Shown: piece after piece, positions 1 through 64,000 of the stretch
How positions within the stretch are numbered: position 1 is the stretch's first letter
Layout of the letters: each line of letters starts with the position of its first letter
IMG/VR virus record: IMGVR_UViG_3300043410_001892
Span: 308,174 to 372,173 of that record
Reading direction: 5' to 3' (one strand)
DNA: 64,000 bases
Made by a program: the position numbers and the translations under genes
Notes under the pieces: model-generated
The model's database searches: none
The model's input: the letters and a program-made list of their open reading frames with translations, nothing else
What the model was told of the DNA's origin: nothing

Positions 1-3000
1 TATATTTGATGCTTTAAATAACTTAACAATGTTGATTGAATCGTTAGCAGTGTAAGATACTGAAGTAGTAGTTACATCTTGTCCCCAAACAAAATACAAT
101 CCGGTAATAGCTGGGAAATTTCCAGGATCTTGAATTGTAATTGAGTCATATGTAGATGAAACTGGTATAAAGACTTTATCGTAACTAGTTGCAGTATTTC
201 TAATTCTTACTCGATTAGTTTTGTTACGTATATTAGATGGGTTAAAGTATAACGTAATATAATCTGAAACAATAGTAGTTGAAACGAATGTATTTTTTTC
301 AAATGCATATACATTAGCAATAGATGGATTTGTGCTAAACCCAGTTCTACCAGTAATATAAATTAGTTCATCATACCATATTGGAGCAGTTGCACTTGTT
401 ATAGTTGATAATTCTTTACTTTGATAATTTCCAATTTTAACTGAAGTTAGAGCCAATAATTGTTTAGCAACATTGCCTTGTTTAATTTGGTTATTATCAT
501 TTGTAAGTTTAACTAGTTGTTTTGCCAATGTTCCGCTTACTGGAGCATCTACTAATTGACCTTGAAACTGTTTAACTTGTTTAATCAGTGGTACTGAATT
601 TGGATCAGTATAAGTTACATCAGTTTGTGTAGTTGAACGACCCCATGTGAAGTACATTCCTGAGATAGGAGGAAATTCGCGTGGTGCTTCGATTGTTACT
701 GAGTTAACAGTGGATGACACTACATTAAAGATTTGATTGTATCCAGTGTAAAGTTGTACAACACGAATTTTATCACCACCATTATATAAAGTTCTACCTG
801 TGTATAACGTGATGTAATTAGATGCAAGAGCAGTTGGTAAAATGATGTTTAAATCAAACTCGTACCATGCTGCAACTGATGGATTTGTGCTATGTCCACT
901 AATACCACTAACTGTAATCTGATCTGTATACCATATTACGGTTGGGAATGTTATACTTGTTGCACGTTCTGTACTTGCATATTTTCTATCAGATGTAAGT
1001 TTGACAATTTGTTTTGCTAAGTTGCCTGAAGTAACAGTTGTTCTATCAGATGCTACTTTAACTGATAGTGTGGTACTACTTACTTTGATAGCACTTGGTT
1101 CAGCTTTAACTATTATTCCTTTTAATTTTACACTATCGGATGACATCTTAGCAAGTGTATCTCTTAGTGAAATTTTAGAATTTATTAATATTCCATTAGC
1201 AGGAGTTACACTTGATGAACCTAATCCGGCTGAACCTTTGTTTAATGGTCTTAGCATTGAATAGTACAAGTTTTCTCTTGAATTAGTTGGGATAACAGTA
1301 GTTACTACTTGAGATTGTAAGTATACCGAAGCAGTAATTCGTTCTATATACAAGTTATCCATTGGCAATATAGTTGCTGGTTGTAAGAAACTAATTGAAT
1401 TGACTGTACCTGTAATTACTGTAGCAGTAATTGACATTAGGTCAGATGATATTTTTACAGTTGTGCCATTAGGATATGGAACTGCTAATTGCGTATCAAA
1501 GAATAATGTTTTAATAGTTGCAGGCGCAGATGTTGTAGTAATAACATTATTTTCAAACGTATACCACTGTAATATGTTGTTAGTTGCTGTTATTAAGTCA
1601 GATGTTTGTCTTGTAGCAAGTAATTTAAAATCACCTGTTATTTTCGTATCTTGGAAAACTTCAAGTCTGTTAGGTTGGCTAACATTTGTAACACCTGCAG
1701 CTCTATTACCAATTGAGTAATTAAATCCACGTAAGTTAGGTAATGTTTCAGTTGCGTACAAGTTTTCTCTTGGTAATGTAGTTTGAATAACAACACCGTA
1801 TTGCATTAATTGTGAAGCAACTAATGATCTACTGTATACTGGGTTTGAAACACTAACAATTGTCATACCGCTAATACTTGATGGAAAACCATCAACTTTT
1901 GCAAATGTTATGCTAAATGGTGTAGTTGATATTAGTTGTACAGTTGCAGAAAATCCACTTGATAACTGTTCAATTTTAACATAGTTGTTTTCATAGAATA
2001 GTTTAACTAAACCTTGTGTTGGACTATTAAATGTTAATGTCTGTGTTAATCCAGGAGTTGGTGTAGTTGATGCAACTATTTGATTTTCGTAAATATACCA
2101 AGATACAATATCATAGACTGCAGATTGACCAGTAACTGTTACTGGATTACCTTCAACTACATTATTAAAGTTAGATAACGCATACGATTTAACTGGGTCA
2201 CTTGGTACAGTAAATTTACTGTTAGCTGTAGGAGAAGTTGAAATCCCAGTTGGAATACCAAGTGGATTCATTTTTGCATATATTACTACTGGTGTTGCAT
2301 CACTAGAGTTTCCTGCATTAATATTAGATAAAACGCCGTATACTTCTTTATAAGTTTTTGCACTATATTTTTGAGGTACTACTTTTGAATAGAAGAAGTA
2401 ATCACATGGTCTTGATGCAGCACCATTTATAAGAATTGAATTTTGATCAATATAGTAATCAGTTGTAGCATATACCCCTATACCAGTATAGTTGATAGGA
2501 GGAAGTTGATCAATTTTAAGTTCGGGCAGTGTTGCAAGTTTATGTTTAAGTTTGGTTACTGTTTCAGTAGACAGTGCAATGTTATTACCTCTAACACCTA
2601 ATTTAATCTTTGTTAACGCTGATGCAGGTGTTGCGAATACATGTGTATTTGTAACAGTAAGTTTCATAAGTTTAGAAACTAGTAATTGCGTTGGTTCAGA
2701 TCTTACAGTTATTAGTTGTTTAGACATACTGCTCAATGATGATAGAGGATTAGGTGCAATTCCATTAACACTTCCGGTTAATTTAATAAAATTACCAATG
2801 AGTGGAAGAACTGGTAATGATTTAGCAAATATAACCTGCTTGCTTAATTGAGAATAACTAATATCTGCCGATACTGTTTTTAATTTTGTAATTGATTTAG
2901 ACAACCCTGATGACACAGGTGCTTCAAATACTTGAGAAGCTCCTGGTTTGTATTTTGTCATAGGTGACATAGAAATTACTGTTTTATCGGCTACTAATTT

Positions 3001-4599
3001 TGCTAATACTTTTTCTAATACAGCTGATCTAAGGTTGTTTCCAGACCCAGTACCTATAATTCGTACTCCAGATCGCAATCCAGGGCTTAAATTAAAGTAG
3101 TATAGATTTTCTCGAGGATTAACCGGTGTAGTTACTAATGAAACATTTTCTTGAGGAAATACGGATTTTGTAAAGTTATCAATGTATGTCCCATCAGTAA
3201 GGAATGCGTCAGACGTATCTAATATTACTGAATTGTTAGTACCTAATGCCACTGTGAATAATTTTGAATATCCATTTGTATTGTTTCTAAGTCTAATAGT
3301 GCTACCAGTTGGAAATGGTATTACGATTTGATTTTCAAAATATACAGTTTTAACTAATACTGCAGATGTGCCATATGTTAAAATATCAGAGTCGAATGCA
3401 TACCAAATACTTGTATTTGGATTTATAGTTATAAGATCAACTGATTGGCCAGTTATTGCAAAATTCTTATCACCAGTAAGAGCTTGATGTGTAAATGTTT
3501 CTAATTTGCTGTAGCTTGCTAATAAACGAGAATCTGCAAAGAATTGAGAAGTAGAAAATTTTACACCTCTAAAGTTTGGCAAATTTTCAGATGCAAATAA
3601 GTTCTCACGGGCCTTAGTAAGATTAGAAGGAACACCTTTACTTAACATTTCTGACTGCACTACAGATTTTGGATATACTTCCATAGTAACATTTACTAAT
3701 CTCAACGCTCCAGTATTTGTAGTAGGAAACCCGTCAACTACATCAAAAGTAATGCTTGCAACTGATGCTTCTCTAATTTGTACAATTGCACCAAACCCGG
3801 TTGTATCGTATGATATTTTAATTTTTTGATCTTTCTTATATCTTATTGATCCATTTTGAGAATTATCAAAGTATAACGTCTGTGTATTAACTACAGTCCG
3901 AGGTGATGATGTTAAAATTGCAGATTCTTTAATATACCAATCAACAACATTATACCCTAGATTGTACTGTCCGTTAATATATATTGGATTGTCAATTTCA
4001 GTTGATACGTTGTCAAACCAAGATAATTTAGGTGATACTTCTGGTAAGGTTGTAGTATTAAAGTTGTAATACCAACGTTTTGCAGATGTTGCTCCAGGTG
4101 CTGGAAAAGTAGTTGGTGCAGACGGCACAGGTGTACCTGGAAATAAATCAGTAGTAACGTTTACTAATCTAAGTCCGGCGGTATTAACTATTGGAAATCC
4201 ATCAAAGATATCAAAGGTAATACTTATTGGTGTAGATTCTTTAATAGTTACGATCTTGGAAAAACCGTCTCCAAGATATGTTAGTTTAATATCAGTATTT
4301 TTTCGATATAAGATCGCCCCAACTTTATCGGTATTATTAAGATATAAGGTTTGAGTTATAACCGGAGTTCTTATTGTTTTTGTAAGAATATTGCTTACAC
4401 TGCTAAGATACCAATCTGCTACATTATATGCAACATTGTATTGGCTACTTATGTAAGTAGGCGAATCAGTTTCAACTGGACTGTTTAAATATGTTGATAA
4501 TTTTCCAAAAACAGATGGAAGATCACATGAAACAAAGCTATCGGTTAATTGAAATGAGTTTGGTGCACCAGGTGCTGGAAAAATAATATTAGTAGTCAT
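1..4599 (-). CDS. Very large (>1530 aa) repeat-containing putative virion structural protein, 3' end outside window
   Basis: ATG at 4599 (MTTNIIFPAPGAPNSFQ...). Frame read open at both ends and in sampled internal parts, running off position 1, so absent from the ORF track. Recurrent modules ..WY..//..SITF..(V)DGFP..//..PRENL(Y/F).. ; late-promoter-like TAAATA just upstream. Confidence 0.85.
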   Translation of the reverse strand, partial: MTTNIIFPAPGAPNSFQLTDSFVSCDLPSVFGKLSTYLNSPVETDSPTYISSQYNVAYNVADWYLSSVSNILTKTIRTPVITQTLYLNNTDKVGAILYRKNTDIKLTYLGDGFSKIVTIKESTPISITFDIFDGFPIVNTAGLRLVNVTTDLFPGTPVPSAPTTFPAPGATSAKRWYYNFNTTTLPEVSPKLSWFDNVSTEIDNPIYINGQYNLGYNVVDWYIKESAILTSSPRTVVNTQTLYFDNSQNGSIRYKKDQKIKISYDTTGFGAIVQIREASVASITFDVVDGFPTTNTGALRLVNVTMEVYPKSVVQSEMLSKGVPSNLTKARENLFASENLPNFRGVKFSTSQFFADSRLLASYSKLETFTHQALTGDKNFAITGQSVDLITINPNTSIWYAFDSDILTYGTSAVLVKTVYFENQIVIPFPTGSTIRLRNNTNGYSKLFTVALGTNNSVILDTSDAFLTDGTYIDNFTKSVFPQENVSLVTTPVNPRENLYYFNLSPGLRSGVRIIGTGSGNNLRSAVLEKVLAKLVADKTVISMSPMTKYKPGASQVFEAPVSSGLSKSITKLKTVSADISYSQLSKQVIFAKSLPVLPLIGNFIKLTGSVNGIAPNPLSSLSSMSKQLITVRSEPTQLLVSKLMKLTVTNTHVFATPASALTKIKLGVRGNNIALSTETVTKLKHKLATLPELKIDQLPPINYTGIGVYATTDYYIDQNSILINGAASRPCDYFFYSKVVPQKYSAKTYKEVYGVLSNINAGNSSDATPVVIYAKMNPLGIPTGISTSPTANSKFTVPSDPVKSYALSNFNNVVEGNPVTVTGQSAVYDIVSWYIYENQIVASTTPTPGLTQTLTFNSPTQGLVKLFYENNYVKIEQLSSGFSATVQLISTTPFSITFAKVDGFPSSISGMTIVSVSNPVYSRSLVASQLMQYGVVIQTTLPRENLYATETLPNLRGFNYSIGNRAAGVTNVSQPNRLEVFQDTKITGDFKLLATRQTSDLITATNNILQWYTFENNVITTTSAPATIKTLFFDTQLAVPYPNGTTVKISSDLMSITATVITGTVNSISFLQPATILPMDNLYIERITASVYLQSQVVTTVIPTNSRENLYYSMLRPLNKGSAGLGSSSVTPANGILINSKISLRDTLAKMSSDSVKLKGIIVKAEPSAIKVSSTTLSVKVASDRTTVTSGNLAKQIVKLTSDRKYASTERATSITFPTVIWYTDQITVSGISGHSTNPSVAAWYEFDLNIILPTALASNYITLYTGRTLYNGGDKIRVVQLYTGYNQIFNVVSSTVNSVTIEAPREFPPISGMYFTWGRSTTQTDVTYTDPNSVPLIKQVKQFQGQLVDAPVSGTLAKQLVKLTNDNNQIKQGNVAKQLLALTSVKIGNYQSKELSTITSATAPIWYDELIYITGRTGFSTNPSIANVYAFEKNTFVSTTIVSDYITLYFNPSNIRNKTNRVRIRNTATSYDKVFIPVSSTYDSITIQDPGNFPAITGLYFVWGQDVTTTSVSYTANDSINIVKLFKASNI

Positions 4600-4612
4600 G
4601 TTATTATTTACC

Positions 4613-4643
4613 AAAAAAATAGCTGCGGGTTAGGCAGCTATTT
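4613..4643 (-). terminator. Rho-independent terminator
   Basis: AATAGCTGC/GCAGCTATT stem followed by a T7 run on the minus strand, just after the 1021-aa gene. Confidence 0.8.
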
Positions 4644-4668
4644 CTTGTTTACCTAAACAACTGGTAAA

Positions 4669-7600
4669 TTATGCAGGAATTGCAAATCTAAAGTTGTTTA
4701 CAAATACTGCAGAAGGAGTAGTACTGTTTGATGCAGTAGTATCTTCTAAACTACGATATTGTGCAGTTACAGGAACGTTTGGTGATGCTACGTTAACGAT
4801 TGTAAATCTATAAGTTTCAACACCTGTTTTAGTTGATGTAACACTGTTACCAGGTGATGTAACAACCCAGTGATCAGTTGCAGGAGCAGTTGAATCATAG
4901 AAATCATTTACTGTATCAACAGTTACACTTACTGTATCCATCAATGAACCTAATGCACTTGGAATTACTTTTAAACCAAAAATTCTTCCACGGATATCTG
5001 GATCATATGCAGGCCCCATAACAACTACTGGGCTAAACATAAAGCGTTTGCTGTTATAAACGTTAGAGTTAACAGGTACTAAATTTCCTAAGTGCGGCAT
5101 TGGGAACGCGTTTGTAACTGTAGCAGTCATTAAACCTGCAGAAAGTGTACCAGGAGAATTACCATACATACCAGTTGCACTTTGTTCAATTAAATGTCCC
5201 CAACGTCCAGTAGTAATTGTACATGCTGAATAAACATGAGCATTTTTACCAATTAAGTCACCACTACTTACATGCACACGTGGGCAAGCATAGATACCAC
5301 CATGTACTGACAAGTTAACACTGTTTAATGTGTAGTCACTCGGAGCAGTTGGAATTTGTGATGATCCAGTTGGGAATCTATCAGAATGGAAGTATGCAAA
5401 GCAAGGCCATGGACTGATGTTTGGTTGTCCAGTAGGCGAAATACTTGTGAAATAGTTTACACCATTTGAAGTAGTTGTTCCTAAACCTGTACCAACGTCT
5501 TCTGGTTGTGCTCTTTCAAATTCAATACAACCTAACCATGATTTTTGTACATTTAAGAATGATTTACCTTGGATAATAAAGTATCTTGGTTTAGCAAACA
5601 AATACAAGAAACCACCTGCAGTCAGCGATGTAGTTGTACGATCGATAACAGCACTTACTGAAGCTGTGTTATCACTTAAATCAGCTTTGTTTAAACCAAC
5701 ACCACCTGATTGTCCAAGTCCAGCAACCCAACGTTCGTATACAACTAAGTTATATGCACCGTCAGATGTAGCAAATGTACCTGTTGATTGCATTGGCCAC
5801 CAACGGAATCCAAAGTATTTACGATCTAAGCTTTGGTTAAACAATGCAACCGATGCTTCAGCTGATTTGTTTGGAGCTGAGTAAATAAATTCAATAAACT
5901 CGTTTTGTCCTGAAGAAGGTGTTGGGCACCAAACTGCTGGAGATTGTGCTGCTGCAATTTGTGATACTGGAATTGAGTTACGTAATGGTGTACCAAGTAC
6001 TAAGTTGTATGGACCAGCACCTGTTTGTGATACGATATATGTATACAATGGAACAGTTCTAAAAATTGGTGTAATACCAACTGTTGCTGCAAATGAATAA
6101 CTTGCAGTGAATGCAGAATCAGATGTAATAGATGCAACGGTTGTGTAAACACCTGCGATACATACTTCAGCACCGACATGTAATTCAGTTCCAAATTTAG
6201 TACCATAACCTGTAACAGTTGTACCTGCACCAGTAACAGCAACTGAACCAGTTAACATAACAGGAGGTCCGCCAGCATTTTGAATTTTGATAAAGTTGTT
6301 AACTGTGTTAATACCTGAAACTGTGTTTACAGTAATTGATGTAGCACCAATTGTTGCTGCAGTAGTAACATAAGATACAGTTGAGAATTTACCAATTGCA
6401 GTTGCACCTTCACGTGTACCTTCTAATACATAACCGTGAATTTTTTTCTTTTTGTATACAGTTGACAATGCAGGAATTGTAGGCATATCTTGTCCTACGC
6501 GGAACATTGTATCACTGATGATTTGAACAACAGTTGCTTCAGTTCCATTAACAATAATATCGTCACCTACACGCAATTCTTGTGATAACACAGTATTACC
6601 TGATTGAACATACGCAATCAATGTGTCATCTTTTCTAAATGGAGATGCCGAAATTGCTTCACGAATAGTACCATCAGTACCGCCTGATGAATATGTCGGT
6701 GCAGATAAAGTTGCAGCGTTGTATGCAGTTGGAGTGAATGTACGTAATTCATCACCAATCCATACTTGACTTGCAGCTAATGGTAAATCCCAGTAGAAGT
6801 TAGCACCAACTACGTTACCTGGTATAACTGCTGAAGCACCGGCTGCAACAGCGATAGTTCCACGTGGGTATGATTTTACTTTTAAGTTACTGTCAAAGAA
6901 ATCAAAACCAGCGTTAACTGTTAGTTGTGTGTTGCTAAGAATTGCAGTAATTTGTCTAACACGACCACCGATTACAATTGTTCTACCAGCAACACCGTTG
7001 ATTGCTTTGTAAATTGCTGATGCAGTTGAAATTGCAGATGCAGGCGGTACTGTTACAGTTGCAGTTGTATCATTAGTTACAGTTGCAATTGTGAAGTAGT
7101 TACTTGCACCAATTCTAATTGAATCACCAGGTTGTAATGCTGTAGTTGAAAGACCAGTACCTGTTGCAAATTGTGAATTAACACCAGTAATAACACCGTC
7201 TGTACCAACTGTAACGGTTACTGCAGCAGTACCTGTAAGTTGTACGTCGGTTACTTGGTTTGTAAGTTCACTTAAAAAGTATGTTCCAGTACCGTTAACG
7301 ATTGTGCTGTTTAAATCCGCTGTAACTGCAACAGATCCGCTAATGATATTTGAAAAATTGTAGTACCCTGTACCAGTTGTTGTGTTGTTAGCTGTCCCCA
7401 ATAAAGTATAGTTAATAACTTTAATTGAAGATGCAGTTGTAACTGCAGGGCTAAATGCTTGAGTTACAGTAAAACTTGTATCAGAAGCAACTGATTGTAC
7501 AATACGCAATTGCCCGGCAAGCATGATAGTATCGCCTGCTCTTACTTGTGTGTTAAAAATTGTGTTGTTTGTACCAGTAACAGTTGTGCTTGCTGCTGTT

Positions 7601-7734
7601 GCTGTCCCCTGTAACGTATCGTTTCGTAACCATTTGTCAACAGTTGCGAAAGTAGGCCATTGTTCAGAACCTGTACCACTTGCTGGGTATGTGATTGCTG
7701 CACTATTTCTGCCAAGTTCGTTAAGTACTGCCAT
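4669..7734 (-). CDS. Putative tail/virion structural protein with repeated beta-rich modules
   Basis: 1021 aa, T/G/S/V-rich; about 6 repeats of GT.T.F...GD.I.I.G..R.V..(V/I).SDT..TV; AGGAG RBS and late promoter upstream. Confidence 0.7.
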   Translation of the reverse strand: MAVLNELGRNSAAITYPASGTGSEQWPTFATVDKWLRNDTLQGTATAASTTVTGTNNTIFNTQVRAGDTIMLAGQLRIVQSVASDTSFTVTQAFSPAVTTASSIKVINYTLLGTANNTTTGTGYYNFSNIISGSVAVTADLNSTIVNGTGTYFLSELTNQVTDVQLTGTAAVTVTVGTDGVITGVNSQFATGTGLSTTALQPGDSIRIGASNYFTIATVTNDTTATVTVPPASAISTASAIYKAINGVAGRTIVIGGRVRQITAILSNTQLTVNAGFDFFDSNLKVKSYPRGTIAVAAGASAVIPGNVVGANFYWDLPLAASQVWIGDELRTFTPTAYNAATLSAPTYSSGGTDGTIREAISASPFRKDDTLIAYVQSGNTVLSQELRVGDDIIVNGTEATVVQIISDTMFRVGQDMPTIPALSTVYKKKKIHGYVLEGTREGATAIGKFSTVSYVTTAATIGATSITVNTVSGINTVNNFIKIQNAGGPPVMLTGSVAVTGAGTTVTGYGTKFGTELHVGAEVCIAGVYTTVASITSDSAFTASYSFAATVGITPIFRTVPLYTYIVSQTGAGPYNLVLGTPLRNSIPVSQIAAAQSPAVWCPTPSSGQNEFIEFIYSAPNKSAEASVALFNQSLDRKYFGFRWWPMQSTGTFATSDGAYNLVVYERWVAGLGQSGGVGLNKADLSDNTASVSAVIDRTTTSLTAGGFLYLFAKPRYFIIQGKSFLNVQKSWLGCIEFERAQPEDVGTGLGTTTSNGVNYFTSISPTGQPNISPWPCFAYFHSDRFPTGSSQIPTAPSDYTLNSVNLSVHGGIYACPRVHVSSGDLIGKNAHVYSACTITTGRWGHLIEQSATGMYGNSPGTLSAGLMTATVTNAFPMPHLGNLVPVNSNVYNSKRFMFSPVVVMGPAYDPDIRGRIFGLKVIPSALGSLMDTVSVTVDTVNDFYDSTAPATDHWVVTSPGNSVTSTKTGVETYRFTIVNVASPNVPVTAQYRSLEDTTASNSTTPSAVFVNNFRFAIPA

Positions 7735-7794
7735 TTTTTATTCTCCTTATTAATGAAGTAAGCTCGTCACTTCGATAAATGTATTTAGTTTATT

Positions 7795-9009
7795 TCACTG
7801 ATTATAAAGTAAAGTTAGACTAAAATTAGTACCTGCTCCTGCCACTACGCTAACCGTAAGTCGATCATTTGTATTGATACCAATTTGTAAACCAGTGTAC
7901 ATTGCTGTAATATTTGGTGCGTCAATTTGAAAAAATTGAACTAAGTCACCGCTTTTATATAATCCAACCATTATTTGTGAGGTTGTCATATTACCAACTG
8001 TTAGCTGTACAGATGTTATTAGTGAAGTAGCAACTGGAACAAAAATTGCACTTCCTAAAAGTGGTGCATGGAATTCTCCTAATATATTAAATGTTTTAAT
8101 TATAACAGGTGGGACATTATTTAAATCTTCGTAACTACCAGTTTTTGCTACAGTTGATAATCCTAAATTTGTAAATGCATTTAATTTTTCAGTATCTGAC
8201 AGATTTTGATTATTAACATCATATCTTATTGATGCAGTTACAAATTCAGTATATTCTAATCCATCTGCAGTAGAATTAACTCTTAAAACATTACCAGCTG
8301 CCCCGATTGGTAATGTAGTCATCTCATTATTAAGAGAACCAATTAGTATATCATTGGGATTAATAGATGAAAGACCAGTACCACCGTATTGTGGAGTTAT
8401 AACAGTACCATTCCACTCACCGGTAGTAATTGTTCCTAATGTAGTGATACTTGTTTGACCAACGTATGTGCTATCGATATCAATATTGGTAGTTGATACT
8501 ACAATTCGTCCATCAGTTCCTGCTTGTATTATCCCAGGAGGTCCTTGTTCACCTGTTGCACCGGTTGCACCAGTTGGTCCTTGTACACCAGGTACACCTT
8601 GTGGACCAGTATCACCTGTATCACCTTTAGGTCCTTGTAATCCGGTTTCTCCTTGTGGTCCAGTTAAACCAATAGGACCTTGATCACCAGTATCTCCCTT
8701 AGGTCCCTGTAAACCAGTTTCTCCTTGTGGTCCAGCAGGTCCAGTTTCACCTGTATCACCCTTAGGTCCTTGTAATCCAGTTTCACCTTGTGGTCCAGCA
8801 GGTCCAGTTTCACCTTGTGGACCAGTTGCACCCGGAATACCTTGTCCACCTGTTGAATATGGTAAATCATTCCATCGATGAATTCCATCACCAATCTTAA
8901 ATTTACCACCTTGATCTAATTCAATTGCTAATTCACCTTCAGCAAGAAGTGGATTATAATAAGTCCAGTCTGCCGCGAGTCCTCGCCGTAGTTGTAGCTG
9001 ATTAGCCAT
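7795..9009 (-). CDS. Collagen-like fibre protein with Mtd-like N-terminal domain
   Basis: N-term LRRG..ADW....LAEGE.AIELD..KFKIGDG..WNDLPY, then about 35 Gly-X-Y triplets. Confidence 0.8.
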
Positions 9010-11056
9010 TTATTCCTCCAAAATCAAAGGTTACTAATCCGCCGTATACTGAATTAGGTCCACCTCCGTCTATCATAAATTGTGATAAATCACCTTTAGG
9101 TCCTTGTGGTCCAATCGGACCAATATCACCTGTGTCGCCTTTAGGTCCTTGCGGTCCTACAGCTCCGTCTATTCCTTGTCTTCCGTCAACACCGGCAGGT
9201 CCTTGTTCTCCCTGAGGTCCTTGTGGACCAATTGGTCCAGTTTCACCTTGAATTCCTTGAATTCCTTGTGGACCAGTTTCGCCTTGAATTCCTTGAATTC
9301 CTTGTGGACCTTGATCTCCGGTATCGCCTTTAGGTCCCTGTATGCCTTGAATCCCTTGTGGACCAGTTAAACCAATTTCTCCTTTAAGACCTTGTTCGCC
9401 TTGTGGTCCTTGTGGCCCAATCGGTCCAGTTAAACCAGTTAAACCACGTGGTCCTTGTTCTCCCTGAAGGCCTTGAGGTCCTTGGTCGCCTTGTGGACCA
9501 ATTAATCCTGCAGGTCCTTGTGGTCCTTGTGGCCCAGTTAAACCATCTGCTCCCTGTGGTCCTTGTGGTCCAACAGCACCAGTTAAACCAGTAGCGCCAG
9601 TTAGTCCGCGTTCTCCCTGAAGTCCCTGCGGACCTTGCGGTCCTTGTGGACCAGTTAAACCAGTAGCACCTGTTGCACCAGTTAACCCCTGTGGTCCTTG
9701 AGCACCTTGTTCGCCTTGAGGACCAGTAGCACCAGTTAAACCACGTAGACCTTGCGGTCCTGTTGGTCCAATTTCTCCTTGTGGTCCTTGTATACCTTGA
9801 GCACCAGTTAATCCAGTTAAACCACGTTCCCCTTGTATACCTTGATCGCCTTGTGGTCCTTGTGGTCCAACAGCACCAGTAGCACCGGTAGCACCAGTTA
9901 GGCCACGCTCTCCTTGTATACCTTGCGGTCCTTGTGGTCCAACAGGACCAGTTGCGCCAGTTGCTCCTGTAGCGCCAGTTGCACCTGGTAATCCGTCTGC
10001 ACCTGCAGGGCCTTGTGGTCCAACTGCGCCAGTAGCACCAGTTAAACCAGTTAGTCCGCGTTCGCCTTGTAATCCCTGCGGTCCTTGTTCGCCTTGTGGT
10101 CCGGCAGCACCAGTTAAACCAGTTAGTCCGCGTTCTCCCTGCGGTCCTTGTGGTCCAATTGGTCCTTGTTCACCAGTAGCACCAGTTAAGCCGCGCGGTC
10201 CAGTCGGTCCTGCCGGTCCGGTATCGCCTTGTATACCTTGTGGACCAGTTGCGCCAGTAGCACCAGTTAAACCAGTAGCGCCAGTTAACCCCTGTGGTCC
10301 TTGTAATCCCTGTGGTCCTTGTGGGCCAACAGCACCAGTTGCACCAGTAGCGCCAGTAGCGCCTGGTAATCCGTCTGCACCTGCAGGTCCTTGTGGTCCA
10401 GTTGGTCCAGTTAAGCCAGTTAACCCACGTGGTCCTTGATCACCGGTATCACCTTTAGGTCCAGTTGGTCCAGTTAAACCAGTAGCACCAGTAGCACCAG
10501 TTAGTCCTCGTTCCCCTTGTATACCTTGAGGTCCGTCAGGTCCAGTTGGTCCGGTTAAACCAGTTAAACCACGTGGTCCTTGATCGCCTTGAGGTCCTTG
10601 TGGACCAGTTAAGCCTTGAGGTCCTTGTGGTCCAGCTGGGCCAGCTGGCCCTTGTGGTCCTGTAGTATATTCGACGCTAATAGTTCCGTCTGCGCTAACA
10701 GTAATACCAGAACCAATTTTAACACCGCCGAGGATAGATGAAGTAGCAATAGGTGTAGCAGATGCAGATCGCCATGTATTTGCATATCGGATATTTAGAT
10801 TGCCAGTTGTGGTATTCCACCACAAAGTACCTGGATCTAAAGAAGATGGAGGAGTGCTTGAAACGTAGATTGTTGCGTTGCCGGAACCCCCTCCACCTCC
10901 AGATCCTCCAAAGGTGAGTGGAATACCGCCAAGCGTTATACCGTCAGATAATCGTAAATCGCCGACATCTTCGTTATAAAATATAATACCTTTTTCGCCG
11001 ACAAAGTCGTCGGCATCAATTTTAACACGTCCTGATCTAATCTTTTGAGTGGTCAT
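9002..11056 (-). CDS. Collagen triple-helix repeat fibre protein
   Basis: About 175 consecutive Gly-X-Y triplets ([12 protein letters not shown]). Confidence 0.9.
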
Positions 11057-11106
11057 ACATGTATTTATTGTAGATTATCAAAAGATTAAGCAGGGTGTAT
11101 AAGTAA

Positions 11107-11340
11107 CTAGCGACGTCGTTTAGCTAGAATCGCTTCTTTTTCTAATTTTTTACGGTAACGTGCTTTTGCAGCGCCTGCTTCACGTTTACGCTTTGTAGTG
11201 GGTTTTTCGTAGAATTCTTTCTTACGTAGAGTTTCTAATTTATTTGAATCTTCAACTTTGCGTTTAAATCTACGCAATGCTTGTGTAATATTTTCATTTT
11301 CTCTTACTGAAACTTTAACTTTATTCTGCAGTGTTATCAT
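11107..11340 (-). CDS. rpsU: 30S ribosomal protein bS21
   Basis: [16 protein letters not shown].....[21 protein letters not shown] matches the bS21 signature; start reassigned to ATG 11340. Confidence 0.92.
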
Positions 11341-11728
11341 TATCTTCCTCATTGTTAATTTGATCAACTATCCAATCTAAATCAAAAATTCTATTTTTAG
11401 AAATTAAATTGTATGGTGTTAGTTCGTCGTTAGTTATATAATATGATTCTGGGTGTGTTAGCATAAAACTAATAAACAGTTTAGTAGTTGGATCACAATT
11501 ATCAACATCAATAATTATTACAGCTACTTGATGCATTACACTCAATAACCATTCAATATCTGGTTCGTCAGTATCGTAAATGAAGACATTCATGTCTTCA
11601 TCAGATTGACTAATAATAGTTTGAAAATTTTCTAAAACATTATTTGATGGACGTACTAATAAATAACCAACATCTAAATTAAAAAATTTATCTGGAGGAG
11701 TTATAACTGTAACTTTTCCTAAATTCAT
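11321..11728 (-). CDS. Hypothetical phage protein
   Basis: 135-aa ORF overlapping the rpsU start. Confidence 0.7.
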
Positions 11729-11736
11729 GTGACCTT

Positions 11737-12264
11737 CTATGTAGTGATTAGTTTTGTTTTGTATTTAGTGTAAAAACCTTTCACTGTTAAAGAAACCTTT
11801 TGAACACCGGTAATTCCAATTCTTTTAGCAGCTTCTTTTGAAAGATCAATGATTCTGCCTTTTAAAAATGGTCCGCGGTCATTGATTCTAACTAGTACTG
11901 ATTTATGATTTACATCATTAGTTACTTCAACAACTGTGCCAAATGGTAATGTCTTATGTGCTGCAGTTAGTTCTTTTGGACTAAAATATTCTCCGTTTGC
12001 AGTTTTTGGTCTGCGACGATATCTTGGTCCTGATTCATAACCATACCAGCTTGCATAACCATTCATGCTATCTCCAGATGCTAACGGATTTCTGTGTTTA
12101 TGTTTTCTGTGTTTTTTGAATAATGCAATTTTATGTTTCATTTTTGCATTGTGTTTAACTTGTTCGACATGTTTTTCGTTGACATGTTTTTGTGACGCAT
12201 CTACTGGAAATGCGGTTGAAATTAATGAGAGGGCAAGAAGCCCTATTGGTAGTGAATTTTTCAT
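11737..12264 (-). CDS. rlpA: RlpA-family septal ring lytic transglycosylase (DPBB) with N-terminal signal peptide
   Basis: G.ASWYG...TANGE.F....[16 protein letters not shown]...[19 protein letters not shown]; start [12 protein letters not shown] with AAAGGAG RBS. Confidence 0.9.
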
Positions 12265-12269
12265 ATTTT

Positions 12270-12575
12270 CTCCTTTCACTTGGTGTGCTCTGTCACAGCC
12301 GCACATTACATTAAGGGAGTAAACTGCACGAGGTTCTTCGAACCCATTTGTTCGTGACGTCTTCTCCATCAGCCACAACATTAAAACTGCAAATGTTGTA
12401 CCTTTGGCAAGCCTGGCTTCCCGAATTTCGCGGGTTTCTACTTTGGCCAAGACTCGCAGGATTGATTACATCTCTCAATCCAACTATCTTAGTTTCTCTC
12501 GAAACATATAATATATAGTATAAATTGATAAAATACAATTTAAAATATGGTTTTTTATCTAATTAACTTATACTT
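12270..12575 (-). ncRNA. Candidate structured 5' leader RNA of rlpA
   Basis: GC-elevated leader with several stems: GGATTGA/TCAATCC, GCGAGTCTTGGC/GCCAGGCTTGC enclosing CCCG/CGGG, ACAACATT/AATGTTGT, CACGA/TCGTG enclosing GGTTC/GAACC. Confidence 0.5.
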
Positions 12576-12581
12576 TTACAT

Positions 12582-12610
12582 ATTATACATAAAAATTGCT
12601 AAGTTGTCAA
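12582..12610 (-). promoter_or_regulatory. Consensus sigma70 promoter for leader + rlpA
   Basis: TTGACA-17bp-TATAAT on the minus strand. Confidence 0.8.
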
Positions 12611-12647
12611 GTGAAAACTACTAAATATAAGATAATAGGAGTTTTTA

Positions 12648-13550
12648 ATGAAAATACATGAATTAATGGAAGCACGTTTGCAAGATTCACTCCCTCATCT
12701 TCTTACAAGCGTAGCATCTTTAGAAAAACTATATACAATTACCATGCCAGGCATTCTTGCTGATTTTACAAGAAAAATGCGTGATACTGGTGCTGCTACT
12801 GATAGTTTTGGTCGTGGTATGGAAAATAGAGATATTAGAACTGTTACGATGCAACTTGGTGCTGCAAAATCAAAATGGTTTACTGAAAATTATTTTTCAT
12901 ATTCTAAGAGTAGAAGAGAGTTATCAGGGACTGGGCTAAAAACTGCATTAGTGGAATTATCAAAATTACCTGAATTACAAAGCATTCCTGCTATAAAAAC
13001 ATTAGCACATTTAGATGTTAACATAAATCCAAATAATAAATCTAAAGAAGCTGACATTATGTCATATGGTGAGTTAATGGGTGAGATTGAATTAGAGTTA
13101 CCAGAAATTTTAGAAAAAATTGGTAAAATTATTGGAAATCCGGATTTAACTGCTAGAGGAACAAGGTTAGATACTACTATCGGATCTTGGTATAAAAAGA
13201 AAGATGCTACTGTTCCAAAAGTTCATCAGGATGCAGACAAAATAGTAAAACGTGGTGATGCATATCATACTCATCGTAAAGATAGTAATTTAGGTAAAGG
13301 TGACATCATGTCGCCAGCTGAAAAACCTGGCAAATCTGGCAATCATAGTCAAAATATGAGTGCTGCTCAACAAGCAATTAATCAAGGTTTTGAATTACTT
13401 AAAAAGCATGGTATTAGAGATCATGAATTACATGCAATTAGACAAAAAGTTCAAAAAAGTGATAATCAACTAATGGCCTTACTGCAAGTATTTCAAGAGT
13501 TTGGAATCAACCCAAATGCGTTAATGGAAGCTTGGTTAAGAACTTATTAA
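12648..13550 (+). CDS. Hypothetical protein with capsid-targeting-like N-terminus
   Basis: 300 aa, MKIHELMEA start, AGGAG RBS, CTAAATA late-type promoter. Confidence 0.75.
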   Translation: MKIHELMEARLQDSLPHLLTSVASLEKLYTITMPGILADFTRKMRDTGAATDSFGRGMENRDIRTVTMQLGAAKSKWFTENYFSYSKSRRELSGTGLKTALVELSKLPELQSIPAIKTLAHLDVNINPNNKSKEADIMSYGELMGEIELELPEILEKIGKIIGNPDLTARGTRLDTTIGSWYKKKDATVPKVHQDADKIVKRGDAYHTHRKDSNLGKGDIMSPAEKPGKSGNHSQNMSAAQQAINQGFELLKKHGIRDHELHAIRQKVQKSDNQLMALLQVFQEFGINPNALMEAWLRTY

Positions 13551-13551
13551 G

Positions 13552-13578
13552 AAAAAAGGGCTAATTAGCCCTTTTTTT
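13552..13578. terminator. Bidirectional terminator
   Basis: AAAAAAGGGCTAATTAGCCCTTTTTTT between convergent genes. Confidence 0.85.
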
Positions 13579-13651
13579 AACGATTACAAATATACATAGT
13601 GACTTCAAAGCCAAACCGTATATCATTATAACTTGGTGTTTCCCATTTCAT
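13577..13651 (-). CDS. pqqA: Pyrroloquinoline quinone precursor peptide PqqA
   Basis: Translates to MKWETPSYNDIRFGFEVTMYICNR (24 aa), with the W..P...D.R.GFEVTMY..NR PqqA signature and E-x3-Y; AAGGAG RBS; terminator directly downstream. Confidence 0.92.
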   Translation of the reverse strand: MKWETPSYNDIRFGFEVTMYICNR

Positions 13652-13664
13652 AACTTAATCTCCT

Positions 13665-13931
13665 TTATCCGCCTGCAAATACGTTACCTGAACCGGTTGC
13701 AGGATGTGCGCATGATGCTTTATCACCCTCGCGACATACTCCAATATTGTTAGCAAACACTGTTCCGCTATGGTCAACCATTACAGGTGACGCATGTGGT
13801 GCATCACCGTGACCTTGAATGTGAGCACCTTGTACTGTAATAGGTTTGTTATTAACAAATACAGTAGGTGCTAACGCTTCAATGATTGTGCCACCTGCGG
13901 TATCTTGATTTACTCTCGAAACCCCAGGCAT
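13665..13931 (-). CDS. PAAR-domain baseplate spike tip protein (gp5.4-like)
   Basis: TVFVNNKP...H..HG..PH...S.TVFAN..GVCREGD.ASCAH..TGSGNVF. Confidence 0.85.
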   Translation of the reverse strand: MPGVSRVNQDTAGGTIIEALAPTVFVNNKPITVQGAHIQGHGDAPHASPVMVDHSGTVFANNIGVCREGDKASCAHPATGSGNVFAGG

Positions 13932-14218
13932 TAGGTTATAATACCAGTTGTTGCTTTAGTATAAGAACTTGCTGATTCTTTTTCAGTTGGTTCCATTACT
14001 ACTACAGTAGATGCAGCAATTTTAACTACTTTATCAGGATCAACTGTAAACAAGTATGGTGCCATTCCAATACCTGATTGTGTATTAGCTAACACACGAG
14101 GTTTTGAAACTTTAATATATTTGTCTGTTTCTTCAACCAATGAGGCTAATAGTTCTTCACCAGAAGTTAATTTAATTGTAACTACATCACCTACTGAAAC
14201 GCCTTTATCTATAATCAT
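13931..14218 (-). CDS. Conserved hypothetical phage protein (possible Sm-like fold)
   Basis: GDVVTIKLTSGEEL.A pattern. Confidence 0.6.
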   Translation of the reverse strand: MIIDKGVSVGDVVTIKLTSGEELLASLVEETDKYIKVSKPRVLANTQSGIGMAPYLFTVDPDKVVKIAASTVVVMEPTEKESASSYTKATTGIIT

Positions 14219-14448
14219 ACTTTACCTTTTAAATAATTTTGTAATTCTGAAAAACCACCTACATATTGACCATCAATTTTAATTTGTGGTACTGAACGTG
14301 CAGCTGGTACTTCTTCTAATAAATGTTCTTTTGTCCATCCGCCATCTGACAGATTTCTTTCTTCAAACTTAATGTTTTTCATTAGTAACAAGTTCTTAGC
14401 TTGTGTACATTGCGGGCACTGGTCCTTGCTCCATATAATTGCTGTCAT
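14215..14448 (-). CDS. Glutaredoxin
   Basis: CPQC, RSVPQI..DG.YVGGF; clustered with nrdAB. Confidence 0.9.
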   Translation of the reverse strand: MTAIIWSKDQCPQCTQAKNLLLMKNIKFEERNLSDGGWTKEHLLEEVPAARSVPQIKIDGQYVGGFSELQNYLKGKV

Positions 14449-14993
14449 TAAAAACTATCCATAATCTTTTGTAATCTATGCCATTCATCCATTTCTTTTT
14501 CTTTGTTAGCATTGCGGTAGTTTATGTATTCATCTGCGTACGGCGAAGCCGGCATTGGTTCTAAATTAGGTTTTGGATTTCCTGTAATACTGCAAACTGG
14601 TGCGTTTATCTTAGTTAACATATAATTACGAATTTTATCTGCAATAGTTTTTGATCGCGGTTTTTCAAAAAACTCAGCAACTGCACATAAAAACTTTACA
14701 GTACGGCATTCGTATTTTTGTTCAACTGCTTTTACGTGTTCGCTGATAATTTTCATATCATGTACTATTGCTCGATAATCCTCATCTGTTGATGTACGCA
14801 GTCTAACCAGTCGATCTTGACCTTCTTTTAATGTTATTTTTAACACTCTTATTCTTTCAGCCGGATTAATATACGAGTTATACCGGCTATTTGGATCAGC
14901 TTTGTCTGATTGACTTGGATTTTCAAGATCAGATATCTCTTGTTTTACTTTTTCAATTCTATCTTCTAATTTTTTTATTAAATGTGTTGTCAT
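14448..14993 (-). CDS. Hypothetical protein
   Basis: 181-aa ORF coupled to grx. Confidence 0.65.
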   Translation of the reverse strand: MTTHLIKKLEDRIEKVKQEISDLENPSQSDKADPNSRYNSYINPAERIRVLKITLKEGQDRLVRLRTSTDEDYRAIVHDMKIISEHVKAVEQKYECRTVKFLCAVAEFFEKPRSKTIADKIRNYMLTKINAPVCSITGNPKPNLEPMPASPYADEYINYRNANKEKEMDEWHRLQKIMDSF

Positions 14994-15128
14994 TTTAAAA
15001 AGTCCTTATGTGGGTTAGACCAATCGATCAATGATATCTTTTTCATCATATCATCTATTGCTTGTTGTTGGCTATTGATCGCTGCTTTAGTTAGTTCAGT
15101 GTACCTAGATGCTCTAGCGCACCTATAC

Positions 15129-15323
15129 TTACGGCTTTTCTTCAAAAATCTGTCTGAGCGCATTCTTCATGGCCTCCTGTTCTTTTTCAGTCCATAAACC
15201 AGCTGATGGAGTTTTTCCTTCTTTAACCATTGCGCAAGGGCATACAGGATCATTGCCCTGCGGTCCCATGCATGCACAAATCTTAAGATCTTTGTATTCG
15301 TTATAAGGCTGGTAGTTCGTCAT
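15129..15323 (-). CDS. Small Cys-rich hypothetical protein
   Basis: CACMGP...P.CPC.M motif; overlaps the nrdB end. Confidence 0.55.
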   Translation of the reverse strand: MTNYQPYNEYKDLKICACMGPQGNDPVCPCAMVKEGKTPSAGLWTEKEQEAMKNALRQIFEEKP

Positions 15324-16395
15324 AATTTAATTCATCCGACATTACACCTACTACATAGTTGACACTTTCAGATTCTTGTAAAGCAGTTTGCTTTTTACTC
15401 GGATCACTATGCTTGTTAAACCATGGAATAGGAGTTGATTTAGGTGCATGTTCACGATACTTAATGCCAACTTCTTTTAAAGCGTGTGCAGCAGTATAGT
15501 CAACAAATTCTTTTAAGATGTTAGCGTTAAGTCCAATTACTGGTCCTTTTAAGAATAAGTAATCTGCCCATTCTTTTTCTTCGCGAATAACATCTAAGTA
15601 CATATTATACACTAATTCCTCGCATTCTGCTTTAATTTCGGCAAAACGCGGGTCATCTTTTATTACCAAATTAATCATGTAAGCAGTCCACTCTTTATGC
15701 AATAATTCATCTTGTAATATAAGTGCAATAATGTTACCATTACCGATGAACAGTTTATTTTCAACCATTGCTAAACTGGTAGCAAACGACACCATAAATC
15801 TTAATGATTCTAATGCGTAGCTGGCATGTAGCGCAAGCCAGATAGCTTTAATGTGTTCTCTTTCAGGTACATAAATGCTAAGTTCGCATTTGCAATTGAT
15901 TATATGTAATTCATTATAGTATCTACCAACACTACTTGCCATATCAACAATTGGTTTAGTATCATGGATAGTGTTAAATATCTCTTTTGGGACATTATAG
16001 ATATTACGAATAATATGACTATAACTACGACTATGAATATTTGATTCAAAAAAGCCCCAGTTAAGCATTAGTAGTTCTGCTTCAGGTACACTAACTACAG
16101 GTGTAAACACTTGTGTAGGACCTCGTCCTTGTAAACTGTCTAATGCAGTTTGTCTTAATAAGTTACTAGTGAAAATATGTTTAACTGCATCACTAGCATC
16201 TTTAAAATCATTAGCGTCTTTGCTTAATGAGATTTCTTCTGGAGTCCAAAAGAAACCTCTAGCAGTTTGCTCATATTTTTGAATTTTTGGATAGCGAACT
16301 TCTTCAAATCTTTGAATGGTAACTGTCCCGTCTAGAAACAATTTTCTAGACAGGTAGTTAGTTTGTTCGCTTAGATTATATTGTTCATCACTCAT
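15301..16395 (-). CDS. nrdB: Ribonucleotide reductase class Ia beta subunit
   Basis: FFWTPEEI, LDSLQGR, E..HSRSY, LE..RF.VSFA, DE.LH, QE.E...Y. Confidence 0.95.
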   Translation of the reverse strand: MSDEQYNLSEQTNYLSRKLFLDGTVTIQRFEEVRYPKIQKYEQTARGFFWTPEEISLSKDANDFKDASDAVKHIFTSNLLRQTALDSLQGRGPTQVFTPVVSVPEAELLMLNWGFFESNIHSRSYSHIIRNIYNVPKEIFNTIHDTKPIVDMASSVGRYYNELHIINCKCELSIYVPEREHIKAIWLALHASYALESLRFMVSFATSLAMVENKLFIGNGNIIALILQDELLHKEWTAYMINLVIKDDPRFAEIKAECEELVYNMYLDVIREEKEWADYLFLKGPVIGLNANILKEFVDYTAAHALKEVGIKYREHAPKSTPIPWFNKHSDPSKKQTALQESESVNYVVGVMSDELNYDELPAL

Positions 16396-16397
16396 TA

Positions 16398-16655
16398 TTA
16401 CACCGATTCGTTAGGTACAACTGTAAATTCAGGAGGAGGAATTTCATCTCCTGAATAATTTATACATAACCCTTGTTCTTTATCGATATATACACTTAAA
16501 ACATCATCTGCACTTAACGCGGCTAAAACCATAGGTTTAGCTTCTTCTTCAATTATAAAATTATCAGGAACTCCCCATAATTTTAATTTTTCATTAAGGC
16601 GTTCATTTAACAGTTCGTCGTTAGTGAATTCTTTAATTGCAACTTCGTTAGTCAT
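16398..16655 (-). CDS. Hypothetical protein
   Basis: 85-aa ORF in operon. Confidence 0.6.
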   Translation of the reverse strand: MTNEVAIKEFTNDELLNERLNEKLKLWGVPDNFIIEEEAKPMVLAALSADDVLSVYIDKEQGLCINYSGDEIPPPEFTVVPNESV

Positions 16656-16839
16656 TTATAATCCTTATTGTACTTGTTTCATCTAATGCATACCACGCAC
16701 TTTCAAAATATTTCGTTATGTCATTTAATGTTTCTTCTGGCATACGCATTACCCATTCGTTTGTTTCAGCATCATGTTTAAGTGGTAATTCGATTTTTAA
16801 ATTATGCCGCATTGATACTACTAATTTTTTATCTTTCAT
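16648..16839 (-). CDS. Hypothetical protein
   Basis: Start MKDKKLVV overlapping the SOD stop. Confidence 0.55.
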   Translation of the reverse strand: MKDKKLVVSMRHNLKIELPLKHDAETNEWVMRMPEETLNDITKYFESAWYALDETSTIRIIND

Positions 16840-17384
16840 AACGTTTTGTTTACCTGTTCCCAGTTTATTATTTTCCATTGATTTTCTAAATACTTTTGTT
16901 TATCTGATTGATAGTCTAGTGCCCATGCATGTTCCCACCAGTCAACTAATAATACAATGTCTTTTTTAATAGCATGGTTAGTTATAGTTTTAATTTGTCC
17001 ATTTTTAGCAAGATAGACCCAACCACTTCCTTGTATGCCCATTGCTACTTTTAAAAACTCTTCTTTGAATTTATCAAAGGTTTTATAATGGGTTTCAATG
17101 AGCTCAAGTGCCTTGCCAACTGGCTTGTTTAGTTTACCAGTTGACTCTTGATATTGCTGGAACAAAATGTTGTGTAAAAATACACCTGCTTCGTTAAACA
17201 CCGGATCACCTTCACCTGCATTATACCGTTTTGCGTATGTTTTAGCAAGATGTTCGTAATGGTAATCTAATGTTTCTTTTGATATAGCAGGACTTAACTC
17301 ATTCATCCCGTATGGCAGGGCATCTATTTTTAAAGATGCCGGTCTACCTTCAGTTATAAATTGTTTAATGAAGCTATAACTCAT
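16836..17384 (-). CDS. sod: Fe/Mn superoxide dismutase
   Basis: LPY...L.P.IS.ETL.YHY..H, HN..F, GSGW..L, D.WEHA; ATGA-coupled to the nrdA stop. Confidence 0.9.
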   Translation of the reverse strand: MSYSFIKQFITEGRPASLKIDALPYGMNELSPAISKETLDYHYEHLAKTYAKRYNAGEGDPVFNEAGVFLHNILFQQYQESTGKLNKPVGKALELIETHYKTFDKFKEEFLKVAMGIQGSGWVYLAKNGQIKTITNHAIKKDIVLLVDWWEHAWALDYQSDKQKYLENQWKIINWEQVNKTL

Positions 17385-19696
17385 AGCTTGCAAGCCTCGC
17401 ATGATTCATCTTCTTCTTCAATAATTGCACTAGGTAAATCAATTTCAACTTCTTCTTTGCTACCAGTTTTGTCAATTAAACTATAGTAGAATGTCTTAAT
17501 ACCCCAATAGTGCCCTAACATTAAGTTTTTAGCAATTAGTGTAGTTGGTATCTTTCTACCTGGAAAGTGTTTTGGAGAATAGAATGTATCAGTACTAATT
17601 GATTGATCAATGTATGCAGCTAATACAGCCGCAGTTTTCAAATAACCAACACAATCAGTTTGTTCCCACATAAGTTGATATTTGTTTTTCAATTTATGAT
17701 ACTCAGGAACTACTTGTGTAAGTGAACCAGCTTTTGATTCTTTAGTTTGAATAAGCTGCATAGGCATTGCAATACCATTTGTAGAATTGATCACAACACT
17801 TGAACTTTCAACTGGAGCAATAGCACCTACTGTAGCATTTCTTACACCATATTGTTTCATTTCAGTACGTAGTGTTTCCCATGGTAATTCTGGAGTAAAG
17901 TCAGTTAAGTCATTAGCACCGTCTGCACGTAATTCCCATGGAAAGATACCTTGGCCATAACGTGTTTCTGCACTATGTCTGCAAGGACCACGTTCTTTAG
18001 CTAATTCAACTGACATTTCAGTTAAGTAGAAAGTTTGGTGTTCAATCCAGCTTTTAACTTCTGCCAATGCATCAGCATCTCCGTATTTAAAGTTACGTTT
18101 TGCATGCCAATATGCTAAGTTAGTAATACCAATACCTAACGGTCGTATTTCTTGATTGCTTTCATAACTATGTACAGACAAGAAATCTTGATAATCTAAG
18201 ATATTGTTTAAGCTGCGATGTAAAATACGGCAAGCTCTGCGCATATCTTCTGGATTACGGAATGCTCCCCAGTTCATAGACCCCAACGTACACAACGCTA
18301 TGCGTCCACTTGGATCATCCAATCGTTTAAATGCTTTTGTGGGGAGCAATATTTCTTGACATAAGTTACTTTGGTAAATTGTGTGAAAGTACGGATCAAA
18401 TGGTCCTTGCTTGATTACATTGTCAATGAACACTAAGTAAATACGGCCAGTGTCAGTGCGTTCTTTTAAGAGACCACCTTTGAACACCTCCTCGGCTGAC
18501 ATAGTTTTCTTCCGTAGCGTTTTATCTTGCTCATACTGGGTGTAGAGCTTTTCGAACAATAATGTATCAGTGTAAAACGCTTCATATAAGTCTGGTACTT
18601 CATTAGGATCAAAAAATGTTATGTTTTCTTTGTTTTTGAACCTACGCCAAAAGAATGCGTTTAATACAACGCTGTAATCTAAATGACGCACTCGTGTTTC
18701 ATCTGTTCCTTGATTGTTTTTAAGTACGATCAAGTCATCAAATTGATAATGCCAAATTGGAAATGTTATAGTTGCGCTTGCATTGCGTATGCCGCCTTGC
18801 GAGCAACTGCGTAAATCTCCAAACCATTTCTTTAAAAATGGAATCATTCCAGTATGCATGATTTCGCCACCGCGAATTGGGGAGCCCAAGGGGCGTAGTC
18901 GACCAATTTCTAATCCAATCCCCGCACGTTTACTGGCATATTTTGCCATCATTTCACCGCTTGCAAAAATAGAGTCAAGATCATCATCACTACGAATAAG
19001 TACGCAGGAGCTAAACTGTTTAGTTGGTGTGCCAAGCCCAGCAAGAACGGGTGTAGCAAGAGTAAATAAGCCATCGGATGCAGCATTATAATATTCCTTA
19101 ATATATTTCATTCTCGCAGTAGCAGGTTCTTCTTTATGGAAGACTGTTGCAGCAGCAATCATATATCTTACTTGTGGAGTTTCGTAAATATCTTTAGTAG
19201 CACGATTGCGTACTAAGTATTTTTCGATAAGTTGTTCAATAGCAGCATATGAGTAGGTTTCATCTTTTGAATGATCAAGCATGTCATTCATTTTATTCCA
19301 TTCTTCAACAGAATACCAATCAAGTAATTCTGAAGTGTATAGTCCAACTTCAATATTCTTTTTAACTATTGTATATAGATGTGGTGGTTCATATTGACCA
19401 TAGACATCTTTTCGTAGCATGGACAACCTTTGTTTACCTGCTACATATTGATAATTTGTATGACCTACATCAGGATTAGCGTCAACATCAATTAAGTTAA
19501 CAATTGCCCTTAATGTAATTTCGTCAATTTCTTGTGTAGTAATATTATCATAAAATTGTGGTTGGCTTTTGATTTCGATCATTGATTGACTAACATCTGC
19601 AATTCCACTGCAAATCTTTGCAATTTGAGCTTGCCATTTTTCGATTGTAAGATCGGCACAAATTCCGTTGCGTTTAATAACTTTTATTTTATTCAT
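17381..19696 (-). CDS. nrdA: Ribonucleotide reductase class Ia alpha subunit (with ATP cone)
   Basis: VIKRNG ATP cone, TPVLAG, FSSCVL, SCSQGGIR, SNLCQEI, APVESSS, KT.YY, C-terminal CEACKL. Confidence 0.96.
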   Translation of the reverse strand: MNKIKVIKRNGICADLTIEKWQAQIAKICSGIADVSQSMIEIKSQPQFYDNITTQEIDEITLRAIVNLIDVDANPDVGHTNYQYVAGKQRLSMLRKDVYGQYEPPHLYTIVKKNIEVGLYTSELLDWYSVEEWNKMNDMLDHSKDETYSYAAIEQLIEKYLVRNRATKDIYETPQVRYMIAAATVFHKEEPATARMKYIKEYYNAASDGLFTLATPVLAGLGTPTKQFSSCVLIRSDDDLDSIFASGEMMAKYASKRAGIGLEIGRLRPLGSPIRGGEIMHTGMIPFLKKWFGDLRSCSQGGIRNASATITFPIWHYQFDDLIVLKNNQGTDETRVRHLDYSVVLNAFFWRRFKNKENITFFDPNEVPDLYEAFYTDTLLFEKLYTQYEQDKTLRKKTMSAEEVFKGGLLKERTDTGRIYLVFIDNVIKQGPFDPYFHTIYQSNLCQEILLPTKAFKRLDDPSGRIALCTLGSMNWGAFRNPEDMRRACRILHRSLNNILDYQDFLSVHSYESNQEIRPLGIGITNLAYWHAKRNFKYGDADALAEVKSWIEHQTFYLTEMSVELAKERGPCRHSAETRYGQGIFPWELRADGANDLTDFTPELPWETLRTEMKQYGVRNATVGAIAPVESSSVVINSTNGIAMPMQLIQTKESKAGSLTQVVPEYHKLKNKYQLMWEQTDCVGYLKTAAVLAAYIDQSISTDTFYSPKHFPGRKIPTTLIAKNLMLGHYWGIKTFYYSLIDKTGSKEEVEIDLPSAIIEEEDESCEACKL

Positions 19697-19872
19697 ATAA
19701 TTTCACTTCTGGTTAGGATAGTATTTAGTTGGTACTAAACCGATAAAATACAGATTAGATTCCGCCTAAAGACCAGTAAAATCAATAAGATTTAATCATT
19801 TAAAATCAAGTTTATCTCTTATCATTTTTGTAATTATACTTGATTTTTTCTAATAAGTCTATCGATTTGGCA

Positions 19873-21459
19873 TTATGATATAGCTGAATATTTGTATGTA
19901 AATATACCCGAATCAGCTGTATATGTATTAAGGTAATTTAATGATATATTGTTATTTAGAACAGAAGCACTAAATTCCAATAATGTACTATTACTAGTTG
20001 TTCCAGTACAAGTGTAATCATCAACAACAGATAACGTTAATGATGTAGGATTTGGCGGAACATATATTGTAATAGTTCCTTGTCTGTTAAGATGATTACT
20101 TTTATAGGAGTAATCGATTGTGTATGTAACATCCCATGATCCAATTGAACCTCCTTCTGAATCAGTTGGAATTGGGAATCTAACTAATGATGTAGAAACC
20201 CCTACTACTGAAATAGTAGTATTAACTGTGTTTGTGCTGTACTCAACATGTCCTACTGCTACTGGGATAAATCTTGGTAAGGACAAAGATGTACTCGCCA
20301 TTGCAATAGCTCTTGATGATCTTAAATTTACAATTGAATTACCAACATCGTTAAAGTAAATTTGTGGATAATACGGCATTGTGTCTAAACCACCGACATG
20401 CTTCATTGATACATTGGCAATTGAGTTGTTAGATCCGTTATCTATAAACACACCTTGTTTAGTAATATCAGTAAACGTAGCATTTGTAATCTGTGTATTA
20501 AATGGTCCATTTGTACTTAAACCATTTCCTAAATTAACTGCAAAGTTACATATTGAAACTGTTAAATTAGTAAATGTGTTATTTGATGCACCAACATCAC
20601 CGTAAACTCCTGAATGATAGTTATTAATGGTAATATTGTTGAATACGTTATTAGATGAATTTTTTAGGTAAACTCCATTATGATCATTAAAGAAACCTGC
20701 AGTCCAACTTCCTGACATTTTTAAATCTTCAAATTTACTATCAGATACATTTGTAGCATTTATACCAGCATTAGTACCATTTGGTGATTTAAGCGTCATC
20801 CCTTGAATTGTAATAAATCTTGGGTTATTTGGTGATTCAAGTGAATCAACATCTGATACAAATCTAAATACGTCACTAGTATGTATATTTTGAATGATTG
20901 TTTTATCTATTCCTGCACCTATGATTGTTGTATAACTTGGTAATACAAGTGCATTAGTAATTTTATAAATACCAGCTGGCAAACGAAGAGTTACACGAGT
21001 TGAAATTCCATCGGCAGTGTTAAGGAATGATTTATTAGCAATTGGATTTGAAAACAATTGGTTAATTGCACGTTGTAGTAATGGAGTGTTATCAACTAAC
21101 CCATCCCCAACTGCACCAAAGTCAGCAGCCGATATTGAGTCATCAAGTTTTGATTGTATTGTTCTTGAAATAGGAAATGCTGCAGACGGACCAGTTACGA
21201 TTGGTGATCCTGCTGTTGCTCTATATGTATAAGGTAATAGAGAAATTAAGTTACCAGTAGTAGATGATATATCGCGTGAGGTTAATATTTTAGTTTTACC
21301 TATATAAGGTGCACCTTCTGCAATAGATCCGTTGCCAATGAACAACTCTTGTGTATCAATTGCCCATCCCATTTCGCCAGACGCTAGTTGCGGAAATCCA
21401 GTTTCGCTATTAGCTTTACCTCGACGTATTTGAATTTTTGAAACTTGGTAAACTGCCAT
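19873..21459 (-). CDS. Tail spike-like protein with right-handed beta-helix (pectate lyase 3-like)
   Basis: Mtd-like N-term (IQIRRG...PQLASGE.GWAID..LFIG); DFGAVGDG..DNT..LQRAI; PAGIYKI; Asn-rich beta-helix. Confidence 0.8.
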   Translation of the reverse strand: MAVYQVSKIQIRRGKANSETGFPQLASGEMGWAIDTQELFIGNGSIAEGAPYIGKTKILTSRDISSTTGNLISLLPYTYRATAGSPIVTGPSAAFPISRTIQSKLDDSISAADFGAVGDGLVDNTPLLQRAINQLFSNPIANKSFLNTADGISTRVTLRLPAGIYKITNALVLPSYTTIIGAGIDKTIIQNIHTSDVFRFVSDVDSLESPNNPRFITIQGMTLKSPNGTNAGINATNVSDSKFEDLKMSGSWTAGFFNDHNGVYLKNSSNNVFNNITINNYHSGVYGDVGASNNTFTNLTVSICNFAVNLGNGLSTNGPFNTQITNATFTDITKQGVFIDNGSNNSIANVSMKHVGGLDTMPYYPQIYFNDVGNSIVNLRSSRAIAMASTSLSLPRFIPVAVGHVEYSTNTVNTTISVVGVSTSLVRFPIPTDSEGGSIGSWDVTYTIDYSYKSNHLNRQGTITIYVPPNPTSLTLSVVDDYTCTGTTSNSTLLEFSASVLNNNISLNYLNTYTADSGIFTYKYSAIS

Positions 21460-21501
21460 ATAATATATCCTCTTGTTCTATATTTATGACATTTTAGACA
21501 T

Positions 21502-21525
21502 AAAAAAGCCCTGTTTACCAGGGCT
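21502..21525 (-). terminator. Rho-independent terminator
   Basis: AGCCCTG/CAGGGCT stem plus T run on minus. Confidence 0.75.
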
Positions 21526-21530
21526 AATTA

Positions 21531-22085
21531 TTAAGCTATTGTTAATGTAGTAGCTGATGCTACAGTTGATGTAGATAAATCGAAAGTTATTGTGAATACA
21601 GTTGCAGTTGTATAGCCAGTAGTTACAGGTGATGAAAGTGTTAAACTAGTTCCTGGAGTAACTGAAGAAACAGTAGTTCCTGTAGCAATACCTGGTCCTG
21701 TAACAGTTGCACCAACCATAACTGCAAGTGCAGAAACTGTAGTTAATGTTGAATTACTTGTTGTACCTAAGATATCAGCACCACTAATTCTACGAATACG
21801 TGTTTGTAATTCTGTTGCATCATTAATTGATTTATCCATAACTACGTGAATTAAGCCAGTTGATGCAGCAGGTGCATAGTAAATAAGTGGATTAATTTCT
21901 TTAATTATAGTTTCGTATAAACCATTAGGGTGTTGAGTAGTTGAATCAATATAGCTATCTTGTGCTTGTAGATCAATTGCAGTAGCACCCGTTTTTACTG
22001 TAATCAAATATGCATTTGCATTAGGTGTGTATATGGTTCCTGTTTTTGCAACAGAACCGTTTACTCTAGTAATTGTTTGAGTCAT
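21531..22085 (-). CDS. Putative virion structural protein
   Basis: Thr-rich 184 aa, GGAG RBS, late promoter, own terminator. Confidence 0.6.
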   Translation of the reverse strand: MTQTITRVNGSVAKTGTIYTPNANAYLITVKTGATAIDLQAQDSYIDSTTQHPNGLYETIIKEINPLIYYAPAASTGLIHVVMDKSINDATELQTRIRRISGADILGTTSNSTLTTVSALAVMVGATVTGPGIATGTTVSSVTPGTSLTLSSPVTTGYTTATVFTITFDLSTSTVASATTLTIA

Positions 22086-22110
22086 TATAAATCTCCGTTT
22101 GTTGTATTTA

Positions 22111-22827
22111 TCAGTTCATACTGTAATATTGGTCCACGCGATCCCACCATAAATTAACATACTTGTGGAAATCAGAACCTTCTAATATAAATTCCTGATA
22201 CGACGGTTCTCCCCAAATACATGTTGCTAGTTCTGGTGGTTTAACACAAATTAATACAACACCTTTTTCTATATTAGTTTCATGTATCTTATTATGTGCA
22301 GTAGCATAGGCAGCTAATTGTAGAAAGTAGTCCTCAATGTACTCTCTTTTTTTAGGTTTGTTAGATTGTTTATAATCAAGAATTGACGGAACGCCTAAAT
22401 GCAAACCAACTGCGTCAGTTGTACCTGCATATAGTTCTGGATAGTAAAGAGCAACTTCATTACCCCATACTTCATTTACATTCTTTAATCCGTTTTCAAT
22501 AATGTGTTTAGCCATTTTGTGACTTTGATGACTATATGGATTAGAACCTGGTTCTTTTAGAAATCCTTGTTCTACGTAATCCTCAAGAAACTTGTGCATT
22601 CTAGTGCCGCGTCCAGCAGCTTCTGTGGTTATTTGTTGTGCTTTTTCATGGCCGACCCAATTGCGCCATGCTTGTAAAGCAGCTTTGTCTTTTTCTGGTT
22701 TGGTTTCAGAAAGAATAGTGGTTACGGAAGGGACTTTTGAACCGTCTGGGCAAGAATAAAGTCTCTTGCCCTCTACGGATTGTCGGTTTATTGGTATATA
22801 TTGATATCGTTCTGTAAGTAGTTTCAT
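22111..22827 (-). CDS. PD-(D/E)XK exonuclease (Cas4/MGME1-like)
   Basis: PSVTTIL, GT.MH..LE, E..L, YAGTTD, I.DYK, Y..QL.AYA; TTGACA-17-TATAAT promoter upstream. Confidence 0.85.
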   Translation of the reverse strand: MKLLTERYQYIPINRQSVEGKRLYSCPDGSKVPSVTTILSETKPEKDKAALQAWRNWVGHEKAQQITTEAAGRGTRMHKFLEDYVEQGFLKEPGSNPYSHQSHKMAKHIIENGLKNVNEVWGNEVALYYPELYAGTTDAVGLHLGVPSILDYKQSNKPKKREYIEDYFLQLAAYATAHNKIHETNIEKGVVLICVKPPELATCIWGEPSYQEFILEGSDFHKYVNLWWDRVDQYYSMN

Positions 22828-22862
22828 AGTATGATTATACTACAAATTACATCATGTGTCAA

Positions 22863-23159
22863 TTACTTATTAAGCCGTCTTTTAGCTGTGCTTTTAGCAA
22901 TACCTGAAAGGTCAGCTTTTGGTTCTTGCATATCTACTGCATTGTCCGGTTGTTGCGGAGCAGTTGTTTTAAGTCTTAATCCAATTTGATCATAACCGTC
23001 AACATATTTTGCTAATTCGGGATCATTGTTAAATAATTCTTCAAAACCGGTACTATCAATAGCAGGAGCAGCACCATTTAAACTTTTATTGATATCTATA
23101 TATGTAAGAGTTTCTGGTGCTTCGCGTCTGTTTGCATCTGCTTGTAACTGACGTAACAT
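22863..23159 (-). CDS. Hypothetical protein
   Basis: 98-aa ORF. Confidence 0.6.
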   Translation of the reverse strand: MLRQLQADANRREAPETLTYIDINKSLNGAAPAIDSTGFEELFNNDPELAKYVDGYDQIGLRLKTTAPQQPDNAVDMQEPKADLSGIAKSTAKRRLNK

Positions 23160-23185
23160 CAGTTTAAGCGGTTCAAGCGTTTCTA

Positions 23186-24175
23186 CTACTTTTTTTTTGA
23201 GGTTAACATCATACCAAGTTTACGGCTGTACTCAACACTTTCACGTTTTAAACGTCCAGCATCAGGCATTTCTTCTTCTGGATTACCTGGCATTGGAGCA
23301 CCGCCCTCTGGGCTACCTGGAGCAGGAGCACCACCTTCTGGGCCACCTGGCATTGGCGCACCACCTGGAGCAGGAGCACCGCCAGGAGCAGGAGCAGGAG
23401 CACCGCCGGCTGCACCCATAGTATCTGGTTCTTCACCTGATACAATTGACAAACCAGTTGTAAATCCTTGGCGTGCTTGTTCTAAAGCGTTGTAAATTGT
23501 TTCAAATGCAGGACGTACTGCTTCGTTATATCTGTGTGCAACATCGCTACCTGCAATTTGTTTAATTTCGTCTAACAATTCTAAGAACTGTTCTGAACGC
23601 ATTGCAGCAACGTCTTCTAACCATCCAGTTACACGATCAACAATGTCGCGTGTAGCCATAATTACTTCAGCGCGTGTTTCTTCGTTTTCTAACAAGATCC
23701 AGCTGGCTTGTGATTCATTTAAATCATAGCGTAATTTTAATTCTGCAGTTAGTTCACGACGATCTGATTCGCCTAATGAAATTCTACGAATTGCACTATC
23801 AATCCAACTGTCAGGTACTGAACATTTTTCAGCACGTTGACGTAATGTACGTTGTGCATATCCTTCTTGAGTTTTTTGTTTTTTCTTTTTAATCATATTT
23901 TCAACAGGTGTTTTTTCACAGTTTTCACGTTCGTATATTTCTTGATTGATAACATCAAGGAACATACGTGTTTTTTGATATTCTGAATTTTCAATAACTG
24001 TGCTGTAACTTTCGTTCATTTCAAATTGGCTAATTTTAGTACGCAATTTATTACGTGCATCTTCAAGCTGTGCATCTGAAAAGTTTTCTAATTGTAATTT
24101 ATAACCAAAGTTTTTAGCTAAACTTTCGTTTAGTTTCAAACTTGTCATTGGTTGATTTAAATCATTAATTTGCAT
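23186..24175 (-). CDS. Hypothetical head/core-type protein with Pro/Gly-rich C-terminal repeats
   Basis: Helical, Glu-rich; GGAPAPG repeats; late promoter upstream. Confidence 0.6.
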   Translation of the reverse strand: MQINDLNQPMTSLKLNESLAKNFGYKLQLENFSDAQLEDARNKLRTKISQFEMNESYSTVIENSEYQKTRMFLDVINQEIYERENCEKTPVENMIKKKKQKTQEGYAQRTLRQRAEKCSVPDSWIDSAIRRISLGESDRRELTAELKLRYDLNESQASWILLENEETRAEVIMATRDIVDRVTGWLEDVAAMRSEQFLELLDEIKQIAGSDVAHRYNEAVRPAFETIYNALEQARQGFTTGLSIVSGEEPDTMGAAGGAPAPAPGGAPAPGGAPMPGGPEGGAPAPGSPEGGAPMPGNPEEEMPDAGRLKRESVEYSRKLGMMLTSKKK

Positions 24176-24206
24176 AATTGGTTCCTAGGTTATTCTTATT
24201 ACGTAT

Positions 24207-24653
24207 TTATATAAAAGTTTGGCGAAACAAAAGTAAAATTAATTTCTTATAATGCTTGTATTGTAAGCTATTCTCTTCAAATTTAGTTAATAACACATCG
24301 TGATTACTAAGATCTGTTACAGTATCTAAATTATGTTTAAAAATTAAATTATCATTTGATAACACTGCGTACTTTCTATCTAACTCGTTAATTTCGTAAT
24401 ATTTGGCATAATGCCTGTGGTTGTATGCTTTTGATGCTATCAACGCACTACTTTTAAGATAATATTCATTAATTAAGTCTTTAGTTGTTAAATTATACAT
24501 GCCCCAGTTCAGATTGTCAAGTTGTTTAACAAGAAAATCTTTATAAACTAATGATCCATCAGGCATTACTGATAATGGTAATGTAATTTGTAATTCCTGA
24601 TCAAAATAACTTGCTATTTCTTTGATTACAGTTTTAGATGGATATTTTTTCAT
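24207..24653 (-). CDS. Hypothetical protein
   Basis: Start MKKYPSK. Confidence 0.6.
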   Translation of the reverse strand: MKKYPSKTVIKEIASYFDQELQITLPLSVMPDGSLVYKDFLVKQLDNLNWGMYNLTTKDLINEYYLKSSALIASKAYNHRHYAKYYEINELDRKYAVLSNDNLIFKHNLDTVTDLSNHDVLLTKFEENSLQYKHYKKLILLLFRQTFI

Positions 24654-24843
24654 TTGCAACAACTGTTGGATCTTTAAATCCAATTTTCTTTACTAGACTT
24701 TTATGAATCATTCTTTCAACACAAACTTGTTCACGATTTTCAAGTTGTGATAACTTAACTGGCGTTTGTAATTTTTCTAATAACTTAGCTTCTTCGTTAG
24801 TAGTCCAAATTTCAAAGTCTGATATAAGTTCGTTTATTTTCAT
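24634..24843 (-). CDS. Hypothetical protein
   Basis: MKINELIS start; ATGA-type coupling. Confidence 0.65.
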   Translation of the reverse strand: MKINELISDFEIWTTNEEAKLLEKLQTPVKLSQLENREQVCVERMIHKSLVKKIGFKDPTVVANEKISI

Positions 24844-25286
24844 CTTAATCCGGCAATAGTTAGCATAGCTTCAAGTTCTGCAGATTCACGAACACGTTTT
24901 CCTCTAGCACCTCTTTCAAACTCTTTATCAACTACATCATCAATAAAATCATCGGTAGGATCACCACCAATATCTTTATTTCCTTTTTTGCTAATTAAAT
25001 CTTTTTCACCCATAGCTTCTGAAGTTTGTATATCAGTAGTGTCTATTTCAACATCTGAACCAACTTTAGGTCCAATTGGATCATGCGGGTGAGTATTTGT
25101 ATTATCTATTGATAACACTTCTGGATTGATTGAGAATTTAGTTGGATCGTTTGGTGTAGATTGAAGTGCAGCTAATTGTTCTGGTGGAATAATGACTGTT
25201 GTACCATCTGGTTTAGTTAAAGTAACACCAGATGCATCATTTTTGGTTACTTTGAAATTTTCTTTTACAATTTCATTTACTTTCAT
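24840..25286 (-). CDS. Hypothetical protein with capsid-targeting-like N-terminus
   Basis: MKVNEIVKE start; C-term EL..ML.IAGL. Confidence 0.65.
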   Translation of the reverse strand: MKVNEIVKENFKVTKNDASGVTLTKPDGTTVIIPPEQLAALQSTPNDPTKFSINPEVLSIDNTNTHPHDPIGPKVGSDVEIDTTDIQTSEAMGEKDLISKKGNKDIGGDPTDDFIDDVVDKEFERGARGKRVRESAELEAMLTIAGLR

Positions 25287-25308
25287 TTTATTTCTCGGTA
25301 AGTTTCAG

Positions 25309-25545
25309 TTAGAATTTTATTAAAATTGTAACAACAGTCGAAAGTAAACCGGCTACAATTGTAGCAGTTGCTCCTATGATTACTTTGCTCATACTTGATT
25401 GGCTATCTTGTATTTTTGAAGCTAACGTTTCAACTTTTGTTTCAATCACAGTAAGACGTGATTCTAAATTTTGGTATCGTAAAGCACATAGTTCAACATG
25501 GCTTTCTAAGTTTTCTTTTTCTATATCTGTAGGTTTTAGTGACAT
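25309..25545 (-). CDS. Small coiled-coil protein with C-terminal transmembrane helix
   Basis: LESHVELCA.RY..LE.RL plus hydrophobic tail. Confidence 0.7.
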   Translation of the reverse strand: MSLKPTDIEKENLESHVELCALRYQNLESRLTVIETKVETLASKIQDSQSSMSKVIIGATATIVAGLLSTVVTILIKF

Positions 25546-25594
25546 CTCATCGCTCCATTGGTCGTTCGGTGAGTTACTCTTGTAACACTAATAT

Positions 25595-25999
25595 TTATTG
25601 CTTTTTATGAAAAACAATATTCTTCAATTTTCCTTCAGTAATAAACACTGCATAGTTTTGATGCATTAATTCATCTAACCCTTGTATATATGGTACTAGT
25701 TCAAAGTCTTGTTTAAGAAAACCAATTGGATCATCATCAACCTCAAAAACATGTTCACGTTCTGTGTAGAAGTCAAATCTCCAAACTCGTATTAGCTGGT
25801 TGGTATCAAACCCAATTAAACTTCCTTTAACCTCAGTGACAATTGGATTAGTACTAAAGTTGATATTAGAACGAATTCCAAGTGTTTGAAGAACAGTATT
25901 AAAGTTCTGTTCTTTCCATCGAGCAGCTTCTTTGCCAGGCTCTGCCCTATATTGCCCGGTATGTGTTATATCAACATACGTGTAAAGTTTATATTCCAT
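25595..25999 (-). CDS. Hypothetical phage protein
   Basis: YT.VDIT.TG...QNFNT.LQT.G.R. Confidence 0.65.
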   Translation of the reverse strand: MEYKLYTYVDITHTGQYRAEPGKEAARWKEQNFNTVLQTLGIRSNINFSTNPIVTEVKGSLIGFDTNQLIRVWRFDFYTEREHVFEVDDDPIGFLKQDFELVPYIQGLDELMHQNYAVFITEGKLKNIVFHKKQ

Positions 26000-26017
26000 A
26001 CTGTATTTAACAGTCAT

Positions 26018-26050
26018 AAAAAAAGGGTTCATAAAAAATGAACCCTTTTT
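26018..26050 (-). terminator. Rho-independent terminator
   Basis: AAAAAGGGTTCAT/ATGAACCCTTTTT inverted repeat. Confidence 0.8.
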
Positions 26051-26071
26051 GAATTAATAAACTAGGTTAAA

Positions 26072-26557
26072 TTAAGCTGTTGTAGCCCAAGATAAAGATT
26101 GTCCTGAGAACGCACCGTTACTAATAGTAACTGTAACACCAGCGCCTAAGTTGTCAGCGATGATTTTTTCAGCATCACCCCAAATAGCACCACCTGATGA
26201 TGCAACTGCGTTTGAACCGTCTTCACTGTCGTTTGCAGTGTCATCTGCAATGATTGCAACGAAGTCATTTGCAGTTGGTGGAAATACAGCATAAATTTCA
26301 GCAACTGTTTGTAATGCACGAATTGCAAGGCTATATTTACTCAATGCAGCGTATTGATCACCGTCATTTGAGTTAGTACCATTTTGATATGTTAAGTTAG
26401 TACCAGTAGCGTTAATTTTGATTACACGCAATGTACGTGTGCCAAAGTTAGTAAATTTAAGACCAGTTCCATATGTTTGTTGAACAGACATTTTACCGTA
26501 GTTAGCAGCTACGTTTGTTTTACTGTTTGTCAACGATGCGTCGAATAATGATGGCAT
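26072..26557 (-). CDS. Putative virion structural protein
   Basis: Start MPSLFD with GAGGAG RBS; A/T/N-rich; late promoter and terminator. Confidence 0.6.
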   Translation of the reverse strand: MPSLFDASLTNSKTNVAANYGKMSVQQTYGTGLKFTNFGTRTLRVIKINATGTNLTYQNGTNSNDGDQYAALSKYSLAIRALQTVAEIYAVFPPTANDFVAIIADDTANDSEDGSNAVASSGGAIWGDAEKIIADNLGAGVTVTISNGAFSGQSLSWATTA

Positions 26558-26642
26558 GATTTGTATCTCCTCTATTACCATATAACTTACACTCTGTAAG
26601 TATTGTAATATTATTTAGCTTTAAGAGTGAAATTATATAGTA

Positions 26643-26891
26643 TTATTTGCTTTCTTGAATACGTTTGATACTACGTTTAAACTTGTTAGTGTCGCTTGAT
26701 TTAATACTGTTAATGAATCTACGTTCTAATTCTATTGCAGTTTCGACATCATAATTTTCTTTAATTAGTTCAATTAGGTTAATTGCACTTTGAATTATAT
26801 TTGAACCTCGACTCTCAATAATTAAGTTTATATCTCTACTAACACCAATGTCGCTAAGTTCTTGTAATATTGATCGTGTACTCTTTTTCAT
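26643..26891 (-). CDS. Conserved hypothetical phage protein
   Basis: TRSILQEL...IESR...II.SAINL...ERR..NSIK. Confidence 0.7.
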   Translation of the reverse strand: MKKSTRSILQELSDIGVSRDINLIIESRGSNIIQSAINLIELIKENYDVETAIELERRFINSIKSSDTNKFKRSIKRIQESK

Positions 26892-26893
26892 AA

Positions 26894-27295
26894 TTATTCC
26901 ACTGATGGTTGTTTAAACAGATTAGGATGCATTTTACCCCATTTACGCATAACCACAGCAGCTTGGGCATTAGCTTCGTTTTCGTGTGGACTCCCATCCA
27001 TACCGCTATCTGGTGTTAGTTCGTTATTTAGATCTTGTCGGTAGTGTACTAGTTCATGTGCCAATGTTCTACAAACATCCATAATATGTCTATTTGACAA
27101 AGTAACTGTAATATGATGATTACCGTAACCGCCAAATGAGCGATGTTTTGCACTAATTTTATTACCATCTTGTAAATCAATGTTAGGTAAATTATCTAAC
27201 CCTAATTCACTTGCTGCAAATTCGATAAATTTATCAATAATGCGAGATGCTTTATCACGACTAAGACCTTCTGTTAAAATTTCTTTTACTTTCAT
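26894..27295 (-). CDS. HExxH zinc metallopeptidase-like protein
   Basis: RTLAHELVH..Q and downstream ENEA; MKVKEILTE start. Confidence 0.75.
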   Translation of the reverse strand: MKVKEILTEGLSRDKASRIIDKFIEFAASELGLDNLPNIDLQDGNKISAKHRSFGGYGNHHITVTLSNRHIMDVCRTLAHELVHYRQDLNNELTPDSGMDGSPHENEANAQAAVVMRKWGKMHPNLFKQPSVE

Positions 27296-27312
27296 ATTAG
27301 TATTTACCTATA

Positions 27313-29610
27313 TTATCTAGCTATCTCAGTAATTCTCATCCATAGGGCAGTTGATGAGTTTGTAATAGTTATATTATCATCTGCACTATCTCTACGAACC
27401 CCAACAGTAATAGACTTTGCAGTTACGTTTGTGTTTGTGTATCTACCAGTTAAGGGAAATAGAGCACCTGTTCTAAAACTTTCGTTGCTCTTTGTCATCT
27501 GCCGACTGTAGGTAATTTCAGCTCCATCTACTTTAATACGAGAAAAATAGCTGTCTGTACCGGCACCGCCTGTATCAGATGCTGCTGAATATGCAGCCAC
27601 GTGAACATGAATAATTAGATAACTTGAACTACTCGATGGCGTATAACTATAGGTGATAAAATCTGTATCACTATTGCTAGTAGCTACTGTTGTCGTATTA
27701 ACAGTAAATTCTGTATTGCTTAACATAGTATCTTTAATAATCTGCCCAGCTCTATAAGAACCTGGTAGTACAAACCCGGCGGTCGCTAGATTACCAGTGG
27801 TATCAATCGCTGCTTTTACCGATCCACCTGTTTCGTTTAGATTATATACAAATCGTAGTAACTGTCCACTTAGAACACTAAATTGTCCATTCCAACTATC
27901 AAGCGCAAAGTTAGTATTATTGGCATAATACAGTAAGAGACCAGGTGTGTCTGTACTTCCGTTATCTAAAGTAATATCACCGGTTGCATATCCAGTCTTA
28001 GTAAATGTATTAGATCCAAAGTTATTAAGACCGGTAGTTCTTAAACCTGCTAATGTACCAACACTTGTTAAACTACTATTAACAACATTGTTTCCTAATG
28101 TCGTACCAGACAACGCAGACGTGCCTGCAATATAATATGCCATTCCAGCATCAATATCAATGTTATTTCCAACAAAGATATTAGCGGATACACCTAGTGT
28201 CCCTGTTATATTAACGGTATTAGATATGTGATTATATGTTGAACCACCAGTGCCGCGAGTAAATTGAATATAGCCATTGGAAGTAAGTGCAGATAGAGTT
28301 CCAACACTTGTTAAACTTGAACCAACTACGGTTGAGTTTAATGATGTTCCAGTTAAGGTCGTCGCTGCTGCGGTAACAGTTTTACTTTCACCTAATGATA
28401 TTTGTGTACCATTAATATAGAATAAGCTATTGGCTAATTTAGCATTACTAATACTACCAGCTAACATTGTATTTGTTACGGTTCCTGTATCTGTAGTATA
28501 AACACCATTAGTTACAGTTGCAGCATTGCCAGATGATGTAATGTAACCACTATCATTTGTAAACGCGCTTAACGTTGTAGGTTTATTAGTTAGATTATTA
28601 TAATCAGTAGTACCAGCTGGTCCTGTAAGTCCTTGTGGACCTTGATCTCCAGTATCACCCTTAGGTCCCTGTATGCCCTGAATTCCTTGTGCACCAGTTG
28701 CCCCAGTTGCCCCAGTGTCACCTGTAAGTCCTTGTGGTCCAGTTAACCCAGTATCACCCTTAGGTCCCTGTATGCCTTGAATTCCTTGTGGTCCAGTTGC
28801 TCCAGTATCACCTTTAAGTCCTTGTGCACCAGTTGCTCCAGTATCACCTTTAAGTCCTTGTGGTCCAGTTAAACCAGTATCGCCCTTAGGTCCCTGTATG
28901 CCTTGTGCACCAGTTGCACCAGTTGCACCAGTATCGCCTTTAAGTCCTTGTATGCCTTGTATACCTTGCGGGCCAGTTGCCCCAGTTGCGCCTGTATCAC
29001 CTTTGAGTCCTTGCGGTCCAGTTGCCCCAGTTGCGCCTGTAGCACCGGTTGGGCCAACAATAGGTCCAATGTAATCCCATTGTCCAAGTGTTAAATTCCA
29101 AAACCATAGTGCACCGTTTACATGTGGTAATATGCCAGTAGTAACAATCCAACCGTGACCTGCATAATCATTTAAATTAGTCGGAACTGCAGGTAGTGCT
29201 GATTCAGTTGCAACTGTTCCTTGGAGCTGTACACTAATACCTTGTGCACCAGTAGCTCCTGTGTCACCTTTTGGTCCTTGCGGTCCAGTTGCGCCTGTAG
29301 CACCGGTTGCACCAGTAACGCCTGCAGGACCTTGAATTCCTTGTACACCTTGTGGTCCTGCTGGGACAGCAGCCCATAATACAGTAGTACCATTAGTTTG
29401 TAAAAAATTACCACTTTGATTGGCTTGATCTGGATAACTAGCAGTACCACTACCGCTACCACTAATAATTATACCACCAGGAGTTATACCGTCTGATACT
29501 CTAATAGTATTACTTTCACTATCATACCAAAGACGATTTAATTGCCCAATACGTGTATTACCGTCGTTATAATCTCGATAACTAGTAAAAAAATCTTGTG
29601 TGAATGCCAC
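27313..29610 (-). CDS. Collagen-containing tail fibre protein
   Basis: Two Gly-X-Y blocks, SSLTSVGTL repeats; N-term LWYD....RVSDG.TPGG shared with 9002..11056. Confidence 0.85.
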
Positions 29611-29612
29611 AA

Positions 29613-29870
29613 TTAGCTCTCAAATGGTCCATCATCATCTGCTAAGTCAAATACAGATTTAAGACCTGCTGATTTTTTTAATAATTCAATTTTTTGTTGT
29701 AATGGCGGTGTAAACGGACCAGGTTCTTCATCTTCAGAATTACTTACATTGGAAGATGTTTCTCCATTCATATTATTATGGACGTGTACTACTACCGGTT
29801 GTTGTGTATTACCGTTTTCAATTTTATCTAATCGAGAAATTAATGATCTTAATAATTCTTGAATTGTCAT
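29613..29870 (-). CDS. Hypothetical protein
   Basis: [11 protein letters not shown] motif shared with the next gene. Confidence 0.65.
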
Positions 29871-30160
29871 TATAGTATACCTTTAATTATTTGTTTTAAT
29901 CTCGATAAATCATCTGGGGTATCATCACTATCGTCATCTTTACCAATATCTTCGGGTTCTGTAATTTTGTCTATAACTGCACTATCTTTACCAACCGCTG
30001 CTTTTTTAAGTTCTAATTCTTGTTGTAGTGGTGACACATAGATTGGATTCTCATCAGGTTCTTCTGAGTCATTGTTACCTGCTACATCAATTTCTGGATC
30101 ACCGTCACCGTTTATTCTAATATTAATAGGTACGTTGATTGTAAATTCTCTTGCTCTCAT
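29870..30160 (-). CDS. Hypothetical protein
   Basis: MRAREF start; PLQQELELKK. Confidence 0.65.
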   Translation of the reverse strand: MRAREFTINVPINIRINGDGDPEIDVAGNNDSEEPDENPIYVSPLQQELELKKAAVGKDSAVIDKITEPEDIGKDDDSDDTPDDLSRLKQIIKGIL

Positions 30161-30190
30161 TATAAATCCTTTAGCTATACTGTACTTATC

Positions 30191-32194
30191 TTAATCTTCA
30201 CTGAATACAACTGCTAATGATACACGATTTAATGCACTAGATGATTGTATCGCAAATGTAATGCTATCGCCGGGCGGTATTGCTACACGAACATTATCTA
30301 ATTGATACCTTGATTCACCGTTGATTGCCGTAATAAATCTAGAAACTGCAGTATCAATCAAATAGTTTAGTTGTCCATCTACTACACTAACCATACCATT
30401 ATCTTTAGGTTGACTTCTGTAAACATGTGTGGTATTTAAACTAGATGCATTGTAAAACACATATAAAATACCCGGATCATTTCCCTGTACACCTACGCTT
30501 ACATCTTTAAGAAGTATTTCTTTAGCGTTTAAAATATAATTCCCATTAAGTGCTCCTGCAGATCCGTTAGTAACATACGGGTTACGAATAGTTAATAAAT
30601 GATGGCATAAATCCTTAACTAACCCAGCTTTAACACTTTGAGTACTACGATTAAGTTCATTTTGTTTAATTTCGCCTTCAATAGCTCCCATCATACAAAC
30701 ACCACTTACTGTCGTATTAGTTGTGCTACCCAAGCTATATGCAACATACCCAATTTTAAAACTTGGATTAGCAACATGTGGTAAATTGTATTGATTAGTG
30801 TAATGCTCTCTATGAAAGAATAAAAGTTCCCCAGTGATTTGATTTTCAAGAGCATATCTAATTTCGCCAACACCTAACCATCTAAAGTTTATTTGAAATA
30901 CATTTAAGTGTTCAGTTGCTATTGTCATTCCGCTTGGGTTTAAATCTTTAGTTCCTGTTAGTGGATTGATATAACCTAATTTATCAACATTAAAGTCTTT
31001 TTGATATGTCCAATGTTCAGTTTGTGCTACTCCGATTTGCAACTGAGCAAATGTACCAGAAATAGTTCCAGTACTTGTGATACTATAAGTTCCTGATTTT
31101 GCTCCTAATGAATTAGCTAAGAATACAATAGTATTATCAACTTGATCTACTAACCATCCAGTGTATCCATTTAAACGTGTTGCAATTATAGATGCAGCAA
31201 TAGCTGTATCAGCAGTATTGACTGTTATGTTATTAAATGGAACTCCATTGAGTGTTATAGTGATTGTTTGCGATCCAGTTGTTATGCTGTTGATAGTAAG
31301 TTGATGAATATCTGCTTTGCCACCTGTTGCTCTCATTACACCAAACTTAGGTCCTGTTCCGTCGTCATTCCATCCAACCATGATAGCATTTTCTTGATTG
31401 AATAAACCAGCACGTTGACTAGTAAGTGCAATGTTTGGTGTAAATGCTGCAGTGAAACGACACAATGCACCTTGTCCAGGGCGGTATCTTATAAATCTTT
31501 TTGATCTTAACACACCGTATCCGTATGCGTCAGTTCCGGTATTTACTGTGAATAATGCCTGCAGTGGGTTTGCAGATGCACCTGATCCAGTACCAGAATG
31601 ATAAGTTTGAATTACGTCGTCAGTAATACCGTATATGCTGTCTAGTTGTATAACTGGTGTAATTGTTAACCCAAACGGTTCGCCAAACGCCGATACCGAA
31701 CTTGCACCTTTAACTACAGTTTCTATAGTACCTCCAGTAACAGTAGCAGTTAAGTTACCAGTAACTGCAATTGGATCAGTATTAGAAACTTTAGCATCGA
31801 CGTATATGCGATTGCTAGTAGTGTTGTCGTTGCTATCTTTAGATACTTTGTATATTGTTGGGAATGCAGGAAAATTACCTACATCGATACTGGTTGGAAT
31901 CGCAGGGAAGTTTCCTACATTGATACTTGTCGGAAATGCTGGGAAGTTTCCTACATTGATACTTGTCGGAAATGCTGGGAAGTTACCCACATCGATGTTA
32001 CTTGTTAAATGTACAGGGATACTTTGTAATTCAGTATTATTAACCCTAATCTCAGATGCAATGTTAACACTGCCGGTAACTGTAATATTATCAGAACCCA
32101 AAGTAACTCGAACATGGGGTAAATCACCAACTAGTTCCATTGCATGATGTAAATTGTTTATATTAACATCGCTTCGATCGTGTACGTATGCCAT
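30191..32194 (-). CDS. Putative virion structural protein
   Basis: 667 aa, beta-rich; 4x (I)DVGNFPAFPTS tandem repeat; RYRPGQG, F.WLG.G. Confidence 0.7.
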   Translation of the reverse strand: MAYVHDRSDVNINNLHHAMELVGDLPHVRVTLGSDNITVTGSVNIASEIRVNNTELQSIPVHLTSNIDVGNFPAFPTSINVGNFPAFPTSINVGNFPAIPTSIDVGNFPAFPTIYKVSKDSNDNTTSNRIYVDAKVSNTDPIAVTGNLTATVTGGTIETVVKGASSVSAFGEPFGLTITPVIQLDSIYGITDDVIQTYHSGTGSGASANPLQALFTVNTGTDAYGYGVLRSKRFIRYRPGQGALCRFTAAFTPNIALTSQRAGLFNQENAIMVGWNDDGTGPKFGVMRATGGKADIHQLTINSITTGSQTITITLNGVPFNNITVNTADTAIAASIIATRLNGYTGWLVDQVDNTIVFLANSLGAKSGTYSITSTGTISGTFAQLQIGVAQTEHWTYQKDFNVDKLGYINPLTGTKDLNPSGMTIATEHLNVFQINFRWLGVGEIRYALENQITGELLFFHREHYTNQYNLPHVANPSFKIGYVAYSLGSTTNTTVSGVCMMGAIEGEIKQNELNRSTQSVKAGLVKDLCHHLLTIRNPYVTNGSAGALNGNYILNAKEILLKDVSVGVQGNDPGILYVFYNASSLNTTHVYRSQPKDNGMVSVVDGQLNYLIDTAVSRFITAINGESRYQLDNVRVAIPPGDSITFAIQSSSALNRVSLAVVFSED
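31855..31998 (-). repeat. 4 x 36-bp coding tandem repeat
   Basis: Encodes I(D/N)VGNFPA(F/I)PT(S/I) four times. Confidence 0.85.
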
Positions 32195-32454
32195 TATGTA
32201 ATCCAGGGACGACCTAATACTAATCCGCCTGCATTAGGATTGTCGGTAATTCCGTCACCGTTATATTTTGTTGGTAGTTGTGTAATATCGTAATTGTTTC
32301 TATCGCGATAATATGGTTTAGTAGAATCGATGCTACCAGTAACCGTTCCATTGGCTGCTACCGTTTTACCTTGACGTTTAGCTTTTGCTAAGTTAAGTTT
32401 GGCTGTTTGTTTTGCTTCTTTGGTTGATAACCATGCTATTCCGTTTGCTGACAT
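32194..32454 (-). CDS. Conserved hypothetical phage protein
   Basis: MSANGI..L.TK...Q.AKL.LA...LPT.Y.....DNPN.GGL..GRPW. Confidence 0.7.
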   Translation of the reverse strand: MSANGIAWLSTKEAKQTAKLNLAKAKRQGKTVAANGTVTGSIDSTKPYYRDRNNYDITQLPTKYNGDGITDNPNAGGLVLGRPWIT

Positions 32455-32819
32455 TATTGTCCCCTCATTGTTTTAATCATTATAACGTGTTCAGGTGTGT
32501 CGTTTGATGGTTGATCAAATTCTTGATCTATTAAATGTGGAGTTGCGCTTGGATCTTTAACTCTAATATCAGCAGGATGTTTTGGCCCATTTAAACCACC
32601 ACCTGCATGAATTGTAACAGAATCAATACCAGCATACGCAGGATTTGGTTCATTAACATATTGATGTCTTTCTGGACTGTCAGCTAAGTCAACAATTTGT
32701 TTAAATCTATTGATGTCGTCTCCTGCTGTAACTTTATGATCAGGTTTAAGAACAACTTGTGGTTCTTGGCTACCATCAATAAAGTTTAAAATACTTCTTA
32801 TAATTTCGTGAGCTCTCAT
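32454..32819 (-). CDS. Conserved hypothetical phage protein
   Basis: MRAHEII start; N.P...YA......AGGGLNGPKHP.D.R. Confidence 0.7.
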   Translation of the reverse strand: MRAHEIIRSILNFIDGSQEPQVVLKPDHKVTAGDDINRFKQIVDLADSPERHQYVNEPNPAYAGIDSVTIHAGGGLNGPKHPADIRVKDPSATPHLIDQEFDQPSNDTPEHVIMIKTMRGQ

Positions 32820-32974
32820 TTATATGTCCTCTTAGTGTATTTAGTGTAAGAATAGACATTAAATGATGAATTTATAAATATGTTGTCAAAGTATGTTCTA
32901 AGATTTGAGGAAGAAAACGTTACAGGGATCGGTTGACAAAGTCAGTACCGTGGTGACATGGAAAATAATGAGAT

Positions 32975-33007
32975 AAAAAAATAGGAGCATAAGCTCCTAT
33001 CTTTTTC
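32975..33007 (-). terminator. Rho-independent terminator
   Basis: ATAGGAGC/GCTCCTAT stem flanked by A/T runs. Confidence 0.75.
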
Positions 33008-33016
33008 TAAGTACTG

Positions 33017-34234
33017 TTAGATAATATGTGATGGATATGGTGTCCATGATGGTTGAGGAACAGGCAATTCTAAACTTGTGTGTTTTTCTAAAACTGCATG
33101 CAAATACACGTTACCTATTTTCTTCTCAGGACGTTGAATGCCTTGCAATGTACCAGTAGTTGAAATAACGTTTCTAAACCATTCGTTATACGCATTTGTA
33201 CCATAGTTCATAAACTTAATGACATCAAACTTACCACCCATAACTGCATTTAGTGTATCTGCAACTGTTTTGATATATGCACTATCAACTGTAATCTTAG
33301 ACTTTTCACAAGCATCAAAGAAGCTATACAGTAACCAGCTTTCTTTTGTATCAACTGGTCGCTTTGCATCACATACTGCAGAAAAGTATTCACAAAAGTT
33401 TTCTGTAACCGTTAAGCTATATGCATCATTAAGGAACTCTGTCATTGTATGCAAAGCACCAGGTTTGTCTGTGTCACCAAACTTTGCATGTGTTGCAAAC
33501 ATGTTTGATTTTTCTAAGATCTTTTGCTTTGCATCTGCAAGTAGCCAATAATCTTGATAATTACAATCAGTTCTAACACCAAATAACATTTGATGGTACA
33601 AGTCAATTGGATCAAAACGTTTGCTAGAAACAGTATTCATGTAGATAAGTTTTTCTCTAACTTCATGCTTTTCTGTAGTAGTATAGACTGAACCTGGAAC
33701 TATGCAGTTATCTAGGTCGTTCTCTAACCCCATGTTTTTTGCAATTAGGTATAACATGCAAGCAGTATGCATACCATCAAATGCAATAAATTTATCAGGT
33801 ATTGCAGCATCGCGATAAACTCTAATTGCATTTACTGCATACTGATCAAATTTAGTAATAAGTCCAATTAAGTGATTTATATCTAATTGTCGTTGTAATG
33901 TTGTATCAACCATAATATCACTTAACGGAATATCCTTACATTCACATAGTAGTATGTCGCTCCATTTTTCATACGAGTGTTTACGATTAAAGATCGTCAT
34001 TGCATTCTGTAATCCTAATTGAGTATTGTTAGCTGCACTAACAGTATCAATTAATGTTTCTAATGAAACATAATGCGAATCAGATTTAAAAAATCGTTGA
34101 TTAACCTGTGATGAATATGATGACGTAGGATCAATTGTTAAATTAATTTCTGACGTGTTTATCACCGATTTAGGATTTAACATCCGTTTAATAGTTAATT
34201 CAAAGTTTGTATCTAAATCTAAATCTATGTTCAT
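33017..34234 (-). CDS. ParB/Srx (DGQH-type) domain protein, putative
   Basis: I.VD.T.QR.LD..H...I...FD...V....AFDGMHT; TTGACA-17-TATAAT promoter upstream. Confidence 0.55.
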   Translation of the reverse strand: MNIDLDLDTNFELTIKRMLNPKSVINTSEINLTIDPTSSYSSQVNQRFFKSDSHYVSLETLIDTVSAANNTQLGLQNAMTIFNRKHSYEKWSDILLCECKDIPLSDIMVDTTLQRQLDINHLIGLITKFDQYAVNAIRVYRDAAIPDKFIAFDGMHTACMLYLIAKNMGLENDLDNCIVPGSVYTTTEKHEVREKLIYMNTVSSKRFDPIDLYHQMLFGVRTDCNYQDYWLLADAKQKILEKSNMFATHAKFGDTDKPGALHTMTEFLNDAYSLTVTENFCEYFSAVCDAKRPVDTKESWLLYSFFDACEKSKITVDSAYIKTVADTLNAVMGGKFDVIKFMNYGTNAYNEWFRNVISTTGTLQGIQRPEKKIGNVYLHAVLEKHTSLELPVPQPSWTPYPSHII

Positions 34235-34325
34235 GCTGTTTCCTCACTAGTTGTTTAAAAATTGTTAATATGTGCATATTATACAATAAATACTATGCAA
34301 TGTCAATGATAACGAAGGAATAGAT

Positions 34326-34469
34326 ATGGAATTAATTAAGAGTATTATACATAATGTAATAGTTCATCCAATATTACCATTTTTGCCACGTAAATGGGCA
34401 AAAGTAATACATGAAAAAAACGCCCTGTGGGCATATGGTCCAAATGGACCATTTAATGGTTTAGATTAG
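34326..34469 (+). CDS. Small hypothetical protein (47 aa, not in track)
   Basis: MELIKSIIHNVIVHPILPFLP...; AAGGA RBS; abuts the lipase RBS. Confidence 0.55.
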   Translation: MELIKSIIHNVIVHPILPFLPRKWAKVIHEKNALWAYGPNGPFNGLD

Positions 34470-34478
34470 GAGCGTAAT

Positions 34479-35243
34479 ATGATATCAGATTTAACATTTG
34501 AAGAACAGTCTTTATTTTTTGCAAAACTAAGTTCTCTAGCGTATAACGATTATCAGTTATTCGATGGGTATGGTCTTAGTGGTGTATTTTTAAGTAATGG
34601 CGGATCACAGGCGTATGTACTGTGGAATAATGATGACATGATTATTGTATGTCGAGGAACTCAACCAAATGAACTTAATGACATTATTCACGATCTTGAA
34701 TTTGGATTAGTATCAAGTAGATCAGGATACGGACATGTTCACCGTGGGTTCCAAACCAGTATAGATTTAATATGGGTTGATATGCTTAAATTATTGCAGA
34801 AGTTTGGTTCTAATCGTAAGTTATGGTGTACTGGGCATAGTCTAGGTGCTGCAATGTCAACACTGGTTGCTGCACGATGTGCAAGAACAGATAAATTGCC
34901 ATGTCCAACGTTATTTACTTATGGTAGTCCGCGTGTAGGAAATATAGAATTTATTAGACATATGAATAATTTAGGAGTAGAACATCATAGATGGGTAAAC
35001 AATGCAGATATTGTTACGCGTAATCCAATTTATCCATATAAGCATCATGGAAAATTACACTACTTTGATCATTATGGCGATGTAAGAATTTTTACAAGAT
35101 GGCAAATGATCAAAGATAGAGTAAAAGGTTTTTATAAAGGTTTTAAAAAAGGTAAAGTGAATTTCTTTGTAAATCACTTTATGGATAACTACCTTAAGAA
35201 TTTAGAAAAGTTACAACCTTCCCCAAATGTCCCTGTTGACTGA
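34479..35243 (+). CDS. Class 3 lipase (alpha/beta hydrolase)
   Basis: RGT, VHRGF, GHSLGAA nucleophile elbow, YG.PRVG, N.AD.V, late His. Confidence 0.9.
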   Translation: MISDLTFEEQSLFFAKLSSLAYNDYQLFDGYGLSGVFLSNGGSQAYVLWNNDDMIIVCRGTQPNELNDIIHDLEFGLVSSRSGYGHVHRGFQTSIDLIWVDMLKLLQKFGSNRKLWCTGHSLGAAMSTLVAARCARTDKLPCPTLFTYGSPRVGNIEFIRHMNNLGVEHHRWVNNADIVTRNPIYPYKHHGKLHYFDHYGDVRIFTRWQMIKDRVKGFYKGFKKGKVNFFVNHFMDNYLKNLEKLQPSPNVPVD

Positions 35244-35966
35244 TTGTTCAATTGGTGTGGTACCAAGTGATGGGAAGAAGTTAATATTTACTATATTTTG
35301 TAATTGTTCAACAGTTAAAAGGTATTTAGGTAAATCTTTAGCAGACACTGAGTCATTTGGTATCAAAAACGCAATTGATTGTTTATTAGTTTCGTCGTAG
35401 ATAACCTTCCATAAGTAGTCCGGAATAACTACACCTTTGCCAATAGTTTTAAATGGTTTATCAGGCATGTGATAGGTACCGGATATTACATAAATGTCTC
35501 TTCCATCTTCAGCCCAATTTCGAACTGTGGCTTCCAACTTGTTCCAGATGCCTCTATTGTGAGCTGGAACTTGTGGAACCATGTTTGCGAGAGAAAAGCT
35601 TTCGCTCATCACCTCCTTGCTTTGTGTACTATCACCTGCAGGTACTAAGTGTCCTCTATCATATGGATGTCCTGCATAGTCATGCAGTGTTGAACGAAAT
35701 TGTTCAGGTAACGTTAAGTCCGGATGGAAATCATCTTCACGGTGGAATTCACCGTGTATATCTTCAGGTGATACATGTTCAACTACGTATTCTGCAGTCT
35801 TAGTATCATAACGATAATGAATTGCGTAATTCTGTTTACACATATATTGAGTAGCTGTTAGTTTTGAAACAGGTGCACCATATATTGTAAATTGCGGACA
35901 TTTATCGTCAATGGGGTTTGCTGCTACCGTTAGAGGTAACAGTAGTAATAATAAGAGTTTTTTCAT
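35211..35966 (-). CDS. DNA/RNA non-specific endonuclease (NucA-type) with signal peptide
   Basis: YDRGHLVPA.D, SF...NM.PQ...NRGIW..LE. Confidence 0.92.
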   Translation of the reverse strand: MKKLLLLLLLPLTVAANPIDDKCPQFTIYGAPVSKLTATQYMCKQNYAIHYRYDTKTAEYVVEHVSPEDIHGEFHREDDFHPDLTLPEQFRSTLHDYAGHPYDRGHLVPAGDSTQSKEVMSESFSLANMVPQVPAHNRGIWNKLEATVRNWAEDGRDIYVISGTYHMPDKPFKTIGKGVVIPDYLWKVIYDETNKQSIAFLIPNDSVSAKDLPKYLLTVEQLQNIVNINFFPSLGTTPIEQSVNRDIWGRL

Positions 35967-36373
35967 TTTAACCAGCCTATTTTTTTATTGTTGATAGTGC
36001 GAAAAATATATTCATCAATGCTTCCGGGGAATCTCCATGCCCATATTGCTACAAGCAACATAACACTTCCTGACCCAAAGATAGCATGTAAATTATGTGA
36101 AGTAAACCATATTGCAACTAATGAACTTGACATTACAAGTAACATCATATATTTCATTTTAGTTGGGAATACTTTCATGTTGACCCAATTATTTAAAAAT
36201 GGACCAAACTGTTTATGATTGTAGATCCATGTATGCATTCTAGGACTTCCTTTACTAAATGCATACGCAGATCCTACTAAAAATGGACTAAACGGTATAC
36301 CTGGAGTAACTACTCCAATATATGCTAGTCCTAATAAAATAAATCCTAAGATTTTCCAAAGTGTTTTTTTCAT
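35963..36373 (-). CDS. YbaN/DUF454 family membrane protein
   Basis: G.IG..PGIP..PFL..AYAFS..SPR.H.W...H..FGP...NW. Confidence 0.8.
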   Translation of the reverse strand: MKKTLWKILGFILLGLAYIGVVTPGIPFSPFLVGSAYAFSKGSPRMHTWIYNHKQFGPFLNNWVNMKVFPTKMKYMMLLVMSSSLVAIWFTSHNLHAIFGSGSVMLLVAIWAWRFPGSIDEYIFRTINNKKIGWLK

Positions 36374-36927
36374 TAGATCATAAAGTTTTGAGCAAATTCA
36401 AGACTGCATCTTTCTAATGCTTCGTCCCATATATCTTCAAGATCTGTTTCAAGTGCTAATTCTGAATCACAAGTTGATTTACACCAGCTAATGCTAGTAG
36501 TAGTTTGTTTTGAACCATTTATTTGTGATTCTAAATCTTCTAAATTCCATGTACACATACCCAAGAACATTCTCCATTGTTCTGGTTCGTCACCTACTTC
36601 AAATCGTGAAAGTATTTCATCATCTGAGCTTAAACAAAAATGTTCACTAATTTGGAATGTATTTCTACTTCTCCATTCTGTTGAATGTAATAATGAAAAA
36701 CTTGTTTGTCTATCTGGGCCTCCTATATGTAGCATACCTGACACATGTTCAAGGTTTGCACTTAGTCTTGATCCAAATTCGTTGATTGTCATACGACTGT
36801 CCTTATTTAAAATAAGTCCAGTTACGCAATTTGATCGTTCAATGTCAGTGACTAAAATAGTCGATCGTTCCCATAGATGATGTTTTACGCTTGGTGGTGC
36901 TATTAGTAATGTTCCTGGTTTTATCAT
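36373..36927 (-). CDS. YqgE/AlgH (DUF179) family protein
   Basis: G.LLIA.P......RS......GLILNK...GGP...LLH...R.FLG...W...L.. Confidence 0.8.
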   Translation of the reverse strand: MIKPGTLLIAPPSVKHHLWERSTILVTDIERSNCVTGLILNKDSRMTINEFGSRLSANLEHVSGMLHIGGPDRQTSFSLLHSTEWRSRNTFQISEHFCLSSDDEILSRFEVGDEPEQWRMFLGMCTWNLEDLESQINGSKQTTTSISWCKSTCDSELALETDLEDIWDEALERCSLEFAQNFMI

Positions 36928-36930
36928 ATG

Positions 36931-37968
36931 TTATGTTGGGTTATAAGTGTTATAATATTCGATTACGTCACCTTTAGTGTAATAATCTTGTCCTTTTGCT
37001 TGCGCAAATTTAGCAAATGCAGGGTTTGATCTCCATAAACTATCTCTAGAAATTTGAGTTCCTTTTAATGTTGAGTGATCACCTTTTCTTCCTATGACTT
37101 CAGAATTGCTTTTGTTTTTTGACCATGGTAAGAATGTTAGCATGTATATTTCAGAACCGGTCATTCCAGGTTTTACACCAATTACTTTATAATACTTATA
37201 AACATAATCTAATTGTTGTAATTGTGTCATGCTTGCAAGTTCTTTAAACGAAGTTCCTAGTCTTGCTGCTGTGTCTTCTGAAAATTGAATCAAACCAATG
37301 TGGTGACCTTTAGGCTCTCTTATTGAAGGCTTAAATGTCCCACCTGATTCGTGTTCCATAATTTTCATTAAAGTGTTTGGATCTATACCTAACTGCCCTG
37401 CAATCTTTTCAACTTTTTGAATAAATCCTGCTTCAAGTTTTCCGTTATAAGATTTCAATGGCTCAACTTTTGTTTTAGGTTCTTCATTACCTTTTGGTTC
37501 TTCATTACCTTTTAGTAGTTCGTCATCTTGATCAGTTCTAAATTGTTTAGTTATATCTTGATCTTGATCAGTGTTTTGTCTTGGTGTAACATTAAAATTA
37601 TCTATCGGTCTTTCTTTAGTGCCTTGTCCTTTATCACCTCCCAGTAATCTTGACACTAATGTAGTTAAGTATGCCATAACACCATTGATTTCAGGTGTTG
37701 CAATCAATGCAGTGTTGACATGATCGATAAATGTTGGATCAGCTTTTCCAGTAGCTGGCAATGATAAATCAGTCTGTGCTTGTTTTATAGCAGTCTCTGT
37801 TGGTAAATCATATTGTCCAGTTATTTGGTTTGGTTGCATATATTGAAATGCAACCAATATTTTTTGCAAATTTTGAGTATCGTCAGTGGTAGTAAGACTA
37901 ACAGGCAGTTGGTAAATCCCGTGAGTGCTTGCATAATCTTCGTTTATTCCAAATTCAGAGAATCTCAT
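36931..37968 (-). CDS. Peptidoglycan-binding plus lytic transglycosylase-like protein
   Basis: LQ..L......ITG.Y...T..AIK..Q..L.L..TG.AD (PG-binding); M..ESG..F.P......GLIQF...TA. Confidence 0.75.
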   Translation of the reverse strand: MRFSEFGINEDYASTHGIYQLPVSLTTTDDTQNLQKILVAFQYMQPNQITGQYDLPTETAIKQAQTDLSLPATGKADPTFIDHVNTALIATPEINGVMAYLTTLVSRLLGGDKGQGTKERPIDNFNVTPRQNTDQDQDITKQFRTDQDDELLKGNEEPKGNEEPKTKVEPLKSYNGKLEAGFIQKVEKIAGQLGIDPNTLMKIMEHESGGTFKPSIREPKGHHIGLIQFSEDTAARLGTSFKELASMTQLQQLDYVYKYYKVIGVKPGMTGSEIYMLTFLPWSKNKSNSEVIGRKGDHSTLKGTQISRDSLWRSNPAFAKFAQAKGQDYYTKGDVIEYYNTYNPT

Positions 37969-37970
37969 GT

Positions 37971-38354
37971 TTAACTCCAGTCTGGTAAAGGTCCACCGTA
38001 CTTAGCGCCTTTAATTTTCTTCCCATCAACTTTTACTCTTTTTCCTTTAGAACCTTTTGTACTTTTGCCACCCTTATTGATCAAATGGCTTTTATCACCG
38101 TCGCGAGCTCGTAAACCTTGACTTTTACAACTTGCCAATTGGCTAGCACCAAGATCTTTGTCTGGTTTAGAACTTTTGCATAATTTTACACTAGCTTTGC
38201 CTCTTTCGTCAAGATGCATTTCTTCAGTTTCTAAAGATTTTTGTTTGTATCTTGGTTCAGCAGCATGTCCACGTGGTGGACGATCGCTTGCACGACCTGT
38301 TCGTTTTGGCGTAGTGCCAATCTTTTCTTCTTTAATGAATTCTACAGCTCTCAT
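37971..38354 (-). CDS. Basic hypothetical protein with capsid-targeting-like N-terminus
   Basis: Start MRAVEFIKEE; ASCKSQGLRAR...YGGPLPDWS. Confidence 0.7.
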   Translation of the reverse strand: MRAVEFIKEEKIGTTPKRTGRASDRPPRGHAAEPRYKQKSLETEEMHLDERGKASVKLCKSSKPDKDLGASQLASCKSQGLRARDGDKSHLINKGGKSTKGSKGKRVKVDGKKIKGAKYGGPLPDWS

Positions 38355-38379
38355 AAGTATTCCTTTATTGATAATATAT

Positions 38380-39189
38380 TTATCTACTAATATATTCAAA
38401 TACATTAAGCCATGGCCGTTTTCCTATAGTTTCTTTTAGATGGGTTAAATTAGCACATGTTTTATTTCTTATTGCAGAATTAGTTGACTCAACTAACACA
38501 ATTTCAGCATCTTCTCTTTCTGCAATAGCTTCTGCTATATCTAAATAGCTATGTGCTAACCCTGAACCAACATTCCAAATGCCTGAACCATGTACTGTTT
38601 TAATAAAATCAATATGCAGCTTACACACATCACCGACCCAAACCCAATCACGTTTAATATGCTCAGCGTTATCCCAAACAGAAACTTTTCCAGTTTTATG
38701 GGCTTCTTCCTGCCAGCGATGTATAATATTAGCTTGATTGCCTCGGAGATGCATGTATTTGCCGTATACATTGAAATATCTAAATCCTTGTACAAATGCA
38801 GTATGTGCGGATTGCCTAAATGCCCATCTGTCAAAGAGATATTTACTCCATGCATACGGAGTTAGTGGTGAACACGCTGCAGTTTCACTAAAGTCTCGAT
38901 TATTACCATATACTGAACTTGTACTAGCATATTGTAAGTGAACTTCGTTAGTTTGACATTCGTTAAACAACCATTGGCTAAATTCATAATTTTGAATCAT
39001 AAACTTATCAATGTTTGTTTCAGTTTTGTCAGTTATTGCACCTAGATGGATTACCCATTGATACTTTTTAATATCAGGTAAATTGTTGGGATCGTAATCC
39101 CAACAATGTACATGCCATCCTTCGGCAGATAACCATTCAACCATATTTCGACCGATGAAACCAGACGAACCGGTTACTAAGATATTCAT
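38380..39189 (-). CDS. hldD: NAD-dependent epimerase, ADP-L-glycero-D-manno-heptose 6-epimerase-like
   Basis: GSSGFIG, HLGA..D.TE, YAS.SSVYG, YAWSK (YxxxK), GFRYFNVYG, RDWV.V.D, NVGSG. Confidence 0.75.
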   Translation of the reverse strand: MNILVTGSSGFIGRNMVEWLSAEGWHVHCWDYDPNNLPDIKKYQWVIHLGAITDKTETNIDKFMIQNYEFSQWLFNECQTNEVHLQYASTSSVYGNNRDFSETAACSPLTPYAWSKYLFDRWAFRQSAHTAFVQGFRYFNVYGKYMHLRGNQANIIHRWQEEAHKTGKVSVWDNAEHIKRDWVWVGDVCKLHIDFIKTVHGSGIWNVGSGLAHSYLDIAEAIAEREDAEIVLVESTNSAIRNKTCANLTHLKETIGKRPWLNVFEYISR

Positions 39190-39386
39190 TCGTCGTCGTG
39201 TATAACTAGTGAATAATCAACGCTAGAGAATGGACAGAGAACATACTCTTCAGCATCTTCTCTATTGTCAAATGTCTCCATTTCACATCGTGAATCGGTA
39301 TACTTAAAGACATGTATTGGACCGTCTTCATTTTGGCGGACTTGAACTGAATGTGTGTTAAAAACTATAGTGCAAAGGTTAATCAT
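39186..39386 (-). CDS. Hypothetical protein
   Basis: 66 aa; resembles 44770..44973 (Q......VF(K/A)(Y/F)....RC). Confidence 0.55.
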   Translation of the reverse strand: MINLCTIVFNTHSVQVRQNEDGPIHVFKYTDSRCEMETFDNREDAEEYVLCPFSSVDYSLVIHDDE

Positions 39387-39415
39387 CGAACCACTCCCTT
39401 ATTATAATATTTATG

Positions 39416-39910
39416 TTAAGTTACTGGTAACAAAATTGATTCTAACCATACCTTACAGTCTTCCCATTTCTTATATTGATACCCAACACCGCCTGCTTCA
39501 TTCCATTCAGTAATGTTGCTCATTCGATCATCAATTAAGATATCACCAAACTGACAACGTTTTACTTTTTCATGACTACGCGGACCAATAAACACAGGTA
39601 TACCCGGAAAGTACTTTTGGCACCACTCAACTTTATCCATAACTGCATAAGGAACATCGTTGTTTCTTGGAATAGCTGTTAAGAAAAACAAACCAGCATT
39701 GTGCTTATGGCAGTAAACTCGTAACCAGTTTATAAGTTCGTAACCACCATCTCTTACTTTAAGGTCACGATATAGTCTTTGATTGTCGGCTAGTCGATTC
39801 CACTCTTCTGGAGGTAACCGTTCTCGATCATCAAGTTCCTTGTTAAAGAACTCTTGTGCATATCCTTTGAAGTCTGCAACAACTTCATCCATATCTACAT
39901 ATATATTCAT
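39416..39910 (-). CDS. HAD-family 5'(3')-deoxyribonucleotidase
   Basis: IYVDMD.V.ADF, LTA, K..W, ILIDDR..N..EW..AGG. Confidence 0.85.
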   Translation of the reverse strand: MNIYVDMDEVVADFKGYAQEFFNKELDDRERLPPEEWNRLADNQRLYRDLKVRDGGYELINWLRVYCHKHNAGLFFLTAIPRNNDVPYAVMDKVEWCQKYFPGIPVFIGPRSHEKVKRCQFGDILIDDRMSNITEWNEAGGVGYQYKKWEDCKVWLESILLPVT

Positions 39911-40242
39911 TAGTTACCTGCAGGTTGTTGTACGATAACATCTCTATTTGGAAAACGAGCTTGAACTGCAGCTATTGCCTCTTCTAAACTTTTACCTTGA
40001 CCCGCAAAGATATTAGTTGAAATATCATATAGATACCAATGAGTGTTTACATTTTCAACTGAAACGATTAGTGCATCAGGGTCGTCAACGTCTTCAGGAC
40101 CGGATACTGCTTCGTGATAATCTCTAATAGCTTGAATTAGTTCGTTTGGCGAATGCTTCATAGCACTACGATGCATCATCAATATAAGCCATGCACCTGA
40201 TAAAACCCCAATAATAAAAACACCAATAAAAATTGCAATCAT
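39910..40242 (-). CDS. Hypothetical membrane-anchored protein
   Basis: N-terminal TM helix; YLYD....F.GQG. Confidence 0.65.
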   Translation of the reverse strand: MIAIFIGVFIIGVLSGAWLILMMHRSAMKHSPNELIQAIRDYHEAVSGPEDVDDPDALIVSVENVNTHWYLYDISTNIFAGQGKSLEEAIAAVQARFPNRDVIVQQPAGN

Positions 40243-40254
40243 CTCTAGTTCTCC

Positions 40255-40587
40255 TTAGTTTAAGTGTGAAGTGTCTAATTCTTCAATGTAAATATACAAT
40301 GTAGCATAAGATTTGTCCTCTGCTAATTTAATTATACAAAAATGCCCTAGTTCAATTACTTTCAATTCGATAGCAAGTAGTTCTTTTTGAAACTCCTTAA
40401 TCTTCTCATGGGCAATTAGTGCAACATTAGCAACTGGCAGCGGATCTTGCCGATATACATCAGTTGGTGTTACAACCAACATACAATGCTTTGATTCTTT
40501 TAGAGACTTGGCAATCTCATCGATTACCTTATCTAAAAGCGTAGGTTGAAAAAATTTACGCAAATATTTTACTGTGTCGTTAAACAT
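40255..40587 (-). CDS. Hypothetical protein
   Basis: 110-aa ORF. Confidence 0.6.
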   Translation of the reverse strand: MFNDTVKYLRKFFQPTLLDKVIDEIAKSLKESKHCMLVVTPTDVYRQDPLPVANVALIAHEKIKEFQKELLAIELKVIELGHFCIIKLAEDKSYATLYIYIEELDTSHLN

Positions 40588-40945
40588 CTTGTTCCTTAGT
40601 TAGTGGACGTTTATTACCGGCTTTATCAATACTAACAAATGTAATGTTAGTGCTGAAAGCATGTTCTCTTGGGTTTGATCGGTCATCGCAGTACACATCA
40701 ATTTTAAATGTAACTGATGAATTACCGACCGTTGTAAGTACAGCATCAAATTCTAAAATAGATCCGGCTGGTACACGCTTAGTAAACGATACGCTGTCTA
40801 AACCGCGTGTAACAAACTCATGTCCTGGAAATTCGTAGTTAGCTGATACGTAGCCTACTGAATCGATCCAGTGCAGCATTTGTCCGCCAAATAAAAAATT
40901 ATAGTGATTTAAGTGTGAAGCTAACACTAGTTTGTGATGTTTCAT
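40580..40945 (-). CDS. Acyl-CoA thioesterase (hotdog fold, YciA-like)
   Basis: HLN....LFGG.ML.WID......A....VT....V.F...V..G...VGNSS....TFV.ID..G..RP. Confidence 0.85.
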   Translation of the reverse strand: MKHHKLVLASHLNHYNFLFGGQMLHWIDSVGYVSANYEFPGHEFVTRGLDSVSFTKRVPAGSILEFDAVLTTVGNSSVTFKIDVYCDDRSNPREHAFSTNITFVSIDKAGNKRPLTKEQDV

Positions 40946-40984
40946 AATTTATACCTTAAAAAAGACTAAATACAAATAAAAAAA

Positions 40985-41039
40985 GCTGCTCGCGATCTTG
41001 GCGGATCCAGCAGCATTAACGTCGTTAAGGGACATCAAC
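40985..41039 (+). promoter_or_regulatory. Hairpin leader of homing endonuclease, downstream of a late-type TAAATA
   Basis: GCTGCT/AGCAGC stem enclosing GATC/GATC, then a small hairpin over the AAGGGA RBS. Confidence 0.45.
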
Positions 41040-41774
41040 ATGATTATTTATCAACCATTTACATACCTTATTAAATTTAAACCAACAGGCCAAGTTTATT
41101 ATGGAGTTAGGTATGCAAAAAATTGCAACCCAACACAGTTGTGGACAACATATTTTACTTCTTCGAAACAAATAAAAAACTTAATCAAAGAATACGGAAT
41201 TGCTTCATTTCAAACACAAATACGACATGTGTTCAATACAAAAGAAGCAGCAGTTTTATGGGAATCTAAGATTCTATCAAAGTTTAATGCTGCATTAAAT
41301 CCTTTATGGTTAAATCAAAACAATGGAGATAGAAAATTTATAGGAAGTCGTAAGTGGACTGACTATCAAAAACAAATTCTTTCTCAGAAGTTATCAGGTC
41401 GGAAACTATCAGACGAAACTAAGTCTAAATTGTCAGCAGTTCACAAAGGAAAACCAAAACCTCCTATTTCTGATGAAACTCGTGCTAAATTAAAAAATGC
41501 AGCAAACAACGTTTCTGATGAAACTCGTGCTAAAATCTCAAATTCGTTAAACGGTCACTTAGTATCTACAGAAACTCGATCTAAGATTAGTGTTGCTAAT
41601 ACTGGAAAAACCCACACTGCTGAGACTAAAGCTAAGTTATCAACTATACGAAAAGGTAAACCGTTATCTGCAGAACATCGGGCAAAAATCGCAGCATCAT
41701 CAAGAGTAAGACCGCCAGTGTCAGATGAAACCCGCGCTAAAATTTCTGCATCTAAACGTAAAAATAAACCATAA
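41040..41774 (+). CDS. Free-standing GIY-YIG-type homing endonuclease with NUMOD3 repeats (Seg-like)
   Basis: FTY.I......YYGVR.......YF.SS...E..N catalytic domain; about 7 S(D/A)ETRAKIS repeats; opposite strand to upstream neighbours. Confidence 0.85.
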   Translation: MIIYQPFTYLIKFKPTGQVYYGVRYAKNCNPTQLWTTYFTSSKQIKNLIKEYGIASFQTQIRHVFNTKEAAVLWESKILSKFNAALNPLWLNQNNGDRKFIGSRKWTDYQKQILSQKLSGRKLSDETKSKLSAVHKGKPKPPISDETRAKLKNAANNVSDETRAKISNSLNGHLVSTETRSKISVANTGKTHTAETKAKLSTIRKGKPLSAEHRAKIAASSRVRPPVSDETRAKISASKRKNKP

Positions 41775-41779
41775 ATTCC

Positions 41780-41787
41780 TATAAATA
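41780..41787 (+). promoter_or_regulatory. T4-type late promoter TATAAATA (representative of many NTAAATA sites)
   Basis: Exact T4 late consensus 20 nt before the ATG; (A/C/G/T)TAAATA also precedes about 15 other genes. Confidence 0.7.
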
Positions 41788-41807
41788 TATTATTATTTGG
41801 GTACAAC

Positions 41808-42527
41808 ATGAAAATTGAAGAAATACTAAGTGAAATAAAGTTTAAACCACGGATATCAAATAAATCTACAAGTGGTGTATTACAGTCACCAAGGTTGCAA
41901 TTTATTGCAGCTGGGTGTCAAGCCATTGCATACTATCATAAAACACATCCTAATACAGTAGTTAAAGTAGCTGCAGTATCAGGCGAAGATGATCCAATAT
42001 GGCAGTTCTTACGTGTATGTATCAATCATCCTAATAATCCGTATTTTCCAAAAATATTCAATCATAAAGTTTTTAACCTACAAGGTATAACACCTGAAGA
42101 AATAGACTATTTAGAGTCACAACCTGAGTTTGAATACCTTCCTATACACGACAATAGAAAGATGCAAATCTTAATAGTAACCGAGTTACTACAAGAAACT
42201 GATTCTGAACAGTTTGAAACATCATTAAACCGTATTGGAATACTTGATTACATCGTTAGCATGAAACCACAAGTCCAGGCTCAACGTAGAGCAAAGTATA
42301 ATATTACAACAGAATTTGCATGGATTCATCTGATGGATACACCACAGTTCCGTCGTGAAATAAGAAACCTTGCTACTGATAAGCATTTTAAAGATGCAAT
42401 GCGATTACTTGAACCATTATTTGCAAATACACGGTTTTATGCAGATGTCCATCTTGCTAATATGATGACACGCAGAAATGGACATCTAGTGTTCAATGAT
42501 CCGTTAGCACTTGCACTAACAGGTTAG
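41808..42527 (+). CDS. Protein kinase-like fold protein
   Basis: G....AY, VVKV, E.L, D.H..N.M, LVFNDP; MKIEEILSE start. Confidence 0.7.
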   Translation: MKIEEILSEIKFKPRISNKSTSGVLQSPRLQFIAAGCQAIAYYHKTHPNTVVKVAAVSGEDDPIWQFLRVCINHPNNPYFPKIFNHKVFNLQGITPEEIDYLESQPEFEYLPIHDNRKMQILIVTELLQETDSEQFETSLNRIGILDYIVSMKPQVQAQRRAKYNITTEFAWIHLMDTPQFRREIRNLATDKHFKDAMRLLEPLFANTRFYADVHLANMMTRRNGHLVFNDPLALALTG

Positions 42528-42772
42528 TACATTTCTGAATCTTTTGGAATACTGTCACACCAGCGTAAAACAAATACTCCGCGTTTCTTTTCGCTTTTAA
42601 AACTCCAAAGGCGTTCTGTCATACGAGTGCCGCAGTTATTATCCTTACACCATTGTTCCATTTCGTTACCTAATTCTTCGGTTATTTGTCCTTTGTCAAA
42701 AACAATCCCAGGTAGTCTAAACATTCCTACTTCACAAGTAGTCATGCCGTGTTGTTTGTTAGTGGTTGTCAT
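42524..42772 (-). CDS. Hypothetical protein
   Basis: 82 aa, F.LRW C-terminus. Confidence 0.6.
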   Translation of the reverse strand: MTTTNKQHGMTTCEVGMFRLPGIVFDKGQITEELGNEMEQWCKDNNCGTRMTERLWSFKSEKKRGVFVLRWCDSIPKDSEMY

Positions 42773-42780
42773 ATGATCTC

Positions 42781-43041
42781 CTAAGCTGAATGTTTAATAA
42801 TATATGTCATTACATGTGGTCCTTCAACTACTACTGTGTTCTCAGGTCTACATTGATAAAATTCACGTTTGTTGTACACGTTATTTGTATAAGCCGTTAC
42901 ACGATTTACCTTTACACGTTTTGGAGTAAGTTTAAGTACAGATCCAACTAATTGTTCATTACCTGAGCAATATGCAACTACATCACCTACTTTAATAACT
43001 TTACCTAACAAATCACGATGTTCAATTACTTTAGCTGCCAT
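42781..43041 (-). CDS. Hypothetical protein (SH3/KOW-like)
   Basis: Start MAAKVIEH; D.LG..IKVGD.VA. Confidence 0.6.
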   Translation of the reverse strand: MAAKVIEHRDLLGKVIKVGDVVAYCSGNEQLVGSVLKLTPKRVKVNRVTAYTNNVYNKREFYQCRPENTVVVEGPHVMTYIIKHSA

Positions 43042-43315
43042 AGTATTCCCAATCATTTGTTTCATCATCCCAATGTCTGCTGTCATACATTGACATTGAT
43101 AATTCAAAACAAAGCAAGCCAATGATTAGTTTAGGTCCTGCATGGTCTAATCCAGATAGCTGTGTGTATAATTCAAACGCAAAAATAGTATTTAGGTTAA
43201 ACATAAACTCTACTTCCCAGTGTTTGTGTTTACTAAATGAACCATGTTTGCAAAACAAGTTGCGAAACTTATTAGTTACAAACGGGTTAGTAACAGTAAT
43301 ATTTAAAGATAACAT
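43031..43315 (-). CDS. Hypothetical protein
   Basis: DHAG...YD.RHW; own sigma70 promoter at about 43347-43375. Confidence 0.65.
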   Translation of the reverse strand: MLSLNITVTNPFVTNKFRNLFCKHGSFSKHKHWEVEFMFNLNTIFAFELYTQLSGLDHAGPKLIIGLLCFELSMSMYDSRHWDDETNDWEYYGS

Positions 43316-43578
43316 AGTGTTTTCCTGTGATTGTTGTAATAGCGCATATTATATAGTGTTACATAAACATTGTCAAGTTATATTTGTTTCTGCATTTTAC
43401 ACTTATTATATAGCATTACAATTTGTAATCAAAATGTAGCAAATGATTTATTATTATTGGTATATTGTGTTTAATTGTTTACTAATTGTAGATAGTCATT
43501 TTACTGTTTAGCTACTTGTTTTTCGTGTTGAAAAAGCATAAAATACTATAGTAGCAACAACAAAAGGAGAACTACACT

Positions 43579-43734
43579 ATGATTAGCACTATTACAGCTT
43601 ATACTTCATCACGAAGTTGGAATGATTTAGCAATTGACGCATTGCATGTTGCAGGCGTTGTATTTTTTATTGGATTGGTTTGGGTAATGTTCTGTGGATA
43701 CATAATTACCCCTCCAGTCTGGTGGCATGTATAA
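43579..43734 (+). CDS. Small membrane protein (51 aa, not in track)
   Basis: AAAGGAG RBS; MISTITAYTSSRSWNDLAIDALHVAGVVFFIGLVWVMFCGYIITPPVWWHV. Confidence 0.65.
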   Translation: MISTITAYTSSRSWNDLAIDALHVAGVVFFIGLVWVMFCGYIITPPVWWHV

Positions 43735-43856
43735 CATGATCTCATAACTGCGTCACATTACAATACGTGGCGCAGTTATCCCCTAGCTTATCTTTCAAGT
43801 CAGTTGACTTGTCCTACAAAACTTGTTATACTTTTATTTTTTCACGAGAGTATACT

Positions 43857-44108
43857 ATGAAATTCGAAATAGCTCCTATTGATACACATATACTATGTGG
43901 TTCTTATGAAGAAGCCAAGATGTATCTAATGTTTTTAGAAGTCAACGGCAAACGAAAATGGAGACTTCCTACTCGATACGAACACTGTAAATATTTTGTT
44001 GCAGGAGTTAATCTAAATTATAATGATCATATATGGGATCAACGAGATGACAATACTATTCTGTTAAATGGTAACAAACGCCGTGTAATCCCAGTGAGAG
44101 ATTTATGA
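43857..44108 (+). CDS. Mini DUF1566/Lcl-like array A gene 1
   Basis: YEEA..Y...L..NG...WRLPT..E...VIPVRD. Confidence 0.75.
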   Translation: MKFEIAPIDTHILCGSYEEAKMYLMFLEVNGKRKWRLPTRYEHCKYFVAGVNLNYNDHIWDQRDDNTILLNGNKRRVIPVRDL

Positions 44109-44341
44109 CAGAAGTTTCAGATAAGAGTGTATGGTGTAATGAAATATCGTTAGATGATGCTCGATTATATCTGTTATTCTTAAATCATCGAGGACATAAA
44201 GATTGGCGATTTCCTACAGCATTAGAACGAATGATGCTTCCAGAGTTTTCAAAAACAGGAGGGTATTGGTATTCATTTGACCTTGATAGCACTAACATGG
44301 CATCTAAAAAATATACGCTAGTTCCAGTTCGAGATTGCTAA
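44105..44341 (+). CDS. Array A gene 2
   Basis: GHKDWRFPT...LVPVRD. Confidence 0.75.
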   Translation: MTEVSDKSVWCNEISLDDARLYLLFLNHRGHKDWRFPTALERMMLPEFSKTGGYWYSFDLDSTNMASKKYTLVPVRDC

Positions 44342-44349
44342 ATAATAGT

Positions 44350-44607
44350 ATGAAAATAGAAGAATTACTAACAGAACTTACGTTTAAGGGCTCGCAATGC
44401 ACTAAAGACTGCAGTGGTCACGAAGCAGGATTTAATCACCAAGTAAGAAAAGGTACTTCAAGTGACTCATATAGTCCTCATAGTCCTAGTTTTAATAAGG
44501 GTGCAGCTATTGCAAGGGCAGATCGAACTGTAACTAGAGCTCCTCAGCCTCGCGACAAAGGTAGATTTGCTGCTAGACCAAAGCCAAGAACTAAGAAATC
44601 TAAATAG
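44350..44607 (+). CDS. Hypothetical protein with capsid-targeting-like N-terminus
   Basis: MKIEELLTE; CT.DCSGH.AG...SF..G; CTAAATA upstream. Confidence 0.7.
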   Translation: MKIEELLTELTFKGSQCTKDCSGHEAGFNHQVRKGTSSDSYSPHSPSFNKGAAIARADRTVTRAPQPRDKGRFAARPKPRTKKSK

Positions 44608-44769
44608 GCCCCGCTGTGCAAGTGTGTGATATACTTATATATATGCGCATGCTTGCACGTTCAAAAAAATTTCAATTTAATCAAGTCGTATACATTGACA
44701 ATGCACACATATATGTGTATTATAACAGTTTTTAACATAGACCCCGCTGTACACATATAGGAGAAAACA

Positions 44770-44973
44770 ATGGCAGACGATTTTGAATCAAGAGTACAAT
44801 TGTCATCAGGTTGTTTGATGTACGTTCGTACACAGCACGATGATGATCGATTAGTAGTGTTTGCATTTAAGCACGATGAGTTTAGATGTGATTTCCAAAT
44901 ATTTTATGACGATTGTAGTGACGAATTTAAAAGCTGGGTAGAACAGCCAGTTATCACTGCTGCTTCGTTTTAG
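44770..44973 (+). CDS. Hypothetical protein
   Basis: AGGAG RBS, own promoter; flanked by motif copies. Confidence 0.7.
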   Translation: MADDFESRVQLSSGCLMYVRTQHDDDRLVVFAFKHDEFRCDFQIFYDDCSDEFKSWVEQPVITAASF

Positions 44974-45007
44974 GCCCCGCTGTACACATAATTGGTAAAA
45001 TCAATAA

Positions 45008-45048
45008 TTGACATTTGAGTTTAGTTACTGTATAGTATACGGTAACTA
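45008..45048 (+). promoter_or_regulatory. sigma70 promoter with overlapping palindrome
   Basis: TTGACA-17-TATAGT; TAGTTACTGTATA-G-TATACGGTAACTA inverted repeat at 45022-45048. Confidence 0.75.
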
Positions 45049-45410
45049 CAGAAGGTGTCGCGCAAACCACATAGTAACTGCGCCCTATAACTGGACAACT
45101 GTATCACAGTGAAGGAATTGTTGAGCTGTAGCAACGACATAACCACCTACCCATTTGGATGAACATGAGATGTACCTTTACAAAACTCATTACAGGTTAT
45201 GGCCCCGCTGTACACATAAGGTTAAAAGAAGGAGTAGCACTCCTACGATTGTATATGCAGTTAGCATTGTGTATACAGTCCGCCGTCATATTTACCAGGA
45301 CGGAGCTCGAGGTACCGGATGACCGCCTCTGTAATGCTCTAATGCTAAGACATGAAAAACTCAACAAATGTTCGCCATTGGCCTTTACGGGCCAATGTGA
45401 CTTCTTAATC
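45043..45410 (+). ncRNA. Candidate large structured non-coding RNA
   Basis: Follows a strong promoter with no credible ORF; at least 8 stems and a potential 8-bp pseudoknot (see findings). Confidence 0.6.
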
Positions 45411-45533
45411 TAACAAAATATTCAAAGAAATAAAAATTCAAATTAAAATAATGAATATGAGCGAATGCGAATTTGAATTATTTTAATTTGTTTGTGAGCT
45501 GTAAGCTCGCAATTTTACTATTAGTGAGGAAAT

Positions 45534-45767
45534 ATGATTGAAATATCTGACAAAACTGCATGCAGGAAATTAGGATACAATGAAGCATGGCTGTATTGCT
45601 TAACTTTAAACCATAATGGACATAAAGATTGGCGTATGCCAGCTCAGTTTGATCATTATCAAGGTAACGACTGGCCAACTTCAACTTGGGTTGAAGTAAG
45701 TAACCCAAATAGTATTATAGATATCACTGATACTTTTGGAATAGTCCCAGTAAGAACTATTGATTAA
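45534..45767 (+). CDS. Array A gene 3
   Basis: YNEAWLYCLTL..NGHKDWRMP...IVPVR. Confidence 0.8.
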   Translation: MIEISDKTACRKLGYNEAWLYCLTLNHNGHKDWRMPAQFDHYQGNDWPTSTWVEVSNPNSIIDITDTFGIVPVRTID

Positions 45768-45833
45768 ATTATCATTTGTAAATTCTAAAAATTTATATTA
45801 CAATAATGTTTTTTAATAATCATGAGGTGCAAC

Positions 45834-46190
45834 ATGGCAAAAAAAGTTAAGTATAAATCAGCCGAAGATAAACGCCGTGCATTAGAAGCTGAAAAACAAT
45901 GGAAAGAAATGACTAAGACATATGGTCTTAGTGATAAGCCGGCTAATACAAAATCACTTAGAACAATCTCACAGAAAAAAACATTAAGTAATGTTGCACC
46001 AACATATAGAGGTAGTGATAGTAAACCTCCCAGTTTAGTTACAACTACTAAAGGTGGCGGCAGCAAAGTTACAGCTCCAAGATATACCGGTACTTTGATT
46101 AAAGGTATCGCAACGATGCATAAATCAAATGCCGTGCCAATTATTGACCAAGAGCAAGCAACTGAGATTTCACGGATGCGTAGAGGATGA
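45834..46190 (+). CDS. Conserved hypothetical phage protein
   Basis: YTGT.IKGIATMHKSNAVP......A.EIS.MRR. Confidence 0.75.
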   Translation: MAKKVKYKSAEDKRRALEAEKQWKEMTKTYGLSDKPANTKSLRTISQKKTLSNVAPTYRGSDSKPPSLVTTTKGGGSKVTAPRYTGTLIKGIATMHKSNAVPIIDQEQATEISRMRRG

Positions 46191-46399
46191 CAGAATTTGC
46201 CCCAATGGTCTTCCATCAGCTAACATATAACGATGCATGGATGTACTGTGTTACATTAGAATACGATGGACATAAGGATTGGCGTTTGCCTACTTTTTTA
46301 GAATGGTGTAATAGAAATGATTTACTTGGTTGGTATGAAAACGCGACGGTGCAAGCCGCAACATCAGTGCGAGCTGTTTGCCCAGTGAGGGATATATGA
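46187..46399 (+). CDS. Array A gene 4
   Basis: AWMYCVTLEYDGHKDWRLPT...VCPVRDI. Confidence 0.8.
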   Translation: MTEFAPMVFHQLTYNDAWMYCVTLEYDGHKDWRLPTFLEWCNRNDLLGWYENATVQAATSVRAVCPVRDI

Positions 46400-46608
46400 T
46401 AGAATTTGCCGCAATGGTCTTCCATCAGCTAACATATAGCGAGGCATGGATGTACTGTGTTACATTAGAATACGATGGACATAAGGATTGGCGCCTGCCA
46501 ACCCTTAACGAATGGAGTAATAGTAGTGAATTACTCGGTTGGTATGAAAACGCGTCGCCGGTTTTCACCCATTCTAAGCGAGCTGTTTGCCCAGTGAGGG
46601 ATATATGA
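46396..46608 (+). CDS. Array A gene 5 (recent duplicate of gene 4)
   Basis: Near-identical DNA to 46187..46399. Confidence 0.8.
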   Translation: MIEFAAMVFHQLTYSEAWMYCVTLEYDGHKDWRLPTLNEWSNSSELLGWYENASPVFTHSKRAVCPVRDI

Positions 46609-46865
46609 TAGAATTTGGTCCATTATCTAGTACAAAATTTTTGTATCGAGATGCATGGCTATATTGTCACACCTTTAATTATAATGGACATAAGGATTGG
46701 CGTATGATAACAAAAGCAGATGCATTCGTATTAGCGTTGGACGGTATAACCATCTATTCTGGTACTTGGATTGATAAAACTGTTCCTGATCACATGTTAA
46801 GTAATAATATATTTGGCGACTTTACACGAGCCCATGTAATACCAGTGAGGGATAAAAATGATTGA
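46605..46865 (+). CDS. Array A gene 6
   Basis: AWLYC..F.YNGHKDWRM...VIPVRD. Confidence 0.8.
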   Translation: MIEFGPLSSTKFLYRDAWLYCHTFNYNGHKDWRMITKADAFVLALDGITIYSGTWIDKTVPDHMLSNNIFGDFTRAHVIPVRDKND

Positions 46866-47079
46866 TTTTGCAGAACTACCAGATTATAGGTTTACTTATA
46901 ATGAAGCATTTCTTTATTGTATAACACTAAGTTACAATGGTCATAAAGACTGGAGAATGCCAACACACGACGAATATATGAATTGCAAAGAGATTGCTAG
47001 TGAATCGTTTGATGACAGTGATGACCCTAAAGATATTAAAGCTAAATATCCCATTGTACCAGTCCGTGATGTGAACTAA
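46858..47079 (+). CDS. Array A gene 7
   Basis: AFLYCITLSYNGHKDWRMPT...IVPVRD. Confidence 0.8.
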   Translation: MIDFAELPDYRFTYNEAFLYCITLSYNGHKDWRMPTHDEYMNCKEIASESFDDSDDPKDIKAKYPIVPVRDVN

Positions 47080-47221
47080 TAACTACTTGCAAATTCTAAT
47101 ATAATTTGTTATAATTATTTTTTAAACTAAATGCGAGGTTATATGATTGATTTATTTTTAACTCTAAGTTTAATTGTAGTAATGCTATATTTGATGAATA
47201 AAGTTAGTGAGATTATCGAAC

Positions 47222-47470
47222 ATGATAGAATTTAGTACGCTATCTGATCAGATGGTTGACAGAGAAACTGCCATCATGTTAGAGTTTATGTGCTGTCACA
47301 ACAATAAAAAAGGTTGGAGATTTCCAACCGATCGAGAATACATCACTCGTAAAGAAATCCCATATGGAGTTTGGTCTAAAGGGTTAGTTGATCGTAATGA
47401 TAAAAAATCAAGATTATGCTTTTTTGTGAGAGATATAAATGACGAAAACATGGAAAGTAGCAGTAGGTGA
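47222..47470 (+). CDS. Array A gene 8
   Basis: MIEF...KKGWRFPT..E...FVRD. Confidence 0.7.
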   Translation: MIEFSTLSDQMVDRETAIMLEFMCCHNNKKGWRFPTDREYITRKEIPYGVWSKGLVDRNDKKSRLCFFVRDINDENMESSSR

Positions 47471-47741
47471 TTACGTAGTAGAAGTTGCTGATTATCCACG
47501 TAACTATATGTCGTATGATGAAGCAGCTATGCACTGTTTGTTTTTGAAAATCAATAAAGCAGCTGGTTGGCGAATACCAACTGCAGCTGAATATAACAAA
47601 ATTGATGGCATCACTTGTATAATTGATAGATATCGTGATAGTGGGCTATCAGCACCATTTGATCAACGTGATTTTGAGTCAGCAATACGTCGACCATTAT
47701 TACCAGTTAGAACTATCAAAGACCCCGCTGTACACACGTAG
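47439..47741 (+). CDS. Array A gene 9
   Basis: YDEA.MHC..L....GWRIPT..E...LPVR. Confidence 0.75.
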   Translation: MTKTWKVAVGDYVVEVADYPRNYMSYDEAAMHCLFLKINKAAGWRIPTAAEYNKIDGITCIIDRYRDSGLSAPFDQRDFESAIRRPLLPVRTIKDPAVHT

Positions 47742-47779
47742 GAAAATAGTAAATAATGAATTAGCCCGGGAGGAAAGTT

Positions 47780-48040
47780 ATGAAAAAACTTATTTTATCA
47801 GTTTTAGAAACTGGTCCAAAGACTCCGATTGAATTATTCAATCTTTGCAAGTTTACAGATCCTTATGTATTTGCAAGAACCATAACTGAACTCACTATTT
47901 CTAAGAAGATTCAAAGAAATGTGATAATCCCTAACCATCCTACAGTTTATCATTCAATTACCGCAGTACCTAATAAACTATTTGAGAATCTCTCATGGGA
48001 AGATATTCGGGTAGAATACCATTTGACATCCACACAGTAA
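47780..48040 (+). CDS. Hypothetical protein (possible winged helix)
   Basis: IL..L..GPKT..EL. Confidence 0.55.
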   Translation: MKKLILSVLETGPKTPIELFNLCKFTDPYVFARTITELTISKKIQRNVIIPNHPTVYHSITAVPNKLFENLSWEDIRVEYHLTSTQ

Positions 48041-48083
48041 TACACTATAATTTAACACATTACAACAACTTTAAGGAATCTAA

Positions 48084-48302
48084 ATGCAAGTGACGCAGAA
48101 CAATAAGGGCGATACAGTTGGTATTATTAAAGACGCAGAGGAAACAGTTATACTAAATTATTCCTTTTGGGAATGCGATTGTTCAACTATGTTTATACGA
48201 CCGGTAACTATTACACATTGTCGACAATGTGGTGCTGATCGTGATGACAGTCCTATTGCAAATGATCTTCATGTACAGATTTTTGTTTATAACACTATTT
48301 AA
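48084..48302 (+). CDS. Hypothetical Zn-ribbon protein
   Basis: WECDC...C.QCG; consensus promoter at 48023. Confidence 0.65.
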   Translation: MQVTQNNKGDTVGIIKDAEETVILNYSFWECDCSTMFIRPVTITHCRQCGADRDDSPIANDLHVQIFVYNTI

Positions 48303-48314
48303 TAAGGAGTAACT

Positions 48315-49394
48315 ATGACACTCGAAGCAACTGCTATTTCAATTCTTGAAGGCGAAGAAGTAAGTCCAATTGATAAAAAAGATGCAATGGAACTTATCGA
48401 ACACTTACAAGCATGGCTGCCAAATTATCCACAAGGTTCAAATAAGTTTATTTCTTATCTACATAAGAATTTAACTCCAATTCACGCAGTCTACGGTTTA
48501 TACTCTGCAGTTGACAATGGTAGTTTAGAAATTACACATCGTAATCTCCAAACTATGATGTTGTTTGAAAAAGATCTTGGTTACTTAGTCAAACATTTAG
48601 AAAATCCAGAGAAGAAGATAAACTTCTTCAATGCTATGCTTAAAGGTACTGATATTTCGTATGTCGAGCTGGAACTAACTAGTCCGTTTATGATTCAACC
48701 AGAAGAAGAGATTGGCACTGGTACATACGAACAAACTGTTGCGATTGAAGATTTATTTGCTAATACTGAAGAAGAAGATACTACAACAGCAGCTTCGACG
48801 ACCTCAGCGCCAAGTGTATCAACTGCAACTAAATCGTCTACTAATAAAATATCAGAACCATTTAAAGATATTTTAGATACTGCTGCTAAAAAAGTACTTG
48901 GCGTAGGAGTTAAGAAGACTGATGCTGAAAAAGATCAAGAACAAGATGATCATGATGCATACTATGTATATACGCAGTATTTGTATCAGTTTACCCCGGA
49001 TGAAGACTGTGATCTTGCTATCTCAGTAGTATCGCAAAAGTTTTGGGATGACAACGGATATCTTGATGATCAACACATCTCGGAGTATTTAGAAGCGATT
49101 ATTCCAGACTGGTCCGATAACTGGTGTGAAACTATGGAAAGTGTATTTGAATACACTGGTGGTTCAACTAAGGCAGAAGCTATTGCTTATTTAAAAGCAA
49201 CTGGGTTCTTTAAAGAAGAAGAACTATTTGATGTTGAATTTAGTAAAGCAGATATCTTACTAGGTTATCTTGAAGGCCAACCTGAAGAAATAATTTCTAA
49301 GTTTCTCAAAGAGGCACTTACACATCTTGATGAAAGCCAAATTGAAGACTTAATTCAAAAGTATGAAGACGCTTGGCACGAAGAGGATGATTGA
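48315..49394 (+). CDS. Acidic hypothetical protein
   Basis: 359 aa, AAGGAG RBS. Confidence 0.75.
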   Translation: MTLEATAISILEGEEVSPIDKKDAMELIEHLQAWLPNYPQGSNKFISYLHKNLTPIHAVYGLYSAVDNGSLEITHRNLQTMMLFEKDLGYLVKHLENPEKKINFFNAMLKGTDISYVELELTSPFMIQPEEEIGTGTYEQTVAIEDLFANTEEEDTTTAASTTSAPSVSTATKSSTNKISEPFKDILDTAAKKVLGVGVKKTDAEKDQEQDDHDAYYVYTQYLYQFTPDEDCDLAISVVSQKFWDDNGYLDDQHISEYLEAIIPDWSDNWCETMESVFEYTGGSTKAEAIAYLKATGFFKEEELFDVEFSKADILLGYLEGQPEEIISKFLKEALTHLDESQIEDLIQKYEDAWHEEDD

Positions 49395-49608
49395 TATACA
49401 CGATCTAGGCATATCAACTGATTACACCACTGCATGGTTGATATGCCTAACCATGGAACACAACGGACATAAAGATTGGCGATTGCCAACATGGTATGAC
49501 TATATAAATAGTGCAGAACTACATGACTGCTGGTATGAAGATGATTTTTACACCGTATACATAGGAAAGAACGTATTTGCAGTTCGTAGCAAAGAGGCCC
49601 CACTGTAA
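49387..49608 (+). CDS. Array A gene 10
   Basis: AWLICLT..HNGHKDWRLPT...AVR. Confidence 0.75.
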   Translation: MIDIHDLGISTDYTTAWLICLTMEHNGHKDWRLPTWYDYINSAELHDCWYEDDFYTVYIGKNVFAVRSKEAPL

Positions 49609-49826
49609 TGGAAAAAATAGAAATTGCTCAAACTACTCGAAAATCCTTAACTTATGCTGAAGCACAGATGTATTGTTTTGTGTATGAAGAGAATAATATT
49701 CGTGGTTGGAGATTACCAACTGAAGATGAGTATGTAAACCACAATGAAATATGGGGTTGGGTTCAAGATGATGAACGTCAAGACGAGTACGGTACCTTGA
49801 GAGTTACTCCAGTGAGAGATTTATGA
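49608..49826 (+). CDS. Array A gene 11
   Basis: YAEAQMYC......GWRLPT..E...VTPVRD. Confidence 0.8.
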   Translation: MEKIEIAQTTRKSLTYAEAQMYCFVYEENNIRGWRLPTEDEYVNHNEIWGWVQDDERQDEYGTLRVTPVRDL

Positions 49827-50056
49827 TTGAGTTTGCCCCTCAATCACCAACCAATATGTCATTTGATGAAGCATTTCTCTATTGTTTAACACTTAACTAC
49901 AAAGGACATAAGGATTGGTCTATACCTTATAGACGAGAGAAACGCTCATACATGATAGGTACTTGGTCTATTGATGATATAAAACTGATAGAGTTTTACT
50001 ATTCATCTGATACAAAGACATCTGTATTTCCTATTAGAGGTTATTATGAATCATGA
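49823..50056 (+). CDS. Array A gene 12
   Basis: AFLYCLTLNYKGHKDW..P...PIRG. Confidence 0.8.
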   Translation: MIEFAPQSPTNMSFDEAFLYCLTLNYKGHKDWSIPYRREKRSYMIGTWSIDDIKLIEFYYSSDTKTSVFPIRGYYES

Positions 50057-50273
50057 ATACGGTATAAGATCGCCCGATCGCTTAACTTTTGACGAAGCAT
50101 TTCTGTATTGCCTTACACATAATTTTAATGGACATAAAGATTGGTATATGCCAACTTTTACTATGTGGGTATTTGATGATGTTATTACTGGCTGGCATAG
50201 TTCAGCTAAACTGCAACGTGATATTAGTTATGACATATCACGAGTTATACCAGTGAGAGATATAGATGATTGA
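50046..50273 (+). CDS. Array A gene 13
   Basis: AFLYCLT..FNGHKDW.MPT...VIPVRDIDD. Confidence 0.8.
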   Translation: MNHEYGIRSPDRLTFDEAFLYCLTHNFNGHKDWYMPTFTMWVFDDVITGWHSSAKLQRDISYDISRVIPVRDIDD

Positions 50274-50481
50274 AATTGCATATAAAACTATAAAAGACAT
50301 GGATTACGATACTGCATGGCTTTATTGTTTGGTATATGAGAAAGACGGGCATAAAGATTGGCGATTGCCTAGTCGTGACGAATACTTTAATACTGACGGA
50401 ATACATCTACATACTTGGTTTGAAAACAGAGAAGATGACACTAAATGGTGTTGCCAACCAGTGAGAGGTATAGATGATTGA
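50266..50481 (+). CDS. Array A gene 14
   Basis: AWLYCL....DGHKDWRLPS...QPVRGIDD. Confidence 0.8.
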   Translation: MIEIAYKTIKDMDYDTAWLYCLVYEKDGHKDWRLPSRDEYFNTDGIHLHTWFENREDDTKWCCQPVRGIDD

Positions 50482-50686
50482 ATTTGCTATACGATCTCAA
50501 GAAGAAATGGTTTACGACCAAGCATTTCTGTATTGTCTAACACTCGAGTATAATGGACATAAAGATTGGCGATTGCCTACAGGAATTGAATATTCTATTA
50601 CGGATGCGCTATCATTTTGCTGGTTTGAAGAAAGAAAAACCGGCGAAAGATGGGTATGTCAACCAGTGAGAGATATAGATGATTGA
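50474..50686 (+). CDS. Array A gene 15
   Basis: AFLYCLTLEYNGHKDWRLPT...QPVRDIDD. Confidence 0.8.
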   Translation: MIEFAIRSQEEMVYDQAFLYCLTLEYNGHKDWRLPTGIEYSITDALSFCWFEERKTGERWVCQPVRDIDD

Positions 50687-50891
50687 AAAAGGACCAGCAG
50701 CTGGAAAAAAACTTCATTATAGAGAAGCGTGGATGTATTGTCTTACACTCTCTTATAACGGACACAAAGATTGGCGTATGCCAAGTTACTTTGAAACTAA
50801 TTACGGGTGGAATGAACGAGATGTAATGAACCCTAATTTAGAATCGCCCTATCAATATTCAATTATACCAGTGAGAGATATAGATGATTGA
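50679..50891 (+). CDS. Array A gene 16
   Basis: AWMYCLTLSYNGHKDWRMPS...IPVRDIDD. Confidence 0.8.
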   Translation: MIEKGPAAGKKLHYREAWMYCLTLSYNGHKDWRMPSYFETNYGWNERDVMNPNLESPYQYSIIPVRDIDD

Positions 50892-51090
50892 ATACGCCCC
50901 ACCAACAACAGAATGTGTAGACTATGACACTGCTTGGCTGTATTGCGTTACCCTAGCACACGATAACAAATACGACTGGCGAATGCCAACACATAAAGAA
51001 TATGAGACTTCTCCATTTATATTAGGTTGGTTTGTAGATAGACCACAGACTGAAAATCTCTGGACTTGCCAACCAGTGCGTGATTGTTAA
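50884..51090 (+). CDS. Array A gene 17
   Basis: AWLYCVTL....YDWRMPT...QPVRD. Confidence 0.8.
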   Translation: MIEYAPPTTECVDYDTAWLYCVTLAHDNKYDWRMPTHKEYETSPFILGWFVDRPQTENLWTCQPVRDC

Positions 51091-51157
51091 ACCATTTGCA
51101 ATTTTAAATTTATACTGTTATAATATATTTTTATTTACACACCCCGCGGGAGTATAT

Positions 51158-51451
51158 ATGTCTAACGAACTTATTGAAAAATTAGCACAAGACCCAGGTT
51201 CTCATTCAGCTTACATTGAGGATTCAGAATTACGAGAAATGGCAATTGTATGGGCAGTTGTAATTCGTAATGAAACCCGACCAGATCATTATTCAGAGTA
51301 TGTAAAACGAATAGATGAGATGAAGAAAAATGAGCCATTGTTGTATAGACGATTTGCTGACTATCTAGTCGATACTGTTGAAAACGGTACACATAGCGCA
51401 GCTTGGAGTGCACCAGCAGACCGTATTCGTAGAACATTACTACCTAAGTGA
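51158..51451 (+). CDS. Hypothetical protein
   Basis: Start MSNELIEK, GGGAG RBS, early promoter at 51097. Confidence 0.65.
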   Translation: MSNELIEKLAQDPGSHSAYIEDSELREMAIVWAVVIRNETRPDHYSEYVKRIDEMKKNEPLLYRRFADYLVDTVENGTHSAAWSAPADRIRRTLLPK

Positions 51452-51458
51452 GGTAAGC

Positions 51459-51662
51459 ATGGCAATTGAACACGCGCCACGTTCTGAACATAAGATGAGT
51501 TACGAACAAGCAGAGATATACGCATTTATGTGTAACCATGACGGTAAGCGCGGTTGGCGCTTACCGACCTTTAACGAGTTTGTGGATCCTAATACATGGT
51601 ATAAAGATGCTGAGATTACTAAAAGAAAGTGGTTTGTTGCACCAGTGAGGGATATAAAATGA
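51459..51662 (+). CDS. Array A gene 18
   Basis: YEQA..YA....DGKRGWRLPT..E...APVRDIK. Confidence 0.75.
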   Translation: MAIEHAPRSEHKMSYEQAEIYAFMCNHDGKRGWRLPTFNEFVDPNTWYKDAEITKRKWFVAPVRDIK

Positions 51663-51991
51663 ACTTTGAGATATCACCAAAAACGATGGAGATACACGCT
51701 ACGTGGGATCAAGCAGTTATTTACTGTTTTGGTTTAGGAGATGGTTGGCGATTACCAACGTTGGCGGAATTACAAGAAATAACCACAATCTCTAAAAATT
51801 CCCTTAATCCTACAACAAGCGTACTAACACATGTCCCATATCATGATATGGCAAATAAATGGCATTGGTCGTCTGACGAATATGAGTATAATAACAATAA
51901 AGTCTTGTGTTTCAATTATTGGACCAATACAATGTGGGACTGCGATAAAAACAACTGTTATATTATTAGACCAGTGAGGGATATAAAATGA
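51659..51991 (+). CDS. Array A gene 19, near full-length DUF1566 domain
   Basis: TW.QA..YC..LG.GWRLPT..EL...WSS.E...IRPVRD. Confidence 0.85.
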   Translation: MNFEISPKTMEIHATWDQAVIYCFGLGDGWRLPTLAELQEITTISKNSLNPTTSVLTHVPYHDMANKWHWSSDEYEYNNNKVLCFNYWTNTMWDCDKNNCYIIRPVRDIK

Positions 51992-52194
51992 AAGCTAAAG
52001 AACTAATTAAATTATTATCACAACATCCTAACGCTGATGTGGTTATAAGTGACTATAATGGTTGGGAAACACCATTTTATGATGTCGATGCTATTGAATT
52101 CCATGAAAATAGTTATCCTGTTGGTGAAAATATTAGAAAAAGTGCCAAGCCTAATAATGGTTTGGTTACTTTCACATTGGGTAAGAGACATTAA
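51988..52194 (+). CDS. Hypothetical protein (unrelated gene within array)
   Basis: MK.KELI..L...P.ADV. Confidence 0.65.
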   Translation: MKAKELIKLLSQHPNADVVISDYNGWETPFYDVDAIEFHENSYPVGENIRKSAKPNNGLVTFTLGKRH

Positions 52195-52195
52195 A

Positions 52196-52591
52196 ATGAT
52201 TGAATATGCACCAATCGCTATTACCAAACAACACTATGACAACAGATCCTCAGTTTATTCGGATAAATTGTTTGTGGTATGGATGCCAGATAATACCAGA
52301 AGAAAAACAATCGAACTAGCCATTAAATCAGTAAGTTTATCTTGGGCTAATTTAGCACATGATGATTTGTCAGAGTTAGATTTATCAGGTCTAGATCTTT
52401 CTTATGCTGATTTATCGTTTGCAAATTTGTCAAATGCTAATCTAACCAATACGAATTTATTTCAAGCAAGTTTACGTGGAGCAGATCTTACAGGTGCATT
52501 ACTTGACAATACCAACCTACAATATGTGGATCTGTCCTATGCAACTTTAGATCATACCAACTTACACAACTGCAACTTCCATAAATTATGA
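52196..52591 (+). CDS. Pentapeptide-repeat protein with array-A-type N-terminus
   Basis: MIEYAP start, then A(D/N)LS/T pentapeptide repeats. Confidence 0.8.
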   Translation: MIEYAPIAITKQHYDNRSSVYSDKLFVVWMPDNTRRKTIELAIKSVSLSWANLAHDDLSELDLSGLDLSYADLSFANLSNANLTNTNLFQASLRGADLTGALLDNTNLQYVDLSYATLDHTNLHNCNFHKL

Positions 52592-52902
52592 ATATTGAAC
52601 TAGCCCCTTACAAATATTGGCTGATTGACACTAATTTTGACACAGCTAAAATGCACTGCTTTTTTCTTAACATTGACAATAAGCTTGGTTGGCGTTTACC
52701 AACTAATCAAGAAGCCTGTGATCTTGTTAATTTTGTTGAATCGTTAGATACTGATTTCCCAAAAGAATTACAAGAGTTTTCAGAGTATTGGTTTGATGAC
52801 GAGAGTTATGGTTTTTGGACTTTTGAAGATGAAGATCTTCATTCAAATGCAGATTTAGGCGAATTATTTACAGTAATCCCCGTGAGAGATAAAGATGCTT
52901 GA
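52588..52902 (+). CDS. Array A gene 20
   Basis: FDTA.MHC..L....GWRLPT..E...VIPVRD. Confidence 0.8.
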   Translation: MNIELAPYKYWLIDTNFDTAKMHCFFLNIDNKLGWRLPTNQEACDLVNFVESLDTDFPKELQEFSEYWFDDESYGFWTFEDEDLHSNADLGELFTVIPVRDKDA

Positions 52903-53104
52903 ACATGCACCAAGAATAGAAAAAGATATGTGTTATGATACCGCATGGCTTCACTGCCTAACACTTAACTATAATGGCCATAAAGATTGGCGATTACCAA
53001 CTCAAAGAGAATATGATAAATCTAGTATAACAATAAGTTGGTTTGAAGATAGATTACCAACACCATTACAATGGTACTGTCAACCTGTACGCGATATAAT
53101 ATAA
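52895..53104 (+). CDS. Array A gene 21
   Basis: AWLHCLTLNYNGHKDWRLPT...QPVRD. Confidence 0.8.
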   Translation: MLEHAPRIEKDMCYDTAWLHCLTLNYNGHKDWRLPTQREYDKSSITISWFEDRLPTPLQWYCQPVRDII

Positions 53105-53189
53105 TCTTTACAAATCAACAAATAATTGCTATACTATATTTTTTTAACACTACAGCAAGCAGGCCCCGCTGTACACACAGGAGCATAAC

Positions 53190-53792
53190 ATGGCAACACG
53201 TAGCGCAATTGGTTTTATGAGAAACGATGGTACTGTCCGTGCAGTATATTGTCATTGGGATGGATACTTATCACACGTTGGTAAAATCCTTATTGAGAAT
53301 TATGATTTACTTGGTGTTGATGACTTATGCGATTTAGGTGATATAAGCTCATTAGGTGAAACAATTGAAGATACTGTGTTTTACGGACGCGATCGCAACG
53401 AAGATGATGTTGAAGCACATGAGTTTGCATCTGAACAAGAGTTTGTAGATTGGTATGATGATTCTGAGTTTTTCTACTTAATAAAAGATGACAAATGGTA
53501 TGTGTCAGAACATTGCGAAGAGTTCTCGTTACTTGAAGATCGTTTAAAAGATACAAAAGTTAAGTTTACTAAGTATGTTCGTCCAGATGAAACAACAACA
53601 TCCTACAGTGCAAGAGATGCAGTAGTAGCAATGGTAGCCGATGGTGTAGTTGAACCAGTGTATATGGTTAAGTTATTGCTTGATCGTATTGATCCTGAAA
53701 CATTAGAAGCGTTGTTGAAAGAAGAATTCCACATTGACGAGATCATTCCAGAATGCTACTTTGAAGAGGAGGAAAATAATGAAATTGATTAA
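53190..53792 (+). CDS. Conserved hypothetical phage protein
   Basis: MATRS.IG......VYCHWDGY...VG..L...GDISSL...YGRDR.E. Confidence 0.75.
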   Translation: MATRSAIGFMRNDGTVRAVYCHWDGYLSHVGKILIENYDLLGVDDLCDLGDISSLGETIEDTVFYGRDRNEDDVEAHEFASEQEFVDWYDDSEFFYLIKDDKWYVSEHCEEFSLLEDRLKDTKVKFTKYVRPDETTTSYSARDAVVAMVADGVVEPVYMVKLLLDRIDPETLEALLKEEFHIDEIIPECYFEEEENNEID

Positions 53793-54009
53793 ACTAACAG
53801 AGTTAAACACTGATCCTATGGTAATACCTAACACTTATCATATACCAGTTGAGAAAATTGATTATGTTATTGAACATGAAACAGGATCAACTGTTGTAGT
53901 CAATCGTGCAGATTTAAGGGTAATTGAACCAGCTGAATATATCAATAGCATATTATCAGCTAATACTGATTTTAGTAATTTTGGAGGGTTTGATGAGTAC
54001 GTCAATTAA
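53779..54009 (+). CDS. Hypothetical protein
   Basis: Start MKLIKLT. Confidence 0.6.
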   Translation: MKLIKLTELNTDPMVIPNTYHIPVEKIDYVIEHETGSTVVVNRADLRVIEPAEYINSILSANTDFSNFGGFDEYVN

Positions 54010-54283
54010 AGTCAATGTTGTAGCTAAGGATTCTAAACCTAAAAAACCAGTAATCAAAAAACGTTTGGTTCAGGTTGATAATCATCGCATTCGAATCGCT
54101 GAAACTGATTTGCCACATAAAGGTAATGTTGACCTGCATGATCCTAAGATTAAAGAACGCGGACCTAATCAAGAATTGGTAGTGTATGCTACTGCCAAAG
54201 AAGATACTTACGAACCTGGGAGAGAATACGTCTGTTACTTTACTCTTAAAGGTAAACTTGAAGGTTACTTCACAGTCAATTAG
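53993..54283 (+). CDS. Hypothetical protein
   Basis: Start MSTSIKV. Confidence 0.6.
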   Translation: MSTSIKVNVVAKDSKPKKPVIKKRLVQVDNHRIRIAETDLPHKGNVDLHDPKIKERGPNQELVVYATAKEDTYEPGREYVCYFTLKGKLEGYFTVN

Positions 54284-54291
54284 AAGGCACA

Positions 54292-54696
54292 ATGAATATT
54301 ACATTTGCAAGTTTAAAGACAACTGGTAAAGTTGAAACAGTATGGTGTGTACTTGATCTTGGTATGTCAAATTATTATAGTGACCTAGGTTACAGAGATC
54401 ATATTCGAGATTATCTAATAGTATGGGGTAGGCGTGGTGGCAAATTACAGACTATTGTGAAACGAGGACACACTAAAATCTCTATCAATAAAGACATTTA
54501 CGATCAAGAATTTCGCGAAAATATGTGGGGTTTTTACCAAATTACTCACGGCCAAGGTATGGCTATAGCTAAACGGATTTATAAGATTCTTAAGAAAGAT
54601 TATATTCCATTTAAGGCAGATTCTCTCGAAGAGATTGATCCAAACTTACCTGAACAGCTAAACAAATTAGTATTTTGGGAGACTATGAAATTATGA
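54292..54696 (+). CDS. WGR-like domain protein
   Basis: WGRRGGKLQ...K..K.Y; paralog of 55104..55448. Confidence 0.6.
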   Translation: MNITFASLKTTGKVETVWCVLDLGMSNYYSDLGYRDHIRDYLIVWGRRGGKLQTIVKRGHTKISINKDIYDQEFRENMWGFYQITHGQGMAIAKRIYKILKKDYIPFKADSLEEIDPNLPEQLNKLVFWETMKL

Positions 54697-54875
54697 GTGG
54701 ATTAGGATATATTGCAGCTGAACTTGAACAGTGTTGTGAACTCTGTGGCAAAATTGAAGAATGTCGTCCGTATGGTCCTAATGGTGAACAAATCTGTTTT
54801 GACTGTGGTATGAAAGATGAAGAAACTACTAAACAACAGATGGCAAAGTATATCTTTGGAGTAGACAGTGATTAA
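54693..54875 (+). CDS. Small Zn-finger protein
   Basis: CELCG...ECRPYG..GE.IC.DC. Confidence 0.7.
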   Translation: MSGLGYIAAELEQCCELCGKIEECRPYGPNGEQICFDCGMKDEETTKQQMAKYIFGVDSD

Positions 54876-55107
54876 AGATAATCCGTTGCTCGATTATGCT
54901 CCACCGTTAAATAAACCTGTAGATGAAGATACCGCATTCATGTATTGTATAACACTAAGTTACAATGGTTATAAAGACTGGAGATTCCCAACAAGACCTG
55001 AATTTGGAGATACGGGTGATGTATGGTTTGACGGTGAGAACTTTTCTAATGCATCTGGCTATTGGAGATGGCGAGTTCAACCAGTAAGATCTAAAGAGGA
55101 TATATGA
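54868..55107 (+). CDS. Array A gene 22
   Basis: AFMYCITLSYNGYKDWRFPT...QPVR. Confidence 0.8.
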   Translation: MIKDNPLLDYAPPLNKPVDEDTAFMYCITLSYNGYKDWRFPTRPEFGDTGDVWFDGENFSNASGYWRWRVQPVRSKEDI

Positions 55108-55448
55108 AGATTACATTTGCAGGTTTAAAGACCTCAGGTAAAGTTGAAACGGTCTGGGTTGTTATTGAGTTAGGTACACATCAACCACAATCATGGTATC
55201 ATGATTTTGTGATTGCCTGGGGCAGACGAGGCGGCAAATTGCAGTCTATGACTCGATTAGGATATAATCAACCACATTTAGAATATAACTCTGATCGTTA
55301 CCACAGGTTTAGCACTATTGGCGGCATGATCAATAAGAAACTTAACAATGGATACAAAAGTATTGACGAAACACAGTTAGATGAAGTATATCCAGAGTTT
55401 AAACAAGATTTAGATAAACTTGCATTTTGGGAAACATTGAAACTATGA
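55104..55448 (+). CDS. WGR-like domain protein
   Basis: WGRRGGKLQ...KKLNNGY. Confidence 0.6.
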   Translation: MKITFAGLKTSGKVETVWVVIELGTHQPQSWYHDFVIAWGRRGGKLQSMTRLGYNQPHLEYNSDRYHRFSTIGGMINKKLNNGYKSIDETQLDEVYPEFKQDLDKLAFWETLKL

Positions 55449-55726
55449 GAACAGTTGATCTTAAAGAAAACGAAAATGCATCTGATTTACATGTAAATCT
55501 AATACGAAGTTGTGTTAAGGAATATGAACAACTGAACGATACAACACTATTTGAAGTATTTCATTTTAAAGATTGGCTAATACCATGGATTTTTTCAAAA
55601 TATAAAGTTAAGTATAATGTGTTCATCGACGACGATGGCGATGACGCTATTTGTAGTGTTACTATAACCGATGAAAAGCAATACGCTTGGTACTTATTAA
55701 AACATACAACCTGCGAGGTCTTATGA
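55445..55726 (+). CDS. Hypothetical protein
   Basis: C-term I.DEK.Y.WYLLK, shared with the next gene. Confidence 0.6.
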   Translation: MRTVDLKENENASDLHVNLIRSCVKEYEQLNDTTLFEVFHFKDWLIPWIFSKYKVKYNVFIDDDGDDAICSVTITDEKQYAWYLLKHTTCEVL

Positions 55727-55980
55727 AAATAACAACAAACGATGAAATGTTTAATGGTGCAATTCGAACAGCCTATAGAGATGCATTCCGCGGTACATCT
55801 TATGCCAATCAGTGGTATTTTCGATACAGTGCAATAGAGCTTCTCACTAATTGGGCTAAACAGCACGGCATCCGTCCTTATGCTAAAGCACATGGAAGAT
55901 TTGTACAACTTAGAAAGAAAGATTGGTATATTACAGATAAAAAGAAGTATATGTTTTTCATTATGCAATATGGAAAGTAA
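55723..55980 (+). CDS. Hypothetical protein
   Basis: C-term ITDKKKYMFFIMQY. Confidence 0.6.
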   Translation: MKITTNDEMFNGAIRTAYRDAFRGTSYANQWYFRYSAIELLTNWAKQHGIRPYAKAHGRFVQLRKKDWYITDKKKYMFFIMQYGK

Positions 55981-56051
55981 AAATACTGCTTGCAATGCCA
56001 AACAAACTTTGCTATAATATATTTTTTAGTTAAACAACTGCGGAGCACACA

Positions 56052-56225
56052 ATGGACCAAATAGAACAATTTGAAGTAGACCAAATCACAGCTAATCTTG
56101 CAGCAAAAGGTATTACTGAATTTTCAATGCGACGTGGTAACAACTGCGTTTGGGTTTCATATGGCAGAGTAGATGCTTACTACATTTTTAGAGATGAGAA
56201 GTTAGTTGATATTCAAATTGACTAA
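56052..56225 (+). CDS. Small hypothetical protein (57 aa, not in track)
   Basis: Early promoter at 55990, GGAG RBS; MDQIEQFEV...DIQID. Confidence 0.65.
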   Translation: MDQIEQFEVDQITANLAAKGITEFSMRRGNNCVWVSYGRVDAYYIFRDEKLVDIQID

Positions 56226-56233
56226 TAACGTGC

Positions 56234-56270
56234 TTGCAATCCAGCTTACACTTTGCTATAATATATTTTT
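56234..56270 (+). promoter_or_regulatory. Early sigma70-like promoter (identical copy at 60672)
   Basis: TTGCAA-17-TATAAT with extended TG; related promoters near 43804, 44695, 45776, 47088, 48023, 51097, 53107, 55990, 59879, 62635. Confidence 0.8.
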
Positions 56271-56297
56271 ACTTACACAACATTAGGAGCGTACACT

Positions 56298-56720
56298 ATG
56301 GCTTACATGTCAAAAGAAAACAAAGAATCAAAAGCACCACGCTTAAGAGCTTTGGCTAAATCATATGGCTTAACTGCAACAGTAGCAGTTCATCATTCTA
56401 GTACATTGGTGTTAAATGTGTCTAAAGGTAAAATTGATTTTATCTCTAACTATGCTGATACTGTTTACAAAACTAATCACTGGGCAGCTGATAACGAACA
56501 AGACTACGAGTATAATAAAACTCGCACATATATGCAAGTATCGCATCACTACACAGGCAACTTTGATGGCAAGGCTAAAGAGTTTTTAGATAAAGCGTTT
56601 GCTATTATGTTTGAAGGCAATCATGATCGCAGCGATATCATGACAGACTACTTTGACGTGGGCTGGTATTGCGACATCAATATTGGAAAATGGGATAAAC
56701 CTTATATCGTTACTGCTTAA
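56298..56720 (+). CDS. Conserved hypothetical phage protein
   Basis: MAYMS.E.K...D.SD.MTDYFDVGWY.DINIGKWDKPY. Confidence 0.75.
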   Translation: MAYMSKENKESKAPRLRALAKSYGLTATVAVHHSSTLVLNVSKGKIDFISNYADTVYKTNHWAADNEQDYEYNKTRTYMQVSHHYTGNFDGKAKEFLDKAFAIMFEGNHDRSDIMTDYFDVGWYCDINIGKWDKPYIVTA

Positions 56721-56732
56721 GAGGAGATTGAA

Positions 56733-56981
56733 ATGGCAGTTAAAGTTACAACAAACCAAACAGAGTCTGTTGAAAAAAATAAGTATCCAATACTTGGAAT
56801 TTTTCCAGATGGTACTATTATTTTGTTTTCTTCTATAAATGAAGGCACTATCTTGAAATCAGAATCAAAACAAAGTATAGGTCAGTATAGTTCAAATCGG
56901 CCCGATTATCGCCATTTTGGTCCGGACTATAACTGGGTTCCGTATACTGGAACTATTACATTATCTAATGAGGAGCTATGA
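56733..56981 (+). CDS. Hypothetical protein
   Basis: GAGGAG RBS; YP......I.LF....GT....IG...Y.G.ITLSN. Confidence 0.7.
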   Translation: MAVKVTTNQTESVEKNKYPILGIFPDGTIILFSSINEGTILKSESKQSIGQYSSNRPDYRHFGPDYNWVPYTGTITLSNEEL

Positions 56982-57038
56982 GGGATTTAATAAATGTGGG
57001 ATAAGCCATACGTCGTTACCGCGTAACTTTCATTACAC

Positions 57039-57069
57039 AAGGTGCTTTGGTAACAGAGCACCTTTTTTT
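57039..57069 (+). terminator. Rho-independent terminator
   Basis: AAGGTGCTTTG-GTAA-CAGAGCACCTT followed by T run. Confidence 0.8.
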
Positions 57070-57079
57070 ATGAGATTAT

Positions 57080-57274
57080 ATGATAGAATTTTCATTTGAC
57101 GAACAAAATGGTGTTATTCATCGTACTAATGGTCCAGCTTGGATAAATCCAGGATATGGACATACTCCACTTGGATACTATTGGCATTGGCGGCTATTTG
57201 GCGTTAGACATCGTTATTATGGACCGCAAAATCGGGATGGTGATTGGTGGTTACATGGGAAGAGAGTAAAATGA
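57080..57274 (+). CDS. Array B gene 1 (HRxNGPA/HRYYGP)
   Basis: HRTNGPA...W.LFG.RHRYYGP...W.LHGKRVK. Confidence 0.8.
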   Translation: MIEFSFDEQNGVIHRTNGPAWINPGYGHTPLGYYWHWRLFGVRHRYYGPQNRDGDWWLHGKRVK

Positions 57275-57474
57275 TTGAAATACGAAACACTGCTAACAAT
57301 GGATTTGTATATCTTTTAGATGGTAATTGGCATCGATCTAATGGCCCTGCTAGGGTATGGGCAAATGGAGAATGGGGATGGTATTTAACTGATCGCCAAC
57401 ATCGCTATTATGGTCCGCAAGCAAACAATGAGTGGTGGATACATGGGGAGTGTATAAAATATGGATTCGACTAA
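57271..57474 (+). CDS. Array B gene 2
   Basis: HRSNGPA...HRYYGP. Confidence 0.8.
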   Translation: MIEIRNTANNGFVYLLDGNWHRSNGPARVWANGEWGWYLTDRQHRYYGPQANNEWWIHGECIKYGFD

Positions 57475-57682
57475 GTCACAACGATATTTATACAGTTATT
57501 TAACACCTAATGATACAGTTGAGTACAAATTGCATACTGGTGGGTTTCATCGATGTGATGGACCTGCACTAACACGATATGAAAGATGGGCATGGTTTTT
57601 ATATGATCAACATCATCGGTATTATGGTCCGCAGCACTCACATTATCCTAATTGGATGATTCATGGGAAGAGGGTTAAATGA
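57461..57682 (+). CDS. Array B gene 3
   Basis: HRCDGPA...HRYYGP. Confidence 0.8.
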   Translation: MDSTKSQRYLYSYLTPNDTVEYKLHTGGFHRCDGPALTRYERWAWFLYDQHHRYYGPQHSHYPNWMIHGKRVK

Positions 57683-57879
57683 TTAAACAAACTAAAAACG
57701 ATCATAGTATTAGGTTTACTAAAGATGGTAAGTTGCATTGTGCAAATGGTCCAACAGTATCATGGAATGATGGTTCATGGTCCTGGTATTTAGATGGCTA
57801 TCCTCATCGTTATTATGGACCACAAAAATCTTATGTGTTATATCGTAACTGGTATATTCACGGGATTGAAATTAAATGA
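57679..57879 (+). CDS. Array B gene 4
   Basis: HCANGP...HRYYGP. Confidence 0.8.
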   Translation: MIKQTKNDHSIRFTKDGKLHCANGPTVSWNDGSWSWYLDGYPHRYYGPQKSYVLYRNWYIHGIEIK

Positions 57880-58076
57880 TTATAAGAATTGAAGAAGAAC
57901 ATAGTATATGCTATCGATTAGAAAATGGTGTGTGCCATCGACCTAATGGACCTGCTGTAGAGTTTAAGGCTGACAAGACAGGCTATTGGTTCTTGTTTGG
58001 TAAACGACATAGATACTATGGTCCGGCATCTCATGCTAATAATTGGTTTTGGATACATGACAAGAGAGTTAAATGA
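57876..58076 (+). CDS. Array B gene 5
   Basis: HRPNGPA...HRYYGP. Confidence 0.8.
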   Translation: MIIRIEEEHSICYRLENGVCHRPNGPAVEFKADKTGYWFLFGKRHRYYGPASHANNWFWIHDKRVK

Positions 58077-58267
58077 TTACAAAAACTAAGGAAGGCAGTA
58101 TTGTTGTATACCGATTAAATGACATGTGGCATCGATCTAGTGGTCCTGCTTATGAGTTTCCTAATGGTAAAGGCTTTTGGGCATTATTTGGTAAACGACA
58201 TAGATACTATGGTCCGGCATCTCCCTATAGTAACATATATTATCTACATGACAGGTTGGTTAAATGA
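58073..58267 (+). CDS. Array B gene 6
   Basis: HRSSGPA...HRYYGP. Confidence 0.8.
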   Translation: MITKTKEGSIVVYRLNDMWHRSSGPAYEFPNGKGFWALFGKRHRYYGPASPYSNIYYLHDRLVK

Positions 58268-58491
58268 TAGAAAGATTTGAAGACATTGAATGTGTTCGTT
58301 ACCGATTAAATGGTGTGCCTCATCGAACTAATGGACCTGCGTTTGAATGGCTAAATGGTGACTGGAGTTGGGCATTGCATGGGAAAATACATCGTTATTA
58401 CGGACTTGCAGGTAGCAATGCAATGATAGATATTTTTCATGAATCGCGCAAAATAAAGTTTTGGGTATTGCACGGTGAGAGAGTTAGATGA
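58264..58491 (+). CDS. Array B gene 7
   Basis: HRTNGPA...HRYYG. Confidence 0.8.
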   Translation: MIERFEDIECVRYRLNGVPHRTNGPAFEWLNGDWSWALHGKIHRYYGLAGSNAMIDIFHESRKIKFWVLHGERVR

Positions 58492-58712
58492 TTGATCGAA
58501 TTGAGGAAAACGATCGTGTTTGTTATCGATTAAATGGGGTGCCTCACCGTCCTAATGGACCTGCGTTTGAATGGCCAAATGGTGACTGGAGTTGGTCGTT
58601 GTATGGGAAAATACATCGCTATTACGGACCTGCGGCTTGCAATGAAACGATAGATAAGTATCATGGCGGCAATTCAAAGTTTTGGGTATTGCACGGTGAG
58701 GGAGTTAGATGA
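58488..58712 (+). CDS. Array B gene 8 (recent duplicate of gene 7)
   Basis: HRPNGPA...HRYYGP. Confidence 0.8.
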   Translation: MIDRIEENDRVCYRLNGVPHRPNGPAFEWPNGDWSWSLYGKIHRYYGPAACNETIDKYHGGNSKFWVLHGEGVR

Positions 58713-58948
58713 TTGAAGAAAGACAGTGTGTAGCATCAGTTGTTGGTACATACACAGAATATGTAAAAGACAATAAACCTCATCGACCCAATGGCCCGGC
58801 AAGGATCTATAATGATGGTGATGCTTACTGGTGGTTATATGGGAATAGACATAGATACTATGGACCTCAAACATCTAACCAAGAACGATCAATTTGGCGA
58901 GTACACGACCGGGAAATGAAATATGAAGTCCACTGGATTGAAGAATAA
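58709..58948 (+). CDS. Array B gene 9
   Basis: HRPNGPA...HRYYGP. Confidence 0.8.
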   Translation: MIEERQCVASVVGTYTEYVKDNKPHRPNGPARIYNDGDAYWWLYGNRHRYYGPQTSNQERSIWRVHDREMKYEVHWIEE

Positions 58949-59117
58949 TAAGTATTATGAGCATCGAGAAGATGACAAGTTACACTGCACTAATGGTCCG
59001 GCATGTGCTGCCGGACCAAACAGTTGGTTATGGTGTTTAAATGATCAACCTCATAGATATTACGGTCCTTACCATTCTGACGGATGTTGGTGTCTTCACG
59101 GGAAAAGAGTTAAATGA
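58923..59117 (+). CDS. Array B gene 10
   Basis: HCTNGPA...HRYYGP. Confidence 0.8.
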   Translation: MKSTGLKNNKYYEHREDDKLHCTNGPACAAGPNSWLWCLNDQPHRYYGPYHSDGCWCLHGKRVK

Positions 59118-59323
59118 CTAAGCCACACCGATATGTAAGCACTTATTGTGAAACTGATGATACAGTTATTTATAGAGTGCTCAATGATTATCATCGATGT
59201 GATGGACCTGCACTAATACAATATGACAAATGGGGATGGTTTTTGTTTAACAACTGGCACAGGTATTATGGAGAGGCTCGTAGTGCCGGTGATTGGTATA
59301 TTCACGGGAAATTAGTTAAATGA
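59114..59323 (+). CDS. Array B gene 11
   Basis: HRCDGPA...HRYYG. Confidence 0.8.
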   Translation: MTKPHRYVSTYCETDDTVIYRVLNDYHRCDGPALIQYDKWGWFLFNNWHRYYGEARSAGDWYIHGKLVK

Positions 59324-59511
59324 TAAAAAAAACAGATGGCGGATATTATTATGAATATCGATCAAATGGTAAGAGACATCAAGTCAATGGTCCTGCGTTA
59401 GTCTTTGTTACTGGTGAAAAATATTGGTTTTTATATGATCAATGGCATAGATATTATGGCTATCAATCTAACAAGAATCAATGGTGGTTACATGGGGAAA
59501 AAATTAAATGA
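59320..59511 (+). CDS. Array B gene 12
   Basis: HQVNGPA...HRYYG. Confidence 0.8.
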   Translation: MIKKTDGGYYYEYRSNGKRHQVNGPALVFVTGEKYWFLYDQWHRYYGYQSNKNQWWLHGEKIK

Positions 59512-59720
59512 TTGAACAATTTGAGTACCATAGTTGCACAGTATATTTAAAGGACGGCGAACCGCATCGTCCTAATGGACCAGCAAGGATATACCGTGAT
59601 GGATCTAAGTATTGGTGGTTATATGGGATTCGCCATCGATACTATGGACCACAATGTAAGGATATTTATGGAACAATTTGGAGAATACATGGCTTACTGA
59701 TAAAACATGAACACAAATAA
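59508..59720 (+). CDS. Array B gene 13
   Basis: HRPNGPA...HRYYGP. Confidence 0.8.
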   Translation: MIEQFEYHSCTVYLKDGEPHRPNGPARIYRDGSKYWWLYGIRHRYYGPQCKDIYGTIWRIHGLLIKHEHK

Positions 59721-59871
59721 CGATCTAACACATAAGACTAATGGCCCCGCTGTAACGTGTAGCAACGGTTATTGGTCATGGAGATTATTTAACAATTATC
59801 ACAGGTATTACGGTCCGGTAAATAGTAGAGGACGATGGTGTATTCATAACAAGTGGGTTAAATGGTTGTAA
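59707..59871 (+). CDS. Array B gene 14 (54 aa, not in track)
   Basis: MNTNNDLTHKTNGPAV...HRYYGP...WCIHNKWVKWL. Confidence 0.7.
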   Translation: MNTNNDLTHKTNGPAVTCSNGYWSWRLFNNYHRYYGPVNSRGRWCIHNKWVKWL

Positions 59872-59931
59872 AAATCATTGTACATTTCTGTGATAATATG
59901 CTATAATATATTTTTTTACTTGCAAAATTAT

Positions 59932-60195
59932 ATGCCTAAATTAAAAAAACAAAAAGGGTTTTGGTATGCCCCTAAACCATATAAAGGAGTAATTGCTTTG
60001 AGAGATTTAATAAACATTGTCGAAGACAAAGAATGCCAGACACCTGGCGCAAATTATAGATTTGAAACAACTGATGATAGCGTAACATCAACTGTTACAT
60101 TACCATTCAAACTTAACTTAACAGAAGAACAGGTTAAGAAACTTGAAAACGAATTACACGATTCATTAGAACAAGTATTTAAACAATTTTTCTAG
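59932..60195 (+). CDS. Hypothetical protein
   Basis: Start MPKLKKQ after early promoter. Confidence 0.55.
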   Translation: MPKLKKQKGFWYAPKPYKGVIALRDLINIVEDKECQTPGANYRFETTDDSVTSTVTLPFKLNLTEEQVKKLENELHDSLEQVFKQFF

Positions 60196-60206
60196 GATAA
60201 CACACA

Positions 60207-60278
60207 ATGATACCTGGACCGCCTGCACCAAACACAATAAACTGGTTTTGTGTTAGACCAGTGAGGGATATTAAATGA
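60207..60278 (+). pseudogene. Vestigial array A member (23 aa)
   Basis: MIPGPPAPNTINWFCVRPVRDIK; keeps the CCAGTGAGGGATATTAAATGA junction. Confidence 0.6.
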
Positions 60279-60664
60279 CTATCGAAACTGCTAAAGAGTA
60301 TATCAAACACCGTGCAAGACCGCGATACACCAAATATTACGATGAAAGTGCAGTAGTTGAAACTACAATGCGATCTGGATGGATAGTGCATGATTTTAAA
60401 TTATCAGTTGAGCATAACCTCAACCTAATCCATGATGTAGCCCGTGCTTGGCTAACATCAACTCATGAGGAACGTATTGCCAACTGCAAGGCGACAACTT
60501 ACGACGAATGGTTGAAGAATCCTAAATCAGATTTTATTATGGTTCGTGATGGCCATAGAAGAGAAGTACAACGAGTAAATGATATTACTGAAATAGAAAA
60601 AACGCATACCTTTGAAGGTATGAGTACATTAGGCACTATGCCTATATTTCGCAAACAGGTTTAA
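60275..60664 (+). CDS. Hypothetical protein
   Basis: 129 aa, coupled to the vestigial ORF. Confidence 0.65.
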   Translation: MTIETAKEYIKHRARPRYTKYYDESAVVETTMRSGWIVHDFKLSVEHNLNLIHDVARAWLTSTHEERIANCKATTYDEWLKNPKSDFIMVRDGHRREVQRVNDITEIEKTHTFEGMSTLGTMPIFRKQV

Positions 60665-60732
60665 AAATCATTTGCAATCCAGCTTACACTTTGCTATAAT
60701 ATATTTTTTTAACGCACACATGAGGCAAACGC

Positions 60733-61263
60733 ATGGCACTGCTAAAATCTATGTCGCAACAAACTGTTCCAGTTCCAGTTACGGAACCAGTTACTGTATT
60801 TTCTCCATTTGGTAACAGTATAACAAATGGCATTCGCATTTCGACACATGTTAGGATTTCATTTAACACAGAAGATTTAACTCCGGTTAGCTTTTACAGT
60901 TTCTTTGCAGGTAATACATTGCCTTACCCTCATCAGCAAATGAGCTTTTCTGCGCGAGATGGCTATAAAGTAATGTACACATCAACTCCTAGTCCAGTAC
61001 ATAACATCGATGAAAATAGTTTACTTACTGTGGACAACATCATAGGTCCACATAAGATAACAGATGACATTTATGTTCATTTTAAAGATGGATATGATAT
61101 TCAAAGATCTCTAAATCTTGATATAAAAGATAGACGGCTAATAGCCTATATCCCCGATGCAAGTGGTAATAATACAGTCAGTTTAATACCACATGTCACG
61201 CGTGAAAATCTTGACGCATGGATTCGCGTGTTCTTAACATTCCGAACTTTAATAGAGGACTAA
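60733..61263 (+). CDS. Hypothetical protein
   Basis: MALLKSM; paralog of the next gene. Confidence 0.7.
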   Translation: MALLKSMSQQTVPVPVTEPVTVFSPFGNSITNGIRISTHVRISFNTEDLTPVSFYSFFAGNTLPYPHQQMSFSARDGYKVMYTSTPSPVHNIDENSLLTVDNIIGPHKITDDIYVHFKDGYDIQRSLNLDIKDRRLIAYIPDASGNNTVSLIPHVTRENLDAWIRVFLTFRTLIED

Positions 61264-61264
61264 T

Positions 61265-61786
61265 ATGTCAATTTTAAAATCAATGGTTAAACCTAGAACA
61301 ATTACTGTTGCAACTCCTCAACCAGTAGAAGATTCATATGATAAGAATACTATGCAGATTGCAGAAAATAAATGGATTCGTGCTTGTATCGATGACTTAG
61401 AAAAACCATCGTGCAATGTTAGAAGTGATGGGAACGACAGGGTATTATCGTGGGAGTTTCACGACTGGGACGACGATTACTATTCAGGTCCTGTTTGTAC
61501 AGTTGACTTTAGGAGCGGTCTTCCAGAGAAGTGCGGTGTGTTATCTTTTGATGAGGTGTTATCTTACAATGATGGAGGAGTCTACTATGTTCAGATAACA
61601 GAACCAGAATCATGTAAGAACTTAGAGGTTCAACTTACCCTTGCTGTAGATAGACGTACAGACGTATTGAGCATAGTACCTGACCCATATAATGGTGAAC
61701 GCATCTCTTTACTACATCTAGACAATCCTGCCGCACTTGATGCTTTGATTAGATCACTGATGGTTATTAGAAGTACGATCGTTTAA
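61265..61786 (+). CDS. Hypothetical protein
   Basis: MSILKSM; shares PD...SL......LDA.IR C-terminus. Confidence 0.7.
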   Translation: MSILKSMVKPRTITVATPQPVEDSYDKNTMQIAENKWIRACIDDLEKPSCNVRSDGNDRVLSWEFHDWDDDYYSGPVCTVDFRSGLPEKCGVLSFDEVLSYNDGGVYYVQITEPESCKNLEVQLTLAVDRRTDVLSIVPDPYNGERISLLHLDNPAALDALIRSLMVIRSTIV

Positions 61787-61814
61787 CAGCCACACTAAGT
61801 TGAAGAGGTATACG

Positions 61815-62627
61815 ATGGACACACTTGACCATTACGTGTTGCTAGGATTTCCTGTGCATCACAGTGAATCACCACGTATTCATGCGTTATTTGCAGAACA
61901 AACCGGGCAAAATATGAGTTATCTTGCGCAAGAAGTTAGGCCAGAAAATTTTATCGTTGCCGTCAATGAATTTTTTGAAAAAGGCGGCAAAGGCCTAAAC
62001 TGTACGCTACCACTCAAAGAATTGGCATGGGAATTTGCCACGAATAAAACGCCACGCGCCCAAGCGGCAAAAGCAGTCAATACACTGGTTTTGCAAGAAA
62101 ATGGGCAAATTTTAGGTGACAATACCGACGGCATTGGTTTAGTAACAGATTTGACAAACAATCACGGTGTCAATCTTGAAAATAAACGATTGCTTATTTT
62201 GGGAGCGGGTGGTGCTACACGCGGAATTTTATTGCCGCTACTTGATGAAAAGCCCAAAAGTATCACTATTGCTAATCGTACCGTTGAAAAAGCCATGCAA
62301 CTCGCTAATGAGTTTCAACAACACATTCATGCGTGTAGATTTGAGGCGTTAGAAAATCATCAATTCGATGTTATTTTAAACGCCACATCGGCCAGTTTGA
62401 GTGATGATTTGCCACCGCTACCAGAAAATATATTGGCTGAAAACGGCATTTGTTACGATTTAGCGTATAGCAATCAACCGACTGCGTTTGTGCGTTGGGG
62501 GATTGAGCAAAACGCCCATAAAAGCGTTGACGGCTTAGGCATGCTTGTTGAGCAAGCGGCAGAGGCTTTTTTTCTCTGGCGTGGCGTTCGTCCTAGCACA
62601 CAATTTTTATTACATGACATGAAGTAA
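61815..62627 (+). CDS. aroE: Shikimate dehydrogenase
   Basis: G.PV.HS.SP.IH, G.NCT.P.K, AVNT, GDNTDG.G, GAGGA, ANRT, NATS, YDL.Y, DGLGMLVEQAA. Confidence 0.95.
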   Translation: MDTLDHYVLLGFPVHHSESPRIHALFAEQTGQNMSYLAQEVRPENFIVAVNEFFEKGGKGLNCTLPLKELAWEFATNKTPRAQAAKAVNTLVLQENGQILGDNTDGIGLVTDLTNNHGVNLENKRLLILGAGGATRGILLPLLDEKPKSITIANRTVEKAMQLANEFQQHIHACRFEALENHQFDVILNATSASLSDDLPPLPENILAENGICYDLAYSNQPTAFVRWGIEQNAHKSVDGLGMLVEQAAEAFFLWRGVRPSTQFLLHDMK

Positions 62628-62697
62628 ATATCATTTGACAACCACACTAAATAATTGTATAATTGTTTTTTTACTTACACGCTATAGGAGCAAAAAA

Positions 62698-63069
62698 ATG
62701 TCTAAAACACTTAAAGAAACCTCACAAGCAGTTGCCAATGCTAACTTTGACGCAGCCAAAACTGCGGCAGTATTGTCAGCAGCTGGTATTGCTAACCGTC
62801 AAATTGTTAAGTTAGCAGCATCAAAAGCACCGCTAATGATGAGAGGTTACGTTGATACTGCATTTGGTAAGTTAGTTCTCGCTAACATCGCAGCACAAGG
62901 TTTAATGTATGCAAGACCAAACGATGCCAGAATCAACACCTTAGCAGAAGCTATGATGGTTACTGCTTATCAAGATGCAATTGGCGAGTTTGATATCGAT
63001 GGCATGATCGATGACTTCCTTAATACATCACAGATGAAAAAAGCATTAGCTAATTTGGAGACGGAGTAA
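62698..63069 (+). CDS. Hypothetical protein
   Basis: Start MSKTLKE, AGGAG RBS, consensus promoter at 62635. Confidence 0.7.
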   Translation: MSKTLKETSQAVANANFDAAKTAAVLSAAGIANRQIVKLAASKAPLMMRGYVDTAFGKLVLANIAAQGLMYARPNDARINTLAEAMMVTAYQDAIGEFDIDGMIDDFLNTSQMKKALANLETE

Positions 63070-63246
63070 AAACTTCCGTTTATAATAGCTTTGATAGCTT
63101 GGCTAACATCAACACTGCTGTTAGCATCTAATCCATATCCGGACTTACAAGGCTTGCTATGTCTTGTAATTACAATGACAGCAGTTGATATGGTTTCATC
63201 AACTATGGGGGAGTAATTCCCCCATTCACAGAATGGTGGTTACTTA

Positions 63247-63738
63247 ATGTTTAAGAAACACAGATCAGAACGCATCTCAGCATACTCTAACATGATTGCT
63301 GAATTGGCTATTGAGTTAGCTATGGACGATACAACAAAAGATGATGCAGTTAAATATGCAGCACGGTCTATGGGTAATATATTAGAGCGACTGATGCTAA
63401 GTCCTGAAGCGATTGAGCTACTTGACAATGACTTACAAACGAATGTAATTCCATTCTACACTCTCACAAAGTCAAAGAATGACGCTATCAGACGTGCTAA
63501 ACGAAAAGCTAAGAAAACAGACGATGACGAGTTTAATTTTGATTTAGACAAAATGAAAGCTGCTGTTGAGTCCGGACGTGTTTCAATTCCTAAAGAAGCC
63601 TTAACAAGTTTTGAAGCATTTGATAAATGGTTAAGTGAAGACACTGAACCTGTTATAAAAAAAGTTTGCGATCAAAAAGTAAATGGCAGTTGCCCATTAC
63701 ATAATCTACATTGTCAATATCCCGAATGTGAGAAATAA
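63247..63738 (+). CDS. Hypothetical protein
   Basis: C-term C....G.CPLHNLHC.YP.CE. Confidence 0.65.
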   Translation: MFKKHRSERISAYSNMIAELAIELAMDDTTKDDAVKYAARSMGNILERLMLSPEAIELLDNDLQTNVIPFYTLTKSKNDAIRRAKRKAKKTDDDEFNFDLDKMKAAVESGRVSIPKEALTSFEAFDKWLSEDTEPVIKKVCDQKVNGSCPLHNLHCQYPECEK

Positions 63739-63741
63739 ACA

Positions 63742-64000
63742 ATGATAACATTTTATCCCCGTAATATAGGAATGTGGCGTGAAGTATTTACATTTAATGA
63801 TATTACATTAAGTGTGAATAATATACAATCCAAAACATTTTATAACCGTGATGAATTGATTGAATTTTTAAAGCAACATAAAGTTAGATTAGATGATCCA
63901 AAATATCCCTTAGAATTCGATGGACCTTACGAACATCATGTCTTTGGTAATTGTGTTTATACCGTTATACAATGGTCCACTATTGGCTGGATTAAAGACG
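63742..64000 (+). CDS. Hypothetical protein, truncated by window end
   Basis: MITFYPRNIG... open to 64000. Confidence 0.55.
   Translation, partial: MITFYPRNIGMWREVFTFNDITLSVNNIQSKTFYNRDELIEFLKQHKVRLDDPKYPLEFDGPYEHHVFGNCVYTVIQWSTIGWIKD

What the first reader, a model, noticed from the sequence alone, without database searches (positions are those of the whole stretch)
12270..12610. Long structured leader upstream of the phage rlpA cell-wall enzyme
Seen: a perfect sigma70 promoter about 310 nt before the rlpA start. The leader has multiple stems, a twice-repeated GCCAAAG preceding a hairpin, GGAGAAGAC/GTTTACTCC long-range pairing, and a GTGC/GCAC hairpin just before the SD. Known: cell-wall hydrolase genes are frequent riboswitch targets (e.g. 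c-di-AMP), but I cannot match this sequence to that consensus. Inference: an uncharacterised cis-regulatory RNA, possibly also controlling downstream rpsU.
Basis: partly seen in the sequence, partly recalled or inferred. Interest (0 to 1): 0.6.

Follow-up and report, generated by a model that had tools for sequence, protein, structure and literature searches.

The report
Conserved phage leader RNA before lysis enzymes
The stretch upstream of the phage rlpA gene is one copy of a previously undescribed, about 250-nt six-hairpin leader RNA that sits in front of exported cell-wall-cutting enzymes in hundreds of uncultured freshwater phages and probably switches their translation on and off by hiding the ribosome-binding site.

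Summary
On the minus strand there is a perfect TTGACA-17-TATAAT promoter (12610-12582) about 311 nt before the rlpA start (ATG 12264-12262). A G+C-rich (41-48% against 15-30%), well-folding leader follows.

A covariance model scores them at 142-245 bits.

Helices P2, P4, P5 and P6 show many compensatory changes: 94.5-95% of cells paired against 33-45% with slid partners, and 0/500 shuffles reach the observed values. The junctions are nearly invariant.

The gene behind it is always a secreted or membrane-anchored peptidoglycan hydrolase of one of two unrelated folds, RlpA/DPBB or SleB-like Hydrolase_2.

It is not translated, not in Rfam 15, not in GenBank phages and not in bacterial chromosomes searched.

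A conserved CUCC can pair either with an upstream GGAG (closing P5) or with the Shine-Dalgarno GGAG. The two states are nearly isoenergetic. The best reading is a new cis-acting translational riboregulator, a riboswitch candidate with unknown effector. A ribosomal protein S21 gene lies downstream in 94% of loci with enough flank, but control of rpsU is not shown.

The parts
12582..12610 (-). Sigma-70-type promoter: TTGACA (12610-12605), 17-nt spacer, TATAAT (12587-12582)
   Evidence: 12 of 12 consensus matches. Both hexamers are conserved and the spacer is variable in 13 distinct relatives. The transcription start is not mapped.
12506..12575 (-). AT-rich 5' segment between the promoter and the structured element. 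It ends in the family-wide box CTATATATTATATG (12518-12505).
   Evidence: It is diverged among close relatives except for the box. The box directly 5' of P1 is conserved across the family. Whether it is a second (late?) promoter or the RNA's 5' end is not known. It is not a recurring motif in the window.
12492..12505 (-). P1 hairpin GUUUC-GAGA-GAAAC (GNRA-type loop)
   Evidence: 100% of cells are paired, with one compensatory U-A to A-U change. Loops across the family are GNRA or GCAAA.
12483..12491 (-). J1/2 linker UAAGAUAGU, nearly invariant
   Evidence: Alignments A4 and A5.
12459..12481 (-). P2 hairpin, variable in sequence and length
   Evidence: 5 to 6 of 6 pairs show changes on both sides. 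These are among the top mutual-information pairs.
12407..12457 (-). P3 long helix (GCGAGUCUUGGC / GCCAGGCUUGC) enclosing the P3a hairpin CCCG-loop-CGGG (12434-12420)
   Evidence: The 5' strand is invariant and the 3' strand varies only through G-C/G-U and U-G/U-A alternations. The G-U pairs make the structure specific to this strand.
12401..12406 (-). J3/4 CAAAGG (second GCCAAAG copy)
   Evidence: Conserved in A4 and A5.
12375..12399 (-). P4 hairpin (ACAACAUU...AAUGUUGU)
   Evidence: All 4 modelled pairs show changes on both sides. Indels in close relatives are symmetric and lengthen or shorten the stem.
12316..12369 (-). Conserved AUGGAGA, then the P5 long irregular hairpin closed by GGAG (12367-12364) : CUCC (12319-12316)
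   Evidence: The middle helices have 4-5 pairs with compensatory change. The closing GGAG:CUCC is 99-100% paired but invariant.
12304..12315 (-). J5/6 CUUAAUGUAAUG, nearly invariant
   Evidence: Its UAAU can pair with GUGA of the 3' tail (P7b).
12284..12305 (-).
   Evidence: 4 of 6 pairs have changes on both sides and 98.5% of cells are paired. It holds the strongest mutual-information pair in the alignment.
12270..12285 (-). 3' tail CACCAAGUGAAAGGAG, holding the Shine-Dalgarno AAGGAG (12275-12270)
   Evidence: It is nearly invariant also in copies fetched with a 5' pattern only. The alternative hairpin P7 (CUCC:GGAG plus UAAU:GUGA around P6) is compatible in 99.7% of P7a cells.
11737..12264 (-). 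rlpA-like gene: 175 aa, Sec-type signal peptide plus DPBB lytic-transglycosylase domain
   Evidence: Translation. Pfam PF03330 scores 1.6e-23.
11107..11728 (-). Downstream genes on the same strand: orf135 (11728-11321) and rpsU / ribosomal protein S21 (ending at 11107)
   Evidence: Pfam Ribosomal_S21 scores 3.7e-17. Both genes are syntenic with the leader in other loci.

Best explanation
Window 12505-12270 (minus strand) is a member of a new family of about 250-nt structured 5'-leader RNAs carried by uncultured freshwater and aquatic phages.

The RNA folds into six hairpins (P1, P2, P3 with P3a, P4, P5, P6) joined by almost invariant linkers. It ends in the Shine-Dalgarno sequence of an exported peptidoglycan hydrolase gene: RlpA/DPBB here, SleB-like Hydrolase_2 in most relatives.

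It acts in cis on translation initiation. A conserved CUCC either closes P5 by pairing with an upstream GGAG, which leaves the ribosome-binding site free. Or it pairs with the GGAG of the Shine-Dalgarno sequence in an alternative 3' hairpin (P7) that wraps around P6, which blocks the site.

An effector that binds the conserved core tips this balance and so times or doses synthesis of the wall-cutting enzyme. The effector could be a small molecule, a protein or the ribosome, and it is not identified.

Shown: the family, the structure, its strand, its fixed position before these genes, and the lack of translation.
Inferred: the two-state mechanism, the direction of switching, and the existence of an effector.

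The confidence given applies to 'conserved structured cis-acting leader that controls translation of the hydrolase gene'. Confidence in the family and its structure alone is higher, about 0.95.
For: Family and structure:
- Pattern scans found 76 and at least 119 viral stretches and at least 120 metagenome stretches.
- Covariance model R1 gives 82 and 100 full-length matches at 142-245 bits. These make 159 distinct sequences with median identity 62%.
- 94.5% and 95.0% of cells are paired, against 33-45% with slid partners.
- 385 and 389 cells have changes on both sides, against 18-71 with slid partners.
- 0 of 500 shuffles reach the observed paired-cell, double-change-cell or covariation values in either set.
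- In the window the fold z-score is -4.05 and G+C is enriched.

RNA on this strand:
- Many G-U pairs alternate with G-C.
- Relatives' copies are present in contigs of 4 metatranscriptome runs from 3 studies, covering 12220-12520.

Cis-regulatory position:
- The element always ends in AAGGAG, 5-9 nt before the start codon. No terminator-like site lies on the leader's strand in the window, and none on either strand of the one relative scanned.
- The gene behind it is Hydrolase_2 (about 157 copies) or DPBB (about 29), which are two unrelated folds with one function.
- Other phage RlpA loci (L048-L057) and the cell-wall-hydrolase genes of two cultured phages lack the leader.

Not coding: in-frame stops in 49 of 49 copies, and the AUG-initiated upstream frame is inconsistent.

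Switch:
- RNAalifold pairs CUCC with the Shine-Dalgarno GGAG. P7 is compatible in 99.7% of P7a cells.
- In P7b, U:G alternates with U:A (58 and 23) and there is one compensatory A-U.
- The facing positions co-vary as A:G (113) or U:C (33), with 2 exceptions.
- Constrained folds put the two states 1.7 +/- 1.7 kcal/mol apart in 78 members, and the mean probability that the Shine-Dalgarno sequence is unpaired is 0.39.
Against: - GGAG, CUCC and the Shine-Dalgarno sequence are invariant, so covariation cannot tell which partner CUCC uses, or whether it switches at all.
- The co-varying A:G/U:C positions are not Watson-Crick pairs. They could partly reflect shared descent.
- No ligand or binding protein is identified.
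- The hairpins stand in series, and I found no long-range closing helix or pseudoknot. This is less typical of metabolite aptamers.
- The 3' blocks are invariant by construction in the copies fetched with the 3' patterns.
- The carriers share synteny (phrog_27048 upstream, orf135 and S21 downstream), so they are not fully independent lineages.
- The transcription start is unmapped. Metatranscriptome contigs cannot show ends or strand, and may contain DNA.
Confidence: 0.75

Rival explanations
1. It is a true metabolite-binding riboswitch. The conserved junctions form a pocket for a small molecule that reports cell-wall precursor supply, a second messenger or the state of the infected cell. Binding stabilises P5 and turns translation on, or the reverse.
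For: - Covarying stems, invariant junctions and a GNRA-type P1 loop are the classic signature.
- One RNA stands before two non-homologous enzymes of the same function.
- The anti-SD/SD pair is bistable.
- From established knowledge, the ydaO c-di-AMP riboswitch precedes wall-hydrolase genes and glmS senses a wall precursor.
Against: - No copy was found in bacterial chromosomes: 1 phage-like contig in the set of 185,579 species genomes and 0 of 150 other genomes of that order.
- The hairpins are arranged in series without a closing helix.
- No ligand clue comes from the gene context.
- There is no match to any Rfam aptamer.
Confidence: 0.3
2. It is a protein-binding operator. A phage-encoded or host protein binds the invariant linkers and represses or activates translation. 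A special case is autoregulation by the phage's own ribosomal protein S21, which would recognise the 16S-3'-end-like CUCCCUUA segment.
For: - Long invariant single-stranded blocks are present.
- The distribution is phage-only.
- An S21 gene lies on the same strand within 5 kb downstream in 74 of 79 loci with enough flank, and 0.9 kb away in the window's type.
- From established knowledge, S21 sits next to the anti-Shine-Dalgarno end of 16S rRNA, and r-proteins often autoregulate through rRNA mimics.
Against: - S21 is not the regulated cistron and is usually 2-4.8 kb away.
- The synteny may only reflect common descent of these phages.
- The similarity of CUCCCUUA to the 16S 3' end is expected of any anti-SD sequence.
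Confidence: 0.2
3. It gives temporal control by alternative transcripts, as for T4 lysozyme. Long early transcripts from the sigma-70 promoter fold so that the ribosome-binding site is hidden. Later transcripts from an internal or proximal promoter lack part of the structure and are translated. No effector is needed.
For: - There are two promoter-like elements in the window's clade: the perfect sigma-70 site, and the conserved AT-rich box CTATATATTATATG directly 5' of P1.
- One Hydrolase_2-type relative (L061) has an extended -10-like TGcTATAAT close to P1.
- An SD-sequestering hairpin exists.
- From established knowledge, T4 genes e, soc and 49 use this mechanism.
Against: - Both candidate promoters lie upstream of the whole structured element, so both transcripts would contain anti-SD and SD.
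- This model does not explain why P1-P4 and their junctions are so strongly conserved.
- No promoter-like site was found between CUCC and the SD.
Confidence: 0.1
4. It is a constitutive structured 5' UTR with no switching, for example an mRNA-stabilising or ribosome-recruiting leader or an RNA thermometer.
For: - The structure is conserved at the 5' end of the mRNA.
- The predicted SD accessibility is intermediate, about 0.4.
Against: - Stabilisers and thermometers are usually short and poorly conserved in sequence.
- Here about 100 nt of linkers are nearly invariant over copies that are 62% identical overall.
- Two mutually exclusive partners for CUCC are both preserved.
Confidence: 0.1

Closest known systems
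ydaO/yuaA c-di-AMP riboswitch (Rfam RF00379)
   Same: It is a large multi-helix leader found before cell-wall hydrolase genes, and it regulates in cis.
   Different: No sequence or structure match (0 Rfam hits at E<=10). I saw no pseudo-two-fold symmetry. ydaO is bacterial, whereas this RNA was found only in phage contigs.
glmS ribozyme / riboswitch
   Same: It is a structured leader tied to cell-wall metabolism, of comparable size.
   Different: No Rfam match. There is no evidence of self-cleavage. The downstream genes are hydrolases, not a biosynthetic enzyme.
Translational control of T4 lysozyme (gene e) by an SD-sequestering hairpin in early transcripts
   Same: It is a phage lysis enzyme whose ribosome-binding site can be hidden in an RNA hairpin, with more than one promoter upstream.
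   Different: Here the hairpin is only the last part of a 250-nt conserved, covarying six-hairpin RNA. Both candidate promoters lie upstream of all of it.
Phage-borne candidate cis-regulatory RNAs known from metagenomes (manA, wcaG, PhotoRC, glnA in cyanophages; Polynucleobacter-1)
   Same: They are structured RNA motifs known mainly or only from environmental and phage sequence, placed 5' of particular gene classes, with unknown effectors.
   Different: This is an unrelated sequence and fold (no Rfam hit) with a different gene class, the lysis and peptidoglycan hydrolases. Polynucleobacter-1 is present elsewhere in this same window (45055-45199) and is a separate RNA.
Ribosomal-protein autoregulatory leaders (rRNA mimics)
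   Same: It is a conserved structured leader in an operon that contains an r-protein gene (S21), and it has an anti-SD-like segment.
   Different: The r-protein gene is distal, not the first cistron. No S21 leader family is known to me. Binding was not tested.

Membership tests
Any Rfam 15 family (4227 models, including ydaO c-di-AMP, glmS, c-di-GMP-I/II, glycine, NLPC_P60) | A covariance-model match at or near the gathering score | tested here: not met
   There were 0 matches at E<=10 on window 12150-12700. There were 0 at E<=1 on three Hydrolase_2-type loci. The only gathering-level hit in the window is Polynucleobacter-1, at 45055-45199.
Riboswitch (generic definition) | Conserved structured aptamer with covarying stems and conserved junctions | tested here: met
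   Searches give 94.5-95% paired cells, 19-20 pairs with double changes, and 0 of 500 shuffles reaching the paired-cell, double-change-cell or covariation values. One search shows the invariant linkers.
Riboswitch (generic definition) | Expression platform with mutually exclusive structures that affect the SD or a terminator | tested here: inconclusive
   CUCC can pair with the 5' GGAG or with the SD GGAG, and both are about 99% compatible. The two states are near-isoenergetic. All three segments are invariant, so no covariation can decide. No terminator was found.
Riboswitch (generic definition) | Direct, specific binding of a small-molecule ligand | not testable with these tools
   This needs in-line probing, ITC or reporter assays.
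Riboswitch (generic definition) | Association with a coherent set of genes across lineages | tested here: met
   The downstream gene is always Hydrolase_2 or DPBB/RlpA, both exported peptidoglycan hydrolases.
Protein-coding N-terminal extension of RlpA (the 237-aa ORF from TTG 12450) | The frame is open and conserved in homologues, with a codon-like substitution pattern | tested here: not met
   An in-frame stop lies 5-67 codons upstream of the start in 49 of 49 homologues. There are -2, -2 and +1 indels in close relatives, and the element is about 98% identical in nucleotides where RlpA is 67-69% identical in protein.
T4-lysozyme-type transcript-dependent SD masking | A late promoter inside the masking structure, so that late mRNA lacks the anti-SD arm | tested here: not met
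   There is no promoter-like site between CUCC (12319-12316) and the SD. Both candidate promoters are 5' of P1. Phage-specific promoter types are not covered by the scan.
RlpA-like lytic transglycosylase (the regulated gene) | DPBB domain and an export signal | tested here: met
   Pfam PF03330 scores 1.6e-23, above the cut-off of 28.8 bits. The N-terminal hydrophobic signal [23 protein letters not shown] was read. The SPOR domain and lipobox of E. coli RlpA are absent. That absence is read directly from the sequence and was not tested further.

The most novel reading that the evidence does not exclude
This is a riboswitch class that exists only in phages. It senses a small molecule or an infection-state signal, and so sets the moment at which exported lysis enzymes (and perhaps the whole downstream cassette, up to the phage's own ribosomal protein S21) are made. 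That would be an RNA-based lysis timer used by hundreds of freshwater phages.
Probability: 0.3. Interest if true: 0.85.

Novelty: new variant of a known kind. Interest (0 to 1): 0.72.

Why it matters
Phage lysis timing is classically explained by holins and by promoter timing. A large, strongly conserved RNA placed directly on the ribosome-binding site of exported endolysin-type enzymes, in hundreds of environmental phages, would add an RNA layer to that control.

The family is abundant, with at least 159 distinct copies. It has clear covariation and invariant junctions, and it is absent from Rfam and from cultured phages. It is therefore a ready-made candidate for ligand or partner discovery and for structure determination.

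The same leader precedes two unrelated enzyme folds. This shows that the RNA is tied to the function (wall cleavage after export) and not to a particular gene. Its constant company with a phage S21 gene also gives a concrete, testable link between phage-encoded ribosomal proteins and Shine-Dalgarno-dependent control.

Tried and rejected
- Rfam at the gathering threshold on the whole window, and at E<=10 on the region: nothing at the locus. Three relatives at E<=1: nothing.
- tRNA/tmRNA scan: none.
- blastn (sensitive mode) of the region and of a Hydrolase_2-type copy against 50,697 GenBank phage records: no match.
- Bacterial genomes. The 3' pattern gave 0 hits. The 5' pattern gave 40 hits, of which 39 were chance and failed the covariance model. 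The one true hit is a 4.3-kb phage-like contig in a Crocinitomicaceae MAG, syntenic with a viral locus. In 150 further genomes of that order there were 0 matches. A Polynucleobacter genome also gave 0.
- Second copy in the phage's own 372-kb genome: none, and no Hydrolase_2 gene there either.
- The box CTATATATTATATG as a recurring phage promoter in the window: not enriched.
- Coding readings (N-terminal extension; a uORF from the conserved AUGGAG): rejected.
- Long-range helix between CUUGG of P3 and CCAAG of the 3' tail, and between J1/2 AAGAU and GUCUU. All segments are invariant, and 42 copies have CCAAA, which breaks the first helix but improves P7b. Neither is supported.
- Loop-loop contact between P3a and P5, suggested by mutual information: the pattern is not consistently canonical, so I left it open.
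- Cultured-phage relatives of the Hydrolase_2 protein (Melnitz, CRP-1): their genes overlap the upstream gene and have no leader.
- S21 tblastn for a host clue: uninformative.
- The large protein searches were not used.

Full report
**What is in the window**

The window is the last 64 kb of a 372-kb virus record with direct terminal repeats, a jumbo phage from IMG/VR.
- Its start is ATG 12264-12262, preceded by AAGGAG at 12275-12270.
- The 175-aa product has an N-terminal signal sequence and a DPBB lytic-transglycosylase domain (Pfam PF03330, 1.6e-23).
- It is followed head-to-tail by a 135-aa ORF and by a ribosomal protein S21 gene (PF01165, 3.7e-17).
- A divergent 300-aa gene starts at 12648 on the plus strand.

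**Checking the observation**

A perfect TTGACA-17-TATAAT promoter lies at 12610-12582 on the minus strand. It is the only 12-of-12 match in 3 kb. This gives a leader of about 311 nt.

The leader is G+C-rich over 12275-12500, at 41-48%, against 15-30% in the flanks. It folds far better than shuffles, with z = -4.05 and 0 of 100 shuffles as good.

No tRNA or tmRNA is present. No Rfam family matches the locus even at E<=10.

**Relatives**

The RlpA protein found four related viral loci. In three of them RlpA is only 67-69% identical, yet the roughly 235 nt from CTATATATTATATG to the start codon are about 98% identical. The AT-rich segment just downstream of the promoter has diverged. The few differences are a compensatory C-G to U-A change in the last hairpin and symmetric indels in a hairpin loop.

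A profile of RlpA reached more distant phage loci. nhmmer found the element in those at 62-66% protein identity but not in ten others.

Two invariant blocks then served as search patterns.
- TAATGTAATG-N(10-36)-CACCAAGTGAAAGGAG gave 76 viral stretches.
- A degenerate 3' pattern gave at least 120 metagenome stretches, of which 118 carry the element.

**Structure**

I built covariance model R1 (252 positions, 49 pairs) from a 44-sequence alignment and a hand-checked structure.
- It finds 82 full-length copies in the viral loci and 100 in the metagenome loci, at 142-245 bits.
- It finds none in the ten other phage rlpA loci.
- Together the copies make 159 distinct sequences of 227-278 nt, with median pairwise identity 62%.

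Pair counts on the model alignments are as follows.
- 94.5% and 95.0% of cells form standard pairs, against 33-45% when the 3' partners are slid by 1-3 columns.
- 385 and 389 cells have changes on both sides, against 18-71 when slid.
- 0 of 500 shuffles reach the observed paired-cell, double-change-cell or covariation values.

These alignments are fitted to the model. However, the same helices appear independently in single-sequence MFE folds of diverse members and in mutual information.

The architecture, 5' to 3', is:
1. P1, GUUUC-loop-GAAAC, with a GNRA or GCAAA loop.
2. The linker UAAGAUAGU.
3. P2, variable, with 5-6 covarying pairs.
4. P3, with an invariant 5' strand GCGAGUCUUGGCC. Its 3' partner varies through G-C/G-U alternations. 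It encloses P3a (CCCG/CGGG).
5. The linker CAAAGG.
6. P4, covarying.
7. AUGGAGA, opening the long P5, which is closed by GGAG:CUCC and has covarying middle helices.
8. The linker CUUAAUGUAAUG.
9. P6, the best-covarying helix.
10. The tail CACCAAGUGAAAGGAG, then 5-9 nt to the start codon.

The frequent G-U pairs show that the fold belongs to the sense RNA strand.

**Gene association**

In every copy where the downstream ORF can be read, it is one of two kinds.
- A SleB-like Hydrolase_2 protein with an N-terminal membrane helix (PF07486, about 1e-25; PHROG 'endolysin').
- A signal-peptide DPBB/RlpA protein.

Among the viral copies there are 56 Hydrolase_2 and 19 DPBB. Among the metagenome copies there are 101 and 10. 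The apparent exceptions are truncated contigs or a start codon 5 nt further on.

In the Hydrolase_2 loci a small protein with three hydrophobic segments (holin-like by eye, no family match) follows. A phrog_27048 gene precedes the leader. The window's phage has one copy of the leader and no Hydrolase_2 gene. Here RlpA appears to take that place.

**Not coding**

The 237-aa ORF from TTG 12450 is a chance open frame.
- All 49 homologues in which the start codon could be placed have an in-frame stop 5-67 codons upstream.
- The frame opened by the conserved AUG of AUGGAGA has inconsistent length and sequence.

**Mechanism**

No terminator-like site lies on the leader's strand, and the element ends in the Shine-Dalgarno sequence. 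Control of translation initiation is therefore the natural reading.

RNAalifold pairs CUCC with the Shine-Dalgarno GGAG. That alternative hairpin (P7) has CUCC:GGAG and UAAU:GUGA wrapped around P6, and it is compatible in 99.7% of P7a cells. In P7b:
- U:G alternates with U:A (58 and 23).
- A:U alternates with G:U.
- There is one compensatory A-U.
- The two facing mismatch positions co-vary as A:G (113 copies) or U:C (33), with two exceptions.

P7a and the P5-closing helix use the same CUCC. Constrained folding of 78 members puts the two states 1.7 +/- 1.7 kcal/mol apart. The mean probability that the Shine-Dalgarno sequence is unpaired is 0.39.

This is what a bistable platform looks like. But the three four-base segments never vary, so the switch is inferred and not shown.

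**Distribution and expression**

Bacterial genomes:
- One genome per each of 185,579 species gave no 3'-pattern hit.
- They gave one true 5'-pattern hit, with 39 chance hits rejected by the model.
- That hit is a 4.3-kb contig in a Crocinitomicaceae MAG, syntenic with a viral locus and carrying a tail-like gene. It is most likely a binned phage contig.
- 150 further genomes of that order have no copy.

Phages and samples:
- GenBank phages have none by blastn. The Hydrolase_2 genes of cultured Melnitz and CRP-1 phages have no leader.
- Runs that hold the window's stretch are freshwater or aquatic.
- Contigs from four metatranscriptome runs of three studies cover 12220-12520 at 85-99% likeness. 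This shows presence in RNA libraries only. It shows no ends and no strand.
- One 253-nt contig coincides with the element's bounds at high depth. This is best explained by many strains collapsing on the conserved stretch.

**Promoters**

The sigma-70 hexamers are conserved within the window's clade. Across the family, an AT-rich box CTATATAwwATA abuts P1. One Hydrolase_2-type relative, L061, has an extended -10-like TGcTATAAT about 27 nt upstream of P1, right after the upstream gene's stop. Which of these starts the RNA is unknown, but all lie 5' of the whole structure. This argues against a T4-lysozyme-type mechanism.

**The rpsU idea**

An S21 gene lies on the same strand within 5 kb downstream in 74 of 79 loci with enough flank. 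It is 0.9 kb away in DPBB-type loci and 2-4.8 kb away in Hydrolase_2-type loci, always preceded by an orf135 homologue.

This is compatible with one long operon, and with an S21-operator hypothesis. It may equally reflect common descent of these phages. Nothing here shows control of rpsU.

**Verdict**

The finding is real and more interesting than stated. It is a new, abundant, phage-borne structured leader family before exported peptidoglycan hydrolases. It most likely acts as a translational riboregulator with a bistable anti-SD/SD platform and an unknown effector.

Literature searches returned nothing that describes it (one search timed out).

Noticed in passing
window 45055-45199 (+): There is a full-length match to the Rfam Polynucleobacter-1 RNA (RF01718) at 61.1 bits against a gathering score of 37. 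It lies in an intergenic gap among small genes with 'HKDWR(L/M)P' motifs. An ORF at 45822-46190 resembles the phrog_27048 protein, which stands directly upstream of the leader in Hydrolase_2-type phages.
   Followed up: partly
window 11107-11367 (-) and loci L003-L349: The phage encodes ribosomal protein S21, preceded by a conserved acidic 135-aa ORF. The pair is syntenic with the leader in 94% of loci with at least 5 kb of downstream flank.
   Followed up: partly
window 9002-11056 (-): A 684-aa protein made almost wholly of collagen-like G-x-y repeats lies directly downstream of rpsU. It is probably a fibre or tail-fibre component.
   Followed up: no
L195 / L229 (Crocinitomicaceae MAG contig, 4299 bp): The only 'bacterial genome' copy of the motif sits on a short contig whose genes (tape-measure-like, epimerase, phrog_27048, endolysin-type Hydrolase_2) mirror viral locus L061. 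It is likely a phage contig binned into the MAG, and so at best a weak host hint.
   Followed up: yes
window 12266-12520, run X16 record 6: A 253-nt metatranscriptome contig matches exactly the element's bounds, at depth 111 against 22-37 for neighbouring contigs. This is probably a collapse of many strains on the conserved stretch. A stable processed leader RNA is not excluded.
   Followed up: no
L061 3291-3593 and homologues (171 loci): A 100-aa protein with three hydrophobic segments overlaps the stop of the Hydrolase_2 gene. It looks like a holin by position and size, though it has no PHROG match. This would make the leader the head of a lysis cassette.
   Followed up: partly
window 13931-16395 (-): A glutaredoxin-like 77-aa ORF and a class I ribonucleotide reductase beta-like 364-aa ORF lie upstream of the region. 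These names were read from the translations and were not checked against a library.
   Followed up: no

What the first reader, a model, noticed from the sequence alone, without database searches (positions are those of the whole stretch)
12648..44607. Shared T4-like capsid-targeting N-terminus on about 10 unrelated late proteins, including enzymes
Seen: starts MKIHELMEA (12648), MKINELISD, MKVNEIVKE, MKVKEILTE (metallopeptidase), MRAREF, MRAHEII, MRFSEFGINE (PG hydrolase), MRAVEFIKEE, MKIEEILSE (kinase-like) and MKIEELLTE, most behind NTAAATA promoters. Known: T4 internal proteins carry the MKTYQEFIAE capsid-targeting sequence, cleaved after Glu by the prohead protease. Inference: a cargo set packaged in the head and injected, including a kinase, a peptidase and a muralytic enzyme.
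Basis: partly seen in the sequence, partly recalled or inferred. Interest (0 to 1): 0.6.

Follow-up and report, generated by a model that had tools for sequence, protein, structure and literature searches.

The report
Shared head-targeting tag on phage proteins
About two dozen otherwise unrelated proteins of this 372-kb jumbo phage, enzymes included, start with the same nine-residue tag, which closely resembles the tag phage T4 uses to load proteins into its head. This suggests a large set of proteins that is packaged with the DNA and probably injected, but no experiment has tested it.

Summary
All 10 listed starts are present at the stated coordinates. Genome-wide, 21 of 539 crudely called genes (about 24 plausible ORFs) begin M-[KR]-x-x-E-[FILVM]. 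Chance predicts 1 to 3, and the same pattern with E moved by one to three residues gives 1 or 2.

Apart from one DUF4116 paralog group, the proteins are unrelated beyond the tag. Their upstream regions are enriched for the NTAAATA late-promoter motif that the head genes also carry.

The window lies in a jumbo phage with T4-type head genes (gp23-like capsid protein, Peptidase_S77 prohead protease). The same scan recovers T4's own capsid-targeting (CTS) proteins, one residue out of register. It finds nothing in phiKZ.

In the relative PA5oct, 5 of 8 tag-bearing genes are virion proteins by mass spectrometry, against a 20% baseline.

Cargo identities hold up:
- a protein-kinase fold;
- a minimal HExxH zincin;
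- a PG_binding_1 + SLT muralytic enzyme;
- outside the window, HicA, ParB_N and EndoVII/HNH domains and several very basic small proteins.

Best reading: a CTS-like propeptide that loads hypervariable cargo into the prohead and is removed by the gp21-like protease. Packaging, cleavage and injection are inferred, not shown.

The parts
12648..13550 (+). 300-aa orphan protein with tag MKIHELME|A (candidate cut after E8). CTAAATAT lies 27 nt upstream.
   Evidence: No Pfam, PHROG or Atlas lead. Orthologs at 32-46% identity keep the tag as MKIQDLMEG or MRIQELMEA.
24840..25286 (-). 148-aa acidic protein (net -10) with tag MKVNEIVKE.
   Evidence: Orthologs in G001 and G002 start MKIKEIT.
24634..24843 (-). 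69-aa protein with tag MKINELISD. It overlaps the previous gene by 4 nt, so they form one operon.
   Evidence: Orthologs start MKINELISD and MKITDLISD.
26894..27295 (-). 133-aa minimal zincin-like metallopeptidase (HELVH at residue 80) with tag MKVKEILTE|G. GTAAATAC lies only 12 nt before the ATG.
   Evidence: Of 120 homologs, 116 keep the tag. E9 is invariant in a 28-sequence alignment. Residues 1-8 have pLDDT below 50. Fold hits are abylysin, selecase, IrrE and Wss1. The cyanophage S-SRM01 homolog lacks the tag.
29870..30160 (-). 96-aa very acidic protein (pI 4.05, net -14) with tag MRAREFTIN. No second hydrophobic-x-E nearby.
   Evidence: Orthologs start MRAKEFTIN.
29613..29870 (-). 85-aa protein with a relaxed tag, MTIQELLRS. 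Possible member; it lacks K or R at position 2.
   Evidence: Position-weight scan, score 4.4, below the 12.6-22.2 range of the strict members.
32454..32819 (-). 121-aa protein with tag MRAHEIIRS. CTAAATAC lies 25 nt upstream.
   Evidence: Orthologs start MRVQDIIRN, with D at position 5.
37971..38354 (-). 127-aa very basic protein (pI 10.1, net +16) with tag MRAVEFIKE|E. ATAAATAT lies 29 nt upstream. First gene of an operon with the muralytic gene.
   Evidence: Orthologs start MRAQEFIKEE.
36931..37968 (-). 345-aa muralytic enzyme with tag MRFSEFGINE|D, then a PG_binding_1 domain (28-79) and an SLT lytic transglycosylase domain (187-245).
   Evidence: Pfam hits above the curated cut-offs. PHROG baseplate-hub and lysozyme-type families. 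The G002 counterpart shares only the first ~99 residues.
41808..42527 (+). 239-aa protein-kinase-fold protein with tag MKIEEILSE. TATAAATAT lies 27 nt upstream.
   Evidence: Weak match to phrog_15752, T7 0.7-like kinase. 24 homologs keep the tag down to 34% identity, with invariant K53, D213, N218 and D231. AF2 pLDDT 85, tag pLDDT 52. All top PDB fold hits are protein kinases or APH(2'').
44350..44607 (+). 85-aa very basic protein (pI 10.8, net +12) with tag MKIEELLTE. CTAAATAA lies 12 nt before the ATG.
51988..52194 (+). 68-aa protein starting MKAKELIKL. It matches the pattern but is probably not cargo.
   Evidence: No late-type promoter and no second hydrophobic-x-E. A phAPEC6 protein begins with a near-identical stretch (MKAKDLIKILQNNPEAD), and that phage shows no tag expansion.

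Best explanation
The tag M-[KR]-hydrophobic-x-[E/D]-[I/L/F]-hydrophobic-x-E is this jumbo-phage clade's version of the T4 capsid-targeting sequence.

Proposed sequence of events:
1. Late in infection the tagged proteins are made, many from NTAAATA late promoters.
2. The short, flexible N-terminal tag binds the scaffolding core of the assembling prohead (gp22-, gp67- and gp68-like proteins around the portal). The protein is thereby enclosed when the gp23-like shell forms.
3. The gp21-like Peptidase_S77 protease removes the tag, most likely after the second Glu (hydrophobic-x-E at residues 8-13).
4. The mature proteins stay in the head with the DNA and leave with it at infection.

The predicted cargo is a hypervariable accessory set:
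- very basic small proteins that probably bind DNA;
- an acidic protein;
- five large DUF4116 paralogs, candidate inner-body material;
- enzymes that could act at once in the new host: two kinase-like proteins, a minimal zincin peptidase, an SLT muralytic enzyme, an EndoVII/HNH nuclease, a ParB_N protein and a HicA-type RNase domain.

Shown here: the tag, its statistics and its conservation; the cargo domains; the T4-type head machinery; and the virion presence of tag-bearing proteins in PA5oct. Inferred: binding to the core, cleavage, retention and ejection.
For: 1. Register-specific enrichment: 21 observed against 1-3 expected.
2. The tagged proteins are unrelated to each other, apart from the DUF4116 paralogs.
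3. Selection acts on the protein, not the mRNA. R is coded AGA, CGA or CGT, the hydrophobic residue at position 6 uses TTA, CTA, CTT, ATT, ATA, ATC, TTT or TTC, and E and D exchange at position 5 between orthologs.
4. The genome has a Peptidase_S77 protease and a gp23-like capsid protein. Head-module genes carry the same NTAAATA motif upstream.
5. Controls. The same scan in T4 picks out ipI, ipII, ipIII and gp24, plus the unannotated gp61.1, with E at position 6. The heptad scan finds ipII, ipIII, gp24, Alt and gp61.1; ipII and ipIII are annotated as internal virion proteins. phiKZ, which has no Peptidase_S77, shows no enrichment. Relatives show a smaller peak at position 5: PA5oct 7, Vibrio phage 2.275.O 5, Phosso 5.
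6. A second hydrophobic-x-E ends at residues 8-13 in 16 of 25 tagged proteins against 67 of 518 others. This matches the T4 cleavage context, for example FLTE65|A in gp23 (the cut site is from knowledge).
7. In PA5oct, 5 of 8 tag-bearing genes carry an ESI-MS/MS virion note (gp309, gp279, gp254, gp105, gp104), against 93 of 461 overall, p = 0.010. The Asp-5 variants gp333 (next to the portal) and gp246 are also virion proteins.
8. None of the 21 tagged proteins has a homolog in six compared phages, against 143 of 518 other proteins, p = 0.0013. The T-even internal proteins show the same pattern: diverse proteins sharing only the CTS (PMC3012670).
9. The tag is modular. It survives in 116 of 120 homologs of the zincin and down to 34% identity in the kinase family, but the cyanophage homolog of the zincin lacks it. 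In both AF2 models it is a low-confidence N-terminal appendage.
10. Related Rak2-like phages have an inner body whose proteins are unidentified (PMC7247149).
Against: - There are no virion data for this phage. Packaging, cleavage and ejection are all untested.
- The PA5oct mass-spectrometry list is noisy (it includes ribonucleotide reductase and similar enzymes). Three of the 8 tag-bearing genes were not detected, and the sample is small.
- Nine of 25 tagged proteins lack a nearby second hydrophobic-x-E, so their processing is unclear.
- The tag is not identical to the T4 CTS, the register is shifted, and the residues that make the T4 CTS work are themselves poorly defined.
- Ten of 21 tagged genes have no recognisable late promoter within 60 nt, though some lie inside operons.
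- The Rak2-like phage phAPEC6 shows little or no enrichment, so the tag is not universal in the wider group.
- A protein with membrane-spanning segments (genome 129853-130596) and a HicA toxin domain are unusual head contents.
- The complex prediction for protease plus tagged substrate could not be run.
Confidence: 0.6

Rival explanations
1. The tag is a virion-incorporation or maturation signal, but not for the inside of the head. It might be a pro-sequence that keeps enzymes inactive until the prohead protease or another protease cuts it, or a docking motif for a tail, baseplate or neck position. In that case the proteins are not free internal cargo injected with the DNA.
For: The PA5oct mass-spectrometry data show presence in virions, not location. 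The SLT protein matches PHROG baseplate-hub and lysozyme families. The window also holds tail-fibre and virion structural genes.
Against: The nearest sequence match is the T4 CTS and gp24 propeptide, both head-specific. In PA5oct, Vibrio phage 2.275.O and Phosso the tag is on the small protein encoded between portal and protease, and this phage has a relaxed version there (MILRELFYND). The many small, very basic proteins resemble T4 internal proteins. A head protease can only reach substrates inside the prohead (established T4 knowledge).
Confidence: 0.12
2. The tag has an intracellular role unrelated to virions. Examples: recognition by a phage chaperone or by a Clp or FtsH-type adaptor for timed degradation; targeting to a replication or assembly compartment; or an N-terminal sequence that raises translation of late, partly leaderless mRNAs.
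For: Several tagged genes have the late promoter only 11-12 nt before the ATG, so they may be leaderless, and there the first codons could matter for initiation. Lys at position 2 is generally over-represented at N-termini in this genome. The related phage PA5oct encodes ClpX, ClpA, ClpS and FtsH-like proteins.
Against: Conservation is at the amino-acid level, with synonymous codon variation and E/D exchange. The E5 register is sharp. Most tagged genes have ordinary Shine-Dalgarno sequences. Tag-bearing proteins are enriched in PA5oct virions. T4's functionally proven CTS has the same core.
Confidence: 0.15
3. The shared N-terminus is chance, compositional bias of an AT-rich genome, or hidden paralogy.
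For: The genome is 35% G+C, and K, I, L and E are common near N-termini. At least one match (51988-52194) looks coincidental.
Against: 21 observed against 1-3 expected. Shifted registers give 1-2. Internal Met sites match at 0.26%. phiKZ, of similar G+C, shows none. blastp shows no paralogy except among the DUF4116 proteins. The tag is conserved across hundreds of homologs.
Confidence: 0.02

Closest known systems
[quoted passage not shown]
   Same: A 10-20-residue N-terminal tag shared by otherwise unrelated, hypervariable proteins. The core is hydrophobic-x-E-hydrophobic-hydrophobic-x-E (T4 YQEFIAE and INELLRE; here VKEILTE, IEEILSE, AVEFIKE). It ends in a hydrophobic-x-E site of the type gp21 cuts. 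Both genomes have a gp21-type protease, a gp23-type shell and late-promoter expression. Many cargo proteins are small and very basic.
   Different: E sits at position 5 rather than 6, so the tag is one residue shorter. It comes in two flavours, MK-[I/V]-x-E-[I/L] and MR-[A/F]-x-E-F. The set is about 24 proteins against about 5-6 in T4, and it includes several recognisable enzymes and five 690-950-aa DUF4116 paralogs. No experimental proof exists here.
Inner-body and ejection proteins of phiKZ-like giant phages (phiKZ, SPN3US)
   Same: Many head-internal proteins, some of them paralogous, are processed by a prohead protease and ejected. Two SPN3US paralogs, gp53 and gp54, share identical N-termini (PMC5694885).
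   Different: Their propeptides are mostly longer than 100 residues. phiKZ has no Peptidase_S77 match and no tag enrichment. No homology was found to the proteins here.
Inner body of Rak2-like coliphages (121Q, phAPEC6)
   Same: These are T4-superfamily jumbo phages from the same broad group as this one. A protein inner body is seen in bubblegrams, and its components are not identified (PMC7247149).
   Different: phAPEC6 shows little tag enrichment. The link between tagged proteins and an inner body is speculation.
T7 gp16, an internal core protein with a lytic transglycosylase domain
   Same: It is a precedent for an SLT-type muralytic enzyme carried inside a phage head and ejected into the cell envelope (own knowledge, not tested here).
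   Different: It belongs to a different virion architecture, has no CTS-type tag, and shows no detected homology beyond the SLT fold family.

Membership tests
T4-type CTS / internal-protein system | A short conserved N-terminal sequence shared by otherwise unrelated proteins | tested here: met
   21 of 539 genes against 1-3 expected. Unrelated by blastp apart from the DUF4116 paralogs.
T4-type CTS / internal-protein system | Sequence likeness to the T4 CTS (MKTYQEFIAE) and the gp24 propeptide | tested here: inconclusive
   The same heptad, hydrophobic-x-E-hydrophobic-hydrophobic-x-E, is complete in 5 tagged proteins and partial in the rest. The register is shifted by one residue and the tags are not identical to T4's.
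T4-type CTS / internal-protein system | A gp21-type prohead protease (Peptidase_S77), a gp23-type capsid protein and a scaffold core encoded in the genome | tested here: met
   PF03420 at 88.5 bits and PF07068 at 318 bits. The order portal, small protein, gp68-like, protease, scaffold, MCP is read from position and length; only the protease and capsid protein have family matches.
T4-type CTS / internal-protein system | The tag ends at a protease site (L/I-x-E followed by a small residue) and is removed during head maturation | tested here: inconclusive
   A candidate hydrophobic-x-E ends at residues 8-13 in 16 of 25 tagged proteins against 13% of others. E9-G10 is nearly invariant in the zincin family. 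Cleavage itself cannot be tested with these tools.
T4-type CTS / internal-protein system | The proteins are present in mature virions | not testable with these tools
   There are no data for this phage. Indirectly, 5 of 8 tag-bearing PA5oct genes carry virion mass-spectrometry notes, p = 0.010.
T4-type CTS / internal-protein system | The tag is sufficient to encapsidate a foreign protein | not testable with these tools
   This needs a tag-reporter fusion experiment. The tag's modularity is only suggestive: it is absent from the S-SRM01 homolog and attached to many different domains.
T4-type CTS / internal-protein system | The cargo is hypervariable between related phages while the tag is conserved | tested here: met
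   0 of 21 tagged proteins have homologs in six compared phages, against 143 of 518 others. In orthologs from G001 and G002, tag identity is 70% against 57% for the next eight residues.
phiKZ-type inner-body / ejection-protein processing | Long propeptides (over 100 residues), a phiKZ-type protease and homology to phiKZ or SPN3US head proteins | tested here: not met
   No tagged protein matched a phiKZ protein by blastp. phiKZ has no tag enrichment and no Peptidase_S77 match. The tags here are about 9 residues long.
Sec or Tat signal peptide | A positively charged n-region followed by an uninterrupted hydrophobic core of 7-15 residues | tested here: not met
   The tags carry Glu at positions 5 and 8-9, so no hydrophobic core is present.

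The most novel reading that the evidence does not exclude
A large, mostly uncultivated clade of T4-superfamily jumbo phages uses a compact nine-residue address tag to load two dozen or more interchangeable effectors into the head. The effectors include kinases, a zincin peptidase, nucleases, a HicA-type RNase, a muralytic enzyme and DNA-binding basic proteins. Five tagged DUF4116 paralogs would form the so far unidentified inner body. If so, the tag alone would predict the injected effector set of any genome in the clade, and it could be used to package foreign proteins.
Probability: 0.35. Interest if true: 0.8.

Novelty: new variant of a known kind. Interest (0 to 1): 0.6.

Why it matters
In T4 the CTS is the only feature shared by the internal proteins, which act in the first moments of infection, for example against restriction. 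A recognisable CTS-like tag in jumbo phages would have four consequences:
- The packaged and injected protein set could be read directly from genome sequence, including from metagenomic contigs.
- It would give concrete candidates for the unidentified inner-body proteins of T4-related jumbo phages.
- It would point to new pre-made host-takeover or counter-defence enzymes that are delivered as proteins rather than expressed after entry: kinase, peptidase, RNase and nucleases.
- It would offer a short tag for loading foreign proteins into very large capsids.

Tried and rejected
- Near-identity DNA search of the window against the phage collection found nothing useful.
- blastp of the tagged proteins against PA5oct, phAPEC6, Vibrio phage 2.275.O, Phosso, T4 and phiKZ gave no hits. 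This became evidence for hypervariability.
- Pfam and PHROGs left most small tagged proteins unannotated. The Atlas search gave nothing for the 300-aa protein.
- The PA5oct paper has no supplementary text held, so peptide-level N-terminal coverage could not be checked. The PA5oct, RaK2 and phAPEC6 papers do not mention such a tag.
No verdict.
- tblastn of the zincin against isolated phages found only freshwater Synechococcus phages.
- Relaxed candidate MTINEFGS, inside 36373-36927, was rejected. The AlgH-like domain match runs from residue 12 of the longer ORF, so the real start lies upstream.
- 51988-52194 was rejected as probable chance.
- The idea that E5 is the scissile residue was set aside, because orthologs carry Asp there.

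Full report
**Setting.** The window is bases 308174-372173 of a 372,173-bp IMG/VR virus record with direct terminal repeats and 35% G+C. The genome encodes a gp23-type major capsid protein (PF07068, 318 bits) and a T4-type prohead protease (Peptidase_S77, 88.5 bits). By position and length, the genes run portal, 79-aa protein, gp68-like, protease, scaffold, capsid protein. By capsid protein the nearest isolates are Sinorhizobium phage Phosso (77%), Vibrio phage 2.275.O (71%), Pseudomonas phage PA5oct (70%) and Rak2-like Yersinia phages (68%). The protease has thousands of relatives at 82% identity or more on metagenome contigs of up to about 372 kb, so this is a large uncultivated clade.

**The observation.**
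- With a crude gene call for the whole genome (539 genes), 21 start with M-[KR]-x-x-E-[FILVM].
- Background composition predicts 0.8 and positional independence predicts 2.9.
- Only 5 of 1935 internal Met sites match.
- Moving the Glu to position 4, 6, 7 or 8 gives 1, 2, 1 and 1.
- Counting small ORFs that the caller missed, about 24 plausible genes carry the tag. Ten of them lie in window 12.6-44.6 kb.
- All-against-all blastp links only a group of DUF4116 repeat proteins (four strict tags plus a fifth paralog starting MFLRELYE). The rest are unrelated beyond the tag.
- Conservation is at the protein level. Arg is coded AGA, CGA or CGT, the hydrophobic residue at position 6 uses eight different codons, and Glu-5 becomes Asp in some orthologs.

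**Expression signal.** [ACG]TAAATA[CT] lies within 60 nt upstream of 11 of 21 tagged genes against 41 of 518 others (p = 4e-7). The same motif precedes head-module genes. Six of the ten window genes have it directly. The muralytic gene 36931-37968 follows 37971-38354 in an operon.

**Comparison with T4 and controls.** The T4 CTS is MKTYQEFIAE. It is cut once by the prohead protease, and it is the only conserved feature of otherwise diverse internal proteins (PMC8442874; PMC3012670; PMC5694885).
- Run on the T4 record, the same scan finds a peak with Glu at position 6: ipI, ipII, ipIII, gp24 (MAKINELLRE) and gp61.1.
- A heptad scan (hydrophobic-x-E-hydrophobic-hydrophobic-x-E in the first 12 residues) finds ipII, ipIII, gp24, Alt (MELITELFDE) and gp61.1.
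- The tags here have the same core one residue closer to the Met (VKEILTE, IEEILSE, AVEFIKE, VNEIVKE).
- A second hydrophobic-x-E ends at residues 8-13 in 16 of 25 tagged proteins against 13% of other proteins. The known T4 gp23 site, FLTE65|A, has the same form (the site itself is from knowledge).
- phiKZ has no Peptidase_S77 and shows no enrichment.
- Relatives with the protease show smaller peaks at position 5: PA5oct 7, Vibrio phage 2.275.O 5, Phosso 5. phAPEC6 shows little.
- In Vibrio phage 2.275.O, Phosso and PA5oct, the small protein encoded between portal and protease carries the tag (MKLVELFEAN, MRYNEFSKES, MKINDIITEG). Here it is relaxed to MILRELFYND.

**Virion evidence from a relative.** The PA5oct record marks proteins found in virions by ESI-MS/MS.
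- Eight annotated genes start with the strict tag. Five are virion proteins (gp309, gp279, gp254, gp105, gp104), against 93 of 461 overall (p = 0.010).
- With Asp allowed at position 5, gp333 (next to the portal) and gp246 are added. Both were detected.
- With Lys or Arg at position 2 no longer required, gp135 (MHLFELFDQ) is added. It was also detected.
- The list is noisy and small, so this is supportive, not decisive.

**Hypervariable cargo, conserved and modular tag.**
- None of the 21 tagged proteins has a blastp homolog in PA5oct, phAPEC6, Vibrio phage 2.275.O, Phosso, T4 or phiKZ, against 143 of 518 other proteins (p = 0.0013).
- Syntenic IMG/VR contigs (G001, G002, G003) keep the tag on orthologs. 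Examples are MKIQDLMEG, MRVQDIIRN and MKIKELLSE. In pairs with only 32-46% overall identity, 3-6 of the 8 tag positions are kept, against 0-5 of the next 8.
- Those contigs also carry tagged genes that are absent here.
- In the zincin family, 116 of 120 homologs keep the tag, and E9-G10 is almost invariant. The cyanophage S-SRM01 homolog (38% identity) starts at the domain boundary with an unrelated N-terminus.
- In the kinase family the tag survives down to 34% identity.
- In both AF2 models the tag is a low-confidence appendage before the fold begins.

**What the cargo is.**
- In the window:
  - A PG_binding_1 + SLT muralytic enzyme.
  - A protein-kinase-fold protein. pLDDT is 85. K53, D213, N218 and D231 are invariant. 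All top PDB matches are kinases or APH(2''), with TM-scores of only 0.3-0.4. PHROGs gives a weak match to T7 0.7-like kinase.
  - A minimal zincin with HELVH. Its fold neighbours are abylysin, selecase, IrrE and Wss1, all at weak E-values. One homolog is named ImmA/M78.
  - Two very basic small proteins (pI 10.1 and 10.8), two acidic ones and several orphans.
- Outside the window:
  - Five DUF4116 proteins.
  - An EndoVII/HNH-type nuclease, a ParB_N protein and a HicA_toxin-domain protein.
  - DUF6321 and DUF3008 proteins.
  - A second kinase-like protein, judged by motif resemblance only.
  - A protein with hydrophobic segments in the head module, and more basic proteins.

**Interpretation.** The best-supported reading is a clade-specific version of the T4 CTS. 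The tag would recruit diverse accessory proteins to the prohead core, and the gp21-like protease would then remove it, leaving the proteins to travel with the DNA. I put this at about 0.6.
- It is unproven for this phage.
- Nine tagged proteins lack an obvious cut site.
- The virion evidence is indirect.
- The rivals are another virion location or a pure pro-sequence role, an intracellular or translational role, and chance. They are weighed in their own sections. Chance and paralogy are effectively excluded.

**Novelty.** The principle is known from T4. I found no description of a CTS-like tag in PA5oct-like or Rak2-like jumbo phages in the papers searched. The size and enzymatic content of the predicted cargo set go beyond T4. 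Rak2-like phages have an inner body whose proteins are unknown, and the tagged DUF4116 paralogs and basic proteins are testable candidates for it.

**Limits.**
- Gene calls are my own crude ones.
- No alternative genetic code was used.
- No read-mapping tool was used.

Noticed in passing
window 26894-27295(-), window 44350-44607(+); genome 283625-283975(+), 122864-123103(-), 118291-118875(-): The late-promoter-like NTAAATA sits only 11-12 nt before the ATG, which leaves no room for a Shine-Dalgarno sequence. These genes may be read from leaderless late mRNAs. Other tagged genes have the motif at -25 to -29 with a normal Shine-Dalgarno sequence.
   Followed up: partly
all tagged genes; homologs of window 26894-27295: The tag comes in two covarying flavours: MK-[I/V]-x-E-[I/L], and MR-[A/F]-x-E-F. 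Phe at position 6 occurs only with Arg at position 2. Both flavours recur among 120 homologs of the zincin.
   Followed up: partly
genome 276173-276415(+), i.e. 32 kb before the window start: An 80-aa protein combines the tag (MKISELLE|G) with a HicA_toxin domain (PF07927, 33 bits). This would be an mRNA-interferase-type domain that may be delivered as a virion protein.
   Followed up: no
genome 55465-65711(-) and 134624-136687(-): Five large paralogs (687-952 aa), four with clear DUF4116 repeat matches, all start MRLRELY, MRFNEFK or MFLRELY. Four of them sit in tandem. They are candidates for bulk internal head material.
   Followed up: partly
window 7795-11056(-) and 27313-29610(-): Collagen-like repeat proteins match many PHROG tail-fibre families. 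Their best isolate match is a Phosso protein.
   Followed up: no
window 34479-36927: A cluster of auxiliary genes sits among the tagged genes: Lipase_3 (34479-35243 +), a non-specific DNA/RNA endonuclease (35211-35966 -), DUF454 (35963-36373 -) and an AlgH-like protein (36373-36927 -).
   Followed up: no
window 44700-64000(+): A long same-strand array of about 60 very small ORFs (50-120 aa) runs to the end of the record, next to the terminal repeat. PA5oct has a similar block of small genes in its long terminal repeat.
   Followed up: no
T4 record NC_000866, 18966-19130(-), gene 61.1: The 54-aa hypothetical protein gp61.1 of T4 starts MKTFKEFIKE, a near-perfect CTS. The record annotates it only as hypothetical.
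   Followed up: partly
window 40998-41774(+): A GIY-YIG (SegE-like) plus NUMOD3 homing-endonuclease gene lies immediately upstream of the tagged kinase-like gene.
   Followed up: no

What the first reader, a model, noticed from the sequence alone, without database searches (positions are those of the whole stretch)
13577..13651. Phage-encoded PqqA (PQQ cofactor precursor peptide), missed by ORF calling
Seen: a 24-aa ORF MKWETPSYNDIRFGFEVTMYICNR with a strong RBS, the last gene of the nrdA-sod-nrdB-grx-PAAR run before a terminator. Known: PqqA supplies the Glu and Tyr (E-x3-Y) that PqqB-E convert to PQQ, the cofactor of methanol and glucose dehydrogenases, and it is consumed stoichiometrically. 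No pqqB-E occur in this window. Inference: an auxiliary gene feeding host PQQ synthesis to sustain methanol oxidation during infection, pointing to a methylo- or methanotrophic host.
Basis: partly seen in the sequence, partly recalled or inferred. Interest (0 to 1): 0.85.

Follow-up and report, generated by a model that had tools for sequence, protein, structure and literature searches.

The report
Orphan pqqA gene in freshwater jumbo phage
A large freshwater phage carries a real 24-codon copy of pqqA, the peptide that bacteria consume to make the cofactor PQQ needed to oxidise methanol; it most likely tops up that supply in a methane-oxidising host, but phage pqqA has been reported before, so this is a new example rather than a new idea.

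Summary
Window 13577-13651 (-) encodes MKWETPSYNDIRFGFEVTMYICNR, with an AAGGAG ribosome-binding site 8 nt upstream and a strong hairpin terminator just after it. It passes both curated PqqA models by a wide margin (Pfam 44.4 bits against a cutoff of 21.1; NCBIfam equivalog 49.8 against 20). The window is a T4-like phage found on IMG/VR contigs of 172 and 372 kb from freshwater. It has no pqqB-E. Five other contigs of the lineage carry pqqA in the same slot; three lack it, so it is an accessory gene. Its closest bacterial counterparts are Methylococcales (type I methanotroph) PqqAs (21-22 of 24 aa, up to 71 of 75 nt), not the Methylophilaceae type. Orphan pqqA is widespread in viruses: at least 120 IMG/VR contigs, none with pqqB-E nearby and all under purifying selection, plus ten isolated Methylophilales phage genomes where it is unannotated. 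The best explanation is an auxiliary gene supplying the consumable PQQ precursor to host PqqB-E. This is inferred; no expression was seen. Viral pqqA was already published (Lake Baikal 2020; reservoir sediments 2026), so this is a new member of a known kind, of moderate interest.

The parts
13577..13651 (-). pqqA: 24-codon ORF plus stop, MKWETPSYNDIRFGFEVTMYICNR. Glu16 and Tyr20 are the E-x3-Y pair that becomes PQQ; Trp3 and Pro6 form the leader motif.
   Evidence: conserved in relatives
13660..13665 (-). Ribosome-binding site AAGGAG, 8 nt before the ATG. It overlaps the PAAR stop codon, so only 13 nt separate the two genes and there is no room for a separate intergenic promoter.
   Evidence: read; invariant in alignment A1
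13552..13577 (.). Bidirectional intrinsic terminator hairpin (GGGCU/AGCCC stem extended by A/U pairs), shared with the convergent ORF 12648-13550.
   Evidence: -13.6 kcal/mol, z = -4.4; conserved in L250, L251 and also in L252, which lacks pqqA
13665..13931 (-). PAAR-motif protein (88 aa), probably the tail-spike tip of a T4-like phage. It is variable in the lineage: 248 aa in L252-L254, and skipped in a minority strain of the source sample.
   Evidence: PF05488, phrog_281
13931..14218 (-). Conserved phage protein of unknown function (phrog_527), 80-85% identical in relatives.
14215..14448 (-). Glutaredoxin
   Evidence: PF00462, E = 1.5e-12
15301..16395 (-). Ribonucleotide reductase small subunit (nrdB)
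16836..17402 (-). Fe/Mn superoxide dismutase
17381..19696 (-). Ribonucleotide reductase large subunit (nrdA, class Ia with ATP cone)
12648..13550 (+). Convergent 300-aa ORF of unknown function. It evolves fast (45-48% identity in relatives) and was used as the lineage marker.

Best explanation
This is a functional stand-alone pqqA carried as an auxiliary metabolic gene by a large T4-like freshwater phage. The host is most likely a type I methanotroph of the order Methylococcales. The gene is translated from its own strong ribosome-binding site as the last cistron of the transcript that also covers the PAAR gene. The 24-aa peptide would be bound by the host's PqqD, cross-linked between Glu16 and Tyr20 by the host radical-SAM enzyme PqqE, then trimmed and oxidised by host protease, PqqB and PqqC to give PQQ. 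One peptide is destroyed per PQQ molecule while the enzymes act catalytically, so pqqA is the only pathway component a phage needs to carry. This keeps PQQ synthesis going, and with it PQQ-dependent methanol dehydrogenase (the second step of methane oxidation and a main source of reducing power), once host transcription declines. Shown: gene identity, phage context, absence of pqqB-E in the window, conservation and selection, and methanotroph-type sequence. Inferred: expression, acceptance by host enzymes, physiological benefit, and host identity.
For: Identity: curated HMM scores are more than twice the cutoffs, and E-x3-Y and W-x-x-P are intact.
Phage context: tail fibres, PAAR, nrd genes and a homing endonuclease; a structural protein 37-40% identical to T4-like cyanomyoviruses; 100% match to IMG/VR contigs of 372,173 and 171,592 bp; freshwater metagenomes.
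Conservation: pqqA with the same RBS and terminator is in the same slot in L250, L251/L299, L267, L303 and L344, although the neighbouring 300-aa protein is only 32-48% identical.
Selection: 109 distinct viral pqqA nucleotide sequences keep Trp, Pro and Asn21 at codons the search pattern did not force, with free synonymous change.
Orphan status is the rule: none of 119 IMG/VR pqqA loci has pqqB-E in the held flanks.
Host type: 28 of 36 bacterial loci with 21/24 identity are named Methylococcales. The bacterial gene with the most similar DNA in the genome collection (L212, 66/75 nt, 34.7% GC) has a PqqB inside the Methylomonas/Methylobacter/Crenothrix clade. A microbial-mat organism has a pqqA 71/75 nt identical.
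Calibration: phage P19250A's PqqA is identical to that of its host clade.
Rationale: in the methanotroph M. trichosporium OB3b an orphan, unannotated pqqA is expressed at about 12,000-14,000 units against 160-370 for pqqB-E (PMC3615186). Methylotrophs keep up to five pqqA copies, and expression of orphan copies tracks PQQ synthesis rate (PMC9851590). A bacterial orphan pqqA (L316) lies inside a moxY / PQQ-dehydrogenase cluster.
Against: There is no evidence of expression: the only metatranscriptome holding any of the locus had no pqqA, just one low-depth 151-nt piece upstream, and no RNA run was listed for the gene. Three lineage members (L252-L254) lack pqqA, so it is dispensable. Only 64 kb of a 172-372 kb genome could be examined, so other pqq or methanol/methane-oxidation genes elsewhere cannot be excluded or used. 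Host assignment rests on a 24-aa peptide plus base composition, and the phage's 35% GC is lower than most Methylococcales loci (41-55%). It is not established that PQQ supply limits anything within the time span of an infection.
Confidence: 0.7

Rival explanations
1. Same molecular route (phage PqqA converted to PQQ by host enzymes), but the benefit is redox or oxidative-stress protection rather than methanol oxidation. PQQ would act as a radical scavenger alongside the co-located superoxide dismutase and glutaredoxin that protect the radical-based ribonucleotide reductase.
For: pqqA ends a same-strand run containing nrdA, sod, nrdB and grx. That PQQ has been described as a reactive-oxygen scavenger in bacteria rests on my own knowledge; it was not checked here.
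Against: A structural PAAR gene lies between grx and pqqA. In other phage lineages pqqA sits in unrelated contexts: beside recombination genes in Venkman, P19250A and MEP301, and beside a tRNA and the baseplate hub in Melnitz. So linkage to sod/grx is not general. The hosts of the isolated pqqA phages found are methylotrophs, which fits the methanol dehydrogenase role.
Confidence: 0.12
2. A selectively neutral passenger: a small piece of host DNA recently captured next to a terminator, not yet lost, with no role in infection.
For: Presence is patchy within the lineage (absent in L252-L254). DNA identity to a bacterial pqqA is very high (71/75 nt). No expression evidence.
Against: The captured piece is exactly the ORF with a perfectly placed RBS and no bacterial flank. 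It is retained in five other diverged contigs of the lineage. Across at least 120 viral contigs and several unrelated phage families the peptide is under clear purifying selection. Repeated independent capture of only this gene is hard to explain without benefit.
Confidence: 0.08
3. The gene is a real and useful pqqA, but the host is not a methanotroph. It would be another PQQ-producing gammaproteobacterium, such as Methylophaga-like methylotrophs, Cycloclasticus/Thiotrichales, or a bacterium using PQQ for glucose or alcohol dehydrogenases.
For: The D-[ILM]-RFGFEVTMYI subtype also occurs in Thiotrichales, Methylohalomonas, unclassified Gammaproteobacteria and a few Burkholderiales. The phage's GC of 35% is lower than most Methylococcales loci.
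Against: Identity falls off outside Methylococcales: Thiotrichales/Methylophaga loci are mostly 17-20 of 24. The N-terminal MKWETPSY and the C-terminal I-x-NR together are the Methylococcales multispecies type. Low-GC members of the Methylomonas/Methylobacter clade exist (L212 34.7%, L197 35.3%).
Confidence: 0.2
4. The phage peptide is a decoy that ties up PqqD/PqqE and shuts down host PQQ synthesis.
For: None directly. It is conceivable because a leader peptide alone can bind PqqD.
Against: Both reacting residues (Glu16, Tyr20) and the whole core RFGFEVTMY are strictly retained in the window and in all 109 distinct viral sequences. A decoy would be free to lose them. P19250A's peptide is identical to its host clade's functional peptide.
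Confidence: 0.03

Closest known systems
Viral PqqA of Lake Baikal viral population VP_266 (Coutinho et al. 2020, Microbiome; PMC7678222)
   Same: A PQQ precursor peptide gene on a freshwater phage contig, interpreted as an auxiliary gene supporting methanol oxidation in a methylotrophic host.
   Different: The Baikal population also encoded a viral methanol dehydrogenase, which was not seen in this window. The PqqA type that dominates viral contigs, and that phage P19250A shares with its host clade, is the Methylophilaceae one. The window's peptide is the Methylococcales (methanotroph) type, on a much larger T4-like genome.
Unannotated pqqA of isolated Methylophilales phages (Melnitz, Venkman, P19250A, MEP301, MEP401/402)
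   Same: Compact 23-24 codon pqqA with its own RBS and no pqqB-E nearby. None is annotated as pqqA, and in Melnitz a CDS is called on the opposite strand.
   Different: A different peptide subtype (E-M-RFGFEVTMYV-MNK), different genome positions and different phage families, so these are independent acquisitions. Their hosts are known Methylophilaceae methylotrophs, not methanotrophs.
Bacterial orphan pqqA copies (for example M. trichosporium OB3b; Hyphomicrobium and Methylovorus with five copies)
   Same: Stand-alone pqqA away from pqqBCDE, very highly expressed, often missed by annotation. At least 39 orphan copies were seen among the bacterial loci fetched here, one inside a moxY/xoxF-like cluster.
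   Different: Those are chromosomal and under host regulation. Here the copy is on a phage and is transcribed with phage genes.
Cyanophage psbA (D1 protein) as the textbook auxiliary metabolic gene
   Same: The same logic: the phage carries only the rapidly consumed component of a host energy-generating system, and relies on the host for the rest (established knowledge; an analogy only).
   Different: Unrelated protein and pathway. D1 is a structural subunit that turns over, whereas PqqA is a sacrificial substrate. psbA expression and benefit have been shown experimentally, and phage pqqA's have not.
pmoC-carrying large freshwater phages of methanotrophs (recalled from the literature, not retrieved here)
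   Same: Large freshwater phages thought to boost methane oxidation by supplying one component of the pathway.
   Different: No pmoC was found among the window ORFs scanned. pqqA acts at the methanol step through the cofactor, not at the methane monooxygenase.

Membership tests
PqqA (Pfam PF08042 / NCBIfam TIGR02107) | Scores above the curated cutoffs of the family models | tested here: met
   44.4 bits vs 21.1; 49.8 bits vs 20, equivalog model, covering 21/21 profile positions
PqqA (Pfam PF08042 / NCBIfam TIGR02107) | Conserved Glu-x-x-x-Tyr pair that is cross-linked and becomes PQQ | tested here: met
   Glu16-Val-Thr-Met-Tyr20; invariant in all relatives and in 109 distinct viral sequences, although this core was part of the search pattern
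PqqA (Pfam PF08042 / NCBIfam TIGR02107) | Very short peptide (about 20-40 aa) with an N-terminal W-x-x-P leader used for PqqD recognition | tested here: met
   24 aa; Trp3 and Pro6 present. Both are invariant at unforced codons in the viral set. Their role in PqqD binding is from established knowledge and was not tested.
PqqA (Pfam PF08042 / NCBIfam TIGR02107) | Located immediately upstream of pqqBCDE | tested here: not met
   No PqqB-E homologue in the window. This is not disqualifying: 57 of 126 bacterial copies fetched had no pqqB within 800 nt downstream, and for at least 39 of these enough downstream sequence was held to check. Orphan copies are documented.
PqqA (Pfam PF08042 / NCBIfam TIGR02107) | Converted to PQQ by PqqD/E/B/C | not testable with these tools
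   Needs biochemistry or complementation
Phage auxiliary metabolic gene | Lies inside a genuine phage genome with phage genes on both sides | tested here: met
   Tail fibres at 7795-11056 and PAAR/nrd genes on either side; IMG/VR contigs of 172 and 372 kb; T4-like structural protein
Phage auxiliary metabolic gene | Host-derived metabolic gene, retained under selection in related phages | tested here: met
   21-22/24 aa and up to 71/75 nt identity to Methylococcales-type genes; present in five other lineage contigs, absent in three; purifying selection across viral copies
Phage auxiliary metabolic gene | Expressed during infection and alters host metabolism | tested here: inconclusive
   No pqqA coverage in the one metatranscriptome available, and no RNA run listed. 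Absence in low-depth assembled contigs proves nothing.

The most novel reading that the evidence does not exclude
Orphan pqqA may be the signature auxiliary gene of phages that infect PQQ-dependent C1 oxidisers, playing the role psbA plays for cyanophages. It would have been captured independently by myo-, sipho- and podovirus lineages, always without pqqB-E. Each copy would track the host clade's own peptide closely enough to serve as a host-prediction marker, and it would be systematically invisible because gene callers skip 24-codon ORFs. On this reading the window is the first case assigned to a phage of gammaproteobacterial methanotrophs, implying viral support of the methanol step of methane oxidation in lakes.
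Probability: 0.45. Interest if true: 0.6.

Novelty: new member of a known kind. Interest (0 to 1): 0.4.

Why it matters
If the phage peptide is used, viruses of methane- and methanol-oxidising bacteria sustain the cofactor supply of methanol dehydrogenase during infection. That bears on how viral infection shapes methane removal in lakes. Practically, the result shows that a widespread auxiliary gene is largely missing from phage annotations. It is absent from ten isolate genomes (Melnitz x4, P19250A, Venkman, MEP301, MEP401/402 and the Manatee Spring virus), and the exact peptides of the window, L250 and Melnitz are missing from 15 billion called proteins. The peptide subtype also appears to report the host clade, which would be a cheap host-prediction marker for methylotroph and methanotroph phages. 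It also gives a clean experimental system: Venkman or Melnitz on OM43 strain H5P1 could test whether supplying only a sacrificial precursor benefits a phage.

Tried and rejected
- Megablast of 9 kb around the gene against GenBank phages found nothing.
- The two 'Acinetobacter phage MD-2021a' tblastn hits were rejected as phage evidence. They are bacterial chromosome contigs with pqqABCDE, fur, ppk and similar genes.
- The promoter/terminator scanner did not report the terminator after pqqA; folding the RNA showed it clearly.
- The T4 late-promoter motif TATAAATA is not enriched and not near pqqA, so transcription timing remains unknown.
- There is no Rfam family at 11000-20000 and no solved structure containing a PqqA-like chain.
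- A second run search restricted to RNA listed nothing.
- Pfam scans of the 230-400 aa ORFs for pmoC or methanol dehydrogenase found none, but only about 40 of roughly 100 window ORFs were scanned against Pfam or PHROGs.
- L280 and L283 (31-32% GC, orphan pqqA) could not be classified as phage or bacterial from their domains.
- A formal dN/dS within the lineage was not attempted, because 24 codons with 3-4 differences are too few.

Full report
**The observation**

The minus-strand ORF at 13577-13651 is present and translates to MKWETPSYNDIRFGFEVTMYICNR. AAGGAG lies 8 nt before the ATG and overlaps the stop codon of the upstream PAAR gene. Only 13 nt separate the two genes.

Directly after the stop codon is a hairpin with an A-run before it and a T-run after it. 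It folds at -13.6 kcal/mol (z = -4.4 against shuffles). It also closes the convergent + strand ORF 12648-13550.

The peptide scores 44.4 bits against Pfam PqqA (cutoff 21.1) and 49.8 bits against the NCBIfam equivalog TIGR02107 (cutoff 20). It has the Glu-x3-Tyr pair (Glu16, Tyr20) and the Trp-x-x-Pro leader. This is not a chance ORF.

**The context**

The surrounding 64 kb is phage:
- collagen-like tail fibres and a PAAR spike-tip protein;
- a GIY-YIG/NUMOD3 homing endonuclease, a lytic transglycosylase, a non-specific endonuclease and a deoxyribonucleotidase;
- a ribosomal protein S21 homologue;
- a 667-aa structural protein 37-40% identical to T4-like cyanomyoviruses.

GC is about 35% and no tRNA is present. 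No GenBank phage is close at the DNA level.

The neighbouring 300-aa ORF is 100% identical on IMG/VR contigs of 372,173 and 171,592 bp. The DNA occurs in freshwater and aquatic metagenomes. So this is a large, possibly jumbo, T4-like freshwater phage.

No PqqB, C, D or E homologue is in the window, using either Acinetobacter or Methylococcaceae queries.

**Conservation in the lineage**

Relatives share the gene order: fibres, S21, the 300-aa ORF, terminator, PAAR region, grx, nrdB, sod, nrdA. nrdA and nrdB are about 90% identical, but the 300-aa ORF is only 32-48% identical.

pqqA with the same RBS and terminator occupies the same slot in L250, L251 (the same contig as L299), L267, L303 and L344. 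The peptides differ only at positions 7, 9, 11 and 22.

In L252-L254 a longer PAAR protein runs straight into the same terminator and pqqA is absent.

In the probable source sample, a minority strain joins 13655 to 13944. It loses the PAAR gene but keeps pqqA.

pqqA is therefore an accessory cassette. It is retained in most but not all members.

**Prevalence in viruses**

- All 119 matches examined are complete 23-31 codon PqqA ORFs.
- None has PqqB-E in the flanks held.
- Among 109 distinct nucleotide sequences, codons the pattern did not constrain are conserved with free synonymous change. Trp and Pro are invariant, and Asn21 is kept in 107 of 109, split AAC 56 to AAT 51. This shows purifying selection.

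tblastn against GenBank phages found pqqA in ten genomes: Melnitz (four isolates), P19250A, Venkman, MEP301, MEP401, MEP402 and a Manatee Spring virus. Each has its own RBS, and none is annotated as pqqA. In Melnitz a hypothetical CDS is called on the opposite strand.

Two 'Acinetobacter phage MD-2021a' hits are mislabelled bacterial contigs with a full pqq operon.

The genomic positions differ between phage families, so the gene was captured several times.

**Which host**

A scan of species-representative bacterial genomes for the D-[ILMF]-RFGFEVTMYI subtype returned mainly Methylococcales. Methylophaga/Thiotrichales and a few others followed.
- Of 36 loci matching the window at 21 of 24 residues, 28 are named Methylococcales. 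Identity falls to 17-20 of 24 in Thiotrichales.
- The Methylococcales multispecies peptide is MKWETPSYTDLRFGFEVTMYIYNR.
- The most similar DNA in the genome collection (66/75 nt) is in L212, a stream MAG at 34.7% GC. Its PqqB falls inside the Methylomonas/Methylobacter/Crenothrix clade (SH-aLRT 95).
- In a microbial-mat metagenome, high-depth contigs match only the ORF and diverge exactly at its ends. They differ at 4 nt and give MKWETPSYNDLRFGFEVTMYIYNR.
- Most metagenome contigs with the nearest peptide types are pqqABCDE operons whose enzymes are 64-91% identical to Methylococcaceae proteins.

As a calibration, phage P19250A's PqqA is identical to the peptide of its host clade, Ca. Methylopumilus / Methylophilaceae. 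I therefore assign the host to Methylococcales with moderate confidence. The phage's low GC and the brevity of the peptide are the main reservations.

**Mechanism**

One PqqA is consumed per PQQ, whereas PqqB-E are catalysts (established knowledge; see also the reviews cited within PMC9851590).
- In the methanotroph M. trichosporium OB3b, pqqA is an orphan gene that the annotators had missed. It is expressed at about 12,000-14,000 units against 160-370 for pqqB-E (PMC3615186).
- A Hyphomicrobium strain has five pqqA copies, and expression of an orphan copy tracks PQQ synthesis rate (PMC9851590).
- A bacterial orphan copy (L316) lies between a MoxY-type sensor kinase and a PQQ-dependent dehydrogenase.

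A phage that needs the host's methanol dehydrogenase to keep working therefore needs to bring only pqqA.

What is not shown: transcription, acceptance of the peptide by host PqqD/E, and any fitness effect. The only metatranscriptome with any signal had one exact 151-nt piece at 14444-14594 and nothing on pqqA. No RNA run was listed for the gene.

**Rivals**

The rivals I considered, scored in their own section, are:
- a role for PQQ in oxidative protection, suggested by linkage to sod and grx, but the linkage is not general;
- a neutral passenger, contradicted by repeated capture and purifying selection;
- a non-methanotroph host;
- an inhibitory decoy, contradicted by strict retention of Glu and Tyr.

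**Novelty**

Viral PqqA was reported from Lake Baikal population VP_266 and interpreted in the same way (PMC7678222). Virus-encoded pqqA, pqqD and pqqE were listed among phosphorus-cycling auxiliary genes in reservoir sediments (PMC13188868). The Melnitz paper mentions PQQ only as a medium supplement.

In the library available I found no paper that notes any of the following:
- pqqA in the isolated methylophages;
- its assignment to a methanotroph phage;
- the scale seen here.

The finding is thus a new member of a known kind. The breadth and the systematic annotation gap are its most useful by-products.

Noticed in passing
window 11107-11367 (-): An 86-aa ORF matches the phage ribosomal protein S21 family (phrog_21469, E = 6e-14) and is 86-90% identical in relatives. 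It is a phage-encoded ribosomal protein next to the tail-fibre genes.
   Followed up: partly
window 61800-62627 (+): A complete shikimate dehydrogenase (N-terminal, NAD-binding and C-terminal domains), an unusual metabolic gene for a phage.
   Followed up: no
window 16836-17402 (-): An Fe/Mn superoxide dismutase sits between nrdA and nrdB and is 88-92% identical in relatives. With the glutaredoxin it forms a redox-protection set around the ribonucleotide reductase.
   Followed up: partly
window 13655-13944; run X1: A minority strain in the probable source sample (contig depth about 34 against 123) joins 13655 to 13944. It skips the PAAR gene while keeping pqqA (with Ile11 changed to Leu). In L252-L254 the PAAR protein is 248 aa instead of 88 aa. 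The spike-tip gene is a hot spot of variation.
   Followed up: partly
L001 (Melnitz-1, MZ577095.1) 3967-4072: The annotated hypothetical CDS Melnitz1EXVC043M_151 lies on the strand opposite a perfect pqqA ORF (MKWTKPVAQEMRFGFEVTMYIMTR) with its own RBS. This is probably a mis-call.
   Followed up: yes
L002 (CAKLQF020000010.1) and CAKLQH020000055.1: GenBank records named 'Acinetobacter phage MD-2021a' carry fur, ppk, entB and a pqqABCDE operon. They look like bacterial chromosome contigs filed as phage.
   Followed up: partly
L316 5076-10131: On a bacterial metagenome contig, an orphan pqqA sits between a MoxY-type sensor kinase and a 602-aa PQQ-dependent dehydrogenase with a XoxJ-like binding protein. 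This ties stand-alone pqqA copies to methanol dehydrogenase clusters.
   Followed up: partly
window 40998-41774 (+): A GIY-YIG/NUMOD3 (SegE-like) homing endonuclease, on the opposite strand to the genes upstream of it.
   Followed up: no
window 34479-35243 (+), 35211-35966 (-), 38380-39189 (-), 39416-39910 (-): A class 3 lipase, a non-specific DNA/RNA endonuclease, an NAD-dependent sugar epimerase/dehydratase and a 5'-3' deoxyribonucleotidase: further host-takeover or metabolic genes.
   Followed up: no
L280 and L283 (metagenome contigs, 31-32% GC): An orphan pqqA of the type seen in this phage lineage (MKWETPTYVDLRFGFEVTMYIYNR), with no pqqB-E and no homologues of the window's neighbours. Nearby genes are an AAA ATPase, a metallophosphoesterase and a CAP-domain protein. 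This could be another phage group or a very low-GC bacterium.
   Followed up: partly
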